A stretch of 64,000 nt of DNA. It comes from Haliotis rufescens. Lineage: Eukaryota. The notes under the pieces are model-generated. The model was not told where the DNA came from and did no database searches. It worked only from the letters and a program-made list of their open reading frames with translations. Where the stretch lies: positions 59,024,001 through 59,088,000 of the forward strand of contig NW_025963890.1 of the NCBI RefSeq assembly GCF_023055435.1, given 5' to 3'. Positions 1-64,000 of this stretch are shown here, in pieces; the first letter of the stretch is position 1; the number at the start of each line of letters is the position of its first letter. Made by a program: the position numbers and the translations under genes.

Positions 1-295
1 ATATAAATATGAATAGTCAATGTAAAAATATATGCTCTGTAAACTGATGAGCATTTAAATAAATATGCCAGGTCGAAGAGATATGACCAAAAGTGAAATG
101 ATTAAAGAATGTATGATACTAAAAAATGTAGATAACAATAACACGTGGTAACTATTTACCCCAAGATGTACGTACGGCATATAAAATCATAATTTTATAG
201 GCTCGTTTGAAATATAACTAATACAAGATTAAAAAGAAAAAAATGAAATAAACTACACTTATGTCAATTTTAAAATATCCATTTTTTCTCCACAG

Positions 296-3013
296 GTAGT
301 CAAGTTCGATAAGTTCCAGTTATGGCCAAACGGACATGCGCGGTACGTGTACAGCCCGGAACAGGAAGACGGCCGGCGTCATGTGAGCGGCTGGGCCATG
401 CGCAATACAAACAATCACAACTCACTTATTCTGAAGAAATCTTGCCTTGGCGTGCTTGTGTGTAACCTGGACTGTCTTCTAGAGAATGGCGAGAAGGTTC
501 ATCTCAGACCTGCTATTTGTGACAAAGCAAGAAGAAAACAAATGAGTGAGTAGTCTGAACGGCAATGTTAAAGAAGCAATTCTTTGAAGACACCGTCAAA
601 AGACATAATTGAAATCATTCTGAAAAAAGTTCCATAAAGCAATATAATAATGCAAGCCGAAGCTCAATGCGCCTTCTCGCTTGGAAGGTATGTCCCTGGG
701 ACAAAATTAGGGATATTGTACTCAGTTGATGTTTGTCTTACTTTGTTAAATCCTAATGGAGTAAAGTTTTAATCTCACATCCGTGTTTCTTCTTCAGACA
801 AACCCTGCCCGAATCCATCATGTTCTGGACGTCTGGAGTTGATGCCATGTCGGGGTCACTGTGGCTACCCGGTAACCCACTTCTGGCGACATCTCAATGG
901 GGCCATATATTTCCAGGCCAAAGGTTACCACGACCACCCCAGGCCGGAAGCCAAGTCAGTTGCAGAGAGTCGCCGCCATATAACCGGAAGTCGTCAGTGC
1001 AAGAGCGCAGGCGTAAGTATTATTGTGAGTGTGTGAGTGAGTGAGTGTGGTTTAACGTCGCTTTTAACAGTATTCCAGTAATATCGCGGCGTTAAGTATT
1101 ATGTAATGTATATTTCACATTAAAGATTAATAAAAGCACGGTATCAAATATTTATAGTTTGATTAAAATGTATTATTCCGATGTAAAGTTGCTTCACTAT
1201 TTGATGTGGATAATGCCATTGTAGTGTAGGGCAGGACGACAGCTAGTAACAGCGTTCAAAAACAATTTGATACCTCTGAATAATACATTTGAAACCTCAC
1301 GAATTCAATAAGAAAGTAAGATTTCAATGAATGTAACAGTATCAAATATACAATTACCTCTTAACTCCATTCATTGGACGCTAAGTAATAAATAGAAAAC
1401 AAAAACACAGATGTCCATATGAATCAATGAATTCATTTGTTTCACACACTCACTTTCTTCAGGTCCCGGATAATGTGTACACAGAACGTAAGCGTCACGC
1501 CAGTGAACCGTCCTTGGATATCGCCCAGAAGAAGTTCTTCTCCTCACAAACAGGTACGTCATACTATGTCAGCTCCTATCAGGTGATCAAGATATGTGCT
1601 CCATCTACTACGAGTCAAATATAGTTTCAAAATTAAGAGATTTGGCGGGGATGTTGAAACAAGACTTGGAATTATATCAACCTTTGTAATTGGGTACATT
1701 CTGCTATGCACAGTGATCGATGTTTCACCTTTGTTTTATATATATATTTTAATGCCAATCGTGTAGTCAAGAAGGTGTGTTTGCACATTGTGTTAAGGAT
1801 GTCTTAACGTGTAGAAATAAAATGTTTTTACTCTGTTACAGATGATGATGTTATGTGTTCCTGTCCGCCATTTGAGTGCACCTGCTCCAACTCCCGCTCA
1901 TATAAAGGTTTCCTGCCAACATGTGATATTTTCAAAGATCCTTACCAACCAAGTGCCTCCATTACGCAGATCAGCATCACTAATGCGCATGCGTCGACTC
2001 CTTCATTTGATCATCGGCTTCATGCTCCCGACTACAACCGGACACGAGCATCAACCTTCCATGGATCGTCTTCGTTTCTATACGACGAAGGAAAATTCCC
2101 ATCATACACCACAACTCAGCCATCTTTGTCTGTTTCCTGCTCGACAAACCAAGGGATAGGTCAGATCCCTAACTTCAGCTCTATGTTTGAACCAACCAGT
2201 CGTCAAAGAGATGACTCGTTATTCTTTAGGTCCGATCTATTCTCAAAGTCGTTTTATGACGCCCCAGAAATTGATCATAAGACGTCAGCTTTCATTCCAA
2301 CGCATTCCGACCCGTCAACTGGGTACACACGTTTTGATGATGTCACTAATATGGACGCTGCTAAAGGTAACAGTGGAGGTGTGAAGTCAGAGCCTGATCT
2401 GAGTGACCCTTTCAGCTTCTGTCCCAAGTCCCGCATTGGAAACATGTGCGAAGGACACATTGACAACTCGTTCTCAAAGTACACAGACAAGTTTCCAGAT
2501 ATTCCATCCATCCAATCCTCAGAAAGATATTTCTCTATCTATGGCGCCGAACAGACAAATCAAGACCGTGCTAGCAGTGCCTTCTTCTCCACGTGTAAGG
2601 CAAGTGACTCTCACGAAGCAACCGGTTCCTCGTCTCCTCCACGACGGCTTGAAGAATTGAAACCGGTTCAGCAAAAATCCCACCCAAACGAAGCCCCTAA
2701 AACGGCTTTTGATGTTCTTCAGAACAGTTTTGCCCATTCAAACAGCAAAGACACTGATATTCCTTGGATCCGGTTTCGTGAACCTCCCAGCTTTGCTTCT
2801 TCGTCAAGTTCCACACCAGGTTACGGGAACGGAAATTACAGGCAGTTACCTAAAACTGACACGCAAAATGCAAATATACATGGAAATGACGGAATCTCCA
2901 GACTTCCTCGTTACCACGGCGACTATCTTCAACACCAGAGTAACCAGTCGTATCAGAACATAAAGCAGCAACTATGTAATCATAGCATTAATATCACTCT
3001 AACCTATAACTAG
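296..3013 (+). CDS. gcm: Glial cells missing (GCM-domain) transcription factor, 5'-partial; coding exons 296-545, 798-1012, 1463-1553, 1842-3013
   Basis: Spliced translation gives the GCM domain: [58 protein letters not shown] / [44 protein letters not shown], with the Zn-binding Cys/His residues present. GT-AG introns have consistent phases (1,0,1). The last exon is Ser/Pro-rich and ends TAG at 3011-3013. The N-terminal WDIND exon is upstream of the window. Confidence 0.95.
1024..1092 (-). mobile_element. SINE 3'-tail fragment in a gcm intron
   Basis: (GAGT)n plus GGTTTAACGTCGCTTTTAACAGTATTCCAG, the reverse complement of the shared SINE tail. Flanked by direct repeat TAAGTATTAT (1014-1023, 1093-1102). 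Confidence 0.65.
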
Positions 3014-3530
3014 GAAACTGTACGTCAAACAATCAAGTTGTGATATTGTCAAATGTTCAGAAATTTTATTTATTTACATTTTTAAGGATGTCCCGTCCGC
3101 ACGGTCAACTATCTTCGTCCAATCACTGTCTAGACTGTCTATGACTTCCCTGTCTGATATCTGACACGGTCTAGTCAATTACTGAATCCAGTTTTGACAG
3201 ATCCAACTATACTGTCAATTTTGGTAAAATATAAATTATGTATAATAGCAAAGTTATTAATGCAGTATATAACTTATTGTCAGTCATATTGTCCATGGAC
3301 CCAGATACAAGAAAAATAAGTCTTGGCATTGAAACTGATCATCATGTCTTGAGTATAGCATAAATTCAATCTCGTGAAACCTTTTACATATGTACATATT
3401 TTTGTGTACATTATCGTTTCAAACAGCCAAATATTGTCCTTGTGAGTATATTCTTCTTGTGCACCAAGTGTAATTGTTACCTAATGTTATGGACCGTTGT
3501 CTCATTGATATTAGTGCCTTACCAAATGAT

Positions 3531-3536
3531 ATTAAA
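3531..3536 (+). other. Candidate polyadenylation signal of gcm (ATTAAA)
   Basis: ATTAAA ~520 nt after the stop, followed by T/GT-rich sequence. Confidence 0.3.
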
Positions 3537-3802
3537 GTTTTTGTTATTTGAAAGGTGCTATGTGAAGTCATGATAATTTACTTTATCATCAGCCGGGCTT
3601 TGCAATATTGCGAGTTATTGTGCCTTTGGATGCTGTTGTTGTCATGGTGTCATGAACATAGAGCATATCTAGAATGAAACGAATAAACTTGTTTCGTTGC
3701 AGATGTTTGAGTTGGAGTTTTGAATACCACACAACACGTGTGAGTGTGACCTGTTGAGTGCAATGCCTCTTTGAACAGTGTGTCAGTATGGGACGATAAC
3801 AG

Positions 3803-3968
3803 CTTAGAATAGGTCCCAAGTGAGCCATGCTATTCAGAGGCGACGACATGGATGGGATGGTCAGGCTCGGTGACTTGGTTGACTGCGTGTCATCGTATCT
3901 GACGTTGGGGAATGAAATAGTATCCGACTGTCGTGATATAGCTGGAATATTGCTGACTGCGGCGGTTA
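3803..3968 (+). mobile_element. Degenerate short retroelement, family D
   Basis: TAGAATAGGTCC...AGAGGCGAC...GGTCAGGCTCG.TGACTTGGTT...ATAGCTGGAATATTGCTGA matches the 13878-14115 element. Confidence 0.6.
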
Positions 3969-4023
3969 CTGACCGTGGCAACAAACATTATATATACATT
4001 TTTTTTAATTAAGTTTTTTTTTT

Positions 4024-4079
4024 GGGTGGGGTGGGGTGGGGTGGGGTGGGGTGGGGTGGGGTGGGGGGGGGGGGGGGGG
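4024..4079 (+). repeat. (GGGGT)n / poly-G tract, G-quadruplex-capable
   Basis: Directly visible. Confidence 0.85.
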
Positions 4080-4689
4080 TGAACTGTACAGAAATAAGAC
4101 ATATTTCCGAAGGCGTGGGTGCGGTGGCCCAGTCGTCACAAGCGCAGCGCTGAAATTCGCTGAGGAGATTTTCGCTCCTCAGTTGTGTCAGGATCCGCTG
4201 GCCGTGGGTTCAAATCTCAGTACCCGACTGATGATGATCATTGGTTTCTCAGAAGGGTGAGCGTTTATAATCTCAGCCCTCGCACTGCAAACCACAGACT
4301 TGAACCTGGTATTTCCTTGATATTTCCATAATCATAAGAAATCTCTGCTAAAAGATCATTGTTCGATTCCAACTATATCATAAGAATGTGTTTTTAAATC
4401 ACTAGGATGACACCAGGTGTTCGTTTAAGGTTATCCCGTCACAAACATATGCACAGACAAGTCAAATGTTCATCTTAAACTGCCCTATGCGCCTCAGGCC
4501 GTGGATGTGTTTAATTGTTGTGAAACATAAGACGATGGACATGTTGTAGACAGACCAAAGGGGATAATGACAACAACCCTAGGCTTCGAATCCCGTTAAC
4601 CAAACATGGCACCCATGACACAGCCACATGACAATCACTGACCCCATTACCTGTCACATACATTGAGAGACTAGCGAGACTAGCGAGAG

Positions 4690-4816
4690 ATTCCAGCAAT
4701 ATCACGGCGGGGGACACCAGAAATGGGCTTCACACATTGTATTCTTGTCGGGAATCGAACCCTGGTCTTCGACGTGACGAGCGAACGCTTTAACAACTAG
4801 GCTACCCGACTGCCCC
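4690..4816 (-). mobile_element. tRNA-derived SINE family A, tail-truncated
   Basis: Reverse complement of the 14471-14632 head and body. Confidence 0.85.
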
Positions 4817-5107
4817 TGAAATGTTTAGGAAAGTCCAAAGCACATTTTGATTATTTAGAACAAAACTCGAAACTATCTTTTTTATACTATATAAACCGTT
4901 TTGATGATGAATTGGATTGGATAGATCAATAGGCTCAGTAATTTTTTTTATGAATGACATTTCACCCCACCGATGCTGCGGTGTTGTTTAAAAAAAATAT
5001 GGTATATTCTGACCGATGTCACGAGAAATAAAAACACAAAACGTCATGTCAGTTGATGCAAAATACTTGCGTTATTTTTATTATTTTGATTTATATATCT
5101 TGTCTCA

Positions 5108-5269
5108 GGGGGCAGTGTGGTAGCCAAGTGGTTAAAGCGTTCGCTCGTCACGCCAAAGGCCTGAGTTTGATTCCCCATATGAGTACAATGTCTAAAGCCC
5201 ATTCTTGGTATCTCCCTACCAAACTGGAATATTGCTACAAGCGGCGTAAAACAATACTCACTTACTCAC
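5108..5269 (+). mobile_element. tRNA-derived SINE family A (diverged copy)
   Basis: A-box TAGCCAAGTGG, shared tail and (ACTC)n end. Target-site duplication (TSD) TCTTGTCTC at 5098-5106 and 5270-5278. Confidence 0.85.
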
Positions 5270-6074
5270 TCTTGTCTCTGGTCATATTTCACATTTCGGG
5301 AAATATTAGTTCTCATTGTGTAAAAAACTCAAAGCCAAAGTGACGTCTTTTCTGCTAGGAACCATAGTTATCAAGTGGAGTTTAATTGCCGCTTCAGAAT
5401 CTGACATTGAATGCTGAATCTTTGTTGTAGTTTACATTCCCTGCTCCAGACTCTAAGCTATTCTGCGTAAACCCAGACAATGTCCTTCTGATAGTGATAT
5501 AATCTCACCACAAGGGTATTCATTACAAAGCTATTCTTTTTACGCTTGACACGAGAAAGGTCACAAATATTGTCACGAAAATAATAGCTTCGTTCAACCG
5601 ATTTGCTTGAATGAACGCACGGACAACGGTCTCGCGGATAACACATCTAGTCGGGATGGTTCGTGATAAATGAATATTAATAAATATGTTAAACAACACA
5701 CCTATGGCGGGATGACAGGCGAGTGAAACTAAGAAGACATCACCTTGAGGAGTTCTCCTAACAGTACATGCAATTAATCATTTCTCGCTACTTATTTGCT
5801 TTCAAACAAGTAGAGACGCCAGCGTAGCACCTCTTCACTCGTTCACACACCCGAACTGTCTCGATGTGTCTCACCGAATGTTCTTTTATAATGAGCTATA
5901 TTAACGATCGATTTATAATCAGTGATTGGGATATGAATGAAGCAGGACTGATTCGTATTTCCTTCGGCGTGAATATACACCGGAAAGGGATCATAATTCC
6001 CACGAGAAACAAGAGTAAGTTATTTTCCCATTTTCCCATGGGTAATAGTCATATTTGAAGAAAACGGTGTATAC

Positions 6075-6500
6075 ATTCAATTGTAAGTCACTACAGTTAA
6101 GAAATGCATGTATACCTCCCACCGTAAGGCACACAAGTAAAGACAATGCATATATGCATTCAATTACAAATCACAACTAGAGACCATGCTATTTACTAAT
6201 GCAATGGCAAGTCACACAAATAACGACAATAGATGTATGCATACAACCACAAGTCACACAAATACAGATAATGCATGTATGCATGCAACCGCAAGTCGCA
6301 CAAGTAACGACAATTGATGTATGCATGCAACCGCAAGTCACACAAACAAAGACGTTGTATCTATGCATGCATGTCTTAAAGTAAATACAACTAATGTATG
6401 TAAACGAGTAGTGCTGAATGTCTCACAAGTAAGAATAGTATAATTCTTTTATGTAATAACTGTATATACTGATCGTCGCACAAGTAAGGACAACACGTGA
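6075..6500. repeat. Degenerate ~42-bp minisatellite (CAACCGCAAGTCACACAAGTAACGACAATTGATGTATGCATG)
   Basis: Four clear tandem units at 6202-6370 with decayed units on either side. Confidence 0.75.
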
Positions 6501-7879
6501 ATCCATGCAGTTTTCCATTACCGGAACATGGATACACACGATATAATTACTTAACTGTAAGAAACTAGATCAGATTCCAGATTTTAAAATTGCATCCAAG
6601 AGTGAAAGACTGACAAGTGTTTTTTGGCAAGTATTTATGCTTTCTCCATTGCACAAGACGCAGTTAACGTCCATGCATAGAAAACCCATGTAAATATAAA
6701 CGGAACATGTTTTTTTTTCATATCCTGAGCTTTTCCACTGAGAAATAGTTACGATACTCAAAAGTTAGGACGATAATCCGTTTTGATCATGCAATTAGTA
6801 TATTAATTTTGATTGATATCTTTCGCTCATGATTTTAAAGATAAAGAAACTACAGTGAAAAGGGGGCTATGAATATTTAGAAACAATTCGAACATAAAAG
6901 CTGTGAAAACGAAAAACGACGGAAGCTGTTTCGGAGAAAACATTTAACTGAAGAAACCGTTGACTTTAGAATATCTTTAAAATGAAACTGATATCTAAAA
7001 CATGCAAAAAAATGCTATCTACTTAAAATATCAGCTCAATGCCTATTATCTTGAAATTTAATAACAGGGTAATGCTGTTTAAATTTCCTAAAATGTGAGA
7101 AATTTTATTCTTGACACACGTGGATATAATGGCTTACTGGCACGCCATTGTGTTAAACAAAATATAATAACACATCAACTGCACTTGTGTACACTAATGC
7201 GCATGGATAATAGTCACATCCTTCAAATTCCCAGAAATTGAATCAACATTAAAAAAGCTTTTTCTATTTAAAACATATCCTAATAATACAGCGTTTTATC
7301 CATATTTATCTCACACACGCGTTCGCACTTTAAGGTATAAAGAAAGAAAAATATTAACGTAATGTTAGGAAGGAACAATGGGAAAATATTGACCCTTAGG
7401 TTTCAAATTGATGACCGTTGTCTAACACGGGATATTTAAGGGTGTTCCTTACTTGTGGGAGTGACCAAATACAGGGAAGGATATTTTGAAGCATGCCCTG
7501 ATAGATTGGTTTTGCGCCATCCTATTGTTGTAGGAGTATGTTCGTTGAAGAATCTGAGCCAGTGGTAATCCCTCGTATTGGTGTGGGGGATCTCATCATG
7601 GCGCGAACATGGTGTAATGGGAGGGCAGGAGGAGAAATTATGGAACTCAATACGTATCATGAATCGAAAAAGCACTGCAACTGAAATATGATGATGATAT
7701 AGAGTTTTTCGTGATGAGAGGATCACCGTGGCCTGTCAATATCGACAAAAAGGAATTCCTTGTCGCGTGTAACTTCAAAAGAAATCTTTGTAATGACAAA
7801 ATATAGGATGCTTTATTGGGAATTTTGCATATAAAGATATAATAAACTAGTTTGAAGAGAAAAATACGTTGCGAACGCA

Positions 7880-7945
7880 TTATTATTATCATTATTATTA
7901 TTTTCATTATCATTATTATTTTTATCATCATCATCATCATTATTA
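7880..7945. repeat. (ATT/ATC)n microsatellite
   Basis: Directly visible. Confidence 0.8.
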
Positions 7946-8027
7946 TAGACAAAAAAATGAATCATGTGTAGTATGCATGTAGGTGACATGTATTTGCGCA
8001 TGGTATATCATTCAGATATAATAACAA

Positions 8028-8173
8028 NNNNNNNNNNNNNNNNNNNNNNNNNNNNNNNNNNNNNNNNNNNNNNNNNNNNNNNNNNNNNNNNNNNNNNNNN
8101 NNNNNNNNNNNNNNNNNNNNNNNNNNNNNNNNNNNNNNNNNNNNNNNNNNNNNNNNNNNNNNNNNNNNNNNNN
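8028..8173. other. Assembly gap (146 N)
   Basis: Run of n characters. Confidence 1.
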
Positions 8174-10828
8174 GTTCTGTCTTTATCTATTTCGTGTGCG
8201 CAGTGTTTTTAACTTGATTCTGCTCTTGTGACTATGCTATGAATATGATAAAATTGACATTTTAAATCGAAAAAGAAAGATATTATTACGTGCTGTATAA
8301 TAATAGGACAGTATGTCTGAGACAGTTCGACACACAGTCATCATACCATACACTGAATTTGTGAATAGACCATACCTACTAACATCTGATTTATTTGTTT
8401 TTTGTTATTTATTTTATTTGTCACACTATGCATCTGTGATTTTAAAACTTTATTTCTATATTTTTTTAACTTATGACGCACATACATATGTAAATATCAC
8501 ATATCTGTGCAAGAGAATAACCAGCCTTGATTACCCGCAGAAACAGATTCCATTAGGTGAAGGGCGAAATAGCTGTGACATTTATATGAATGGCCCACTG
8601 AAGACCAGTGATGACACCAGGTGCATCCCATCTTTGTTCCCATGCCATGTTGTTTTACGTTAATAGCATCTTTAATGCATGCACACATTATATAAATAAA
8701 GGTATAAAATATATTTCACAGAAAAACCTTCTAGGAGCACGCCCACCCAACGTCCAAACCACACGGAACTAACAGTTACAGACTTTAAGTAAATGTAACT
8801 TGACGTACATGTAGGATAGTTGAACTTGAAAATGTATTTGTAATTTTATCTAGTCCAAAGCTAAAGAATATGATCAAAAGCAAAAGATAATATATGTTAA
8901 TAAACAACTGAACATTAATAACGATTATGATGTGAACTATATGACTTTACATCTTTGTAGTTCCTTTTGGGGACATTCATTTCACCCTAACTTGTGTAAA
9001 GAACACACACACATATATTTCTTAAAGTATGACATCTTTATGGGGACACATAAAACATCAGCACACATTAAATCTTCAATGGTAGGGTGAGAGGTTTCGA
9101 GCCATGTGCTTCTAGTTAATGATAAATATGAATGATCATAGATAACTTTGTCTGTCAGCATACCATACTCAAATGATTATACGTATATGTTATATACAGC
9201 GAATTTCATTGGTATGGCACGGATAAAATAACATAAATAATCTAAACACACATTGACAATATCTACAAATATTTACGCGAAAGACAATAACAGTGAACTA
9301 GGTCCGTGCAATGAACAAGGATTACATTAATTTTAAAACTTTACAGTTTCTTTATGTGTGAAATTCAAACTGACGTTCGCTGTCACAGGGGCATATCGGG
9401 TAATTGAGGCTAAATTAATGACAATCAAGTCCGGATCAAATTAATCCAAACAATACTTGGATGAACCAAGGGTAACTCAAGGGTATAATTGTCGGCCATC
9501 AAATCCCTATTTCCAACATGGCTGCGACGCCGGGGGCGGCCATATTTGTATTGTGTAAAATTAATGAAGCTCTTGAGCCATACCAGTTGATGTGAGCGCT
9601 CGCTGACACCGACAGTGGTCATTTTGGATGACATCACTACAAGGTACTGGTCACTTATTGTCCATCACTGACCTCTATCACCGGCCTACGGACGTCGGTC
9701 AGCTCGCGCAGTTTTTGGCTCGTGGCACGGACGTGATGTCGCGTGTCTCTATGGAGAACGATTTATATTTAACATTTTCATGTAACTCGCTAGCCATCAA
9801 CATGTCACACATGACACCATCTAAATCTGATTTGTAACTTTTGACAGCTGAGGTATAATGTCTAACACTGCCTGTTGTATTCGTGTTTGAAAAATTAATT
9901 ATCTTGTAATTATGGACATTAAACAATGCTAACACTAAATTAAATTAACAATAACTCCTTTTGAACAAAAACTACAATGGAAATATTCTTTCAAATACAG
10001 GAAAATGAATAATTAAGGCTTTATATAATGTATCGTTACGGTGGCACACAGATGATGAAATTTTAATTTAAAAAGAATTTATTAAAATGTTCTGAAATCA
10101 GGTCTGTGGGAAGGAATCATATTGAAAACTTAATAAACTTTCTAATCATTGGTTATTATTAAAGTTGACACTCTCTGAGTTTATATGGAATATCACACCA
10201 AAAAGGACCATGGGTTTGTCTGGTATTAAGATGAGTTCGATCAGCCAGCTATGAACCCCGGGAACAATACTACAACTTCATCAGCCCGGATATTAGATTA
10301 TGATTAGTTATGAATAAAAAAAACACGGCGTATTATGAAATGAACATGCACGTGCATGTCATGAGCGTAATTCATCTCAATCAGACACGCTTGACTTACA
10401 AAATACACACACTGACAGCCATTGGTCATCCCCGAGAGATTTTAATGTTTCCCTATTAGGGGCATTACGTGTAATTTCGTGACAAGAAAAGTATTTAGGA
10501 GATAATTAGTGTGCTAATATTTGACTTTACGCTGCCTCACGGCTGGCCGGACAGGTAACAGTTATCGATGTCTGCTTGTCGGGCTGTTGAAATTGCGTGT
10601 TCTAGCGTTTTAATACAAGTAGAAATAATCGTTGAATCTCATCATCATTTTGTAAACACGTGTTGCGTTATCCGAGCCACGTCATAGAACACAAAAATAT
10701 GCGGACATGACGAAACTTTTCCAACTGATTTTTATTTGTTTGGTAGGAATTTCTAAGAAGTTGACGGATGACAAAGTAGACACAATTTATGGAAAAAGAC
10801 TTCTTTAATATACAATCATGTATTTTCA

Positions 10829-10913
10829 TTTTAGTTTTTTGACATTTTCGCTTTTGTTTTTGACATTTTCGTTTTTGTTTTTGACATTTTCGTTTTAGTT
10901 TTTGACATTTTCG
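10829..10913. repeat. 21-bp tandem repeat x4 (TTTTTGACATTTTCGTTTTTG)
   Basis: Directly visible. Confidence 0.8.
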
Positions 10914-11378
10914 CGTCCCTTTTCAGCAATTCAGTATCTACTTTATACATGATTTATCACATATTTGTATGACAAGTCGTGTTAATTTGCAAAAGGTTAC
11001 GATAACAGTAAGTGAAATATCAAAATATTGGAAAACAGACTCCGTATCCCTTATGGGCCACCGTACGATCAAGATCAAATATGTCTGAAGTTGAATGAAC
11101 CAACACATCATTGATTGATTTATTTTAACAAACTTGACAATATTCTGGTAGAAGTCGCTCACCTCTGGCTATACATTAAGGCCTTTTTACAGACTTTCAA
11201 AAAGTAAGGTCCACTCATTTCCAGAAATAATATTAGTGACACAAACTGACTTATTCAATAACAGACCAAAACGTTTACTGTCTTTTGGTGTTAAAGCATT
11301 TGACAAGTTATTGACCAGTGAGTCATGCAATGCTGGTTTTTGTATTTCACAGAGCTCTTTGCAATAATACCAGGCGTT

Positions 11379-12074
11379 CACACAAAACTACTCCAGACCC
11401 TAAACTTAGATGGTTTCAGCTTAGATTGCTCCATAGAATTCTACCTGTTAATACTTATCTACTCAAGATGCATATTGTTGACAACTGTCTATGCACTTTC
11501 TGTAATGCCGAGCCAGAATCTATCCAACATCTGTTTTGGGACTGTAGGGTAAGCAAAAATTTCTGGAAAAGATTTTCACAATGGATTGAATCCAAGTGTC
11601 CACATACTGGCAAGATAAATCTTACTTCAGACCTAATTCTTTTTGGCTTTTCAAAACATTTCCACACTGATGATATTTTTGATCTGATACTCTCATTGGC
11701 CAACTTTCACATTTATAGATGCAAAATGAAAAATAAACAACCAACCATTACACATTTCCAAAATGAGGTTAAATATTATTACCAACTAGAAAAATATAGA
11801 CACTTTAATAAAGCCAAACAGACTGAATTCTATACGAAATGGGCTCCTTATGAAAACCTTTTGAAAATATAAACACTTGCTATTCCAAAACTTTACTAAA
11901 TATATATCCTGCATTCTGTCTTCATAAGTACTAAAGCTTCTAGTGAGTGTGAATGTGTGTATGGATGTGTGCGAATGATATGTACTTTCTTAAAAAACCC
12001 TGGTCATGTATTTTGACTCTTATCCAAACATGATGTACTTTTACCAGGAACAATAAAAAAAAAAAATAAAAAAA
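11379..12074 (+). mobile_element. 5'-truncated L1/Tx1-type LINE: ORF2 C-terminus (zf-RVT), 3'UTR, poly-A
   Basis: ORF carries KLRWFQLRLLHRIL and the zinc knuckle CTFCNAEPESIQHLFWDC, stop at 11872. AATAAA and A-tail at 12052-12074. 16-bp TSD AATAATACCAGGCGTT at 11363-11378 and 12075-12090. Confidence 0.9.
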
Positions 12075-12433
12075 AATAATACCAGGCGTTGATGTAATTC
12101 GCTCTGTCAGCTACCGTTGGTTGAATGGAGGGCGCGAAGTCGGTACCTCACCAATTGCATTCCTTATCAAACCATCCACGAGTATCGTGCTTGACAATAA
12201 AATCTTTCTTAAAATACACAAGCGCAATTAAACAAAACACCTTGGAAAGCGTTATGTTTACCATTTACCTGATCTCAGTTGATCAGTTCAGGACATTTAA
12301 CATTAAATTCATCTGGAATAGTGTTCCACATATTTTGTAATGAGAAATGTTTTTCTTGATTCGAAATATGTTTCGTTTTGGGTGTTAGGTTTGAGTTACT
12401 ATAACTAACATCAAAGTCATTCACAGTGAGGGA

Positions 12434-12604
12434 GGGGCGGTCAGGTAGCCTTGTGGTTAAAAGCGTTCGCTCGTCACGCCGAAGACCCGGGTTCGATTCC
12501 CGACATGGGTACAATGTGTTTAGCCCATTTCTGGTGTCCCCCGCCGTGCTATTGCTGGAATAATGCTAAAAGCGGCGTAAAATCAAACTCATTCACTCAC
12601 TCAC
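12434..12604 (+). mobile_element. tRNA-derived SINE family A
   Basis: A/B boxes (TAGCCTTGTGG, GGTTCGATTCC) and (ACTC)n tail. TSD TCACAGTGAGGGA at 12421-12433 and 12605-12617. Confidence 0.92.
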
Positions 12605-13667
12605 TCACAGTGAGGGAATACCTCGAGGTGAGTGGACTCGACTTGATCACATACTTGGAAAGCGCTGGATATAGGAAAGGTGCATTCAGAGCAAAGAACG
12701 TATTCCACAACACTTTGTCCGCAATTCGCAAAACAGGTTTTTCTGTTTGCACCCATGTCGTCGAAGAGCAGATCATTGCAGATGCTCATTCCAGGGTGTT
12801 TACAAAAGTCGATAACCGCGACTATTCACAACCCAATCATGTGAATATATGTCATCAATGATAATTGAGGTCTTCATCAATCGGAATGTATATGGGGTCG
12901 TCATTCTAAGCACAGTCGGGAACTGAAGAAGTTCGGGTGTTAAACTCTCCCTTTATATAACGACATGGCACCCAATATATTAAGAAATCTTTAATTCTAG
13001 CAATATCGGCTTCCACAACGGAAACATGTTTTCGTGGGAGTAATCACTGGATCCAGTGGGTGAGAAGTACATCACGCCGAGTATTAGTAGAATATCGTTA
13101 GAAGGGGTCTCTAACATCGTCCGCATCACATTGACAGAACTGCTCTGGAAAACCGTCACAAAAGTTGAAATATCCTGTTTGACCAGAACTAACATGCGAC
13201 AAATCACTCTCAATTTCTCTATGCTATTCTGCATAATATATTCATAACCAGGAAGGTTGAAATGATCACTATCTTCTGTCCCAAGATGTCATATAGTAGA
13301 ATAAATCTTGCACGATTATTTATTTTAGACCTTTGCAATGCCGCAATGAACAATGTAATGTGTGTAGATTTACGGAAAACATGTTTCCTCGCGTCTGGAT
13401 AAAGGTTTGAGAGTTTTGACAGTTACCAGTTTGTAAACCAATCTGTATTTCCTTTTCTACCTTGTTCTTGTTGTAACGGAGCACGGGGGAACTTGTCCTC
13501 TCCCCTTGTCTGATCCAGGAAAGGTTTCGCCTGATTTCACGCACGTGCGGAGGGACATCATGTGACACATATACTTTCAGTCCTTTAGTTTTCCCAAGGA
13601 TTTCACTTCCAGTTTCTGATTATTGTTCTTGAATGTGACAGTGGGGGTACCCCGATTCCTTGATGGT

Positions 13668-13831
13668 GAGTGAGTGAGTTTGGTTTTACGCCGCTTTTAG
13701 CAATATTCCAGCAATATCACGGCGGGCGACACCAGAAATGGGCTTCACACATTGTACCCATGTCGGGAATCGAACCCGGGTCTTCGGCGTGACGAGCGAA
13801 CGCTTTAACCACTAGGCTACCCGACCGCCCC
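13668..13831 (-). mobile_element. tRNA-derived SINE family A
   Basis: Full-length reverse complement; TSD TTGATGGT. Confidence 0.92.
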
Positions 13832-13877
13832 ATTGATGGTAATCATGTAACCTCGTCAATCCCAGCATCACCAGTAA

Positions 13878-14115
13878 ACGCGTAAAGATCCGGGGTAGAA
13901 TAGGTCTTTAGCAACCCATGCTTGTCGTAAGAGGCGACTAACGGGTTCGGGTGGTCATGCTCGCTGACGTGATTCATGTCTTCGTATCCCAATTGCGTGG
14001 ATTGATGCTCATGATGTCAATCACTGGATTGTCTGGTCCACACTCGATTAGTTACAGACCGTCGTCTTATAGCTGGAATATTGTTGAGAGTGACGTTAAA
14101 CAACAAACAAACCAA
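13878..14115 (+). mobile_element. Short non-autonomous retroelement family D (no tRNA head seen)
   Basis: GATCCGGGGTAGAATAGGTC...GCTTGTCGTAAGAGGCGACTAACGGG...AGCTGGAATATTGTTGAGAGTGACGTTAAAC(AAAC)n. Other copies at 3803, 17911 and 24023. Confidence 0.75.
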
Positions 14116-14470
14116 AAAATCCTAACTCATAACACTGGTTTCGATTGCCAAAAAGTTACAGCGTGTGACACCCATTGTCAGTGTTGGTTACTATGGTATT
14201 ATTGAAGTGCTGGCAAAACTGACTTACATCAACACTTTGCCCTTGTGGAATATAAAACATAATATAATAAGGATCGTTCGATCACATTGCGTGACATGGT
14301 TGGCTGTGCCTTGACCCCGATTGTGTGGAATAATTCTACCGACCACTCGTCGTCACCTTGTTGCAGTGTTCGAAATAAACAGTATTGCCAGACTGCCATC
14401 GGGACCCACAGATTTAAACGACAGCTTATTGTGACAAATAGATCGATACGCAAAGTTACTGCAGGCCTTA

Positions 14471-14632
14471 GGGGCGGTCGGGTAGCCTAGTGGTTAAAGC
14501 GTTCGCTCGTCACGCCGAAGACCCGGGTTCGAATCCCGACATTGGTACAATGTGTGGAGCCCATTTCTGGTGTCCCCCGCCGTGATATTGCTGGGATATT
14601 GCTAAAAGCGGCGTAAAACCAAACTCACTCAC
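14471..14632 (+). mobile_element. tRNA-derived SINE family A (tRNA-Asp-like head)
   Basis: The head CGCTCGTCACGCCGAAGACCCGGGTTCGAATCCCG resembles the anticodon/T arm of tRNA-Asp(GTC). Imperfect TSD TACTGCAGG. Confidence 0.92.
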
Positions 14633-14869
14633 TACTGCAGGTCATAAGGACCCATACAAATTAAAAACAACGGATCCGACCCGAAATATACCTACCAAGA
14701 GGCCGACGGGCATGCGCCTATTGTGAACACCTCCTTGTTGTAGACACTTGGAACAACCCATGTTGTTAGGAGATTAACGGGAGAAAGTGTCTTCTTAGAC
14801 AGGTTGTTGGTAATTGTTGTCGTTCACAATAGGTCTTCATGATTTCCTGACCGCTTTCCGTCATCTAGT

Positions 14870-15145
14870 AGGTGGGGCGTATGCTCGGAAGTTCGACCCC
14901 CGACAATCTTTTTTCAAAAGATGGTACTTGTTGTTACCCTGCCTGTCACTCGGAATTAAGGGGCTAAAACAACTTCTGGTCGACTCGTGTCAGTATACTG
15001 AGTGGGATACTAGTATGTTAAGCTGCAGCATGGTATATAAGTGGGCTGGCACTTTAAGATCGACATTAATCTTGACTAGTACACGCAAACACACGCACGC
15101 ACGCACGCACGCACATACGCACGCACGCACGAACGAACGCACGCG
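14870..15145 (+). mobile_element. Degenerate SINE family C followed by (GCAC)n microsatellite
   Basis: GTTCGACCCC..AAAAGATGGTACTTG..TTAAGGGGCTAAAAC..GGTCGACTCG.GTCAGTATA is complementary to the 23570-23951 element. Confidence 0.55.
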
Positions 15146-15239
15146 TGCACACCTCATAAATCTTTTTATGTCCATTTTGTCGCATTTCACAATATTTTTT
15201 TGACAACGTTATCGCCAGACTGAGGACTAAAGCTGACTC

Positions 15240-15537
15240 GGGGGCACGGGTGGCCCAGTCGTCTAAGCCGCCGCGATTCGCTGAGCAGAGTTGCGTCACT
15301 TGGGCACGCCAGAAACCTATGATTGTGGGTTCGAATCCCGGTTCGACCCAATCATGTTTCTAGGTTTGTCAGCATCATACCCATGCTCGTGGGTTTCACC
15401 GAAGTGGTAAACGTCTGAGACCTGCATCACTTCGGGCTTTCCTCCCACATTAAGCTGACACGCCGCGACATAACTGGAATATTGTTAAAAGCGGCGTTAA
15501 ACCCAACTCACTCACTCACTCACTCACTCACTCACTC
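15240..15537 (+). mobile_element. tRNA-derived SINE family B (~290 bp)
   Basis: GGTGGCCCAGTCGTCTAAG A-box region, GGTTCGAATCC B box, shared tail and (ACTC)n. Near-identical to 23228-23503. Confidence 0.9.
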
Positions 15538-16558
15538 CCTAAATATGACTCAGTTATAAAAATATATGAACAGGTGGGGTTATGCTGACTGGGGCGTTAA
15601 CACCATTCAGTAACTCCCTTACTTCAAATAAAAGCAATACGACAAGGTGTTAGTCTCGTGAAACACGGGAGAATGGGAATGGTACTAACAAACGTAGAAA
15701 CATATATAATCGGGGCGAAACGGGATTCGAACCCATATAACACGGTGAGGTACAGCCAGGTATTCGTTTCTAACTATGGTACTCTAATCAGATGGGATAG
15801 TGCGTGACATGATGTGTAAATATACAACTATGTATCATAAATTGTGCTGTATCGATCTGTAAACAATCACCGCACACAAGATATGAGGGCACAGACAATT
15901 GAAGTGTGTTGAGATCGTAGACGTATTCGTGCCTTCAGTCAAAGGGAGACAATCCTTGAGGTCCTAAATTTGCAATCGCGTTCACTTGGCTTATTCTGAC
16001 AACTAACATGATCTTTATGGGTGTCGTGGTAAGGCGAATGCCTTAATTTGAACAAACTTGGTTTGAGTCTAGGTCTGGGTGTTGGTTAAGAATATAGATT
16101 GTAGACATGTTTCTTCTTAAGTGAAATATTACTTCAGACGACTCAAACATGGAGGGGAAATTGAAGTGATAGAAGCGTGTGTAAAATCAACAATTTAGGC
16201 CATTGAAACAGGACTGTTAATAGACAATAGAAAATAGACATAAAACAGTGTGAATGTTAGGCAGCTGTTAGCAATATCCCGACAGGGAACCAGAAATGGG
16301 CTTCACACATTGTACACGGGTTAGGAAGAAACTATAGAGAGAGAAGATGACATTTCCGATGTTCATCAAGGTACTCCAACATTAATAAACTTTAAACTTG
16401 ACATTTTTTCATTACCTGCAAATATCGTCCTGTGTTTGAAGTCGTTAGATTGAGATTAATTTGTTTGTACGGGCATAATATCCATGACATTTTGTAAGTT
16501 CAAAATTTCATATTTCTAATGAGAAATATAACCCCAATGATATACATACAGTAATAAC

Positions 16559-16705
16559 TACAGTAAACTACGTTTATAACAAATACGCTTATGACGAATT
16601 GAACTGACCGATATAACGAACTTATTTTTTGGCACTTACCAACTGCTGTTTATATGCCGTAAATATGCTTATTAAACGAACTACGGTTATAACGAACTAA
16701 AAGGG
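16559..16705 (+). mobile_element. MITE fragment (TA-CAGT terminus, Tc1/mariner-pogo-like)
   Basis: TACAGTAAACTACGTTTATAAC with repeated TATAACGAAC; same family as 41719-41886. Confidence 0.55.
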
Positions 16706-16723
16706 CGTGATAATACCCTCCTC

Positions 16724-16754
<31 letters not shown>

Positions 16755-16757
16755 CCC

Positions 16758-17351
16758 GTGTTCGGGTGTTTGACACAGAGCTCCACCCATGGTACGACCC
16801 GGAATATGTAGAGGGCGTCATTGAAAATGATAAATACAAAATCTTTTGCAATAGGCCCGTATTAAGCCTCAGACGTATCCAGGTCACAAAACCTGATCTT
16901 GTCCTTTTTTGATAAATCCAACGAAATCATTTTTATTATTGAATTTTCTGTCCCTTTTGACACTAATGCGATTGACAAGATCCAGGAAAAACATGGCAAA
17001 TATGCAAAGTACCAAGTTGTCCGACTCCCCATTGTTCTCGATCCCTTAGGTTTGGTATGTCCAAATCTGTTGACTGACATTGGTAGAGTACCCGGGTTTG
17101 CTACCAGGAATACAGCCCTTCTGACAATCTGGGTAATGCAGAAGGCTGCAGTGTTGGGGAGTCTTCACGTTCTCCGAAAAGTTCTGTGTGGGTTTGACTA
17201 GGCAGCGCTTCCTGGGAGAAGTCCCACTCGCTGTCTGGGCTGCATGTAGTGGGGGCAAGGACCCTGGGCTGATGATGAGCCTAACCAGCCTGATTGTGCC
17301 AGGATAACCCAAATCTTCGTTACTGCATTTTTTATCTTAATATGTACATCA

Positions 17352-17400
<49 letters not shown>
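16758..17400 (+). mobile_element. 3' fragment of an R4/Dong-like non-LTR retrotransposon (restriction-like endonuclease) ending in (TAC)n
   Basis: HPWY..VIENDKYKI..KPDL.LFDK..IIEFSVPFD.N..KIQEK..KY..PIVL..LG..MQKAAVLGSLHVLRKVL matches the PD-(D/E)xK RLE C-terminus. Stop at 17201; microsatellite tail at 17352-17400. Confidence 0.75.
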
Positions 17401-17401
<1 letters not shown>

Positions 17402-17463
17402 ATGGTGATGATGATGGTGTAAAAACCGACATCCTCATGGATGTTTGTATCATACTGTCAGGA

Positions 17464-17673
17464 GTGAGTGAGTGAGTTGGGTTTAACGCCGCTTTTTATT
17501 TCAGTTACATCACGGCATGTCAGCTTAATATGGGAGGAAAGCCCGAAGTGATGCAGGTCTCAGACATTTACCACTTCGGTGAAACCCACGAGCACGGGTA
17601 TGATGCTGACAAACCTAGAAACATAATCGGGGCGAACCGGGATTCGAACCCAGAATCATAGGTTTCTGGCGTG
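17464..17673 (-). mobile_element. 5'-truncated SINE family B
   Basis: TSD TACTGTCAGGA at 17453-17463 and 17674-17684. Confidence 0.88.
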
Positions 17674-17910
17674 TACTGTCAGGACAGGATACGAGAGGAA
17701 TGGATGAGTATACAGGGAGTATGTGTAAAACTAACTTCTTGCATGCGCCGTGGAGAGTGAGTGAGTGGGCATGGTTTAACGTCGTTTGAACAGTATTTCA
17801 GTTATATTACTGCTTGTCCACAGGGTAACCGATAATCGAACTTAACCATTTTGGTGCAACTCGCTGGTATGGGTATGGTGCTGATAGACCAAGGATCATA
17901 ATCCGTGCGG

Positions 17911-18043
17911 ATTGGGTGGATCGATGCTCATGATATTAATCACTGGATTGTCTGGTCCAGACTCGATTATTTACAGACTGCCTTCATATAGCTGGAATAT
18001 TGCTGAGTGCTGAAGACCTATTCTACACCGGATTTTCACGGGT
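17911..18043. mobile_element. Rearranged family D element (3' half on +, 5' end inverted on -)
   Basis: 17911-18010 matches the body of 13878-14115; 18008-18043 is the reverse complement of its head. Confidence 0.65.
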
Positions 18044-18648
18044 CAGTTGTTTTGTGTTGCTGATCAACATATAGATGTGTTATGTCTGTTGACACAACCT
18101 AAAGTTGCTTATGAAATATTTACACACTGTATTCCGGTATTTCTAAGCCAGTGATCAAAGGCAAATACTATATAGTCAAACCACGTTCTTGTTCGACAAA
18201 AACAACAATGTTCTTCTGTATATACTTAGTTTACATTTATATACAAACAACACAGGTATGTAGTGCGTAATCCATTGTGAAACAGGCGATGACTATATAC
18301 AAAACGTATCAGCTTATTTGGGAAGAAAGTCTGAAGTAATGCAGGTCCAAGACATTCATCACATTGGTGCCATCCACGGACATACACGTGTTGCTGACAA
18401 ACCATGGTCGTTGATTAGGGAGAATCTGGGATTCGAACTCATTATCAGCGAATCATGACAGCTGAGCAAAGCAGCTGTATGGACTAGTGAGTTGGGAGCA
18501 GTTCTCTGTTGTAGGTGTGGATGAATTGTGGTGAAAATAAAGTTTCATAGCTTCATAATTCAACCAACTTGAATGTTTCTTGGCACAACAGTTGCAGAGT
18601 ATATCCGAGGGAGGCCGCTCCCACTGACGCGGAGTGAGATGATAAACG

Positions 18649-21445
18649 TCACCATTTGTTTGAGGAGATGGTGCAGCCTTGTTTAACAAGATGTCGAGCT
18701 CGCGTGCGTGTGTTCCGAAGACGTCTCCAGGCATAGTCGTAAGTGAGTAGTGCTGACTGGACATTTTTCTCGTGACTCTTGACAGTTTTGTATTCCGCCC
18801 TTCGCACGAAGACACTACAACCTTGAGACACAACTTTGTTCACCTGGGCTTTTACAATCCTGTGTCCAAGGAGGCGGGTTTCCCAGTTAGCATTGTCCGG
18901 AAGATGGCGGCAGAGTGTGTTCAAGACCACGAACCTTCGCCCATTGCGGCTCACCTGAACACCGATTTCATAGAGAGCTGGCTTGCTCTTCATAGAGTTG
19001 AAGATTTTCTTGGTTCTGAAGCCAGTTTTAACATCACCCCAGCGTTTCTCCCACCTGTCTGCGTCTGGTTTCGCTGGGAGCCTAGGGGAGATAACTTTGA
19101 TCCAGGGTGACCAGTCCATATCTTTCAGGGCGAAGTTGTCCTCTGGGATCTCCTCTCTATTCAGCAATGTTTTCTTGCTTGGTGTCTGTGTAGAAAAATG
19201 GATGGACAGATTCTTACAATAATAGCATCAACTTGCATGACCAACACCCAGCATGGTAACGCATTATGGTGTGATTTGGACGAGAGTGAGTGAGTGCGTA
19301 GAGTTTTACACCTCTGTTACCAGCATTCAACCATTTCATATGACATTTTGTACCCATGTGCCCATGTACCCTTAACTTGGCGTGGTGTGGCAAAGCGTTT
19401 AACCACGAGGATACCTTCCTACCCTGGTGTGAATCGACTAATAAGTAGCTATGTAATAACATGATGATTATTTTGTGTACAAAAAAGGGATTTCTGTGAA
19501 AACGTATTGACAACAATGTGTAAATATATCCTTTGATTTCTTCATGTCTTACCTTTATCTTTGTAGGCTTTGGTTTCCTGATGGGAGTAGGTTTTGATTT
19601 TCTGGTTGTGATTTTTCTTGCAGGTTTTGACAAGACTGGAACGGTATCGACTTTCTTGCCACGAGAGTTTGTCACCTTCTTCGACGTTGAAGTGACGGTT
19701 GTTCCATCGCGTAGGGCAGTAAACATTCCTTCCACGTCTTCACTCAGAGAACCGTCAGCACGGCGGGCTCGAACCTCTTTCTCATAGGCCTAAAGTAGTA
19801 GATAAATTTGTTTATGTCATTATGCATAATAAGCCTAGAAGCCCATGGAAATTGAACACATTTGTAAGCATATTTACCCTATACCCACATTTACCATGTA
19901 TACTGAAAGATCAAGCGTGATAACTCCGTAACTGTGCATTTCACAGATGTTCAGTCCTGAGTGGTCCTGAGTGGTCAGTTCAAATTAAATGAAACCATAT
20001 TGATGCAGGGAAGAGTACAATACGATCTGTTGTTCCTTGCTTCAAAATTGAAGTGTCTTACATGTATTCCTCGTGGTCATGTGTACCATGTTGAGTAACC
20101 TACTCGAAACTGAATGACGAGTTGTTTGTCCCGGAAAGATGTAATGGACATCACCAATTCAGGGCGGAAACATAACCCTGTGTTATAGATCGTAGCTTAT
20201 TCTCTAAATATGAAAGAATGAAAGTACAGGTTGTTTGAACCCTAGCTGTTGGTCAGCTGTTAGCTTACCTCCAACATATCTGCCCCCTGCTCCCTGTAGC
20301 AGATGGCCATGAGGAGATCAAACACGTTGGAGAAGTCTTTGAGTTGAAGATAGCGGCCTCCCGACTCCGCTGATATGGTTGTGTAGAATGGTATACCTCC
20401 ATATCCACACTCAACACCGTAAATCTTGACTCCCTGTGGAAAATACATATAAAAGGTCAACGCTAGAGTGAGTGAGTGAGTTGGGTTTAACGCCGCTTTT
20501 AACAGTATTCCAGTTATATCACGGCGTGTCAGCTTAATGTGGGAGGAAAGACCGCAGTGATGCAGGTCTCGGACGTTTACCACTTCGGTGAAACCCACGA
20601 GCACGGGTATGGTGCTGACAAACATAGAAATATAATCAGGTAGAACCGGGATTCGAACCCACAATCATAGGTTTCTGGCCTGCGTAAGGGACGCAACTCT
20701 GAATATCTGCAAATCGCGGCGCATTAGACGACTGAGCCACCCCTGCGCCCGTAAACGCCAGAGAACAATGAGAATCGATGATCTGCCGAAAAAGATTCCA
20801 TTTAGCTTAACGGGCATCATAATCGTGAAAATTACCTGAATGGATTAGTGAAAAACAGTGATGACACCAGGTGTTCGCCAAAGGAATGTAAGCTATTGCT
20901 GAGTACATATGAAGCGGTTTTTTCCACATGATGTTGTGGTGGAGAGAACAAATGATGTAGCTTTTAGATTATTAAAATCTGTAAGAAAGTCAACTCACCA
21001 TGTTGGTCAGTGTTTTTAGCTCTTTCCTCCAATCTATCATCAGTTTATTTCCACTGAAGCTTGGTGCGTGTGGTGAATCATCCCCAATAAGGACAATAGC
21101 CCGATTTGAACCCGGCGTCCATGACAGTTCCTCCCCAATTTGTCTGAGAACGAGTTCGTAACATTCGCCTCCGTCTCCTCCGCCCCCTGTGCTTCTGACG
21201 TTTTTAACGAATTTGCAGAGTTCATTGACGTCAGTGGAAAAGTCGACCCACTTGGTTGCTTCACTTCCATCACAGTAGTCACCGTGTGCGAAGACGGCGA
21301 TTCTGATGGCGGGGATGTCAGCCTGGAGCCGCTGTATCATGTCCTGGAGTCGACCTCGGACTTCGGCCAAACAGCTGCTCATGGAGCCGGTTGTGTCAAA
21401 GGAGAAGACAATCTCCGGAAGTCCACCAGGAGGAAGCAAAGCCAT
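18649..21445 (-). CDS. VWA + Lys-rich linker + ET/GIY-YIG-like protein, copy 1 (divergent), 461 aa; coding exons 21445-20999, 20433-20269, 19789-19553, 19185-18649
   Basis: All-phase-0 GT-AG introns join four open frames: MALLPPGGLPEIVFSFDTTGSM (MIDAS DxTxS), GDDSPH, K-rich exon, then DWSPW..PALYEIG..WETRLL..YDYAW. The same structure recurs in six paralogues. Non-coding exon 1 is at about 22050-22146. Confidence 0.88.
20469..20750 (-). mobile_element. SINE family B in an intron of copy 1
   Basis: Full-length reverse complement; imperfect TSD AACGC(T/C)AGAG. Confidence 0.9.
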
Positions 21446-21626
21446 GTTGAATCTGTTGAAATATTCAAAACAACTGAAGACTATGCATACGGGAAGTGTT
21501 ACTTTTGAAATTGATACAGTTTTATAACCATTAACTCAACTGATTGGTCAATACTTGTTGTCTGGGGACGAAACAGATACCGTTCACCTTCGTACCTTCG
21601 ATCTCAAAGCATCTGTCTTGTTATTT

Positions 21627-21713
21627 TGTCATCATCATCATCATTATCATCATCATCATCATCATCATTAAAACATAAAATGCTGCAAAGAGGGTTAGGG
21701 TGATCCTGGCATC

Positions 21714-21746
<33 letters not shown>
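21627..21746. repeat. (ATC)n and (AAT)n microsatellites
   Basis: Directly visible. Confidence 0.8.
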
Positions 21747-21758
21747 TATTATACTATA

Positions 21759-21917
21759 TACTGTCTCCGAGCCGACCAGTCCTCGTATTAGCCCCTGAAT
21801 GCCGAGCGCCAGCAAGTACCATCTTTAAACGTCTTTTGATATGACGCGGTCGGGGATCGAACCCCGGACCTCCCGCTCTCCTGGCGGACCCTCTACCACA
21901 ACACCACGGAGGCGGCC
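21759..21917 (-). mobile_element. tRNA-derived SINE family C (Meta-domain-like), partial
   Basis: Reverse-complemented B box GGGATCGAACC; CCGAGCCGACCAGTCC...ATGCCGAGCGCCAG body shared with 23570-23951. Confidence 0.75.
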
Positions 21918-22142
21918 ATTAATCATAAGGACACATCCTAACAAGGTATGGTAACAGCACAATACATCTCGAATTGGTTTTATAAAATTTAAGTTTTCCT
22001 TGAAAATAAATTTTAATTATGTTGGTCGTAAGTTGTATATTAGTGTTACCTGTTTATAACCAGGCTGTTGTATTAAGTGATGTACTTGGGTAACTCTCTC
22101 TCAACCTGTCCTTGCACAGTACAGCTACGTCGATATCAGTAG

Positions 22143-22445
22143 ACTGATCCTAGTCGGCCACTCGGACAGCTTTTATACTGGCTGGGAGGCGACGATATCA
22201 CATGACGCGGATTTGTGTCGGTAGCAAGTTTAGACATGCCTTGTGACTGTTTTAGACCTGATCGATGATTTCGTAAACTAGATCAAAAACATGTTCCCAA
22301 ACTCAAACCGCTCACTCTCTCTCGAACACATCCTTTACTTCCATATTCCCTACACTGTCTGAACAACACTTGTTGGTTGTGTGTGATAGGAACTAGTAGT
22401 GTGCGGAGTTGGCAAATAGTTCATGACGTCACTGCTTCGCGGAAT
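22143..22445 (-). promoter_or_regulatory. Promoter of copy 1: Inr, TATAAAA (22171-22177), p53-type element (22222-22241), CRE+GAS-like composite (22424-22445)
   Basis: The motifs sit at equivalent positions in all paralogues, upstream of a conserved AG|GTAAC donor. Confidence 0.65.
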
Positions 22446-23227
22446 ATCTAGCAATAGCGCTTGGAGGTGGCTGATTACCCAATGCTCAATCAGCAGTTTT
22501 ACAGCCGACAGCGGTAATGTTGTTGGGTCGATGGCAATGTGGACACTCTGTGTATATTATTCCGAATTTTTGTATTATTGTATTATTCCAACTCAGTAGT
22601 GGATTTGGGTAAAATAGATCCTGCTACTAGCACACAATGACATGTCATTACTGAGATTAAATATTTCTGAATAGTCAGGTCGTCATGTTTTATTGCTTAC
22701 AAATTAATGTTAAGTGTATGGGTATCAGTGAGTTTACTACGAGTTTAATATGGTTTTTAATAGTTTAAGATTGATTGGATGATATTGTGAAAGTTTTATA
22801 TGTTTGTTAAATTGCAAAAAGCGATCAAGTTTTTTAAATATATAGTCTTTTTGTGACTTATGCTGAATATGACCAGACCACAGTTTGTATAAAGTTTGTG
22901 ACATTTGGTGTGAAACTGGGGTTGGTGTGTTAGCTTCCTGTACTCAGAAAAAGAGCTGGCTAAGCAAGCCAAACTTTGTGATTTTATTGCAGCTTCATGG
23001 CCAGACTGAGAACACGTATACACGTCATGGCTGATGAATGCCTCGTTATTCAAAAACATATAAACCGTTACTACAGAAATCTATGAAAATAGATATAAAA
23101 AAATTGGTTGTGTTTAACCTAATCACACCTGACCTTTCGTTCGAGTTAACAAGGACCAAGACATTATCCCCTTCAGGTCGGTCACTGTTATTTGCACCTC
23201 TCGCCAGGTCTACTTCACTGGAATAAA

Positions 23228-23503
23228 GGGGGCACGGGTGGCCCAGTCGTCTAAGGCGCCGCGATTCGCTGTGCAGAGTTGCGTCCCTTAGGCACGCCAG
23301 AAACCTATGATTGTGGGTTCGAATCCCGGTTCGCCCCGATTATGTTTCTAGGTTTGTCAGCACGATACCCGTGCTCGTGGGTTTCACCGAAGTGGTAAAC
23401 GTCTGAGACCTGCATCACTTAGGGCTTTCCTCCCACATTAAGCTGATACGCCGAGATATGACTGGAATAATGTTAAAAGCGGCGTCAAACCCAACTCACT
23501 CAC
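23228..23503 (+). mobile_element. SINE family B
   Basis: Full-length; TSD TCA(C/T)TGGAATAAA. Confidence 0.92.
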
Positions 23504-23569
23504 TCATTGGAATAAACCGTTACAGTAAGGCATTACAGCGAGATGGATAATAACGTAACACGTAGGCTC

Positions 23570-23951
23570 GAGGTGAGGTGAGGTGAGATGGGGTGAGGTG
23601 AAGTGAGGTGAGGTGAGGTGGGGTTTAACGTCTGCTTGTACTAGCCAGGACTAATACCGGTTTCATAGTGCTAGCTCACTCATATACCATGCCGCTGTTT
23701 GACATGAATACCCCACTCAGACACAGTATACTGACTCCGAGCCGACCAGTCCTTGTTTTAGCCCCTTAATGCCGAGCGCCAGACAGGGCGCCGACCAGTT
23801 TAAAATCACCTTAATGCCGAGCGCGAGGTAGGGTAACAACATGTGCCGTCTTTTAACGTACTTAGTATTTGGTATGACGCGGCCGGGTATCAAGTCATCG
23901 ACCTTACGCTCTCCGGGCAGACTGTTTATCCACTAGACCACGGAGGCGGTC
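23570..23951 (-). mobile_element. SINE family C with (ACCTC)n tail
   Basis: tRNA-like head at the right end, body shared with 21759-21917, (GAGGT)n at the left end. Confidence 0.75.
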
Positions 23952-24022
23952 ACGAGGCAAGCGACGCAATGTGTTAAACACGAACTGTCGCGAATGTGAT
24001 GATGGAGATATGTTTTGTGAAT

Positions 24023-24222
24023 TTGTTTGTTTGTTATTTAACGCCGCACTCACCAATATTTCAGCTATATGACGGCCGTCTGTAAATAGACGAGTCTGGA
24101 CCAGACAAGTCAGTGATTGACATCATGAGCATCGATCCACGCAATTGGGATACGATAACATGCATGAACCAAGTCAGCGATCCTGACCACCCGGTCCCGT
24201 TGGTCACCTCTTACGACAAGCA
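24023..24222 (-). mobile_element. Family D element
   Basis: Reverse complement of 13920-14115 including the (AAAC)n tail. Confidence 0.8.
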
Positions 24223-24551
24223 TAGTCTATAAAACGCGAACGCAAGAGAATAACCAGTCTAGAATATCAGTCGAAACAGATTCCTGTTTGCGTAAAATGC
24301 AAAATAGCCATGAACATTATATGAAATGGAACGTATATATGTATTACCTTGTTGCAAGCTAGACTGCATCCAATGGGATTCAGAGTCGAGTCGTTACCCA
24401 GTATATCATTTGTAGCAACGCCGTTAGGAAATAGGGTTCGATTGCTTTGTTATTCTCAGACCACAGTGAATATTGCTGATACAGAATAGACACAGAAACA
24501 ACTACACAAAGCGTTAGACAAAGGGATAAGAGACGAATTAACCCACAATAA

Positions 24552-25240
24552 GTTCGTACTGCTTCTTGCTTCATACTGCATCAAACTTCGTACTGCTTCA
24601 TGCTTCGTTCTGCTTCATGCTCCGTTCTGCTTCATGCTCCGTACTGCTTCTTGCTTGGTACTGCTTTATGCTTCGTGCTGCCTGATGCTTCGTACAGTTT
24701 CGCGCTTCGTTCTGCTTCATGCTTCGTACATCCTCGTATTTCGTTCTGCTTCGTGCTTCGTGTTGCTCCATGCTTCGTACTGCTTCGTGCTTCTTGCTTT
24801 GTACTGCATCTTGCTTTGTACTGCTTCATGTTTCGTACTGCTTCTTGCTTCATACTGCTTAATGGTTCGCACTGCTTCATGCTTCGTAATTCTATGCGCT
24901 TCGTGTTGCTTCATACGTGATACTTCTTCGTGCGTCTCGCTGTTTTGTGCCTCATACTGCTTCATGCTTCTTGCTTCGTACTGCTTCATGCTCGTACTAC
25001 TTCGTGCTTCGTACTGCTTCATGCTTCTTGCTTCGTATTGCATCGAGCTTCGTACTGCCTCTTTGTTGGTTAAGCTTCATGCTTCGTGCTTATGCTTTAT
25101 CTTTCGTACTGCTTCGAGCTTCGTACTGTTTCATGCTTTGTACTGCTTCATGCTTCGTACTGCTTAATGATTCATACTGCTTCATGCTTCGTATTGTTTC
25201 GAGCTGCTGCGTTCTTCGTAATACTTCGTACTTCGTAGCT
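24552..25240. repeat. Degenerate ~17-bp minisatellite (CTTCGTACTGCTTCATG)n
   Basis: Directly visible; produces spurious ORFs in several frames. Confidence 0.9.
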
Positions 25241-25261
25241 TGTTGCTATTGTGCTTGACTA

Positions 25262-26575
25262 GATAAAATTCCATACAAAGAGAGATTTATTGCTGGGTCC
25301 ATCAAATATACCACCAACTACTTTTCGCAAAGATAAACCATAGGTCTAAATACCATCATGGAATGACTTTCTACATATTCACAGACAGTATTTGAAACAG
25401 GAGGAATTAAAACCATGTGGATTCTCAAAATCTCAAATTAATTACTTGAATCTCACAAAAGAACCAAGTTCAATAATGTCAAAACATTTGACTTTGTACA
25501 CAACTATCCGTATGACAAACATAAAAGTTTAATTCTATTGGGTATTTTGCACTGAACTAAGTGACCATAGATATATCTCCAAAGGTTCAGGAAATTGTCA
25601 AAAATTATAGCAATTGACATTAAAGTTTCCTGAGAAAACAATATGTGAAAACTGCGCTTTCTCTCAGATGACATCCATGTGAAGTGCGGGATTAGGACAT
25701 TCGGGCAAGAAGTGGGCATCCCCATAGGCACCAATTGTGATCCCCTTCTTGCTCGTCTGTTTCTTCATACTTACGCTTCAGATTTTCGTCTCCGATTGTC
25801 AAATTTAAACAAGGCAATCCACCAAGAAGTTCAATTTCAGCCTCGGGTTTGTCTATGATCTGATGATATCTCTCAATAATTCTCATATAGCTAATTCCCT
25901 TCCACTGATTTACCCACCTGAGTGAGAACCTAAAGAGGAGTGTGAAGCCGCCTCATTTATTTCATATTTAGTGAGTGAGTGAGTGAGTGAATATGGTTTT
26001 ACGCCGCTTTTAGCAATATTCCAGCAATATCACGGCGGGGGACACCAGAAATGGGCTTCACACATTGTACCCATGTCGGGAATCGAACCCGGGTCTTCGG
26101 CGTGACGAGCGAACGCTTTAACCACTAGGCTACCCGACCGCCCCTATTTCATATTTAGAGTGAGAAAAATTCTGCAAAAGACCGTATGATAAGAGGGATG
26201 ATTTCAACTTTCAAATAGTCAACTTTCCCTTTATGTCGAAAAATATTCCAGTAGCTCTAGCCTTTGGTGTCCACATTTCGCGAAATTTTAGGTATAATCG
26301 AGCGTGTTCCTTCCAAGAAATATTCATAGAACGTCATACAACTCTTGCTTAAATTCAAACATTCAAAACCTTAGTAAAGCTTTCAAAAGATTTTATGGTA
26401 GACATGTGGAGGGCACGTCCAAATTTGACGAATCAGTGATGTCCGATGCAGTCCGATGCAGTTCTCTATTTTAAATTGTACGATATGTTCCCGTGACTTG
26501 CCTTTACATGTGTTTGAGACGGGTGTCACCTGCGAAGCAGGACATACTCAATATTTCGCGAACACCTGGTATCCT
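25262..26575 (+). mobile_element. Decayed Penelope-like element reverse transcriptase (probably Naiad-type)
   Basis: Broken frames in order: KIPYKERFIAGS, MWILK, VKTFDF, QEVGIPIGTNCDPLLARLFLHTY, IYPPE, YDKRDDFNFQIVNFPFMSKNIPVALAFGVHIS..RYNRACS. Confidence 0.8.
25972..26144 (-). mobile_element. SINE family A inserted in the Penelope-like remnant
   Basis: 14-bp TSD TATTTCATATTTAG at 25958-25971 and 26145-26158. Confidence 0.93.
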
Positions 26576-28290
26576 CAACATTTGAAACAGACTCATAAAC
26601 ACATGGTTATGATATTGCTGGATTCATCAGTGGACTTTGCTTTTAGTGGACATTTTCTTAACATGATTATGAAAAAATGGTTTTATTTATGTACGATTCT
26701 CCCCACACGTGCGTCGAAGGCTCAATTTCAGTGGCGCAGTGAAGTGTAGAGAGTTTAAACAATATGTGCCATACTTACTTTACGGATTCGCTACATCGTG
26801 CAAATTAAGTTATAACATTAATATATATAACGACCATTGTTACCCGATAGTCTAATTACATTGCTTGTACTATATAAGATTAAATTATTTCACATACGAA
26901 CATCCATTAAATGCATATTATTAATCTTTATGTTTTGCAGCTGATTATGGTACTTTTTATAAGGTATTAACATTTTTATGGTTCTTTTACTGCGCATCTT
27001 CTCAATGTGGAGTAAAGTCCAGTGTACTACTGTTCGTTTACATAACTGTTTTATTCAATTCTCATTACTATGATAGTTTAAATTTATATGACCTGCGAAT
27101 AACGATAAATGCACCCACCGCGCTAATTTTTGTGTCATCATGATTGTTTTCGTTTTCTTGTTATGTTACAACGGGTCAGCCTAATGTGGGAGTTAGTGGA
27201 CTCTTACCATTTGGTCAATCATGAAGCAAACAAGCATGGGGTCGGTGCTGAGAGACCAAGGGTCATAATCAGGACGAATCTTGAATCCATATAAACGAGC
27301 AGAAGATCATGACGTACTGGTACCCAGTGTGAACATTAAACAGAACAGAATCAATGACTTCCTTAACATCTTGCGACCGAACATCACCGCACCTTTAAGC
27401 TACAGGTGTTGTTACTTATTGATGTCATTGTTGTCCTTGCTTTTTTTCAACGAAATATCGTATTGATATTGTGGTTGTGTTAATATTCGTTGTGTTGTCT
27501 TTACTAAAATTGTGTATTCATGGGGAAACTGAGAGGATGTATGTCCACAGTACAACACAATTACGTGATATGTGTTTCTTTCAAAATGAATGTATGTTCG
27601 ATGCAATAATGTTATTAATGTAACATTTGATTATTTGTGTGTCTATCCACATATGCTGAAAACAATCTTTAGCGAATGTCTTTACTCAGACGAGGGTGCG
27701 TGTGGTTGTGATATGAGTGAATGTTGCCTCGGGAATAAGTCAAGGTGCCTTTAATGATATTGAAACGAAACAAGACAACCAATAGTCTTAGTTGCGTGAA
27801 CCGTGTCATGTCTTGGGGGTACGACGACATACTCCTGTAAGAATACATTGTCAATGAAAATAAACCACACGCAAGTCTTAGTAGTGTGTTTTATTCATTT
27901 TATTCTAATATTGCACATGTAACAAAGTGGGACAATAGCAATGAATGAGTTTCATAGACACCATAATATCAACAATTAAATATGCACAACGTTTCACAAA
28001 GCAGACCAATAACGTTAATCAGTCTCAATCATTCGGTAAAACACATTTTACAGTCACATAACAGTAATGACACATCATGCCCTCTCATTCGCACTAGGGA
28101 TCTGGCAAGTGGCATAATATGAGATTCGATCTCGATGTTTTCGATTTGATCTCGAGTCAAATACTCATGATCACTTATAACACGGTAGTTTACAGTAAGT
28201 CCTTTGAAATATGACATCTTAATAAAAACGCCCATATCTCACTATATATTAGCATATATCACAGAATGTGTGTCAATGTTCAGCAACATT

Positions 28291-30225
28291 CTATACTTTG
28301 TCTGATGAAATTGTGCTGCGTTGTTTGAACACATGTCGAGCAGTAGATCGTGAACTCCTCAGACGCCTCCAAGCGTAGTCATAGGACTTTATCATGGAGG
28401 CTGTTTTGACGTGGTATGATGCTCTTCTGTACACCACCCTCCGCACATAGACACTGCAGTCCTGAGACACAACGTTGTTCACCTGAGCTCTGACAAGTTT
28501 GTTTCCAAGAAGCCGTGTTTCCCAATTAACATTATTGGGAATATAGTGGCAGAACTTACTGAATACCACACACCTTCGTCCGTACCGGATGGACTGAACA
28601 CCGATCTCATAGAAAGCTGGCTTATTGTTCTCAGACTTGAAGATTGTCTTCTTTCTGAATCCAGGGTTGGCACCCCGTCTTTTCTCCCATTGTGCATCCT
28701 GTTTGAGTGGGACGTCAGGGGAGATAACTTTGACCCACGGTGACCAGTCCATGTTTCTCAAGCTGAAGTTGTTCTCAAAGACTTCCTCTCTTCTCAGAAG
28801 AGGTGTCACAAACTTTGTAGGTTTCTGGAATAATACATTATATATAATGAATCTATGAAGATATGGTCATACCTTTAAAGTTCCAAAAGGGTATACCTTT
28901 AATCGATAAATGCGATCGTTATCAGCAGTATGAGAAAGAAATGAACAACTGTGTATGTCATTATTACTTGGAAAGAAACGTATCTGAAATATACCTTCAG
29001 TGATTTAGTTCCTGGTCTCCTGGTGGATTTAGGTTTGGCCTTTCGAACTGCTGTGATTGATGTGGTTTTCTTTAAGGTGGGGATCTTCACATCTTTCTTA
29101 CTGCAACCGGTTGTGGTCTTCTTTGGCGATGAAAGTGAGGCTACTCCATCACGTAGTGAGGTAAACATTCCTTCCATGTCTTTGCTGAGGGCACCTTCAC
29201 CACAACGAGTTCGAACTTCTTTCTCGTACACCTGAAATGACATATACAAATGTCAAAACAGGAATACACGGAAAACATATTCGGTAAGGAAAGTAAACTA
29301 AATATATTATGAGAAAAGTATATATGTTTATAAACAATATAATCGAAGAGCAAACTTACATCAAACATATCTGCCCCGTTCTCCCTGTAGCAGATGGCCA
29401 TGAGGAAGTCGAAGACATTGGAAAAGCTGTCGAGTTGAAGATGGCGTCCCCCTGTCTCCTGTGACATTCTCTTGTAGAATTCCATGCTGCCACATCCGCG
29501 CTCTACCCCATATATCTTCACTCCCTGGAAACGAATGGGATGTTTCAATGTATTTGCTGTACATTTGACTTATGTTAGCATGATGCAATTCTGAATGAAC
29601 TCGATTTGTATTATCCCCAGCTGACAATCAAACTCAAAATGCAATTCGACATTGTATTGAGAATTTGAATGTCTTGAAAAATAGCATTTCTTAGTGATGT
29701 TAAGAATTGAATGTCTTGAAAAATAGCATTTCTTAGTGATGTTAAGAATTTAATTTGGCTAAAGTAAAATTAGCTCACCATTTTATTGAGAGTTTGAATC
29801 TCCTCCCTCCAGTCTATCTTGAGTTTGTTGTCGGGGTAGTCTGGTTCATGGGGGTTGGCGTCCCCGATCATGACGAGGGCACGATTGGATCCGGGTGTCC
29901 ATGACAACTCCTCCCCAACTTGTCTGAGAACGAGTTCGTAACATTCGTCCGAGTCTCCGCCTCCAGTGCTGCTGACGTTGTTTACAAAGTCACATAGTTC
30001 CTTAACGTCTGTGGAAAAGTCGATCCACTTTGTGATGTAGTTGTGTTTGTCACAATAGTCCCCGTGTGCGAAGACGGCAATTCTGATGGCGGGGATGTCA
30101 GCCTGGAGCCGCTGTATCATGTCCTGGAGTCGACCTCTGACTTCAACGAGACAGCTGCTCATGGAGCCGGTTGTGTCAAAGGAGAAGACATTCTCCGGAA
30201 GTCCACCAGGAGGAAGCAAAGCCAT
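28291..30225 (-). CDS. VWA-ET-like protein copy 2 (type A), 460 aa; coding exons 30225-29779, 29524-29360, 29231-28995, 28824-28291
   Basis: Open spliced frame with canonical splice sites; paralogous to copies 1 and 3-7. Confidence 0.88.
29665..29748. repeat. 42-bp tandem duplication private to an intron of copy 2
   Basis: TTGAATGTCTTGAAAAATAGCATTTCTTAGTGATGTTAAGAA x2; single in copies 4, 5 and 6. Confidence 0.85.
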
Positions 30226-30779
30226 GTTGAATCTGTTGAAATATTCAGAACAATTGAGTGTACATGTATACAAGAAGTTTTACTTTTGAAATTGATACAG
30301 CTTTATACCCATTAATTCTGGCAGTGTAAATACTTATAAAAATGTTTTAAAAATCCAAGTTTTTGTTCATTTTAGTTTTAATGTTTATATTCTCAAGTAA
30401 AACAATATATTTCAATTTTTAACAAAGTCAATTCAGAAACAAGAATGTTGGTTTCTTTAAAATATTTGCAAAGGTTATTTCCGTAAGTATGCTATAATTT
30501 ATTTTTATAGATATAGAAAAATGTTTTCACGTTATAAATACATATGATTTAATAATTTACGCTTTTCTTATAAAATAGATATAGATGTGTAAGTTATTTG
30601 GAGACGATTTCCTCGCTTTCAGACCAGTACTATATACACCATCACTGTTAATATGTTCCTCAAGTTACCTGTTTTGAAATGGTGACAGTAGTTATATAGT
30701 TCTTGTGCTATATTTCCACGCTGCTGTCAAACGTAGTTTATATCTATTCAAGTCTTTCAACTGTAGTGTGTGTCACTAG

Positions 30780-31225
30780 ACTGATCTTACTCAGCAGCCA
30801 GCTCGCTTTTATACTGGCTGAGAGGCGATCAATGGGAGCTCGCTGAGACTTGTCGTGGTTGGCATGTTAAGACCTGTTCCGTGGTTGTGTTTAGAAGAGC
30901 AGGCGATGTTCATGTCTATGCGTTTCAATATATGCTTCTGTTTGTAAAGTAACAAAATCAACTGATTAATCATTTGAAGATACATGTAATCGGGGAATTA
31001 TTAAGCACCTTGGACTTTCGGAAATGTGCCCTCTTTGAAATGTCTCATATTCTGAATCGACACGTGAAACATACGTGCAGAAACAGATGAACATACTCTC
31101 TCAAACACATTATTTATATCAATGCTCCTTACACTGTCTGTCGGAAGATATTTTGGTTGGAGACGGTTTATAGCTGCAATGTACAGAGTTTGTATATTGT
31201 AGATGACGTCACTGCTTCGCGGAAT
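30780..31225 (-). promoter_or_regulatory. Promoter of copy 2: TATA 30807-30813, p53-type half-sites 30846-30879, CRE+GAS-like 31204-31225
   Basis: Motifs conserved across paralogues; exon-1 donor at 30668. Confidence 0.6.
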
Positions 31226-34200
31226 GCTTTACTCACACAGCAAACTATCGATAATATTCTCAGTAATAAAACACATGAATCTTGTAGATGTTTCTGTGGC
31301 ATAACTATTGTCGTTAATTGATCGTGTGTATGTACTACACTGGAAAACATCATCCCTTCCAGTTGATTATCCTATGATTGTGTAAACCATCATGAGGTGT
31401 GAATATACATTGTTGTGTTCCATTTGGAGAATACTTTGTCGTGTCAAACTTTCCCTGTGAAGCGTTGCTGTGTTGTAATTTCAATAATATATGTCGGCCC
31501 TAAATGAAAAACTCTATTTTATATGTATCACAACAATGAACACTTTCTCTGAGATAATTTCGTACTATAAGGCGTTTTAATTACTTTGTGCGCGGATTCG
31601 CAGGCGATTTTTAACACATGTAAAAAACACCATGATGTTTGTATCTTTGACAGTGTTTGTCAATGTATTTCAGGAATAGAAACAGTTGTTTTCATAATCA
31701 ATATAGGACGCGAAGTATCTCTTTGTAAAATGAAGAGACACATTTAATTTTCTTTCTATTTCACGAGATAATAATACTTTTCAGAAAGCTCTATTTCCTT
31801 ACATGTAAAATATATTTACTTTTATTTCCACTCCCGAGAATACGTTTTAAAAATATATCAATAAACCAAGTTATTCAAAATAACAACATTGACCAGTTTT
31901 CATGACATATATTAATAATACTCCTGCGACCAGATTTGAAGTATCAGCTGTATTACCGTGGCCAGTTTCCTTGATATTTACACCTGGAAAAGAATTTAAG
32001 CAATACATGTTTCATGTTTACATATATCCTGAACTGCCGTTAATCTTTAGGAAATATCTACACATAACATTGATTTCATTTTGATGAAAGTTGAAGAAAC
32101 GCCGATGTCTGCTATGAAGTTAGTTCAAGAGAATGCCATATCGTAAGATACAAGGAAGTTGATGAAGCAAATGAAAGGGTAGTCAAATTCCACGGAACAG
32201 TTACAAAACATGTTATTAGATTATCGATTTCAGTTTCTGTATTTCAGTATGGGCTTGTCGCTGTGTAATCAATGAAGGGGTTGCGTAAGAACATTAATAC
32301 CGGATGCGATTTTGAAACAAGCAGTGTTTTCCATGATATATGTCGGAAACAAAATAAATTTTGCTCAGTTTCATAACATTAATCTAAGCATGAACACTTT
32401 CTGGTCTTTTAAAAGTTATAAAACGTATGATATATAATATGTTGATATACATCTTCCGACATGGAAATGTGGTGATTGTACATTCAGGAAATGCGTTCAC
32501 GACTTGAGGAACATATCTCTCAAACACGTTATTTACCTTCGTTTCTCCTCACACGCGAGTCTAGGACTCGGTTTCATTGAGCAGCGCAGTGTAGTGAAGC
32601 GAGTTTAGGAAGAATGTGTGACGTATTTACTTCGCGGATTGTTATGCTCAGTCATCAGTTCTACTGTTAATACAACACCATTACACACTGATTTAATTTG
32701 GTAGTGTCTGTGAATTTATTTTAGTAACAGAAACAGTTGTTTTCATAATCAATATAGGATGCGAAGTAACTTTTTGTAAAATGAAGAGACACGTTAAATT
32801 TTCTTTATATTTCACGAGACGGCAGATGATAATACTTTTCAGAAAACTCTTTTTCCTTACATGTAAAATATACTTACTTTTATTTCCACTCCCGAGAATA
32901 CGTTTTAAAATATATCAATAAACCAAGTTATTAAAAATAACATTTACTTCGCGGATTGTTATGCTCAGTCAGCAGTTCTACTGTCAGTGCAACAATGATT
33001 ACACACCGATTTAATTTTCAAACTCAATATATTAGATGCAGAAAACAGGAAAAGCAAATCACAGCAAATTTTGACTGAATCATGCGTGCAAAATGTGCGA
33101 TAAATTACATTGTACAAATTGCGATGAAACATGAATATATTTTAAGGTATGTAAATTACGAACAAACATAAGATGCAATTTGGTCCTTTTATTTATGTCA
33201 TAACGTTATTTTTTAACCTAATGCATGTATTCGGGTATTTATATTTGCAAGGTTATAAAACTGCGCATTATCTCAAGGTGGGAGGACAGCCCAATGCATT
33301 TCAGTTCGTGGATGTTAACATAAGTGTTTCATTATAAGCGAGTTACAATGAAGGAATACGTAATGCCTGTCATTTTAGGAGGTATAAAGTATTAACTGAA
33401 TGCTAATTGGAAGGAAATACATGTCTAAGCCAACAAACGATGTATGTATATATGCGTTGATGTGTACACATATGCATGGCGTTGTAACATCCCTGTGTTA
33501 CATTGTCGAGAATATAAGGCGGCTCATCAAAAACATATCCTGTTTTGACGAGTTTCTTCAACATAAATTAGCAATACCACAAAAGAGATATAGTAATGCT
33601 GTAAGGCTTCTATTATTACTTTGTTTACTTATTCGACGACCAAACATTTTCTTCTGCGTAACTTATTTTAGAAATAAAAAACCCTTAAGGATGATGAATA
33701 AAACAAGAACTAACAATCACCATTTCTTTTCATTTTTTCTTTATTTCATCACGAGGACAATAACTTCCTGAAAACACTTAAATTATGATTTAGTATTTTA
33801 ATTTTATTTCAACCACTGATCCTACGTTTTAAAAAACAACAACCTTAACCTAGTGACTCAAAATAACTGCAAAACGTGGTCTAGTTTTCATGAAATAAAT
33901 GTTATTAGCAGTACTATAGCTACATGCTTCCATATGAAATATCAGTTATTATTATGTATTAAGTGTTGAAAAACTGTTTACTCCCAAATACAAATCGATA
34001 TTTCTGTTGAGTGACACATAACGCTTTATGCTGGAACTACTTTAAGTCTTCCTGAATGACAATCATTACAGATTAATATCATGAAATAAAATACATATTA
34101 ATAACTAAAACAGTTACATAAGATGCAATTTGGTCCTATTAATTATGTCATACCGTTATTTTTTCACCTAATGCATGTATTCGGGTATTTACATTTGTAA

Positions 34201-35236
34201 TGTTATCAAACTCATCTCAAGGTGGGAGGACAGCCCAATGCATTTCAGTTCATGGATGTTAACATATTAAGTGTTTCAGTATATGCGAGTTACAATATAG
34301 GAGTTAAAACTCATATGACATGTGAATATGAATAAATGCAAAGGAGTGCTCATAGCTAGATCTTATTATATATATATGATTTTCATTGTACACCAATTTA
34401 ATTTCCAAACTCAATACATTAGATGCAGAGAACAGGAATAGCACATCACTGCAAATTTTGACTAAATAATGCATGCAAAATGTGCAGTAAATACATTGTA
34501 CACAATTGAGATGAAACATGAATACATTCTATATTCTTTTGACTATGTAAGTGAAATATCATGCTGGAAAGCGTAACAACAAGAACGGCTGTTCGTTTTG
34601 TTCCTTACGATGTCTTTACTCAAAGAGATATGGAAGTCGGGGCTGGATTTGGGGGGTTGTGATATGAGTGAATGTTGCTATATGTCCATGCCAGGGCGCA
34701 TTAAATGAAACTGAATCGAGACAACGGATAGTTGAGGTCTTCAGTGTGAAACAAACGCCACGTTTCGGGGGCAGGAGGACGCACTCTTGTAAGTACACAT
34801 TTTCAAAGAAAATAAAGTTTATGCAAGTCTTATTAGTTTGTTTTATTCATTCTTATTCTGATATTGCACATGTTAAAATGAAGTATAGACTGTAGGTCAA
34901 TGAATGATATGAATTTATATCAGCGTAATATGAACAATCAAATATATACAGCGTTTCACATAACAGGAAAATAACGTTCATCTGTCCATCATTCGGTAGA
35001 ACACACACATTCTCATTCACGCACTTTAATGACACATCATGCCCTCTCATTTACATAAAATATCTGGCAAGTTGTATGATATGAGATTCGATCTCAATGT
35101 TTTCCAAAGTTATATACTTATGAATTTAACCTCTTATGTGTCAGTGTTTTCCAGAATGTCCTTTGATATATGGCATGTTAAGAAAAATGTCCATATCTCC
35201 GTATCTGTTAGTATTGCGTCAATGTTCAGAAACATT

Positions 35237-37122
35237 CTATACTTTGTCTGATGAAATTGTGCTACCTTGTTTGAACACATGTCGAGCAGTAGATCGTGAA
35301 CTCCTCAGACGTCTCCATGCGTAGTCATAGGACTTTATCATGGAGGCTGTTTTGGCATGGTATGATGCTCTTCTGTACACCACCCTCCGCATATAGACAC
35401 TGCAGTCCTGAGACACAACGTTGTTCACCTGAGCTCTGACAAGTTTGTTTCCAAGAAGCCGTGTTTCCCAATTAACATTATTGGGAATATAGTGGCAGAA
35501 CTTACTGAATACCACACACCTTCGTCCGTACCGGATGGACTGAACACCGATCTCATAGAGAGCTGGCTTATTGTTCTCAGACTTGAAGATTGTCTTCTTT
35601 CTGAATCCAGGGCTGGCACCCCGTCTTTTCTCCCATTGTGCATCCTGTTTGAGTGGAACGTCAGGGGAGATAACTTTGACCCACGGTGACCAGTCCATGT
35701 TTCTCAAGCTGAAGTTGTTCTCAAAGACTTCCTCTCTTCTCAGAACTGGTATCACAAACTTTGTTGATTTCTGGAATAATATAGTGTATTATGAGACTCC
35801 TTGACATGATCATAGCCTAACACAATGAAAACAAGAATTAAACACTGTGATCGCGCATTTAAAAACAATTGAGAGAATATTTTACCTTGAACGATTTCTT
35901 TCTTGGCTTTCTGATGGATTTAGGTTTGGGCTTTCTGACTCTTTGAATGGATGTTATTTTCTTTAAGGTGGGAACCTTCACATCTTTCTTAGCGGCACTG
36001 ATTGTAATCGTTGTCTTTGGTGGAGAAGGGGAGACAATTCCATCACGTAGGGATGTAAACATTCCTTCCATGTCTTTGCTGAGGGCACCATCAGCGCAAC
36101 GGGCTCGAACCTCTTTCTCGTACACCTGATAAGGGCAAATAATCATTGATGAAAGGAGTTTTATAACAACGAATATCACACAATTAAAATGACAGCCGCT
36201 CTACGGATTTTAAAGTGGTGCAGTTATTTCAACTTACATGAAGAATCTCTGCCCCCTGTTCCCTGTAGCAGATGGCCATAAGGAAGTCAAAGATGTTTGT
36301 AAAGTTTTCCAATTTAAGATGCCGACCTCCTGTCTTGTTGGAAATGGTTTCGTAGAACGTCGTATTGCCCGTGTCGCACTGAACTCCATAGATTTTCACT
36401 CCCTGAAATTAATATTAATATATAGAATAAGTGAATGAACATCGTTGTGTCGAATTTACGGTTGTTGTGGCGAAGCAAAAGCAAGGTCCCTGCACCTTTC
36501 TTATTCATTCATCATTTTCGTGTTAAAACCCGGATAACTTTACTCGGATACATTTACGTGAGTCCCTTCAATGTTGACTCAAAGGTGTTTGACTGGTGAG
36601 TGTCGTGTTCTTATTATTTGATTTATGTCTGAAAATGACCACAACCTGGAAATTAATAGAAATCCAACACACCATTTCATTCAGAGTTTGTGTCTCCTTT
36701 CTCCAGTCTATTTTTAGTTTATTGGCTTTGAAGTTTGGTTCGTGGGGCTTGTCGTCCCCGACGACGACGAGAACACGGTTAGATCCTGGTGTCCATGACA
36801 ACTCCTCCCTAACTTGTCGGAGAACAAGCTCGTAACACTCGCCGTAGTCGTAATCGCCTCCTGTATCTTCAACGTTCATGACGAAGTCGCAGAGCCCTTT
36901 GACGTCAGTGGAGAAGTCGATCCATTTTGTGACATATGTGGATTTGGTGCAGTAGTCACCGTGTGCGAAGACGGCGATTCTGACGGCGGGGATGTCAGCC
37001 TGGAGCCGCTGTATCATGTCCTGGAGTCGACCTCTGACTTCGGCGAGACAGTCGCACATGGAGCCAGTAGTGTCAAAGGAGAAAACAATCTCCGGAAGTC
37101 CACCAGGAGGAAGCAAAGCCAT
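35237..37122 (-). CDS. VWA-ET-like protein copy 3 (type B), 462 aa; coding exons 37122-36673, 36402-36238, 36125-35886, 35770-35237
   Basis: Open spliced frame; distinct VWA loops (MCDCL, YCTKSTY, DTGGDYDYGE). Confidence 0.88.
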
Positions 37123-37601
37123 TTTGAACCTGTGGAAAATTAAAACACAACTACATTAATACATACATACATGAAAGTATATTTGTAATATCGATTCAGT
37201 TTCATTACTAACCCTTGCAGCGGAAATGCTGAAGTAATTACATTAATTGTCTTGTTCATTTTAAGGTTATCCTAAAAGAAGACATTGAAAGTTTTCCTGT
37301 CAAGGTTTATTGAGAAATCACAATCTTGTTGTCTTTTCTAAGTCAAGGTAATTTACATTAGCATACTATAACTATTTGTATTATATTTAGAAAACATGTG
37401 TTTACGTTACGTTACGTAAATTTATCAAATAATTGATCTTTTTCTTTAAAAATAGTTATTGTGGAATGTGTTCCACAAGTTACCTTTTTTGAATGATGAC
37501 AGTAGATATTTAGTTGTTGTTTTTTTATTTCCCCGGTGCTATTAAATGCCTTTTTAGATATACCAACGCCTTCCAACTGCTAGCGAGTGACTTGTGTGTA
37601 G

Positions 37602-38048
37602 ACTGATCTTACTCAGCGAGCCGGTCAGCTTTTATAGTGGCTGAGAGGCGATCAACGGTATCTCGCCGAGACTTGTCGTGGTTGGCATGTTTCGACTTGC
37701 TCCGTGGTTGTGTTTTGGACATCAGACGATGTTCATGTCTCTGTGTTTCTTGTTCGTATTTCAAGCTAAACTGCTGTTTGAAAACGCGAACTGACTCAAA
37801 TTATTAATGAGTTAAAGATAAAAGTGTTATCGGAGTTATTGACCATCTTTGATTGATGGCAAATTAGTCTAATTGATCAGGCGATATTCTGAACTGATAC
37901 ATGACACATGCGTTCAGAAACAGTTGAACTGTCTCGCTCAAATACAGTGTTTATGCCAAGCTCCTTACAGTGACTGCAGTTGCTATTTCGCCGTGCACAA
38001 TGCGTGGAGTTTGTAAAATGAGTGGATGACGTCACTGCTTCGCGGAAT
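37602..38048 (-). promoter_or_regulatory. Promoter of copy 3: TATA 37630-37636, p53-type half-sites 37669-37702, CRE+GAS-like 38027-38048
   Basis: Motifs conserved although the surrounding sequence has diverged. Confidence 0.6.
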
Positions 38049-38899
38049 AAACGTTTTATGCTCAGTGATAACGGATAGGAATATTTTTTCCCCCTGTAAG
38101 ATATATATTGTTGTTGATGAATGTTTAGTATGCACGGGAAGGAATACATAATGCCTTCCTATTTTGTCATCTTTAGACTTTATAAAGCATTAACTTGCTA
38201 ATTGGAAGGAATGCATGTTTGATCCAACAAACAATGTATGTTTTTAAGCGTTGCTGTGTATACATATGCGATGCGTTGAAAAGTTCCTGTGTTACATTTT
38301 CGATAATATATGGCGGCTCATTAAAATATATCCTGTTTTGACGAGTTTCTTCCACATAAATTGGCAATACCACAAAAGAGATATAGTAATGCTGTAAGGC
38401 TTTTATTTTTACTTTGTGTACTTATTCGACGACCAAACATTTTTCTTCTGCGTAAGTTATTTTAGTAGTAAATAAACCTTAAAGACGGTGACTATAGGAA
38501 GAACTAACAATCACCTTTTCTTTGCCTTTTTCTTTATTTCATCATGGGGACAATATCTTCCTGAAAACACTTAAAGTATGATTTAATATTTTAATATTAT
38601 TTCAACCACTGACCCTACGTTTTCAAAAAAAATCCCTACACCTAGTGACTCAAAATAAGGGTGAAACGTGGTCTAGTTTTCATGAAATAAATGTTATTAG
38701 CAGTACTATAGCTACATGCTTCCTTGTGAAATATCAGTTAATATTATTAAGTAAGTGTTGAAAAACTGTTTACTCCCATATACAAATCGATATTTGAGTC
38801 GAGTGACATATAACGCTTTATTCTGGAACTACTTCCTCAAAGACAATCATTACAGATGAAAATCATGAAATAAAATACATAACAACTGAAACAGTTTTT

Positions 38900-39500
38900 T
38901 TCGTGTTAAATAAACGTGTTTATCTCATCTGATGACTTGGCAAAATCACCAAGGTGAGATAAGCACGTTATTTGACCAAAACAGACAAATATCTTCTATT
39001 AATACATTGGTCAGTTTCCATGATAAACTTGTGTAAAATAACGTTGATCGGCTTCTCGCTGATACATTATTAATACAACTTCTAAGATGCTTCGGTAACA
39101 GTCAAAGGCGCCGATTGTACTTAATCCAGCGATTAAATACCCTTTGTGAGTTACGCCATACTTGTCTTACCTTATGACGCTGTTCAAATTACCTTCCCGT
39201 ATCTAACGTATTCATGGCAACATCGTTCTGTCATAACTGTCAATCAAGATGGCGCAAACACATTAATAATAGATCGGAGAATTTTATTTACCTTGTCGAA
39301 TAACCAAATATTATTCCCTGGGAAGAAATATGGCAAGATGATGGTTTACCATATCTGACATGGTGCCGGCTTACCCCAAACATATTGAAACCACTGTGTC
39401 CGTGCCACAGCAACAACGAAGTTGTGTCCTTGGAATTATGGCTGTTTCTGGACACAGAAATGAAAACTTCTTGAACAGTTTCAAAAACATATGAATACCT
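38900..39500 (+). mobile_element. Crypton-like tyrosine-recombinase transposon remnant
   Basis: 39318-39482 reads LGRN/GKMM..AGLPQTY*NHCVRATATTKL../IMAVSGHRNENFLNSF, giving the HxxR and H catalytic motifs with the nucleophile position as F. Imperfect hairpin AATAAACGTGTTTATCTCATCT...AGGTGAGATAAGCACGTTATTT at 38909-38973. Confidence 0.6.
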
Positions 39501-39879
39501 GTTGTTCAGTGTAGGGCGTTTAGCAACATACCAACATTCACACAAAACGGACACTGCTGCTCTTCCTCCGCAATATCGTCCCATGGCGGCCGCGACGCAA
39601 TATCACGCCCAATGCCGTGGATTCACGTCGGTTACGGTACCATATAGTGCAACCAACTCAGTAAGCACTGTATTTCATGGCTTGCAGTTTCCTCTGTACA
39701 CTGACATCAATCTCATTAAAATCAGATCTTAGTTCTCGCTACCGCTAAACAAAGATCTGAGGACATCCCATTACGGGTCACGTCAGACCGACCTTGCGCG
39801 AACTTTGATCGACCAATGGAATGACCAACCAGAAGGCAGCTTTCTCCAGCTTAACGGCACTAATTTCAAATTGGCGACT

Positions 39880-39975
39880 ATGCTTCGAAACATATTTTGA
39901 CAAATTCTCCATCACAAATTTGAAACCTGAACAAAAGAATATTCTGGAATGGGTAATAGATGGTCGAGATTGTAT
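39880..39975 (+). pseudogene. Possible RecQ-like helicase N-terminal (Q-motif) fragment, perhaps from a helicase-bearing transposon
   Basis: FSITNLKPEQKNILEWVIDGRDC resembles the segment before Walker A in RecQ helicases, but Walker A itself is absent. Confidence 0.3.
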
Positions 39976-41718
39976 GGATTCGGTCGTTAAACCCGTAACT
40001 ATCATTCTGAATACCCTGTGTTGAAATGTTCGAGGTTGCATGATTCCGACTGTTTTCATAACTTTTGTAGTTTTGGGGTAAAATCAACTTGTATCAAGTG
40101 TATACTTTCTTTTGTCCGGATGTTTATGATATATAGCTAAATACCGATACCCGAGATTATTCTGTATCAAACATGTTCCTTATGGAAGAATAAACTTGTT
40201 ATACTTCAACTTCTATTTCAGGAATAGAAAAAAGCTGTTTTAGAAATCAATATAGGAAGCGATGTAAATTTTTGTAAAATCAAGAGCCACATTGCGTATT
40301 TTTTCTATTTCACGAGACTGATAATACTTTTCAGAAAGCTCTTATATACAACAATTTTTCCTTACATCTAATATATATTTACTTTTATTTTCAGCAACGA
40401 GAATACGTTTTAAAATATATCAATAAACCAAGTTATTTAAAATAACAACATTGATCAGTTTTCATGACATATATAAAGAATACTTTTGTGACCGGATTTG
40501 ATATGAAGTATCAGCTGTACTACCGTGGCCAGTTTCCTTGATATATACATTTGGAAAATAATTTAAGCATTACCTGTTTTATATTTCCATATATCCTTAA
40601 CTTACGTTTATCTTTTGGAAATATCTACACATGACATTGATCTTATTTTTTTGAATGTTGAAGAAAACACCGATGCCTGCTATGCAGTTAGCTCACGAAT
40701 ACGCCATATCATAATATGCAAAGAAGCTGATGAAGCAATTGAAAGGGTAGTCAAATAGTTATTTCCACACAACCGTTACAAAACATGTTATTAGATTATC
40801 GATTTCAGTTTCTGTATTTCAGTATGGGTCTGTCGCTTTGTAGAAAATAAAGGGGTTGCGTACGAACATTAATACCGGATGCGATTTTGAAACATGGCTC
40901 TTCTCTATGGAAATATAGTAAGCAGTGTTTTCCATGATATATGTCAGAAACAATTATTGCCCCGTTTCATAACATTAATCTAAGCATGAAAATTTTCTGG
41001 TCTTTTAAAAGTTATAAAACGTATGATTAATAATAATTATGTTGATTATACATCTTCCGACATGGAAAGGTGATTGTTAATTCAGGAAAAGCGTTCACCA
41101 CTTGTGGAAAATGTCTCTCAAACACGTTGTTTACCTTCGTTTCTCCTCACACGCGAGTCTAGGACTCGGTTTCATTGAGCAGCGCAGTGTAGTGAAGCGA
41201 GTTTAGAAAGAATGTGTGACGTATTTACTTCGCGGATTGTTATGCTCAGTCAGCAGTTCTGCTGTCAATGCGACAACATTACACACCGATTTAATTTTCA
41301 AACTCAATACATTAGATGCAGAAAACAGAAATAGCAAATCACAGCAAATTTTGACTGAATTATGCGTGCAAAATGTGCGGTAAATACACTGTACAAATTG
41401 AGATGTAACATGAATATATTTTAAAGAATGTGAATTACGAACATACATAAGATGCAATTTGGTCCTATTAATTATGTCATCGCGTTATTTTTTCACCTGA
41501 TGCATGTATTCGGGTATTTACATTTGTAAGGTTATATAACTGCGCATCATCTCAAGGTGGGAGGACAGCCCAATGCATTTCAGTTCGTGGATGTTAACAT
41601 AAGTTTTTCAAATACATTGTACACAATTGAGATGAAACGTGAATACATTCTATATTCTTTTGACTATGTAAGTTAAAAGTATGTGAATTACGAACATACA
41701 TAGGATGTATTTTGGTCC

Positions 41719-41886
41719 TACGGTTATAACGAACACGCTTATAACGAACTGACGGATAAAACGAACTTCTTTTTTGGTCCCGACTATTTGCTGTAGTTAT
41801 GCTGTATATATGCTTATAACGAACTACGGTTAAAACGAACTAAAATTAGTAGTCCCTTTGAGTTCGTTATAACCGTACTTTACTGT
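41719..41886. mobile_element. MITE with terminal inverted repeats (TACGGTTATAACGAAC ... GTTCGTTATAACCGTACTTTTACTGTA)
   Basis: Inverted ends with an ACTG-TA right terminus; not seen in the equivalent spacer of the other units. Confidence 0.75.
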
Positions 41887-42036
41887 ATTTATCATGTCAT
41901 CACGTTATTTTACACCTAATGCGTGTATTCATGTATTTACATTTGTAAGGTTGTAAAACTGTGCATCATCTCAAGGTGGGAGGACAGCCCAATACATTTC
42001 AGATATGCGAGTTACAATATAAGAGTTTAAACTCAA

Positions 42037-42090
42037 ATGACGTGTGAATATGAATAAATTCACGTGAATTTATTCATATTCACACGTCAT
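42037..42090. repeat. Perfect 54-bp palindrome
   Basis: ATGACGTGTGAATATGAATAAATTCAC|GTGAATTTATTCATATTCACACGTCAT. Confidence 0.95.
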
Positions 42091-43090
42091 ATATATGATT
42101 TTCTGTTTGTTTCTGGTGACTCTACATTCCAGCACGTCAGCTTAATGTGGAAGGTCGTTGACGTTTAGTATTTGGTGAAACACACGAGCATGGTAACGGC
42201 ACTGACCAGACGATCCTGACAAGGACTTTAAATAATAGCGAAAGAAACAACCTATTTCAATATCCATAAGAAAACTGCTGAATAGTACTTGATCAATAAT
42301 TTCATGGATCTATATCCTGTAGCCGCACATCACTGCACCTTTGAGCTAGAAATGGAGTAAGGTATTGACAGGCGCTTCCAAGTCCCAATAATGTTGTCAG
42401 TGAAATATCAGGCTGGAAATCGTAACAAGAATGGAAGTTCGTTTTGTTCCTTACGATGTCTTTACTCAAAGAGATATGGAAGTCGGGGCCTGATATGGGG
42501 GGTTGTGATATGAGTGAATGTTGCTATATGTCCATGTCAGGGCTCATTCAATGTAACTGAATCGAGACAAGGGAAAGTTGAGGTCTTCAGCGTGAAACAA
42601 ACGCCACGTTTAGATGGTAGGAGGACGCACTCTTGTAAGTACACATTTTCAAAGAAAATAAGATATATGTTAGTCTTATTAGTTTGTTTTATTCATTCTT
42701 ATTCTGATATTGCACATGTTAAAATGAGGTATAAATTGCAGGCCAATGAATGAGTTTTATATGCATCGTAATATGAACAATATATACAGTGTTTCACATA
42801 ACAGGAAAATAACGTTCATCAGTCTGTTTCATTCGGTAGAAAACACACATTCTCAGTGACGCACTTTAATGACACATCATGCCCTTTCATTCACATAAAA
42901 TATCTGGCAAGTTGTATGATATGAGATTCGATCTCGATGTTTTCCAAAGTTATATACTTATTAATTTTGCCTCTCATGTGCCAGTGTTTTCCAGAATGTC
43001 CTTTGATATATGGCATGTTAAGAAAAAACGTCCATATCTCCGTATCTGTTAGCATATATCGCAGAATGTGTGTCAATGTTCAGAAACATT

Positions 43091-44986
43091 CTATACTTTG
43101 TCTGATGAAATTGTGCTGCCTTGTTTGAACACATGTCGAGCAGTAGATCGTGATCTCCTCAGACGTCTCCATGCGTAGTCATAGGACTTTATCATGGAGG
43201 CTGTTTTGGCATGGTATAATGCTCTTCTATACACCACCCTCCGCACATAGACACTGCAGTCCTGAGACACAACGTTGTTCACCTGAGCTCTGACAATTTT
43301 GTTTCCAAGGAGCCGTGTTTCCCAGTTGACATTATCAGGAATGTTGTGGCAGAATTTACTGAATACCACACACCTTCGTCCGTACCGGATGGTCTGAACA
43401 CCGATCTCATAGAGAGCTGGCTTATTGTTCTCAGACTTGAAGATTGTCTTCTTTCTGAATCCAGGGTTGGCACCCCGTCTTTTCTCCCATTGTGCATCCT
43501 GTTTGAGTGGAACGTCAGGGGAGATAACTTTGACCCACGGTGACCAGTCCATGTTTCTCAAGCTGAAGTTGTTCTCAAAGACTTCCTCTCTTCTCAGAAG
43601 AGGTGTCACAAACTTTGTAGGTTTCTGGAATAATACATTATATATAATGAGTCTATTTAGATATGGTCATACCTTTAAGGTTCCAAAAGGGTATAGCTTT
43701 AATCGATAAATGCGATGGTTATCAGCAGTATGAGAAAGAAATGAACAACTGTGTATGTCATTATTACTTGGAAAGAAACGTATCTGAAATATACCTTCAG
43801 TGATTTAGTTCCTGGTCTCCTGATGGATTTAGGCTTGGCCTTTCGAACTGCTGTGATCGATGTAGTTTTCTTTAAGGTGGGGATCTTTACATCTTTCTTA
43901 CTGCAACCGGTTGTGGTCTTCTTTGGCGATGAAAGGGGGGCTACTCCATCACGAAGTGAGGTAAACATTCCTTCCATGTCTTTGCTGAGGGCACCTTCAC
44001 CACAACGAGTTCGAACTTCTTTCTCGTACACCTGAAATGACATATACAAATGTCAAAACAGGAATACACGGAAAACATATTCGGTAAGGAAAGTAAACTA
44101 AATATAACTTTATTATGAGAAAAGTATATGTTTATGAAGAATATAATCGAAGAGCAAACTTACATCAAACATATCTGCCCCGTGCTCCCTGTAGCAGATG
44201 GCCATGAGGAAGTCGAAGACATTGGAAAAGCTGTCGAGTTGAAGATGGCGTCCCCCTGTCTCCTGTGACATTCTCTTGTAGAATTCCATGCTGCCACATC
44301 CACGCTCTACCCCATATATCTTCACTCCCTGGAAACGAATGGGATGTTTCAATGTATTTACTGTACATTTGACTTATGTTAGCATGATGCAATCATGAGT
44401 GAACTCGATTTGTATCATCCCCCAGCTGACAATCAAACTCAAAATGCAATTCGACATTGTATTGATAATTTGAATGTCTTGAAAAAGAGCATTCTTAGTG
44501 ATGTTAAGAATTAATCTGGCTAAAGTAAAATTAGCTCACCATTTTATTGAGAGTTTGAATCTCCTCCCTCCAGTCTATCTTGAGTTTGTTGTCGGGGTAG
44601 TCTGGTTCATGGGGGTTGGCGTCCCCGATCATGACGAGGGCACGATTGGATCCGGGTGTCCATGACAACTCCTCCCCAACTTGTCTGAGAACGAGTTCGT
44701 AACATTCGTCCGAGTCTCCGCCTCCAGTGCTGCTGACGTTGTTTACAAAGTCACATAGTTCCTTAACGTCTGTGGAAAAGTCGATCCACTTTGTGATGTA
44801 GTTGTGTTTGTCACAATAGTCCCCGTGTGCGAAGACGGCAATTCTGATGGCGGGTATGTCAGCCTGGAGCCGCTGTATCATGTCCTGGAGTCGACCTCTG
44901 ACTTCGACGAGACAGCTGCTCATGGAGCCGGTTGTGTCAAAGGAGAAGACTATCTCCGGAAGACCACCAGGAGGAAGCAAAGCCAT
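43091..44986 (-). CDS. VWA-ET-like protein copy 4 (type A), 460 aa; coding exons 44986-44540, 44328-44164, 44031-43795, 43624-43091
   Basis: Open spliced frame with canonical splice sites. Confidence 0.88.
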
Positions 44987-45544
44987 GTTGAATCTGTTGA
45001 AATATTCAAAACAACTGAGTGTACATGTATACAAGAAGTTTTACTTTTGAAATTGATACAGCTTTATAACCATTAACTCTGGCAGTGTAAATACGTATAA
45101 AAATGTTTTAAAAAATTCAACTTTTTGTTCATTTTAAACTTAATGTTTATATTCTCAAGTAATAAAAATATATTTCAATTTTAAACAAAGTCAATTCAGA
45201 AACAAGAATGTTGGTTTCTTTAAAATATTTGCAAAGGTTATTTCCGTAAGTATGCTGCAATTCATTTTGATAGATATAGAAAAATGTTTTCACGTTATAA
45301 ATACATATGATTTAATAATTTACGCTTTTCTTATAAAATAGATATAGATGTGTATTTTATTTGGCGACGATTTCCTCGCTGTTTTCAGACCCAGTACTAT
45401 ATACATCATCACTGTTAATATGTTCCTCAAGTTACCTTTTTGAACGGTGACAGTAGTTATATAGATCTTTTGCTATATTTCCACGCTGCTGTCAGACGTA
45501 GTTTATATCTATTCAAGTCTTTCAACTGTAGTGTATGTCACTAG

Positions 45545-45989
45545 ACTGTTCTTACTCAGCAGCCAGCTCGCTTTTATACTGGCTGAGAGGCGATCAATGG
45601 GAGCTCGCTGAGACTTGTCTTGGTTGGCATGTTTGGACCTGTTCCATGGTTGTGTTTAGACGAGCAGGCGATGTTCATGTCTATGCGTTTCAATACATGC
45701 TTCTGTTTGGAAAGAAACAAAATCAACTGATTAATCATTTGAAGATACGTGTAATCGGGGAATTATTAAGAACCTTGGACTTTGGGAAACGTGCTGTTTT
45801 TTAATGTCTCATATTCTGAATCGACACGTGAAACATACGTACAGAAACAGATGAACATACTCTCTCAAACACATTATTTATATCAATGCTCCTTACACTG
45901 TCTGTCGGAAGATATTTTGGTCGAAAACGGTACATAGCCGCAATGTACAGAGTTTGTATATTGTACATGACGTAACTGCTTCGCGGAAT
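45545..45989 (-). promoter_or_regulatory. Promoter of copy 4: TATA 45572-45578, p53-type half-sites 45611-45644, TGACGTAA+GAS-like 45968-45989
   Basis: Motifs conserved across paralogues. Confidence 0.6.
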
Positions 45990-48900
45990 ATTTATTCGCA
46001 CAGCAAAATATCGATAATTTTCTCAGCAATAACACATAGGAATCTTGTAGATGTTTCTGTGGAATATATTGTCTTTAATTGATGGTGTGTATGTACTACA
46101 CTGGAAAACATCATCCCTTCCTGTTGATTATCCTTTGATTGTGTAAACCATCATGAGGTGTCACTATACATTATTGTGTTCAATTTGGAGAATACTTTGT
46201 CTTGTCAAACTTTCCCTGAGAAGCGTTGCTTTGTTGTAATTTCGAGAATATATGTCGGTCCTAAATGAAAAACACTATTTGATATGCATCACAACAATGA
46301 ACACTTTCTCTATGATAGTTTTGTACTATTGGGCGTTATGAATTACTTTGTGCACAGATTCGCAGGCCATTTTTAACACATGTAAAAAAAACCCATGATG
46401 TTTGTATCTTTGACAGTGTTTGTCAATGTATTTCAGGAATAGAAACAGTTCTTTTCATTATCAATATAGGATGCGAAGTATCTTTTTTTAAAATGAAGAG
46501 ACACATTTAATTTTCTTTCTATTTCACGAGACTGCAGCTGATAATACTAATAGTTTTTACTTTTATTTCCACTCCCGAGAATACGTTTTAAAAATATATC
46601 AATAAAATGTTACTCAAGATAACAACATTGACCAGTTTTCATGACATATATTAATAATGCCCTTGCGACCAGATTTGATGTGAAGTATCAGCCGTACTAC
46701 CGTGGCCAGTTTCCTTGATATATACACCTGGATAAGAATTTAAGCATTACATGTTTCATGTTTTCATATATCCTGAACTGCCGTTCATCGTTGGGAGATA
46801 TTTACACATGACATTGATTTCATTTTGATGAAAGTTGAGGAAAACGCCGATGTCTGCTATGCAGTTAGTTCAAAAGAATGCCATATCGTAAGATGCCAAG
46901 AAGTTGATGAAGCAAATGAAAGGGTAGTTAAAATAATTATTTCCACAGAACAGTTACAAAACATGTTATTAGATTATCGATTTCAGTTTCTGTATTTCAG
47001 TATGGGCTCATCGCTTTGTAAACAATGAAGGGGTTTCGTAAGAACATTAATACCGGATGCGATTTTGAAACAAGCAGTGTTTTCCATGCTATATGTCGGA
47101 AACAAAATGAATGTTGCTCCGTTTCATAACATTAATCTAAGCATTAACACTTTCTGGTCCTTTAAAAGCGTATGATTTATAATATGTTGATATACATCTT
47201 CCGACATGGAAAGGTGGTGATTGTTAATTCAGGAAAAGCGTTCACAACTTGAGGAACATATCTCTCAAACACGTTGTTTACCTTCGTTTCTCCTCACACG
47301 CGAGTCTAGGACTCGGTTTCATTGAGTAGCGCAGTGTAGTGAAGCGAGTTTAGGAAGAATGTGTGACGATTTTACATCGCGGATTGTTATGCTCAGTCAT
47401 CAGTTCTATTGTTAATACTACAACATTACACACTGATTTAATTTGGCAGTGTCCGTCAATTTATTTCAGTAATAGAAAAAGTTGTTTTTCAAAATCAATA
47501 TAGGATGCGAAGTAACTTTTTGTAAAATGAAGAGACACGGTAATTTTCTTTTTATTCACGAGACGGCAGCTGATAATACTTTTCAGAAAACTCTTCTTCT
47601 TTACATGTAAAATATACTTACTTTTATTTCCACCCCCGATAAAACGTTTTAAAATATATCAATAAACCAAGTTATTCAAAATAACATTTACTTCGCGGAT
47701 TGTTATACTCAGTCAGCAGTTCTACTGTCAATGCAACAATATTACACACCGATATAATTTTCAAACTCAATATATTAGATGCAGAAAACAAGAAAAGCCA
47801 ATCACAGCAACTTTTGACTGAATTATGCCTGCAAAATGGGCGGTAAATACATTGTACAAATTGAGATGAAACCTGAATATATTCTATATTCTTTTAACTA
47901 TGTATGTTTAAAGTATGTGAATTACGAACATACATAAGATGCAATTTGGTCCTATTATTTAATTCATAACGTTATGTCTTCACCTAATGCATGTATTCGG
48001 GTATTTACATTTCCAAGATTATAAAACTGCGCATCATCTTAAGGTGGGGAGACGGCCCAATGCATTTCAGTTCGTGGATGTTAACATAAGTGTTTCATTA
48101 TATGCGAGTTACAATGAAGGAATACATAATACCTGTCATCTTAGGAGGTATAAAGTATTAACTGAATGCTAATTGGAAGGAAATACATGTCTGAGCAAAC
48201 AAACTATGTATGCATATATGCGTTGCTGTGTACACATATGCATGGCATTGTAACATCTCTGTGTTACATTTTCGAGAATATATGGCGGCTCACCAAAAAC
48301 ATATCCTGTTCTGACGAGTTTCTTCGACATAAATTAGCAATACCACAAAAGAGATATAGTAATGCTATAAGGCTTTTATTTGTTTACTTATTCGACGACC
48401 AAACATTTTCTTCTGCGTAACTTATTTTAGTAATAAAAAACCCTTAAAGATGATGAATATAGGAAGAACTAACAATCACCATTTCTTTGCTTTTTTCAAT
48501 AACTTCCTGAAAACACTTAAATATTGATTAAATATTTTAATTTTATTTCAACCACCGACCCTACGTTTTGAAAAAGACCCTAAACCTAGTGACTCAAAAT
48601 AACTGCGAAACGTGGTCTAGTTTTCATGAAATAAATGTTATTAGCAGTACTATAGCTACATGCTTCCATATGAAATATCAGTTATTATTATGTAGTAAGT
48701 GTTGAAAAACTGTTTATTCCCATATACAAATCGATATTTCTGTCGAGTGACATATAACGCTTTACGCTGGAACTTCCTCAATGACAATCATTACAGATTA
48801 ATATCATGAAACAAAATACATAATAACTAAAGCTGTTACATAAGATGCAATTTGGTCCTATGAATTATGGCATAACGTCATTTTTTCACCTAATGCATGT

Positions 48901-49660
48901 ATTCGGGTATTTACATTTGTAATGTTACAAAACTGCGTATCATCTCAAGGTGGGAGGACAGCTCAATGCATTTCAGTTCGTGAATGTTAACATAAGTGTT
49001 TCATTATATGCGAGTTACAATATAGGAGTGTAAACTCATATGACGTGTGAATATGAATAAATGCACGTGAGTGTTCATAGCTATGTGATATGAGTGAATG
49101 TTGCTATATGTCCATGCCAGGGCGCATTAAATGTAACTGAATCGAGAAAAGGGAAAGTTGAGGTCTTCAGTGTGAAACCCCTCGGGGGTAGGAGGACGCA
49201 CTCTTGTAAGTAGACATTTTCAAAGAAAATAAAGTATATGCAAGTCTTATTTTATTTATTCCTTTTCTGATATTGCACATGTTAAAATGAAGTATAGATT
49301 GTAGGTCAATGAATGATATGAATTTATATACATCGTAATATGAACAATCAAATATATACAGCGTTTCACATAACAGGAAAACAACGTTCATCTGTCCATC
49401 ATTCGGTAGAACACACACATTCTCAGTCACGCACTTTAATGACACATCATGCCCTCTCATTCACATAAAATATCTGGCAAGTTGTATGATATGAGATTCG
49501 ATCTCGATGTTTTCCAAAGTTATATACTTATGAATTTGGCCTCTTATGTGCCAGTGTTTTCCAGAATGTCCTGTGATATATGGCATGTTAAGAAAAAACG
49601 TCCATATCTCTGTATCTGTTAGCATATATCACAGAATGTGTGTCAATGTTCAGAAACATT

Positions 49661-51558
49661 CTATACTTTGTCTGATGAAATTGTGCTCCCTTGTTTGAAG
49701 ACATGTCGAGCAGTAGATCGTGATCTCCTCAGACGTCTCCATGCGTAGTCATAGGACTTTATCATGGAGGCTGTTTTGGCATGGTATGATGCTCTTCTGT
49801 ACACCACCCTCCGCACATAGACACTGCAGTCCTGAGACACAACGTTGTTCACCTGAGCTCTGACAAGTTTGTTTCCAAGGAGCCGTGTTTCCCAATTAAC
49901 ATTATCGGGAATATAGTGACAGAACTTACTGAATACTACACACCTTCGTCCGTACCGGATGGACTGAACACCGATCTCATAGAGAGCTGGCTTATTGTTC
50001 TCAGACTTGAAGATTGTCTTCTTTCTGAATCCAGGGTTGGCACCCCGTCTTTTCTCCCATCGTGCATCCTGTTTGAGTGGGACATCAGGGGAGATAACTT
50101 TGACCCACGGTGACCAGTCCATGTTTCTCAAGCTGAAGTTGTTCTCAAAGACTTCCTCTCTTCTCAGAAGAGGTGTCACAAACTTTGTAGGTTTCTGGAA
50201 TAATACATTATATATAATGAATCTATTTAGATATGGTCATACCTTTAAAGTTCCAAAAGGGTATAGCTTTAATCGATAAATGCGATCGTTATCAGCAGTA
50301 TGAGAAAGAAATGAACAACTGTATATGTCATTATTTTTTGGAAAGAAACATGTCTGAAATATACCTTCAGTGATTTAGTTCCTGGTCTCCTGATGGATTT
50401 AGGCTTGGCCTTTCGAACTGCTGTGATTGATGTGGTTTTCTTTAAGGTGGGGATCTTCACATCTTTCTTACTGCAACCTGCTGTGGTCTTCTTTGGCGAT
50501 GAAAGTGAGGCTACTCCATCACGTAGTGAGGTAAACATTCCTTCCATGTCTTTGCTGAGGGCACCTTCACCACAACGAGTTCGAACTTCTTTCTCGTACA
50601 CCTGAAATGACATATACAAATGTCAAAACAGGAATACACGGAAAACATATTCGGTAAGGAAAGTAAACTAAATATAACTTTATTATGAGAAAAGTTTATG
50701 TTTATGAACAATATAATCGAAGAGGAAACTTACATCAAACATATCTGCCCCGTGCTCCCTGTAGCAGATGGCCATGAGGAAGTCGAAGACATTGGAAAAG
50801 CTGTCGAGTTGAAGATGGCGTCCCCCTGTCTCCTGGGACATTCTCTTGTAGAATTCCATGCTGCCACATCCACGCTCTACCCCATATATCTTCACTCCCT
50901 GGAAACGAATGGGACGTTTCAATGTATTTACTGTACATTTGATTTATGTTAGCATGATGCAATCCTGAGTGAACTCGATTTGTATCATCCCCCAGCTGAC
51001 AATCAAACTCAAAATGCAATTCGATATTGTATTGAGAATTTGAATGTCTTGAAAAAGAGAATTTCTTAGTGATGTTAAGAATTTAATCTGGCTAAAGTAA
51101 AATTAGCTCACCATGTTATTGAGAGTTTGAATCTCCTCCCTCCAGTCTATCTTGAGTTTGTTGTCGGGGTAGTCTGGTTCATGGGGGTTGGCGTCCCCGA
51201 TCATGACGAGGGCACGATTGGATCCGGGTGTCCATGACAACTCCTCCCCAACTTGTCTGAGAACGAGTTCGTAACATTCGTCCGAGTCTCCGCCTCCAGT
51301 GCTGCTGACGTTGTTTACAAAGTCACATAGTTCCTTAACGTCTGTGGAAAAGTCGATCCACTTTGTGACGTATTTGTGTTTGTCACAATAGTCCCCGTGT
51401 GCGAAGACGGCAATTCTGATGGCGGGGATGTCAGCCTGGAGCCGCTGTATCATGTCCTGGAGTCGACCTCTGACTTCGACGAGACAGCTGCTCATGGAGC
51501 CAGTTGTGTCAAAGGAGAAGACTATCTCCGGAAGACCACCAGGAGGAAGCAAAGCCAT
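49661..51558 (-). CDS. VWA-ET-like protein copy 5 (type A), 460 aa; coding exons 51558-51112, 50898-50734, 50601-50365, 50194-49661
   Basis: Open spliced frame with canonical splice sites. Confidence 0.88.
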
Positions 51559-52114
51559 GTTGAATCTGTTGAAATATTCAAAACAACTGAGTGTACATGT
51601 ATACAAGAAGTTTTACTTTTGAAATTGATACAGCTTTATAACCATTAACTCTGGCAGTGTAAATACTCATAAAAATCTTTTGCAAATCCAACTTTTTGTT
51701 CATTTCGATCTTAATGTTTATATTCTCAAGTAATAAAAATATATTTCAATTTTAAACAAAGTCCATTCAGAAACAAGAATGTTGGTTTCTTTAAAATATT
51801 TGCAAAGGTTATTTCCGTTAGTATGCTATAATTTATTTATTTTTTTATAAAAAATGTGTTTACGTTATAAACACATATGATTTAATAATTTACGCTTTTC
51901 TTATAAAATAGATATAGATGTGTATTTTATTTGGCGACGATTTCCTCGCTGTTTTCAGACCCAGTACTATATACATCATCACTGTTAATATGTTCCTCAA
52001 GTTACCTTTTTGAACGGTGACAGTAGTTATATAGATCTTTTGCTATATTTCCACGCTGCTGTCAGACGTAGTTTATATCTATTCAAGTCTTTCAACTGTA
52101 GTGTATGTCAGTAG

Positions 52115-52559
52115 ACTGATCTTACTCAGCAGCACGCTCGCTTTTATACTGGCTGAGAGGCGATCAATGGGAGCTCGCTGAGACTTGTCTTGGTTGGCAT
52201 GTTTGGACCTGTTCCGTGGTTGTGTTTAGACGAGCAGGCGATGTTCATGTCTATGCGTTTCAATACATGCTTCTGTTTGGAAAGAAACAAAATCAACTGA
52301 TTAATCATTTGAAGATACATGTAATCGGGGAATTATTAAGAACCTTGGACTTTGGGAAACGTGCTGTTTTTTAATGTCTCATATTCTGAATCGACACGTG
52401 AAACATACGTACAGAAACAGATGAACATACTCTCTCAAACACATTATTTATATCAATGCTCCTTACACTGTCTGTCGGAAGATATTTTGGTCGAAAACGG
52501 TACATAGCCGGAATGTACAGAGTTTGTATATTGTACATGACGTAACTGCTTCGCGGAAT
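52115..52559 (-). promoter_or_regulatory. Promoter of copy 5: TATA 52142-52148, p53-type half-sites 52181-52214, TGACGTAA+GAS-like 52538-52559
   Basis: Motifs conserved across paralogues. Confidence 0.6.
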
Positions 52560-55500
52560 ATTTATTCGCACAGCAAAATATCGATAATTTTCTCAGCAAT
52601 AACACATAGGAATCTTGTAGATGTTTCTGTGGAATATATTGTCTTTAATTGATAGTGTGTATGTACTGTACTGGAAAACATCATCCCTTCCAGTTGATTA
52701 TCCTTTGATTGTGTAAACCATCATGAGGTGTCAATATACATTATTGTGTTCAATTTGGAGAATACTTTGTCTTGTCAAACTTTCCCTGAGAAGCGTTGCT
52801 TTGTTGTAATTTCGAGAATATATGTCGGTCCTAAATGAAAAACACTATTTGATATGCATCACAACAATGAACACTTTCTCTATGATAGTTTTGTACTATT
52901 GGGCGTTATGAATTACTTTGTGCACAGATTCGCAGGCCATTTTTAACACATGTAAAAAAAACCCATGATGTTTGTATCTTTGACAGTGTTTGTCAATGTA
53001 TTTCAGGAATAGAAACAGTTCTTTTCATTATCAATATAGGATGCGAAGTATCTTTTTTTAAAATGAAGAGACACATTTAATTTTCTTTCTATTTCACGAG
53101 ACTGCAGCTGATAATACTAATAGTTTTTACTTTTATTTCCACTCCCGAGAATACGTTTTAAAAATATATCAATAAAATGTTACTCAAGATAACAACATTG
53201 ACCAGTTTTCATGACATATATTAATAATGCCCTTGCGACCAGATTTGATGTGAAGTATCAGCCGTACTACCGTGGCCAGTTTCCTTGATATATACACCTG
53301 GATAAGAATTTAAGCATTACATGTTTCATGTTTTCATATATCCTGAACTGCCGTTCATCGTTGGGAGATATTTACACATGACATTGATTTCATTTTGATG
53401 AAAGTTGAGGAAAACGCCGATGTCTGCTATGCAGTTAGTTCAAAAGAATGCCATATCGTAAGATGCCAAGAAGTTGATGAAGCAAATGAAAGGGTAGTTA
53501 AAATAATTATTTCCACAGAACAGTTACAAAACATGTTATTAGATTATCGATTTCAGTTTCTGTATTTCAGTATGGGCTCATCGCTTTGTAAACAATGAAG
53601 GGGTTTCGTAAGAACATTAATACCGGATGCGATTTTGAAACAAGCGGTGTTTTCCATGCTATATGTCGGAAACAAAATGAATGTTGCTCCGTTTCATAAC
53701 ATTAATCTAAGCATTAACACTTTCTGGTCCTTTAAAAGCGTATGATTTATAATATGTTGATATACATCTTCCGACATGGAAAGGTGGTGATTGTTAATTC
53801 AGGAAAAGCGTTCACAACTTGAGGAACATATCTCTCAAACACGTTGTTTACCTTCGCTTCTCCTCACACGCGAGTCTAGGACTCGGTTTCATTGAGTAGC
53901 GCAGTGTAGTGAAGCGTGTTTAGGAAGAATGTGTGACGATTTTACTTCGCGGATTGTTATGCTCAGTCATCAGTTCTATTGTTAATACTACAACATTACA
54001 CACTGATTTAATTTGGCAGTGTCCGTCAATTTATTTCAGTAATAGAAAAAGTTGTTTTTCAAAATCAATATAGGATGCGAAGTAACTTTTTGTAAAATGA
54101 AGAGACACGGTAATTTTCTTTTTATTCACGAGACGGCAGCTGATAATACTTTTCAGAAAACTCTTCTTCTTTACATGTAAAATATACTTACTTTTATTTC
54201 CACCCCCGATAAAACGTTTTAAAATATATCAATAAACTAAGTTATTCAAAATAACATTTACTTCGCGGATTGTTATACTCAGTCAGCAGTTCTACTGTCA
54301 ATGCAACAATATTACACACCGATATAATTTTCAAACTCAATATATTAGATGCAGAAAACAAGAAAAGCCAATCACAGCAACTTTTGACTGAATTATGCCT
54401 GCAAAATGGGCGGTAAATACATTGTACAAATTGAGATGAAACCTGAATATATTCTATATTCTTTTAACTATGTATGTTTAAAGTATGTGAATTACGAACA
54501 TACATAAGATGCAATTTGGTCCTATTATTTAATTCATAACGTTATGTCTTCACCTAATGCATGTATTCGGGTATTTACATTTCCAAGATTATAAAACTGC
54601 GCATCATCTTAAGGTGGGGAGACGGCCCAATGCATTTCAGTTCGTGGATGTTAACATAAGTGTTTCATTATATGCGAGTTACAATGAAGGAATACATAAT
54701 GCCTGTCATCTTAGGAGGTATAAAGTATTAACTGAATGCTAATTGGAAGGAAATACATGTCTGAGCAAACAAACTATGTATGCATATATGCGTTGCTGTG
54801 TACACATATGCATGGCATTGTAACATCCCTGTGTTACATTTTCGAGAATATATGGCGGCTCATCAAAAACATATCCTGTTTTGACGAGTTTCTTCGACAT
54901 AAATTAGCAATACCACAAAAGAGATATAGTAATGCTATAAGGCTTTTATTTGTTTACTTATTCGACGACCAAACATTTTCTTCTGCGTAACTTATTTTAG
55001 TAATAAAAAACCCTTAAAGATGATGAATATAGGAAGAACTAACAATCACCATTTCTTTGCTTTTTTCAATAACTTCCTGAAAACACTTAAATATTGATTA
55101 AATATTTTAATTTTATTTCAACCACCGACCCTACGTTTTGAAAAAGACCCTAAACCTAGTGACTCAAAATAACTGCGAAACGTGGTCTAGTTTTCATGAA
55201 ATAAATGTTATTAGCAGTACTATAGCTACATGCTTCCATATGAAATATCAGTTATTATTATGTAGTAAGTGTTGAAAAACTGTTTATTCCCATACACAAA
55301 TCGATATTTCTGTCGAGTGACATATAACGCTTTACGCTGGAACTTCCTCAATGACAATCATTACAGATTAATATCATGAAACAAAATACATAATAACTAA
55401 AGCTGTTACATAAGATGCAATTTGGTCCTATGAATTATGGCATAACGTCATTTTTTCACCTAATGCATGTATTCGGGTATTTACATTTGTAATGTTACAA

Positions 55501-56233
55501 AACTGCGTATCATCTCAAGGTGGGAGGACAGCTCAATGCATTTCAGTTCGTGAATGTTAACATAAGTGTTTCATTATATGCGAGTTACAATATAGGAGTG
55601 TAAACTCATATGACGTGTGAATATGAATAAATGCACGTGAGTGTTCATAGCTATGTGATATGAGTGAATGTTGCTATATGTCCATGCCAGGGCGCATTAA
55701 ATGTAACTGAATCGAGAAAAGGGAAAGTTGAGGTCTTCAGTGTGAAACCCCTCGGGGGTAGGAGGACGCACTCTTGTAAGTAGACATTTTCAAAGAAAAT
55801 AAAGTATATGCAAGTCTTATTTTATTTATTCCTTTTCTGATATTGCACATGTTAAAATGAAGTATAGATTGTAGGTCAATGAATGATATGAATTTATATA
55901 CATCGTAATATGAACAATCAAATATATACAGCGTTTCACATAACAGGAAAACAACGTTCATCTGTCCATCATTCGGTAGAACACACACACATTCTCAGTC
56001 ACGCACTTTAATGACACATCATGCCCTTTCATTCACATAAAATATCTGGCAAGTTGTATGATATGAGATTCGATCTCAATGTTTTCCAAAGTTATATACT
56101 TATGAATTTGGCCTCTTATGTGCCAGTGTTTTCCAGAATGTCCTTTGATATATGGCATGTTAAGAAAAAAACGTCCATATCTCCGTATCTGTTAGCATAT
56201 ATCACAGAATGTGTGTCAATGTTCAGAAACATT

Positions 56234-58129
56234 CTATACTTTGTCTGATGAAATTGTGCTACCTTGTTTGAACACATGTCGAGCAGTAGATCGTGATCTC
56301 CTCAGACGTCTCCATGCGTAGTCATAGGACTTTATCATGGAGGCTGTTTTGGCATGGTATGATGCTCTTCTGTACACCACCCTCCGCACATAGACACTGC
56401 AGTCCTGAGACACAACGTTGTTCACCTGAGCTCTGACAATTTTGTTTCCAAGAAGCCGTGTTTCCCAATTAACATTATCGGGAATATAGTGACAGAACTT
56501 GCTGAATACCACACACCTTCGTCCGTACCGGATGGACTGAACACCGATCTCATAGAGAGCTGGCTTATTGTTCTCAGACTTGAAGATTGTCCTCTTTCTG
56601 AATCCAGGGTTGGCACCCCGTCTTTTCTCCCATTGTGCATCCTGTTTGAGTGGAACGTCAGGGGAGATAACTTTGACCCACGGTGACCAGTCCATGTTTC
56701 TCAAGCTGAAGTTGTTCTCAAAGACTTCCTCTCTTCTCAGAAGAGGTGTCACAAACTTTGTAGGTTTCTGGAATAATACATTATATATAATGAGTCTATT
56801 TAGATATGGTCATACCTTTAAGGTTCCAAAAGGGTATAGCTTTAATCGATAAATGCGATCGTTATCAGCAGTATGAGAAAGAAATGAACAACTGTATATG
56901 TCATTATTGCTTGGAAAGAAACATGTCTGAAATATACCTTCAGTGATTTAGTTCCTGGTCTCTTGATGGATTTAGGTTTGGCCTTTCGAACAGCTGTGAT
57001 TGATGTAGTTTTCTTTAAGGTGGGGATCTTTACATCTTTCTTACTGCAACCTGCTATGGTCTTCTTTGGCGATGAAAGTGAGGCTACTCCATCACGAAGT
57101 GAGGTAAACATTCCTTCCATGTCTTCGCTGAGGGCACCTTCACCACAACGAGTTCGAACTTCTTTCTCGTACACCTGAAATGACATATACAAATGTCAAA
57201 ACAGGAATACACGGAAAACATATTCGGTAAGGAAAGTAAACTAAATATAACTTTATTATGAGAAAAGTATATGTTTATGAAGAATATAATCGAAGAGCAA
57301 ACTTACATCAAACATATCTGCCCCGTGCTCCCTGTAGCAGATGGCCATGAGGAAGTCGAAGACATTGGAAAAGCTGTCGAGTTGAAGATGGCGTCCCCCT
57401 GTCTCCTGTGACATTCTCTTGTAGAATTCCATGCTGCCACATCCGCGCTCTACCCCATATATCTTCACTCCCTGGAAACGAATGGGATGTTTCAATGTAT
57501 TTACTGTACATTTGACTTTTGTTAGTATGATGCAATTCTGAATGAACTCGATTTGTATTATCCCCAGCTGACAATCAAACTCAAAATGCAATTCGACATT
57601 GTATTGAGAATTTGAATGTCTTGAAAATAGCATTTCTTAGTGATGTTTAGAATTTAATTTGGCTAAAGTAAAATTAGCTCACCATTTTATTGAGAGTTTG
57701 AATCTCCTCCCTCCAGTCTATCTTGAGTTTGTTGTCGGGGTAGTCTGGTTCATGGGGGCTGGCGTCCCCGATCATGACGAGGGCACGATTGGATCCGGGT
57801 GTCCATGACAACTCCTCCCCAACTTGTCTGAGAACGAGTTCGTAACATTCGTCCGAGTCTCCGCCTCCAGTGCTGCTGACGTTGTTTACAAAGTCACATA
57901 GTTCCTTAACGTCTGTGGAAAAGTCGATCCACTTTGTGACGTAGTTGTGTTTGTCACAATAGTCCCCGTGTGCGAAGACGGCAATTCTGATGGCGGGGAT
58001 GTCAGCCTGGAGCCGCTGTATCATGTCCTGGAGTCGACCTCTGACTTCGACGAGACAGCTGCTCATGGAGCCGGTTGTGTCAAAGGAGAAGACTATCTCC
58101 GGAAGACCACCAGGAGGAAGCAAAGCCAT
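56234..58129 (-). CDS. VWA-ET-like protein copy 6 (type A), 460 aa; coding exons 58129-57683, 57471-57307, 57174-56938, 56767-56234
   Basis: Open spliced frame with canonical splice sites. Confidence 0.88.
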
Positions 58130-58664
58130 GTTGAATCTGTTGAAATATTCAGAACAATTGAGTGTACATGTATACAAGAAGTTTTACTTTTGAAATTGAT
58201 ACAGCTTTATACCCATTAATTCTGGCAGTGTAAATACTTATAAAAATGTTTTGAATGTTAGTTTTAATGTTTATATTCTCAAGTAAAAAAATATATTTCA
58301 ATTTTTAACAAAGTCAATTTAGAAACAAGAATGTTGGTTTCTTTAAAATATTTGCAAAGGTTATTTCCGTAAGTATGCTATAATTTATTTTTATAGATAT
58401 AGAAAAATGTTTTCACGTTATAAATACATATGATTTAATAATTTACGCTTTTCTTATAAAAAAGATATAGATGTGTAAGTTATTTGGAGACGATTTCCTC
58501 GCTATCAGACCAGTACTATATACACCATCACTGTTAATATGTTCCTCAAGTTACCTGTTTTGAATGGTGAGAGTAGTTATATAGTTCTTGTGCTATATTT
58601 CCACGCTGCTGTCAGACGTAGTTTATATCTATTCAAGTCTTTCAACTGTAGTGTGTGTCACTAG

Positions 58665-59090
58665 ACTGATCTTACTCAGCAGCCCGCCAGCTTTTATACT
58701 GGCTGAGAGGCGATCAATGGGAGCTCGCTGAGACTTGTCTTGGTTGGCTGAGACCTGTTCCGTGGTTGTGTTTAGACGAGCAGGCTATGTTCATGTCTAT
58801 GCGTTTCAATACATGCTTCTTTTTGGAAAGAAACAAAATCAACTGATTAATCAGTTGAAGATACATGTAATCGGGGAATTATTAAGCACCTTGGACTTTG
58901 GGAAACGCGCTTTCTTTGAATGTCTCATATTCTGAATCGACACGTGAAACATACGTACAGAAACAGATGAACATACTCTCTCAAACACATTATTTATATC
59001 AATGCTCCTTACACTGTCTGTCGGAAGACGGTATATAGCCGCAATGTACAGAGTTTGTATATTGTAAATGACGTCACTGCTTCGCGGAAT
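58665..59090 (-). promoter_or_regulatory. Promoter of copy 6: TATA 58692-58698, altered p53-type element 58731-58760, CRE+GAS-like 59069-59090
   Basis: Motifs conserved, except that the middle p53 half-site is lost. Confidence 0.55.
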
Positions 59091-61485
59091 GATTTACTCG
59101 CGCAGCAAAATATCGATAATATTCTCAGTAATAAAGCACATGAATCTTGTTGATGTTTCGGTGGCATAACTATTGTCGTTAATTGATAGGGTGTATGTAC
59201 TATGCTGGAAATCATCATCCCTTCCAGTTGATTATTCTGTGATTGTGTAAACCATCATGAGGTGTGAATACACATTGTTGTGTTCCATTTGGAGAATACT
59301 TTGTCGTGTCAAACATTCCCCGAGAAGCGTTGCTTTGTTGTAATTTCGAGAATATATGTCGGTCCTAAATGAAAAACACTATTTGATATGTATCACAACA
59401 ATGAACACTTTCTCTATGATAGTTTTGTACTATAGGGCGTTTTTAATTACTTTGTGCACGGATTCGCAGGCCATTTTTAACACATATAAAAACCCATGAT
59501 GTTTGTATCTTTGAAAGTGTGTGTCAATGTATTTCAGGAATAGAAACAGTTGTTTTCATAATCAATATAGGACGCGCGAAGTATCTTTTTTTTAAATGAA
59601 GAGACACCTTTAATTTTCTTTCTATTTCACGAGACTGCAGCTGATAATACTTTTCAGAAAGCTCTATTTCCTTACATGTAAAATATATTTACTTTTATTT
59701 CCATCCCCGAGAATACGTTTTAAAAATATATCAATAAATTGTTATTCATGATAACAACATTGACCAGTTTTCATGACATATATTAATAATGCTCTTGCGA
59801 CCAGATTTGATGTGAAGTATTAGCTGTATTACCGGGGCCAGTTTCCTTGATATATACACCTGGAAAAGAATTTAAGCATTACATGTTTCATGTTTTCATA
59901 TATCCTGAACTGCCGTTCATCTTTAGGAAATATCTACACATGACATTGATTTCATTTTGATGAAAGTTGAAGAAAACGCCGATGTCTGCTATGCAGTTAG
60001 TTCAAGAGAATGTCATATCGTAAGATACAAGGAAGTTGATGAAGCAATTGAAAGGGTAGTCAAATAATTATTTCCACAGAACAGTTACAAAACATGTTAT
60101 TAGATTATCGATTTCAGTTTCTGTATTTCAGTATGGACATGTCGCTTTGTATAAAATAAAGGGGTTTCGTAAGAACATTAATACCAGTTGCGATTTTGAA
60201 ACAAGCAGTGTTTTCCATGATATCTATCGGAAACAAAATAAATGTTGCTCCGTTTCTTAGCATGAACACTTTCTGGTCCTTTAAAAGTTATAAAACGTAT
60301 GATTTATAATATGTTGATATACATCTTCCGACATGGAAAGGTGGTGATTGTACATTCAGGAAAAGCGTTCACAACTTGAGGAACATATCTCTCAAACACG
60401 TTGTTTACCTTCGTTGCTCCTCACACGCGAGTCTAGGACTCGGTTTCATTGAGTAGCGCAGTGTAGTGAAGCGAGTTTAGGAAGAATGTGTGACGATTTT
60501 ACTTCGCGGATTGTTATGTTCAGTCATCAGTTCTATTGTTAATACTACAACATTACACACTGATTGAATTTGGCAGTGTCTGTCAATTTATTTTAGTAAT
60601 AGAAACAGTTGTTTTCATAATCAATATAGGATGCGAAGTAACTTTTTGTAAAATGAAGAGACACATTTAATTTTCTTAATATTTCACGAGACGGCAGCTG
60701 ATAATACTTTTCAGAAATTTTTCTTTCTTTACATGTAAAATATACTTACTTTTATTTCCACCCCCGAGAATACGTTTTAAAATATATATCAATAAACCAA
60801 GTTATTCAAAATAACATTTACTACGCGGGTTGTTATGCTCACTCAGCAGTTCTACTGTCAATGCAACAATATTACACACCGATATAATTTTCAAACTCAA
60901 TATATTAGATGCAGAAAACAAGAAAAGCAAATCACAGCAACTTTTGACTGAATTATGCGTGCAAAATGTGCGATAGATACATTGTACAAATTGAGATGAA
61001 ACATGAATATATTTTAAAGAATATATGTGAATTACGAACATACATAAGATGCAATTTGGTCCTATTATTTATGTCATAACGTTATTTTTTTAACCTAATG
61101 CATGTATTCGGGTATTTATATTTGCAAGATTATAAAACTGCGCATCATCTCAAGGTGGGGGACAGCCCAATGCATTTCAGATCGTGGATGTTAACATAAG
61201 TATTTCATTATAAGCGAAAAGGAATAGCAAATCACTGCAAAATTTGACTATAATAATGCATGCAAAATGTGCAGTAAATACATTGTACACAATTGAGATG
61301 AAACATGAGTACATTCTATATTCTTTTGACTATGTAAGTTAAAAGTATGTGAATTACGAACATACACAATATGTATTTTGGCCCCTGTGTGTGTGTGATA
61401 TGAGTGAATGTTGCTATATGTCTATGTCAGGGCGCAATAAATGAAACTGAATCGAGAAAAGGGAAAGTTTATGTCTTCAGTGTGA

Positions 61486-61650
61486 GTGAGTGAGTGAGTA
61501 TGGTTTTACGCCGCTTTTAGCAATATTCCAGCAATATCACGGTGGGGGACACAAGAAATGGGCTTCACAAATTGTACCCATGTCGGGAATCGAACCCGGG
61601 TCTTCGGCGTGACGAGCGAACGCTTTAACCACTAGGCTACCCGACCGCCT
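61486..61650 (-). mobile_element. SINE family A, insertion private to one array unit
   Basis: TSD TCTTC(A/T)GTGTGA at 61474-61485 and 61651-61662. Empty sites in other units (e.g. ~34738, ~49164, ~55734). Confidence 0.93.
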
Positions 61651-62160
61651 TCTTCTGTGTGAAACAAAGGCCACGTTTTGGGTAGGAGGATGCACTCTTG
61701 TAAGTAGACATTTTCAAAGAAAAAAAAGTATATGCAAGTCTTTTTAGTTTGTTTTATTCATTCCTATTCTGATATTGCACATGTTAAAATGAAGTATAGA
61801 TTGTAGGTCAATGAATGATATGAATATATATACATCGTAATATGAACAATCAAATATATACAGCGTTTCACATAACAGAAAATAACGTTCATCTGTCCAT
61901 CATTCGGTAGAGCACACACATTCTCAGTCACGCACTTTAATGACACATCATGCCCTCTCATTCACATAAAATATCTGGCAAGTTGTATGATATGAGATTC
62001 GATCTCGATGTTTTTTTAAAGTTATATACTTATGAATTTGGCCTCTTATGTGCCAGTGTTTTCCAGAGTGTCCTTTGATATATGGCATGTTAGAAAAACG
62101 TCCATATCTCTGTATCTGTTAGCATATATCAAAGAATGTGTGTCAATGTTCAGAAACATT

Positions 62161-64000
62161 CTATACTTTGTCTGATGAAATTGTGCTGCCTTGTTTGAAC
62201 ACATGTCGAGCAGTTGATCGTGATCTCCTCAGACGCCTCCATGCGTAGTCATAGGACTTTATCATGGAGGCTGTTTTGACGTGGTTTAATGCTCTTCTAT
62301 GCACCACCCTCCGCACATAGACACTGCAGTCCTGAGACACAACGTTGTTCACCTGAGCTCTGACAATTTTGTTTCCAAGAAGCCGTGTTTCCCAATTAAC
62401 ATTATCGGGAATATAGTGACAGAATTTACTGAATACCACACACCTTCGTGCGTACCGGATGGACTGAACACCGATCTCATAGAGAGCTGGCTTATTGTTC
62501 TCAGACTTGAAGATTGTCTTCTTTCTGAATCCAGGGTTGGCACCCCGTCTTTTTTCCCATTGTGCATCCTGTTTGAGTGGAACGTCAGGGGAGACAACTT
62601 TGACCCACGGTGACCAGTCCATGTTTCTCAAGCTGAAGTTGTTCTCAAAAACTTCCTCTCTTCTCAGAAGAGGTGTCACAAACTTTGTTGATTTCTGGAA
62701 TAATATAATGTATCATGAGACTCCTTGACATGATCATAGCCTAACACAATGAAATCAAGAATTAAACACTGTGATCGCGCATTTAAAAACAATTGAGAGA
62801 ATATTTTACCTTGAACGATTTCTTTCTTGGCTTTCTGATGGATTTAGGTTTGGCCTTTCTGACTCTTTGGATGGATGTTATTTTCGTCAAGGTGGGAACC
62901 TTCACATCTTTCTTAGCGGCACTGATTGTAATCGCTGTCTTTGGTTGAGAAGGGGAGACAATTCCATCACGTAGGGATGTAAACATTCCTTCCATGTCTT
63001 TGCTGAGGGCACCATCAGCGCAACGGGCTCTAACCTCTTTCTCGTACACCTGATGAGGGCAAATAATCATTGATGAAAGGAGTTTTATTATGACGAATAT
63101 CATAGAATTAAAATGACAGCCGCTCTTCGGATGTTAAAGTGGTGCAGTTATTTCAACTTACATGAAGAATCTCTGCCCCCTGTTCCCTGTAGCAGATGGC
63201 CATAAGGAAGTCAAAGATGTTTGTAAAGTTTTCCAATTTAAGATGCCGACCTCCTGTTTTGTTGGAAATGGTTTCGTAGAACGTCGTATTGTTCGTGTCG
63301 CACTGAACTCCATAGATTTTTACTCCCTGAAATCAAAATCAATAAATGGAATAAGTGAATTAACATCGTTGTGTCGAATTTACGATAGTTGTCGCGAAGT
63401 AAAAAAAGGTCCCTGCACCTTTCTTATTCATTCATCATTTTCGGTTTAGTTGAAGCCCGAATAACTTTACTCGGATACATTTACGTGAGTCCCTTCAACG
63501 TCGACTCAAAGGTGTTTGACTGGTGAGTGTCGTGTTCTTATTATTTGACTTATGTCTGAAAATGACCACAACCTGGAAATTAATAGAAATCCAACACACC
63601 ATTTCATTCAGAGTTTGTGTCTCCGTTTGCCAGTCTATTTTTAGTTTATTGGCTTTGAAGTTTGGTTCGTGGGGCTTGTCGTCCCCGACGACGACGAGAA
63701 CACGGTTAGATCCTGGTGTCCATGACAACTCCTCCCTCACTTGTCGGAGAACAAGCTCGTAACACTCGCCGTAGTCGTAATCGCCTCCTGTATCTTCAAC
63801 GTTCATGACGAAGTCGCAGAGCCCTTTGACGTCAGTGGAGAAGTCGATCCATTTTGTGACATATGTGGATTTGGTGCAGTAGTCACCGTGTGCGAAGACG
63901 GCGATTCTGACGGCGGGGATGTCAGCCTGGAGCCGCTGTATCATGTCCTGGAGTCGACCTCTGACTTCGGCGAGACAGTCGCACATGGAGCCAGTAGTGT
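62161..64000 (-). CDS. VWA-ET-like protein copy 7 (type B), 5'-partial at the window edge; coding exons >64000-63600, 63326-63162, 63049-62810, 62694-62161
   Basis: Near-identical to copy 3; the frame is open to the window end. Confidence 0.85.

Follow-up and report, generated by a model that had tools for sequence, protein, structure and literature searches.

What does a protein do that joins a VWA domain to a basic C-terminal domain resembling that of the plant EFFECTOR OF TRANSCRIPTION (ET) proteins, and is that domain still a nuclease? The question is raised by a 64,000-nucleotide stretch of the abalone Haliotis rufescens genome, referred to here as the window (contig C112), which contains seven intact, co-oriented paralogues, all on the minus strand. 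A sequence-only reading had described at least seven such genes with a shared exon structure and the order VWA, basic linker, basic C-terminal domain, and had proposed that they encode a sensor plus a nucleic-acid effector. The gene models bear out this organization in all seven copies. Each has four coding exons: two for the VWA domain (149 and 55 aa), one for the basic linker (79–80 aa), and one for the basic C-terminal domain (177–178 aa). All introns are in phase 0, all boundaries are AG/GT, and there are no in-exon stops in the seven copies checked. The last exons end at positions 18649, 28291, 35237, 43091, 49661, 56234, and 62161. The charge of the product changes along its length, with pI values of 4.5–6.1 for the VWA exons, 10.3–10.6 for the linker, and 10.5–10.6 for the last exon, which encodes 35–37 Lys and Arg residues. 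The family also extends beyond the window, as "at least seven" had implied, with 4–5 further copies 140 kb on and at least five distant paralogues on three other contigs. Retroelement debris is present within the window as well.

Copy 1 is the most divergent among the seven. Its coding sequence (18649–21445, minus strand; exons 20999–21445, 20269–20433, 19553–19789, and 18649–19185, stop included), with splice sites and open frames checked, encodes 461 aa and is the NCBI model XP_046366016.2 (LOC124141879). Protein P0152 aligns to it by tblastn at 97.6–100% identity per exon. The motifs on which the ET likeness had been based, WSPWIKV, PALYEIG, WETRLL, GCSVFVRRA, and LLTYDYAWR, are all found in its last exon. 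A partial 5' non-coding exon lies about 0.6 kb upstream of the copy 1 ATG exon (22055–22084, minus strand): a transcript-like contig extends 12 nt upstream of an ATG and continues into 80 unmatched letters, a 30-nt consensus of which has a single match in the window, at 22055. The remaining minus-strand copies are of two types. Type A comprises copy 2 (28291–30225, 460 aa; exons 29779–30225, 29360–29524, 28995–29231, and 28291–28824, with AG/GT at all junctions, phase 0, and no stops), copy 4 (43091–44986; exons 44540–44986, 44164–44328, 43795–44031, and 43091–43624), copy 5 (49661–51558, 460 aa; exons 51112–51558, 50734–50898, 50365–50601, and 49661–50194), and copy 6 (56234–58129; exons 57683–58129, 57307–57471, 56938–57174, and 56234–56767). 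Type B comprises copy 3 (35237–37122, 462 aa; exons 36673–37122, 36238–36402, 35886–36125, and 35237–35770) and copy 7 (62161–64000; exons 63600–64000+, 63162–63326, 62810–63049, and 62161–62694), whose first exon is cut at the window end, 64000.

Homogenization between the two paralogue types is limited to exon 4. Copy 3 is 73–83% identical to type A across exons 1–3 and about 97% identical in exon 4, and between-type dS falls from 0.5–1.3 in exons 1–3 to 0.06–0.13 in exon 4. The gene-conversion tract (35237–35789, minus strand, matching 28291–28843 of copy 2) spans exactly the first 553 nt of the unit and shows 96.7% identity, compared with 83–89% in the flanks. The last exons of copies 4–6 are 96–100% identical to that of copy 2, and the 6.57-kb repeat units 4 and 5 are 98.4% identical over the whole unit. 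In each exon, dN/dS is 0.1–0.35.

Copy 5 has direct transcript support. Its exons encode, in order, the N-terminal part of the VWA domain, the C-terminal part of that domain, a helical stalk with the basic linker, and the ET-type GIY-YIG-fold domain with the stop. Transcript-like contigs from four runs in four studies skip its introns: ~50899–51111 in all four runs, ~50602–50733 in three, and 50195–50364 in all four. Each skipped segment is GT..AG on the minus strand, and depth across the intron bins is zero or close to it. Since all three introns are skipped, the VWA exons and the last exon are joined in the mRNA, confirming for this copy the fusion that had been proposed. Elsewhere, intronless Logan contigs of 1.5–2 kb contain whole relatives of 471–492 aa. 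At least 881 relatives occur in Mollusca, Brachiopoda, and Nemertea, all labelled uncharacterised, and orthologues of the same architecture share about 45% identity across these three phyla. The seven copies are thus intact, expressed members of a lophotrochozoan gene family. A literature search for the VWA, basic linker, and GIY-YIG architecture found no paper, in agreement with the earlier statement that no characterised protein is known to have it.

The VWA assignment is supported by both profile and fold. Against PF00092 (cut-off 23.8 bits), exon 1 of copy 1 scores 25.2 bits, copy 3 scores 25.9, and the type A copies score 19.5; the type A copies reach 28.2 bits against PF25106 VWA_4 (cut-off 27). 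PF00092 also matches 17 of 83 relatives, with a best E of 1.1e-12. When P0152 (copy 1) was modelled with AF2, residues 10–198 mostly had pLDDT values of 80–97. PDB matches to the modelled domain at E<=0.001 number at least 500; among them are TFIIH p44, VWF A3, collagen VI N5, and the integrin beta I-like domain. Strand β1 would already occupy residues 10–17 in the model, leaving no space for a signal peptide, whose absence had also been noted. The predicted metal site (MIDAS) consists of D17-T-T19-G-S21, a DxTxS variant, together with T86 (98%), D91, and D122, all of them unchanged or almost unchanged across 107 sequences. A further 12 residues are invariant in these sequences from three phyla. 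The MIDAS face is invariant rather than variable, and the surrounding loops differ between paralogue types. Intracellular VWA domains often act as protein–protein modules, as in TFIIH p44. Both p44/GTF2H2 and Ku70/80 resemble the abalone protein in placing an intracellular VWA domain in a protein that acts on DNA, a role that is inferred for the abalone family. The p44 match (4wfq, TMt 0.72, rmsd 3.0) is among the best, but the fold match is generic, as scores are just as high for extracellular VWF A3 (also TMt 0.72) and for the domains of collagen VI and integrin beta. Moreover, p44 combines its VWA domain with zinc fingers and Ku with a beta-barrel ring; a GIY-YIG domain is found in neither.

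The fold of the C-terminal domain is of the GIY-YIG kind. For the copy 2 last exon, the AF2 model (pLDDT 95.7, pTM 0.90) contains E65-72, E80-87, H96-101, H104-115, E119-126, and H130-140, the β1-β2-α1-α2-β3-α3 order expected for GIY-YIG. A sequence search of the PDB with this domain gave no detectable match, whereas a structural search with the model placed GIY-YIG nucleases at the top: the best 7 of 48,161 PDB chains are all of this kind, with no other fold among them. T4 endonuclease II ranks first (PDB 2wsh, Z 7.1 over 113 residues), followed at Z 3.3–4.4 by Hpy188I, PD-T4-3, I-TevI, UvrC-N, Eco29kI, and AtGRXS16-N; the best Foldseek rows belong to the same families. The alignment with T4 EndoII includes the N-terminal extension. 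Despite the common fold, identity to T4 EndoII, the UvrC N-terminal domain, I-TevI, Hpy188I, and Eco29kI is 7–12%, and in the abalone domain the canonical Glu and Asn are absent and YIG is degenerate.

Within this fold, the abalone domain appears to belong to the ET clade, the PF19239 family of plant ET2-like proteins. The last exon of copy 1 scores 31.3 bits (cut-off 21.4), with the match limited to profile positions 107–161. The scan also covered copy 3, which reaches 16.6 bits, and copies 2 and 7, which gave no match. PF19239 matches 7 of 83 relatives, and precomputed Pfam lists it for P0001, P0181, and P0194. The link of the extended domain to plant ET2-like proteins passes through one bridge protein, P0132 of the clam Mercenaria mercenaria (XP_053393955.1), which has an N-terminal transposase-type HTH followed by seven tandem PF19239 repeats. 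The abalone family profile matches P0132 at 2e-15, and P0132 in turn matches PF19239 at 1.3e-45 over positions 2–158 of 163 and the UvrC GIY-YIG motif at 4.9e-4. The structure cluster nearest to a P0132 repeat is plant "EFFECTOR OF TRANSCRIPTION 2-like" (Streptophyta, with 100% of members carrying PF19239; TM 0.72, 143 residues aligned) and the second is the mollusc VWA family (TM 0.68, 142 aligned), while bacterial GIY-YIG clusters align over only 101–115 residues. All P0132 repeats have the Y/F-E and β3 Arg signature of the abalone family. In contrast to that family, P0132 retains the UvrC-like GIY...YxGK...R...E...YAWN set, lacks a VWA domain, and has a transposase-type HTH. The copy 1 score and this bridge support the proposed ET likeness at the level of the domain.

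The likeness to plant ET1/ET2 and HRT includes an extended domain of about 145–163 residues, an N-terminal extension containing Trp, a GIY-type strand with Y-E at its end, a β3 Arg, and an (F/Y)DYAW motif. The differences are equally clear. The abalone family is animal (Lophotrochozoa), its domain is C-terminal, after the VWA domain and basic linker, its YIG Tyr/Gly, Glu, and Asn are unconserved, and copies 2–7 fall below the PF19239 cut-off or lack a match. ET proteins are described as plant-specific and are defined by C-terminal Cys-rich, zinc- and DNA-binding ET repeats (PMC6585611). The window copies contain none of these repeats; the protein ends 25 residues after YDYAW with no further Pfam match. 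The abalone and ET proteins therefore have a domain in common without being orthologues. Nicking of DNA by the plant ET2 domain has been reported (Ivanov 2008, cited in PMC6585611).

Is the abalone domain equipped to cut DNA? In 107 full-length relatives, whose alignment at the catalytic positions is uncertain across the β2–α1 stretch because of indels, the GIY Tyr is Y in 81% and F in 14%, the YIG Tyr is Y in 50% and F in 43%, the YIG Gly position is K/R, the candidate catalytic Arg is R in 45%, and the canonical Asn is N in 7%. Helix α3 has no conserved acidic residue or Glu among these relatives. The window copies all keep the GIY Tyr; they have F (copies 2–7) or L (copy 1) for the YIG Tyr, R for the Asn in all seven, and T/A/V/Q at the α3 position. 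The canonical catalytic set thus appears to be lost apart from the GIY Tyr, its sole conserved member. E356, R411, and W436, in contrast, are 100% conserved in the 107 relatives, and the non-canonical pair of Glu (β1) and Arg (β3) is invariant in 107 to 161 sequences. Where these residues lie with respect to the active-site cleft was judged only from sequence and secondary structure. The structural half of the original interpretation stands, while the "sensor plus nucleic-acid effector" half is partly contradicted by these positions.

Because the canonical catalytic residues are unconserved and the Glu/Arg pair and VWA metal site are invariant, a nucleic-acid-binding adaptor is favored over a canonical nuclease. 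The best explanation, held with roughly even confidence, would be a binding-module adaptor with a pseudo-nuclease domain. The product, intracellular and about 460 aa long, consists of an acidic VWA domain, a conserved helical stalk, a Lys/Pro/Thr-rich basic linker, and a very basic GIY-YIG-fold domain of about 175 aa. The last domain and the linker would bind nucleic acid. The most likely target would be nuclear DNA, the location being guessed from the basic linker. Having kept the fold and the Glu/Arg pair and lost the canonical set, this domain would be a binding module and not a metal-dependent cutter. The VWA metal site may engage a conserved protein partner through one of the partner's acidic residues, with the type-specific loops around it tuning partner choice, so that the protein would tether or sense its partner on nucleic acid. 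Lineage-specific tandem expansion and gene conversion suggest a role in genome surveillance, stress, or defence. Some points tell against the binding-module reading: the GIY Tyr in every copy, the retained Arg of WETRLL, a possible match to the catalytic Arg, and the nicking reported for plant ET2.

These same points lead to a possible, if doubtful, alternative, in which the C-terminal domain retains nickase or nuclease activity based on the GIY Tyr and the Glu/Arg pair, is restrained by the acidic VWA domain, and is freed by a ligand at the VWA metal site, with an antiviral, DNA-damage, or cell-death role. A non-canonical active site could be built from the invariant pair, the nearest solved analogue, T4 EndoII, is a nicking enzyme, and the plant ET2 domain is reported to be active. 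The charge dipole between the VWA and basic domains, the tandem expansion, and the variable loops around the MIDAS would also fit such a switch. It is weakened by the unconserved metal-binding Glu, Asn, and YIG Tyr/Gly, by dN/dS below 0.35 with no gene-wide arms-race signal, and by the full-length P0152 model, which lacks confident domain packing (pTM 0.53). An elaborated form, which we consider unlikely, is a lophotrochozoan-wide intracellular surveillance system in which a VWA-site ligand releases the ET-type domain to nick or mark DNA through a Glu/Arg/Tyr site. Such a system would parallel, in animals, the vWA-coupled effector systems of prokaryotes. Its effector domain would be one that plant ET epigenetic regulators also carry, and its diversity in abalone would stem from tandem duplication with exon-limited gene conversion.

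High pI by itself is not specific to nucleic acid, and with the catalytic residues lost and the protein–protein module of p44 among the fold matches, the ligand of the C-terminal domain might instead be something like an acidic protein, a phospholipid, or a poly-anion, with the family serving in the cytoplasm as a scaffold or in trafficking. This is quite improbable given that the solved structural relatives are all DNA enzymes, that the domain's other partners are DNA-related, such as the HTH of P0132, and that the lysine-rich linker resembles a nuclear localisation signal or DNA-binding tail. GIY-YIG domains are frequent in mobile elements, the clam relative joins the domain to a transposase-type HTH, and retroelement debris lies in the window; nonetheless, the idea of a selfish family of homing-type or transposon-borne origin that does nothing for the host, or of pseudogenes in decay, has very little chance of being correct. 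Each of the seven frames is intact, purifying selection acts on them, their introns are conserved, orthologues of the same architecture persist in three phyla, copies stand in tandem arrays rather than dispersed, and the units contain neither terminal repeats nor a transposase.

The binding-module adaptor remains the preferred reading, and the family matters beyond it. The ET-type GIY-YIG domain, treated so far as a plant invention tied to DNA nicking and methylation, is now found conserved, expressed, and expanded in animal genomes. It offers a case for how a nuclease fold is repurposed, with catalytic residues decaying as another residue pair stays invariant. This unstudied family provides a testable entry point in commercially important molluscs, including abalone, oysters, scallops, and mussels. 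Should a role in antiviral or DNA-damage responses be established, the family would represent a new module for invertebrate innate immunity.

The array in this window had been described from sequence as a set of co-oriented paralogues sharing one exon structure, and ORF listing combined with motif mapping recovers exactly that. Seven units lie on the minus strand, with last-exon ends at 18649, 28291, 35237, 43091, 49661, 56234 and 62161 (copies 1 to 7). Blastn exon mapping and per-exon translation give all seven the same layout of four coding exons: exon 1, which begins at the ATG (447-450 nt), exon 2 (165 nt), exon 3 (237-240 nt) and exon 4 (534-537 nt, stop included). All introns are phase 0, every exon boundary is AG/GT, and per-exon translation revealed no internal stop in any exon of the seven copies; exon 1 of copy 7 is truncated by the window end. 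Exons of the window were translated and searched singly, and full-length analyses used database proteins, with P0152 (XP_046366016.2, 461 aa) representing copy 1, to which it aligns exon by exon at 97.6-100% identity. The VWA exons (1 and 2) have a pI of 4.5-6.1, the linker of exon 3 one of 10.3-10.6 and the last exon, with its 35-37 Lys and Arg residues, one of 10.5-10.6. These values agree with the proposed order of VWA, basic linker and basic C-terminal domain.

Other features of the window surround the array. A run of Ns spans 8028-8173, and an ORF with a zf-RVT domain (11318-11872, plus strand, E 4.3e-9) marks a non-LTR retroelement fragment upstream of the array. A 386-aa Ser/Pro-rich open frame at 1853-3013 (plus strand) has no Pfam match; it could belong to an unrelated gene as one of its exons, or have arisen by chance. 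In the interval from copy 1 to copy 2, a 177-aa frame (24634-25167, plus strand), repetitive, rich in Cys, Leu, Ala and Ser and also devoid of a Pfam match, most probably represents a tandem DNA repeat and no gene.

The joining of the VWA exons to the last exon is seen in contigs from four public runs (four studies, four organism labels) aligned to copy 5 with a 2,501-letter query. The RNA nature of these runs is a guess, and contigs lacking introns were taken as transcripts in practice. Joints skipping 50195-50364 and about 50899-51111 occur in all four runs and one skipping about 50602-50733 in three of them; every joint is GT..AG on the minus strand, and both intron 1 and the sequence upstream of the ATG exon have zero contig depth. 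Complete relatives of 471-492 aa are contained in Logan contigs of 1.5-2.0 kb, in agreement with this joining. One transcript-like contig extends the ATG exon 5' into sequence found at 22055 (22055-22084), some 0.6 kb ahead of copy 1, which points to a probable non-coding first exon.

The ratio dN/dS lies between 0.1 and 0.35 for all exons and comparisons, indicating purifying selection on all domains. For the VWA domain, an omega of 0.18-0.25 rules out positive selection at the gene-wide level. The copies fall into type A (copies 2, 4, 5 and 6, mutually 96.8-100% identical), type B (copies 3 and 7) and a third group formed by copy 1 alone. A comparison of type A with type B gives 73-83% identity and a dS of 0.5-1.3 for exons 1-3, but 96-97% identity and a dS of 0.06-0.13 for exon 4. 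The high-identity tract coincides exactly with nt 1-553 of the unit (35237-35789 against 28291-28843, and also 62161-62700), and identity is 83-89% in the intron and 3' region on either side. This tract amid less similar flanks shows that gene conversion between the two types is limited to the last exon. Units 4 and 5, 98.4% identical across 6.57 kb, reflect a very recent duplication.

The array is one part of a larger family within the 1.33 Gb red abalone genome. A second tandem cluster, 140 kb past the window on the same contig (C112:59228404-59256157, loci L005 and L006), holds four to five more copies with last exons 86-95% identical, plus a broken-looking one at 59255841-59256157 that is matched in two pieces only. 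Distant paralogues reside on contigs C556, C390 (three) and C135, and the C-terminal domains of loci L002 (C390:901000-910000), L003, L004 (C135) and L001 (C556) are 29-34% identical. At L001 and in LOC124127625 (P0006/P0173, 842 aa, on a contig matching C390), a VWA exon precedes this C-terminal domain; some other distant paralogues carry long Ser/Lys-rich extensions. The C390/C135 type retains FDYAWN, with its Asn; its N-terminus is long and Ser-rich, its Lys-rich tail contains PTKKAK-like repeats, and it has one long last exon, as in LOC124127625.

Outside this genome, a protein search with P0152 returns at least 881 relatives at E<=0.001. Those named belong to gastropods, bivalves, a chiton, the brachiopod Lingula and the nemerteans Lineus and Tubulanus, and no animal outside the lophotrochozoans appears among the roughly 150 named matches listed. 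The relatives are called 'uncharacterized', 'VWFA domain-containing' or, by similarity, 'Ariadne-like RING finger protein R811'. A local profile search places the C-terminal domain in 139 of the 142 proteins added by searches and cluster look-ups. Its other partners are a B-box (P0137, a weak match) and an HTH (P0132), and P0119 and P0133 carry the domain at their N-terminus.

Pfam VWA matches are modest in the exons of the window, whereas relatives score better, with a best E of 1.1e-12. From an alignment of 107 sequences, AF2 modelled P0152 with a mean pLDDT of 83.5, residues 238-285 being disordered, and the model matches at least 500 PDB entries at E<=0.001, including VWF A3, collagen VI N5, integrin beta I-like domains and TFIIH p44; a sequence search of full-length P0152 against the PDB gave nothing meaningful. 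The N-terminus leads directly into strand β1, which bears out the claim that a signal peptide is absent. Residues S15, D17, T19, S21, M22, H54, D56, Y57, G89, D91, E94, C95, Y96, E97, G121, D122 and H126 are invariant in the 107 sequences. They make up a complete MIDAS, the putative metal site of the VWA domain, in a DxTxS variant, and an unchanging shell of His, Asp, Cys and Glu residues around it. Differences between paralogue types are located in loops adjoining the invariant residues. Beside the MIDAS motifs, H54, D56, C58, E94, C95, E97 and H126 (P0152 numbering) show little or no variation across the 107 proteins, which represent three phyla, and this shell is encoded in VWA exon 1 of all copies (51112-51558 in copy 5). 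It could constitute a second metal site, perhaps of two His and two Cys, or a small-molecule pocket.

The last exon had been read as GIY-YIG-derived, and its predicted structure agrees. The ORF of the copy 2 last exon (172 residues; exon 177 aa), modelled on a 62-sequence alignment, reaches a pLDDT of 95.7 and a pTM of 0.90. Foldseek yields no match at E<=0.001, its best rows being Hpy188I, T4 EndoII and Eco29kI. An exhaustive structure aligner places seven GIY-YIG chains at the top of 48,161: T4 EndoII (2wsh, Z 7.1, 113 residues, rmsd 3.3), Hpy188I (3oqg, Z 4.4), PD-T4-3 (9u75, Z 4.2), I-TevI (1ln0, Z 4.1), the UvrC N-terminal domain (1ycz, Z 4.1), Eco29kI (3mx4, Z 3.6) and the AtGRXS16 N-terminal domain (2lwf, Z 3.3). 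Unrelated folds begin at Z 3.2 and below. Individual Z values are middling, and it is the unbroken run of a single superfamily through the top ranks that assigns the modelled domain to the GIY-YIG fold. Sequence searches of the PDB with the last exon and with the 62-sequence profile gave nothing meaningful, PADLOC had no match, NCBIfam had none for P0152, and the ESM Atlas returned for the copy 1 last exon low-score bacterial clusters only, which are uninformative. Among viral structures (BFVD), the best match to the abalone domain is the unnamed M1I060 (E 5.6e-5), whose 170-column alignment takes in a larger part of the domain than that with T4 EndoII, the best solved structure (113 residues); M1HHK8, M1HWP8 and M1H415, also unnamed, are further top matches.

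Within this superfamily, the relationship to plant EFFECTOR OF TRANSCRIPTION (ET) proteins, also anticipated by the sequence-only reading, is upheld through PF19239, the Pfam domain that they carry. The copy 1 last exon passes this profile with 31.3 bits (cut-off 21.4) over profile positions 107-161 only; in a scan of copies 1, 2, 3 and 7, copy 3 scores 16.6 bits and copies 2 and 7 have no match. An abalone profile built from seven domains, including 23-28%-identical paralogues on other contigs, matches 223 clusters (E<=1e-3) in a set of 1.84 billion representatives, one of them being P0132, the clam protein XP_053393955.1 of Mercenaria mercenaria, which it matches in seven stretches (E 2e-15). 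P0132 in turn matches PF19239 at 1.3e-45 (positions 2-158 of 163) and the UvrC model at E 4.9e-4 at the GIY-YIG motif (positions 11-49). It retains the pattern GVYE...VVYTGKAKRLLQRL...E..LL..YSYAWN, and its repeats keep the UvrC-like motifs GIY...YxGK...R...E...N. The architecture of this 991-aa protein, which has an HTH of transposase type and then seven PF19239 repeats in tandem, is unusual. In an Atlas structure search with P0132 residues 835-991, the nearest cluster is 'Protein EFFECTOR OF TRANSCRIPTION 2-like' (TM 0.72, 143 aligned; 101 members, Streptophyta, PF19239 in 100%), and the next full-domain match is a mollusc VWA cluster (478 aa, TM 0.68, 142 aligned), while bacterial GIY-YIG clusters align over a 101-115-residue core only. 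At the level of predicted structures, this bridge confirms that the plant ET domain and PF19239 are one and the same, and that its extended form is common to ET2-like proteins and the mollusc VWA family. A PF19239 search of the abalone genome had no match, as in 14 control genomes, and is uninformative; likewise, a C-terminal-region homologue search (P0002; Lingula P0255) found the query only, a word-index limit and no sign of absence.

Catalytic positions were compared in 107 full-length relatives, and a second set of 161 domain matches agrees. The GIY Tyr is Y in 81% and F in 14%, and the residue after it, E356, is an invariant Glu. The YIG Tyr is Y in 50% and F in 43% (F in copies 2-7, L in copy 1), and the YIG Gly is K or R. 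A candidate α1 Arg is R in 45%, in a β2 to α1 region where indels make the alignment uncertain. Helix α3 has no conserved acidic residue (T/A in copies 2-7, V/Q in copy 1), and the Asn after YAW is N in 7%, all seven copies having Arg. The β1 Glu, the β3 Arg (R411) and the Trp of YDYAW are invariant, and two N-terminal Trp residues nearly so. By these frequencies, the canonical active site appears decayed in the VWA family. The β1 Glu and β3 Arg are present in every P0132 repeat, which makes them a signature of the clade and no replacement peculiar to VWA proteins.

Both domains are already known, and automatic Pfam annotation marks PF19239 on a few relatives. The ET literature calls the ET family plant-specific (PMC6585611), and the VWA-ET-type family is missing from the GIY-YIG phylogenomic survey of 2006. 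We found no paper on a VWA-GIY-YIG architecture or on ET-type domains in animals, and searches on gene and protein identifiers, on GIY-YIG with vWA and on 'effector of transcription' in molluscs gave nothing relevant; the statement that no characterised protein with a VWA-'ET' fusion is known holds for the literature searched.

Several readings of these proteins may be weighed. Pseudogene and artefact readings are ruled out by the intact frames, the purifying selection and the transcripts, and that the array is selfish or decaying DNA is scarcely credible. The GIY-YIG fold would suit an active VWA-gated nuclease, a tentative reading that is rather unlikely. The decay of the catalytic set argues instead that the C-terminal domain would be a binding module. 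It is improbable that the ligand of this strongly basic domain is something other than nucleic acid.

The reading that we favor, at about even odds, is that of an adaptor or sensor on DNA with a nucleic-acid-binding, pseudo-catalytic module. The basic linker and the GIY-YIG-fold domain would bind nucleic acid, and the VWA metal site would engage a partner through a conserved acidic ligand, with the variable loops around the site tuning this contact.

Follow-up and report, generated by a model that had tools for sequence, protein, structure and literature searches.

The locus raises the question whether a 20-mer that resembles a p53 response element, placed just above the TATA box of a tandem gene family of Haliotis rufescens, is a selected regulatory site or a chance likeness. 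The whole stretch of 64,000 nucleotides analysed is referred to here as the window. The preliminary description had reported an unspaced 19/20 match to p53 half-sites some 45 bp above the TATA box of the first gene copy, and this was confirmed: the 20-mer reads TAGCAAGTTT-AGACATGCCT, matches two RRRCWWGYYY half-sites in 19 of 20 positions with a spacer of 0 and ends 44 bp above the TATA box TATAAAAG on the gene strand. It is the sole match with at most one mismatch in the 64-kb window, where 0.07 were expected; such a match was present in 7 of 100 whole-window shuffles, and an equally good site arose in 3 of 20,000 trials in which the 100-bp segment preceding the copy-1 TATA box was shuffled by dinucleotides. 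The unlikely feature of the site is its position. A further perfect half-site of copy 1 (AAACATGTTC), with a weaker partner 2 bp away, lies about 45 bp beyond the main element and is not retained in the other promoter types.

The connection of this site with a gene was examined by comparing four sequencing runs, whose type (RNA or DNA) was guessed, over positions 21930-22720. In one of the four (X19, guessed RNA) a contig covers 22149-22050 and then runs into the first bases of exon 2. Exon 1 therefore starts at ATCAGT, which we take to be an initiator, 28-32 bp below the copy-1 TATA box, the precise start lying beyond the resolution of the contig. By the same splice the TATA box belongs to the copy-1 gene via a 100-base non-coding exon, and the site lies in the regulatory region of a transcribed gene, as judged from the spliced contig of a run guessed to be RNA. 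A contig of X15 (guessed RNA) crosses the promoter unspliced at a depth of 3 and may be DNA. The site is variant-free in the two DNA-type runs that cover it, a result which is uninformative because, with 22 substitution places in 791 bp, about 0.6 variants were expected and zero would be expected about half the time.

From 18.6 kb to its end, the window is a tandem array of seven minus-strand genes (Table 1), with a spacing of about 6.6 kb in the regular part. Six copies are complete; their introns are all bounded by GT and AG, and their open frames, 460-462 codons long, encode a vWA domain, a basic linker and a GIY-YIG-like domain. Residue for residue, the copy-1 protein agrees with the RefSeq entry for LOC124141879 of H. 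rufescens; it shares 96% identity with the protein of H. cracherodii and 64-66% with the other copies. As the copy-1 type is common to H. rubra (orthologue at 83% identity), the paralogue split is old. Copies 2, 4, 5 and 6 are mutually 96.5-98% identical at the protein level; there are therefore three independent promoter types (copy 1; copy 3; copies 2/4/5/6), not five. The N-terminal part of copies 3 and 7 is of a separate type, but their last exon resembles that of copies 2/4/5/6 at 93-94%, a pattern suggestive of gene conversion or of an exchange of exons between array members. Elsewhere, the window contains a partial gene for the transcription factor glial cells missing (GCM), a non-LTR retrotransposon fragment, a run of N and a degenerate tandem repeat (Table 1). 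Short repeats of several families are scattered from 1 to 26 kb and also occur in the copy-1 introns. A transposon origin of the p53-type site was considered and is unlikely, as self-comparison of the window shows the site only in the gene copies and not in the dispersed repeats.

Table 1. Features of the window (positions counted from its first nucleotide)
Feature	Position	Strand	Remarks
GCM transcription factor gene, part	233-3010	+	PF03615 in two exons
Run of N	8028-8173		146 bases
Non-LTR retrotransposon fragment	11315-11869	+	zf-RVT match
Copy 1 exon 5	18649-19185	-	basic GIY-YIG-like (PF19239) domain without catalytic Glu and Asn
Copy 1 exon 4	19553-19789	-	helices and disordered Lys/Arg-rich linker, pI about 12
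Copy 1 exon 3	20269-20433	-	end of vWA domain
Copy 1 exon 2	20999-21452	-	ATG at 21445; vWA domain with MIDAS-type DxTxS motif
Copy 1 exon 1	22050-22149	-	non-coding; ATCAGT initiator at start; GT donor at 22049; spliced contig, run X19
Copy 1 TATA box TATAAAAG	22170-22177	-	kept in all six promoters
Copy 1 p53-family-type element	22222-22241	.	grade 5; unspaced pair of half-sites with one mismatch at an outer position
Copy 1 further half-site and partner	22275-22296		AAACATGTTC
Most conserved promoter block ATTCCGCGAAGCAGTGACGTCAT	22423-22445	-	19/20 across three types
Same block in the array	22423-22445, 31203-31225, 38026-38048, 45967-45989, 52537-52559, 59068-59090	-	
Degenerate short-period tandem repeat	24553-25237		between copies 1 and 2
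Copy 2 gene	28291-30225		TATA 30806-30813
Copy 2 half-sites	30836-30879	.	four half-sites; grade 3 for the distal and grade 2 for the proximal pair
Copy 3 gene	35237-37122		TATA 37629-37636
Copy 3 half-sites	37669-37702	.	element 37683-37702 grade 5 and third half-site 4 bp off
Copy 4 gene	43091-44986		TATA 45571-45578
Copy 4 half-sites	45601-45644	.	four half-sites in two pairs, of grades 4 and 2, separated by 4 bp
Copy 5 gene	49661-51558		TATA 52141-52148
Copy 5 half-sites	52171-52214	.	cluster as in copy 4
Copy 6 gene, intact	56234-58129		TATA 58691-58698
Copy 6 half-sites	58721-58760	.	distal pair broken by 4-bp deletion; grade 2 proximal pair left
Copy 7	62161-64000	-	extends past window end; promoter outside window

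The strings that had been described for copies 2-5 were all verified at their positions. Unspaced matches to the consensus amount to 19/20 in copy 1, 18/20 in copy 3, 18/20 in copies 4 and 5 and 17/20 in copy 2. Half-site pairs with intact C and G cores and a spacer of 0-13 are present in copies 1-5, copy 6 having a weak proximal pair only; copies 2-6 also carry a third and a degenerate fourth half-site closer to the TATA box. Retention of the element across paralogues, as first proposed, accordingly holds for copies 1-5, but the sixth promoter (TATA at 58698), which had been left out, has lost its main site: a 4-bp deletion (58745-58760), which may be fixed, polymorphic or an artefact of assembly, cuts through the CATG half-site, and the open frame of the copy is intact. 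Sites were graded with our own re-implementation of the p53retriever rules (PMC4470028, supplement 1), which were made for human p53, and copies 1-6 obtained grades 5, 3, 5, 4, 4 and 2. Grade 3 or higher is reached at five places in the 64 kb, each in a different one of the six array promoters and 44-46 bp above the TATA box.

Chance was estimated against the window, shuffles and Markov simulations. Among 15,000 simulated 100-bp windows, grade 5 occurred in none, grade 4 in 7 and grade 3 in 42. Equally good sites arose in 20,000 shuffles of the 100-bp promoter 3 times for copy 1, 15 times for copy 3, 30 times for copy 4 and for the proximal pair of copy 6, and 83 times for copy 2; these counts refer to a p53 motif chosen post hoc from many possible motifs, and the copies are not separate trials because their ancestry is shared.

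More telling is the pattern of change between the promoter types. Changes that preserve the consensus make up 5 of 6 between copies 1 and 3 (p 0.02), 6 of 7 between copies 1 and 4 (p 0.009) and 5 of 7 between copies 1 and 2 (p 0.05), where a fraction of 0.35 is expected from the promoter's own substitution spectrum and the three comparisons share history. When 6 or 7 random changes were placed on the copy-1 site, an equally good site was left in 2.6% or 1.2% of trials, respectively. Variation within the site falls on the R, W and Y positions, whereas C and G stay fixed and recur every 10 bp. The C..G cores had been said to persist, and indeed the four C/G core bases are constant in copies 1-5, although copies 2, 4 and 5 have CCTG in one half. 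The proposed signature of selection finds some support in this motif-preserving bias (p 0.009-0.05) but not in raw conservation, which is moderate: 13 of 20 bases are common to the three types, 77 of 462 comparison windows equal that, and the best-conserved block lies elsewhere.

An independent comparison was sought in homologues from other animals. The best 80 of 458 relatives in a metagenome scan, mostly bacterial, included three full-length animal homologues (L001, L002 and L003), which group with heterodont clams in a quick tree; the family shares 39-48% identity with metagenome homologues over about 220-260 residues. L001 has an intron before the ATG and its promoter lies outside the contig, so that promoters are visible for L002 and L003 only, and these two are homologous to each other. 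The coding regions of both (L002:2511-3896 and L003:252-1637) are intronless, against four coding exons in abalone, and their TATA boxes lie about 120 bp above the ATG. L003 carries GCGCATGCCC, 4 bp, AAACAAGTTC and then a quarter site, the CATG half, the CAAG half and the quarter site stopping 43, 29 and 19 bp short of TATATAA. The order is the same in abalone copy 4, where a CATG half is followed after 4 bp by a CAAG half and then by a degenerate half, at distances of 46, 32 and 22 bp from the TATA box. As good an arrangement as that of L003 was obtained in 1 of 20,000 shuffles with a spacer of at most 4 and in 3 of 20,000 with a spacer of at most 13; the Markov model gave about 4e-4 to 1e-3 for a 100-bp window, and 0.3% by grade. 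In L002, 3 bp separate two CATG halves, which together have three mismatches; a site as good arose in 144 of 20,000 shuffles, and two of the three base changes within half-sites between L002 and L003 break the consensus. Under the rules for human p53, L003 reaches grade 3 and L002 stays below grade 2, so that one of the two related promoters passes; the clam sites are weak. In overall alignment, 5 of 6 pairs of clam and abalone promoters are at chance level, and only L003 against copy 4 beat 300 shuffles, under loose scoring. The CATG half of the clams contains TGCGCA, present in both promoters, which could be half of an NRF1-type site.

Published work bears on how such sites should be read. 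Spacers of more than 2 bp strongly reduce transactivation by human p53 and TAp63/TAp73 (PMC4470028, PMC4039150). The DNA-binding domain of an annelid member of the p53 family recognises the human consensus in EMSA (PMC8901663), and the consensus is therefore a fair guide for molluscs; a direct test of it with a molluscan p53-family protein was not found in the literature consulted. Taken together, the top grades in two promoter types, the motif-preserving substitutions and the similar clam arrangement favour a selected p53-family element.

The protein encoded by the family was analysed for what such an element might control. The vWA domain spans residues 8-200 and thus begins at the N-terminus, leaving no room for a signal peptide; its fold matches the vWA domain of TFIIH p44 with Z 19.2 and an rmsd of 2.3 Å over 177 residues, and its MIDAS-type ligands D17, T19, S21, T86 and D122 are invariant in all 25 full-length members. 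A disordered linker with a pI of about 12 follows, and then a basic domain of 173 residues (pI 10.4), which matches PF19239 with 31.1 bits (cut-off 21.4) over profile positions 107-161 of 163 only; 17 of 36 family members match this profile at E 0.1 or better. The full model shows the strand-strand-helix-helix-strand-helix order expected for GIY-YIG with pLDDT of about 77-95, though modelled alone the domain gave a pLDDT of 37 and was unusable. Fold searches were filled by vWA matches: no GIY-YIG chain was listed by Foldseek or VIA-align, nor by a profile search of PDB sequences, and among Atlas look-alikes one cluster with GIY-YIG in 12% of its members is a lead only. Of the residues that we take to be catalytic in GIY-YIG nucleases (Tyr, Tyr, Arg, Glu and Asn, the Glu presumably binding metal), the first Tyr is present in 21, Arg in 16 and the second Tyr, which is missing in the abalone rows, in 11 of the 25 full-length members. 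Glu and Asn each occur in only 1 of 25, the domain thus lacking the make-up of an active GIY-YIG nuclease, and it is therefore probably not a nuclease. The molluscan product is most likely nuclease-dead, and more likely a nucleic-acid-binding adaptor than a DNA-cutting effector. The first reading of the family as a GIY-YIG-derived effector of DNA damage or apoptosis is thus upheld in its PF19239 similarity but weakened by the loss of Glu and Asn, and no link to apoptosis was found. Among distant members with the C-terminal domain, P0256, P0224 and P0247 keep Glu, and P0256 retains Asn as well, so that some lineage may still possess an active form of the nuclease.

The family occurs throughout molluscs, is also represented in brachiopod, nemertean and annelid records, and has undergone tandem expansion in abalone, oyster, Mya and Mytilus. 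The fusion of vWA with the GIY-YIG-like domain was found only in lophotrochozoan records among the named matches; a viral scan with alignment of the C-terminal domain yielded no relative among 119 pattern matches, and PADLOC and NCBIfam gave nothing above cut-off. A bacterial vWA relative of 354 residues, whose C-terminal domain has no Pfam match, stands just upstream of, and co-directional with, a gene for NAD-dependent DNA ligase in 15 of 47 loci (L010, L011, L014, L020-L022, L026, L028, L030-L032, L040, L043, L051 and L072). These 15 loci belong to one clade; the adjacency is accordingly read as inherited gene order and gives no grounds for assigning a repair role.

The most conserved non-coding element of the array is a 23-bp block farther upstream, retained in all six promoters including that of copy 6, 246-402 bp above the TATA box. 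It consists of TTCCGCGAA, presumably a STAT site of GAS type or an E2F-like site, followed after 4 bp by what we take to be a full CRE, TGACGTCA, of which copies 4 and 5 have the variant TTACGTCA. The block was not found in the 450 bp above the L002 TATA box, where p53-type half-sites occur; the view in L003 is limited to 130 bp. The main texts of the literature held nothing relevant on STAT, GAS or CRE in molluscs.

A near-perfect motif near the start, recurring in four of five sister copies and in weaker form in a clam, makes the family a likely direct p53/p63 target, and in our estimate the 20-mer is probably a real p53-family element working with the bZIP/STAT module. It also seems fairly probable that stress induces the nucleic-acid-binding vWA adaptor through a p53/p63 tetramer on the 20-mer, which acts jointly with the bZIP and STAT/E2F-type module. 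According to this mechanism, the molluscan tetramer would bind the unspaced 20-mer beside the core promoter and, once bound, would switch the gene on under stress, activation rather than repression and a genotoxic trigger being presumed, while the upstream CRE and STAT/E2F-like module would cooperate with the p53-type site. In the product, the MIDAS-bearing vWA domain is predicted to bind a partner protein, and the basic linker and GIY-YIG-like domain to bind nucleic acid, so that the protein would act inside the cell as an adaptor devoid of nuclease activity. The copies differ in site strength, as their grades express, and this may tune or remove the response, and copy 6 would have largely lost its p53 input.

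The element might also be real but read by a p63-like isoform (e.g. deltaN) for constitutive epithelial, larval or germline expression and not for DNA damage. Lophotrochozoans have a single p63/p73-like gene (PMC8901663), and deltaNp63 is somewhat more tolerant of mismatches and short spacers (PMC4039150), which fits the spaced CAAG-rich clusters of copies 2-6 and the clam. Several guessed-RNA runs, their conditions not on record, contain 0.24-0.37 of the gene's words, and one run has the spliced transcript. Copies 1 and 3, however, carry unspaced CATG-containing sites, the kind preferred by p53 and TA isoforms (PMC4039150), and we consider constitutive use by such an isoform improbable.

We hold it just as improbable that these genes serve immunity or stress under the main control of the STAT/E2F-like and CRE block, the p53-like string being inherited and non-functional or minor. 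The block, at 19/20 across three types and kept even in copy 6, would suit this reading, as would the tandem expansion in four molluscan groups, which is typical of immune families; moreover, a mussel contig named R811-like, a candidate family member, fell about 40-fold after injection injury (PMC6401078). Such control leaves the motif-preserving bias and the clam arrangement unexplained, and L002 is without the block above its TATA box yet has p53-type half-sites. That another factor, of what we take to be NRF1 or forkhead type, binds part of the string and the p53 likeness is incidental is very doubtful, for although both clam promoters share TGCGCATG and AAACA cores recur, the abalone sites are without the GCGC half and their variation falls on the R, W and Y positions around fixed C and G.

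Snails and clams separated roughly 500 million years ago, and it is a tentative suggestion, on balance doubtful, that p53-family control of the vWA/dead-GIY-YIG family predates this split, with a half-site cluster, in the order CATG half, 4 bp, CAAG half and degenerate half, held about 30 bp above the TATA box ever since. Were it true, the family would rank among the most ancient direct targets of p53 to have been conserved, and would form an effector branch of the p53 response in lophotrochozoans that has escaped recognition, tandem-amplified and re-tuned copy by copy. The element itself is of a canonical kind, and the candidate target gene family appears to be new. Molluscan p53 has been studied in bivalve transmissible leukaemia and in pollution stress; a mapped direct p53 target element in a mollusc was not found in titles and abstract openings of the literature, nor the vWA and GIY-YIG domain pair of molluscs in the main texts. 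Six gene ids of the family are likewise absent from main texts, and supplementary RNA-seq tables may list them. An uncharacterised mollusc-wide protein family may be a p53 output. The grade-5 site by the TATA box, with natural weak or deleted variants in near-identical neighbouring copies, offers a system for testing what molluscan p53/p63 binds and activates, and might serve to mark p53 activity in abalone and clams.

Among known systems, the protein is close to the R811-like intracellular vWA domains, which have bacterial, viral and fungal relatives and whose name was transferred from mimivirus R811 to scallop members. The invariant DTTGS MIDAS-type motif and the AHGDYC and ECYE motifs are alike, and the mollusc family differs in that a RING/ariadne domain was not found and a GIY-YIG-like partner domain stands instead. 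The C-terminal domain, by its PF19239 match above cut-off, resembles the plant EFFECTOR OF TRANSCRIPTION proteins (ET1/ET2), from which the mollusc protein differs in having no ET zinc repeats, a vWA domain fused in front and neither Glu nor Asn. ET2 is reported (PMC6585611) to be induced by ionising radiation, to be required for the removal of UV lesions and to nick DNA, which makes a DNA-damage context for the mollusc family plausible by analogy only.

An invertebrate counterpart of the element is the CEP-1 site of C. elegans ced-13. Its flanks are likewise rich in A/T (AAACATG), and its halves are separated by a spacer with which the native protein functions, but that spacer measures 28 nt, the nematode protein is of diverged specificity and the target is a BH3-only gene (PMC4323202). 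From vertebrate p53 targets the abalone case, seen at the level of sequence only, departs in its unrelated target gene, its 4-bp-spaced extra half-sites and the weaker, spaced form in the clam. It nevertheless shares with the vertebrate elements of p21, PUMA, MDM2 P2 and MMP2, as presented in PMC4323202, the unspaced RRRCWWGYYY halves, the CATG core and the place near the start; the PUMA site in Table 3 of that paper has more mismatches than the copy-1 site, and the two adjacent elements of copies 2, 4 and 5 recall MDM2 P2.
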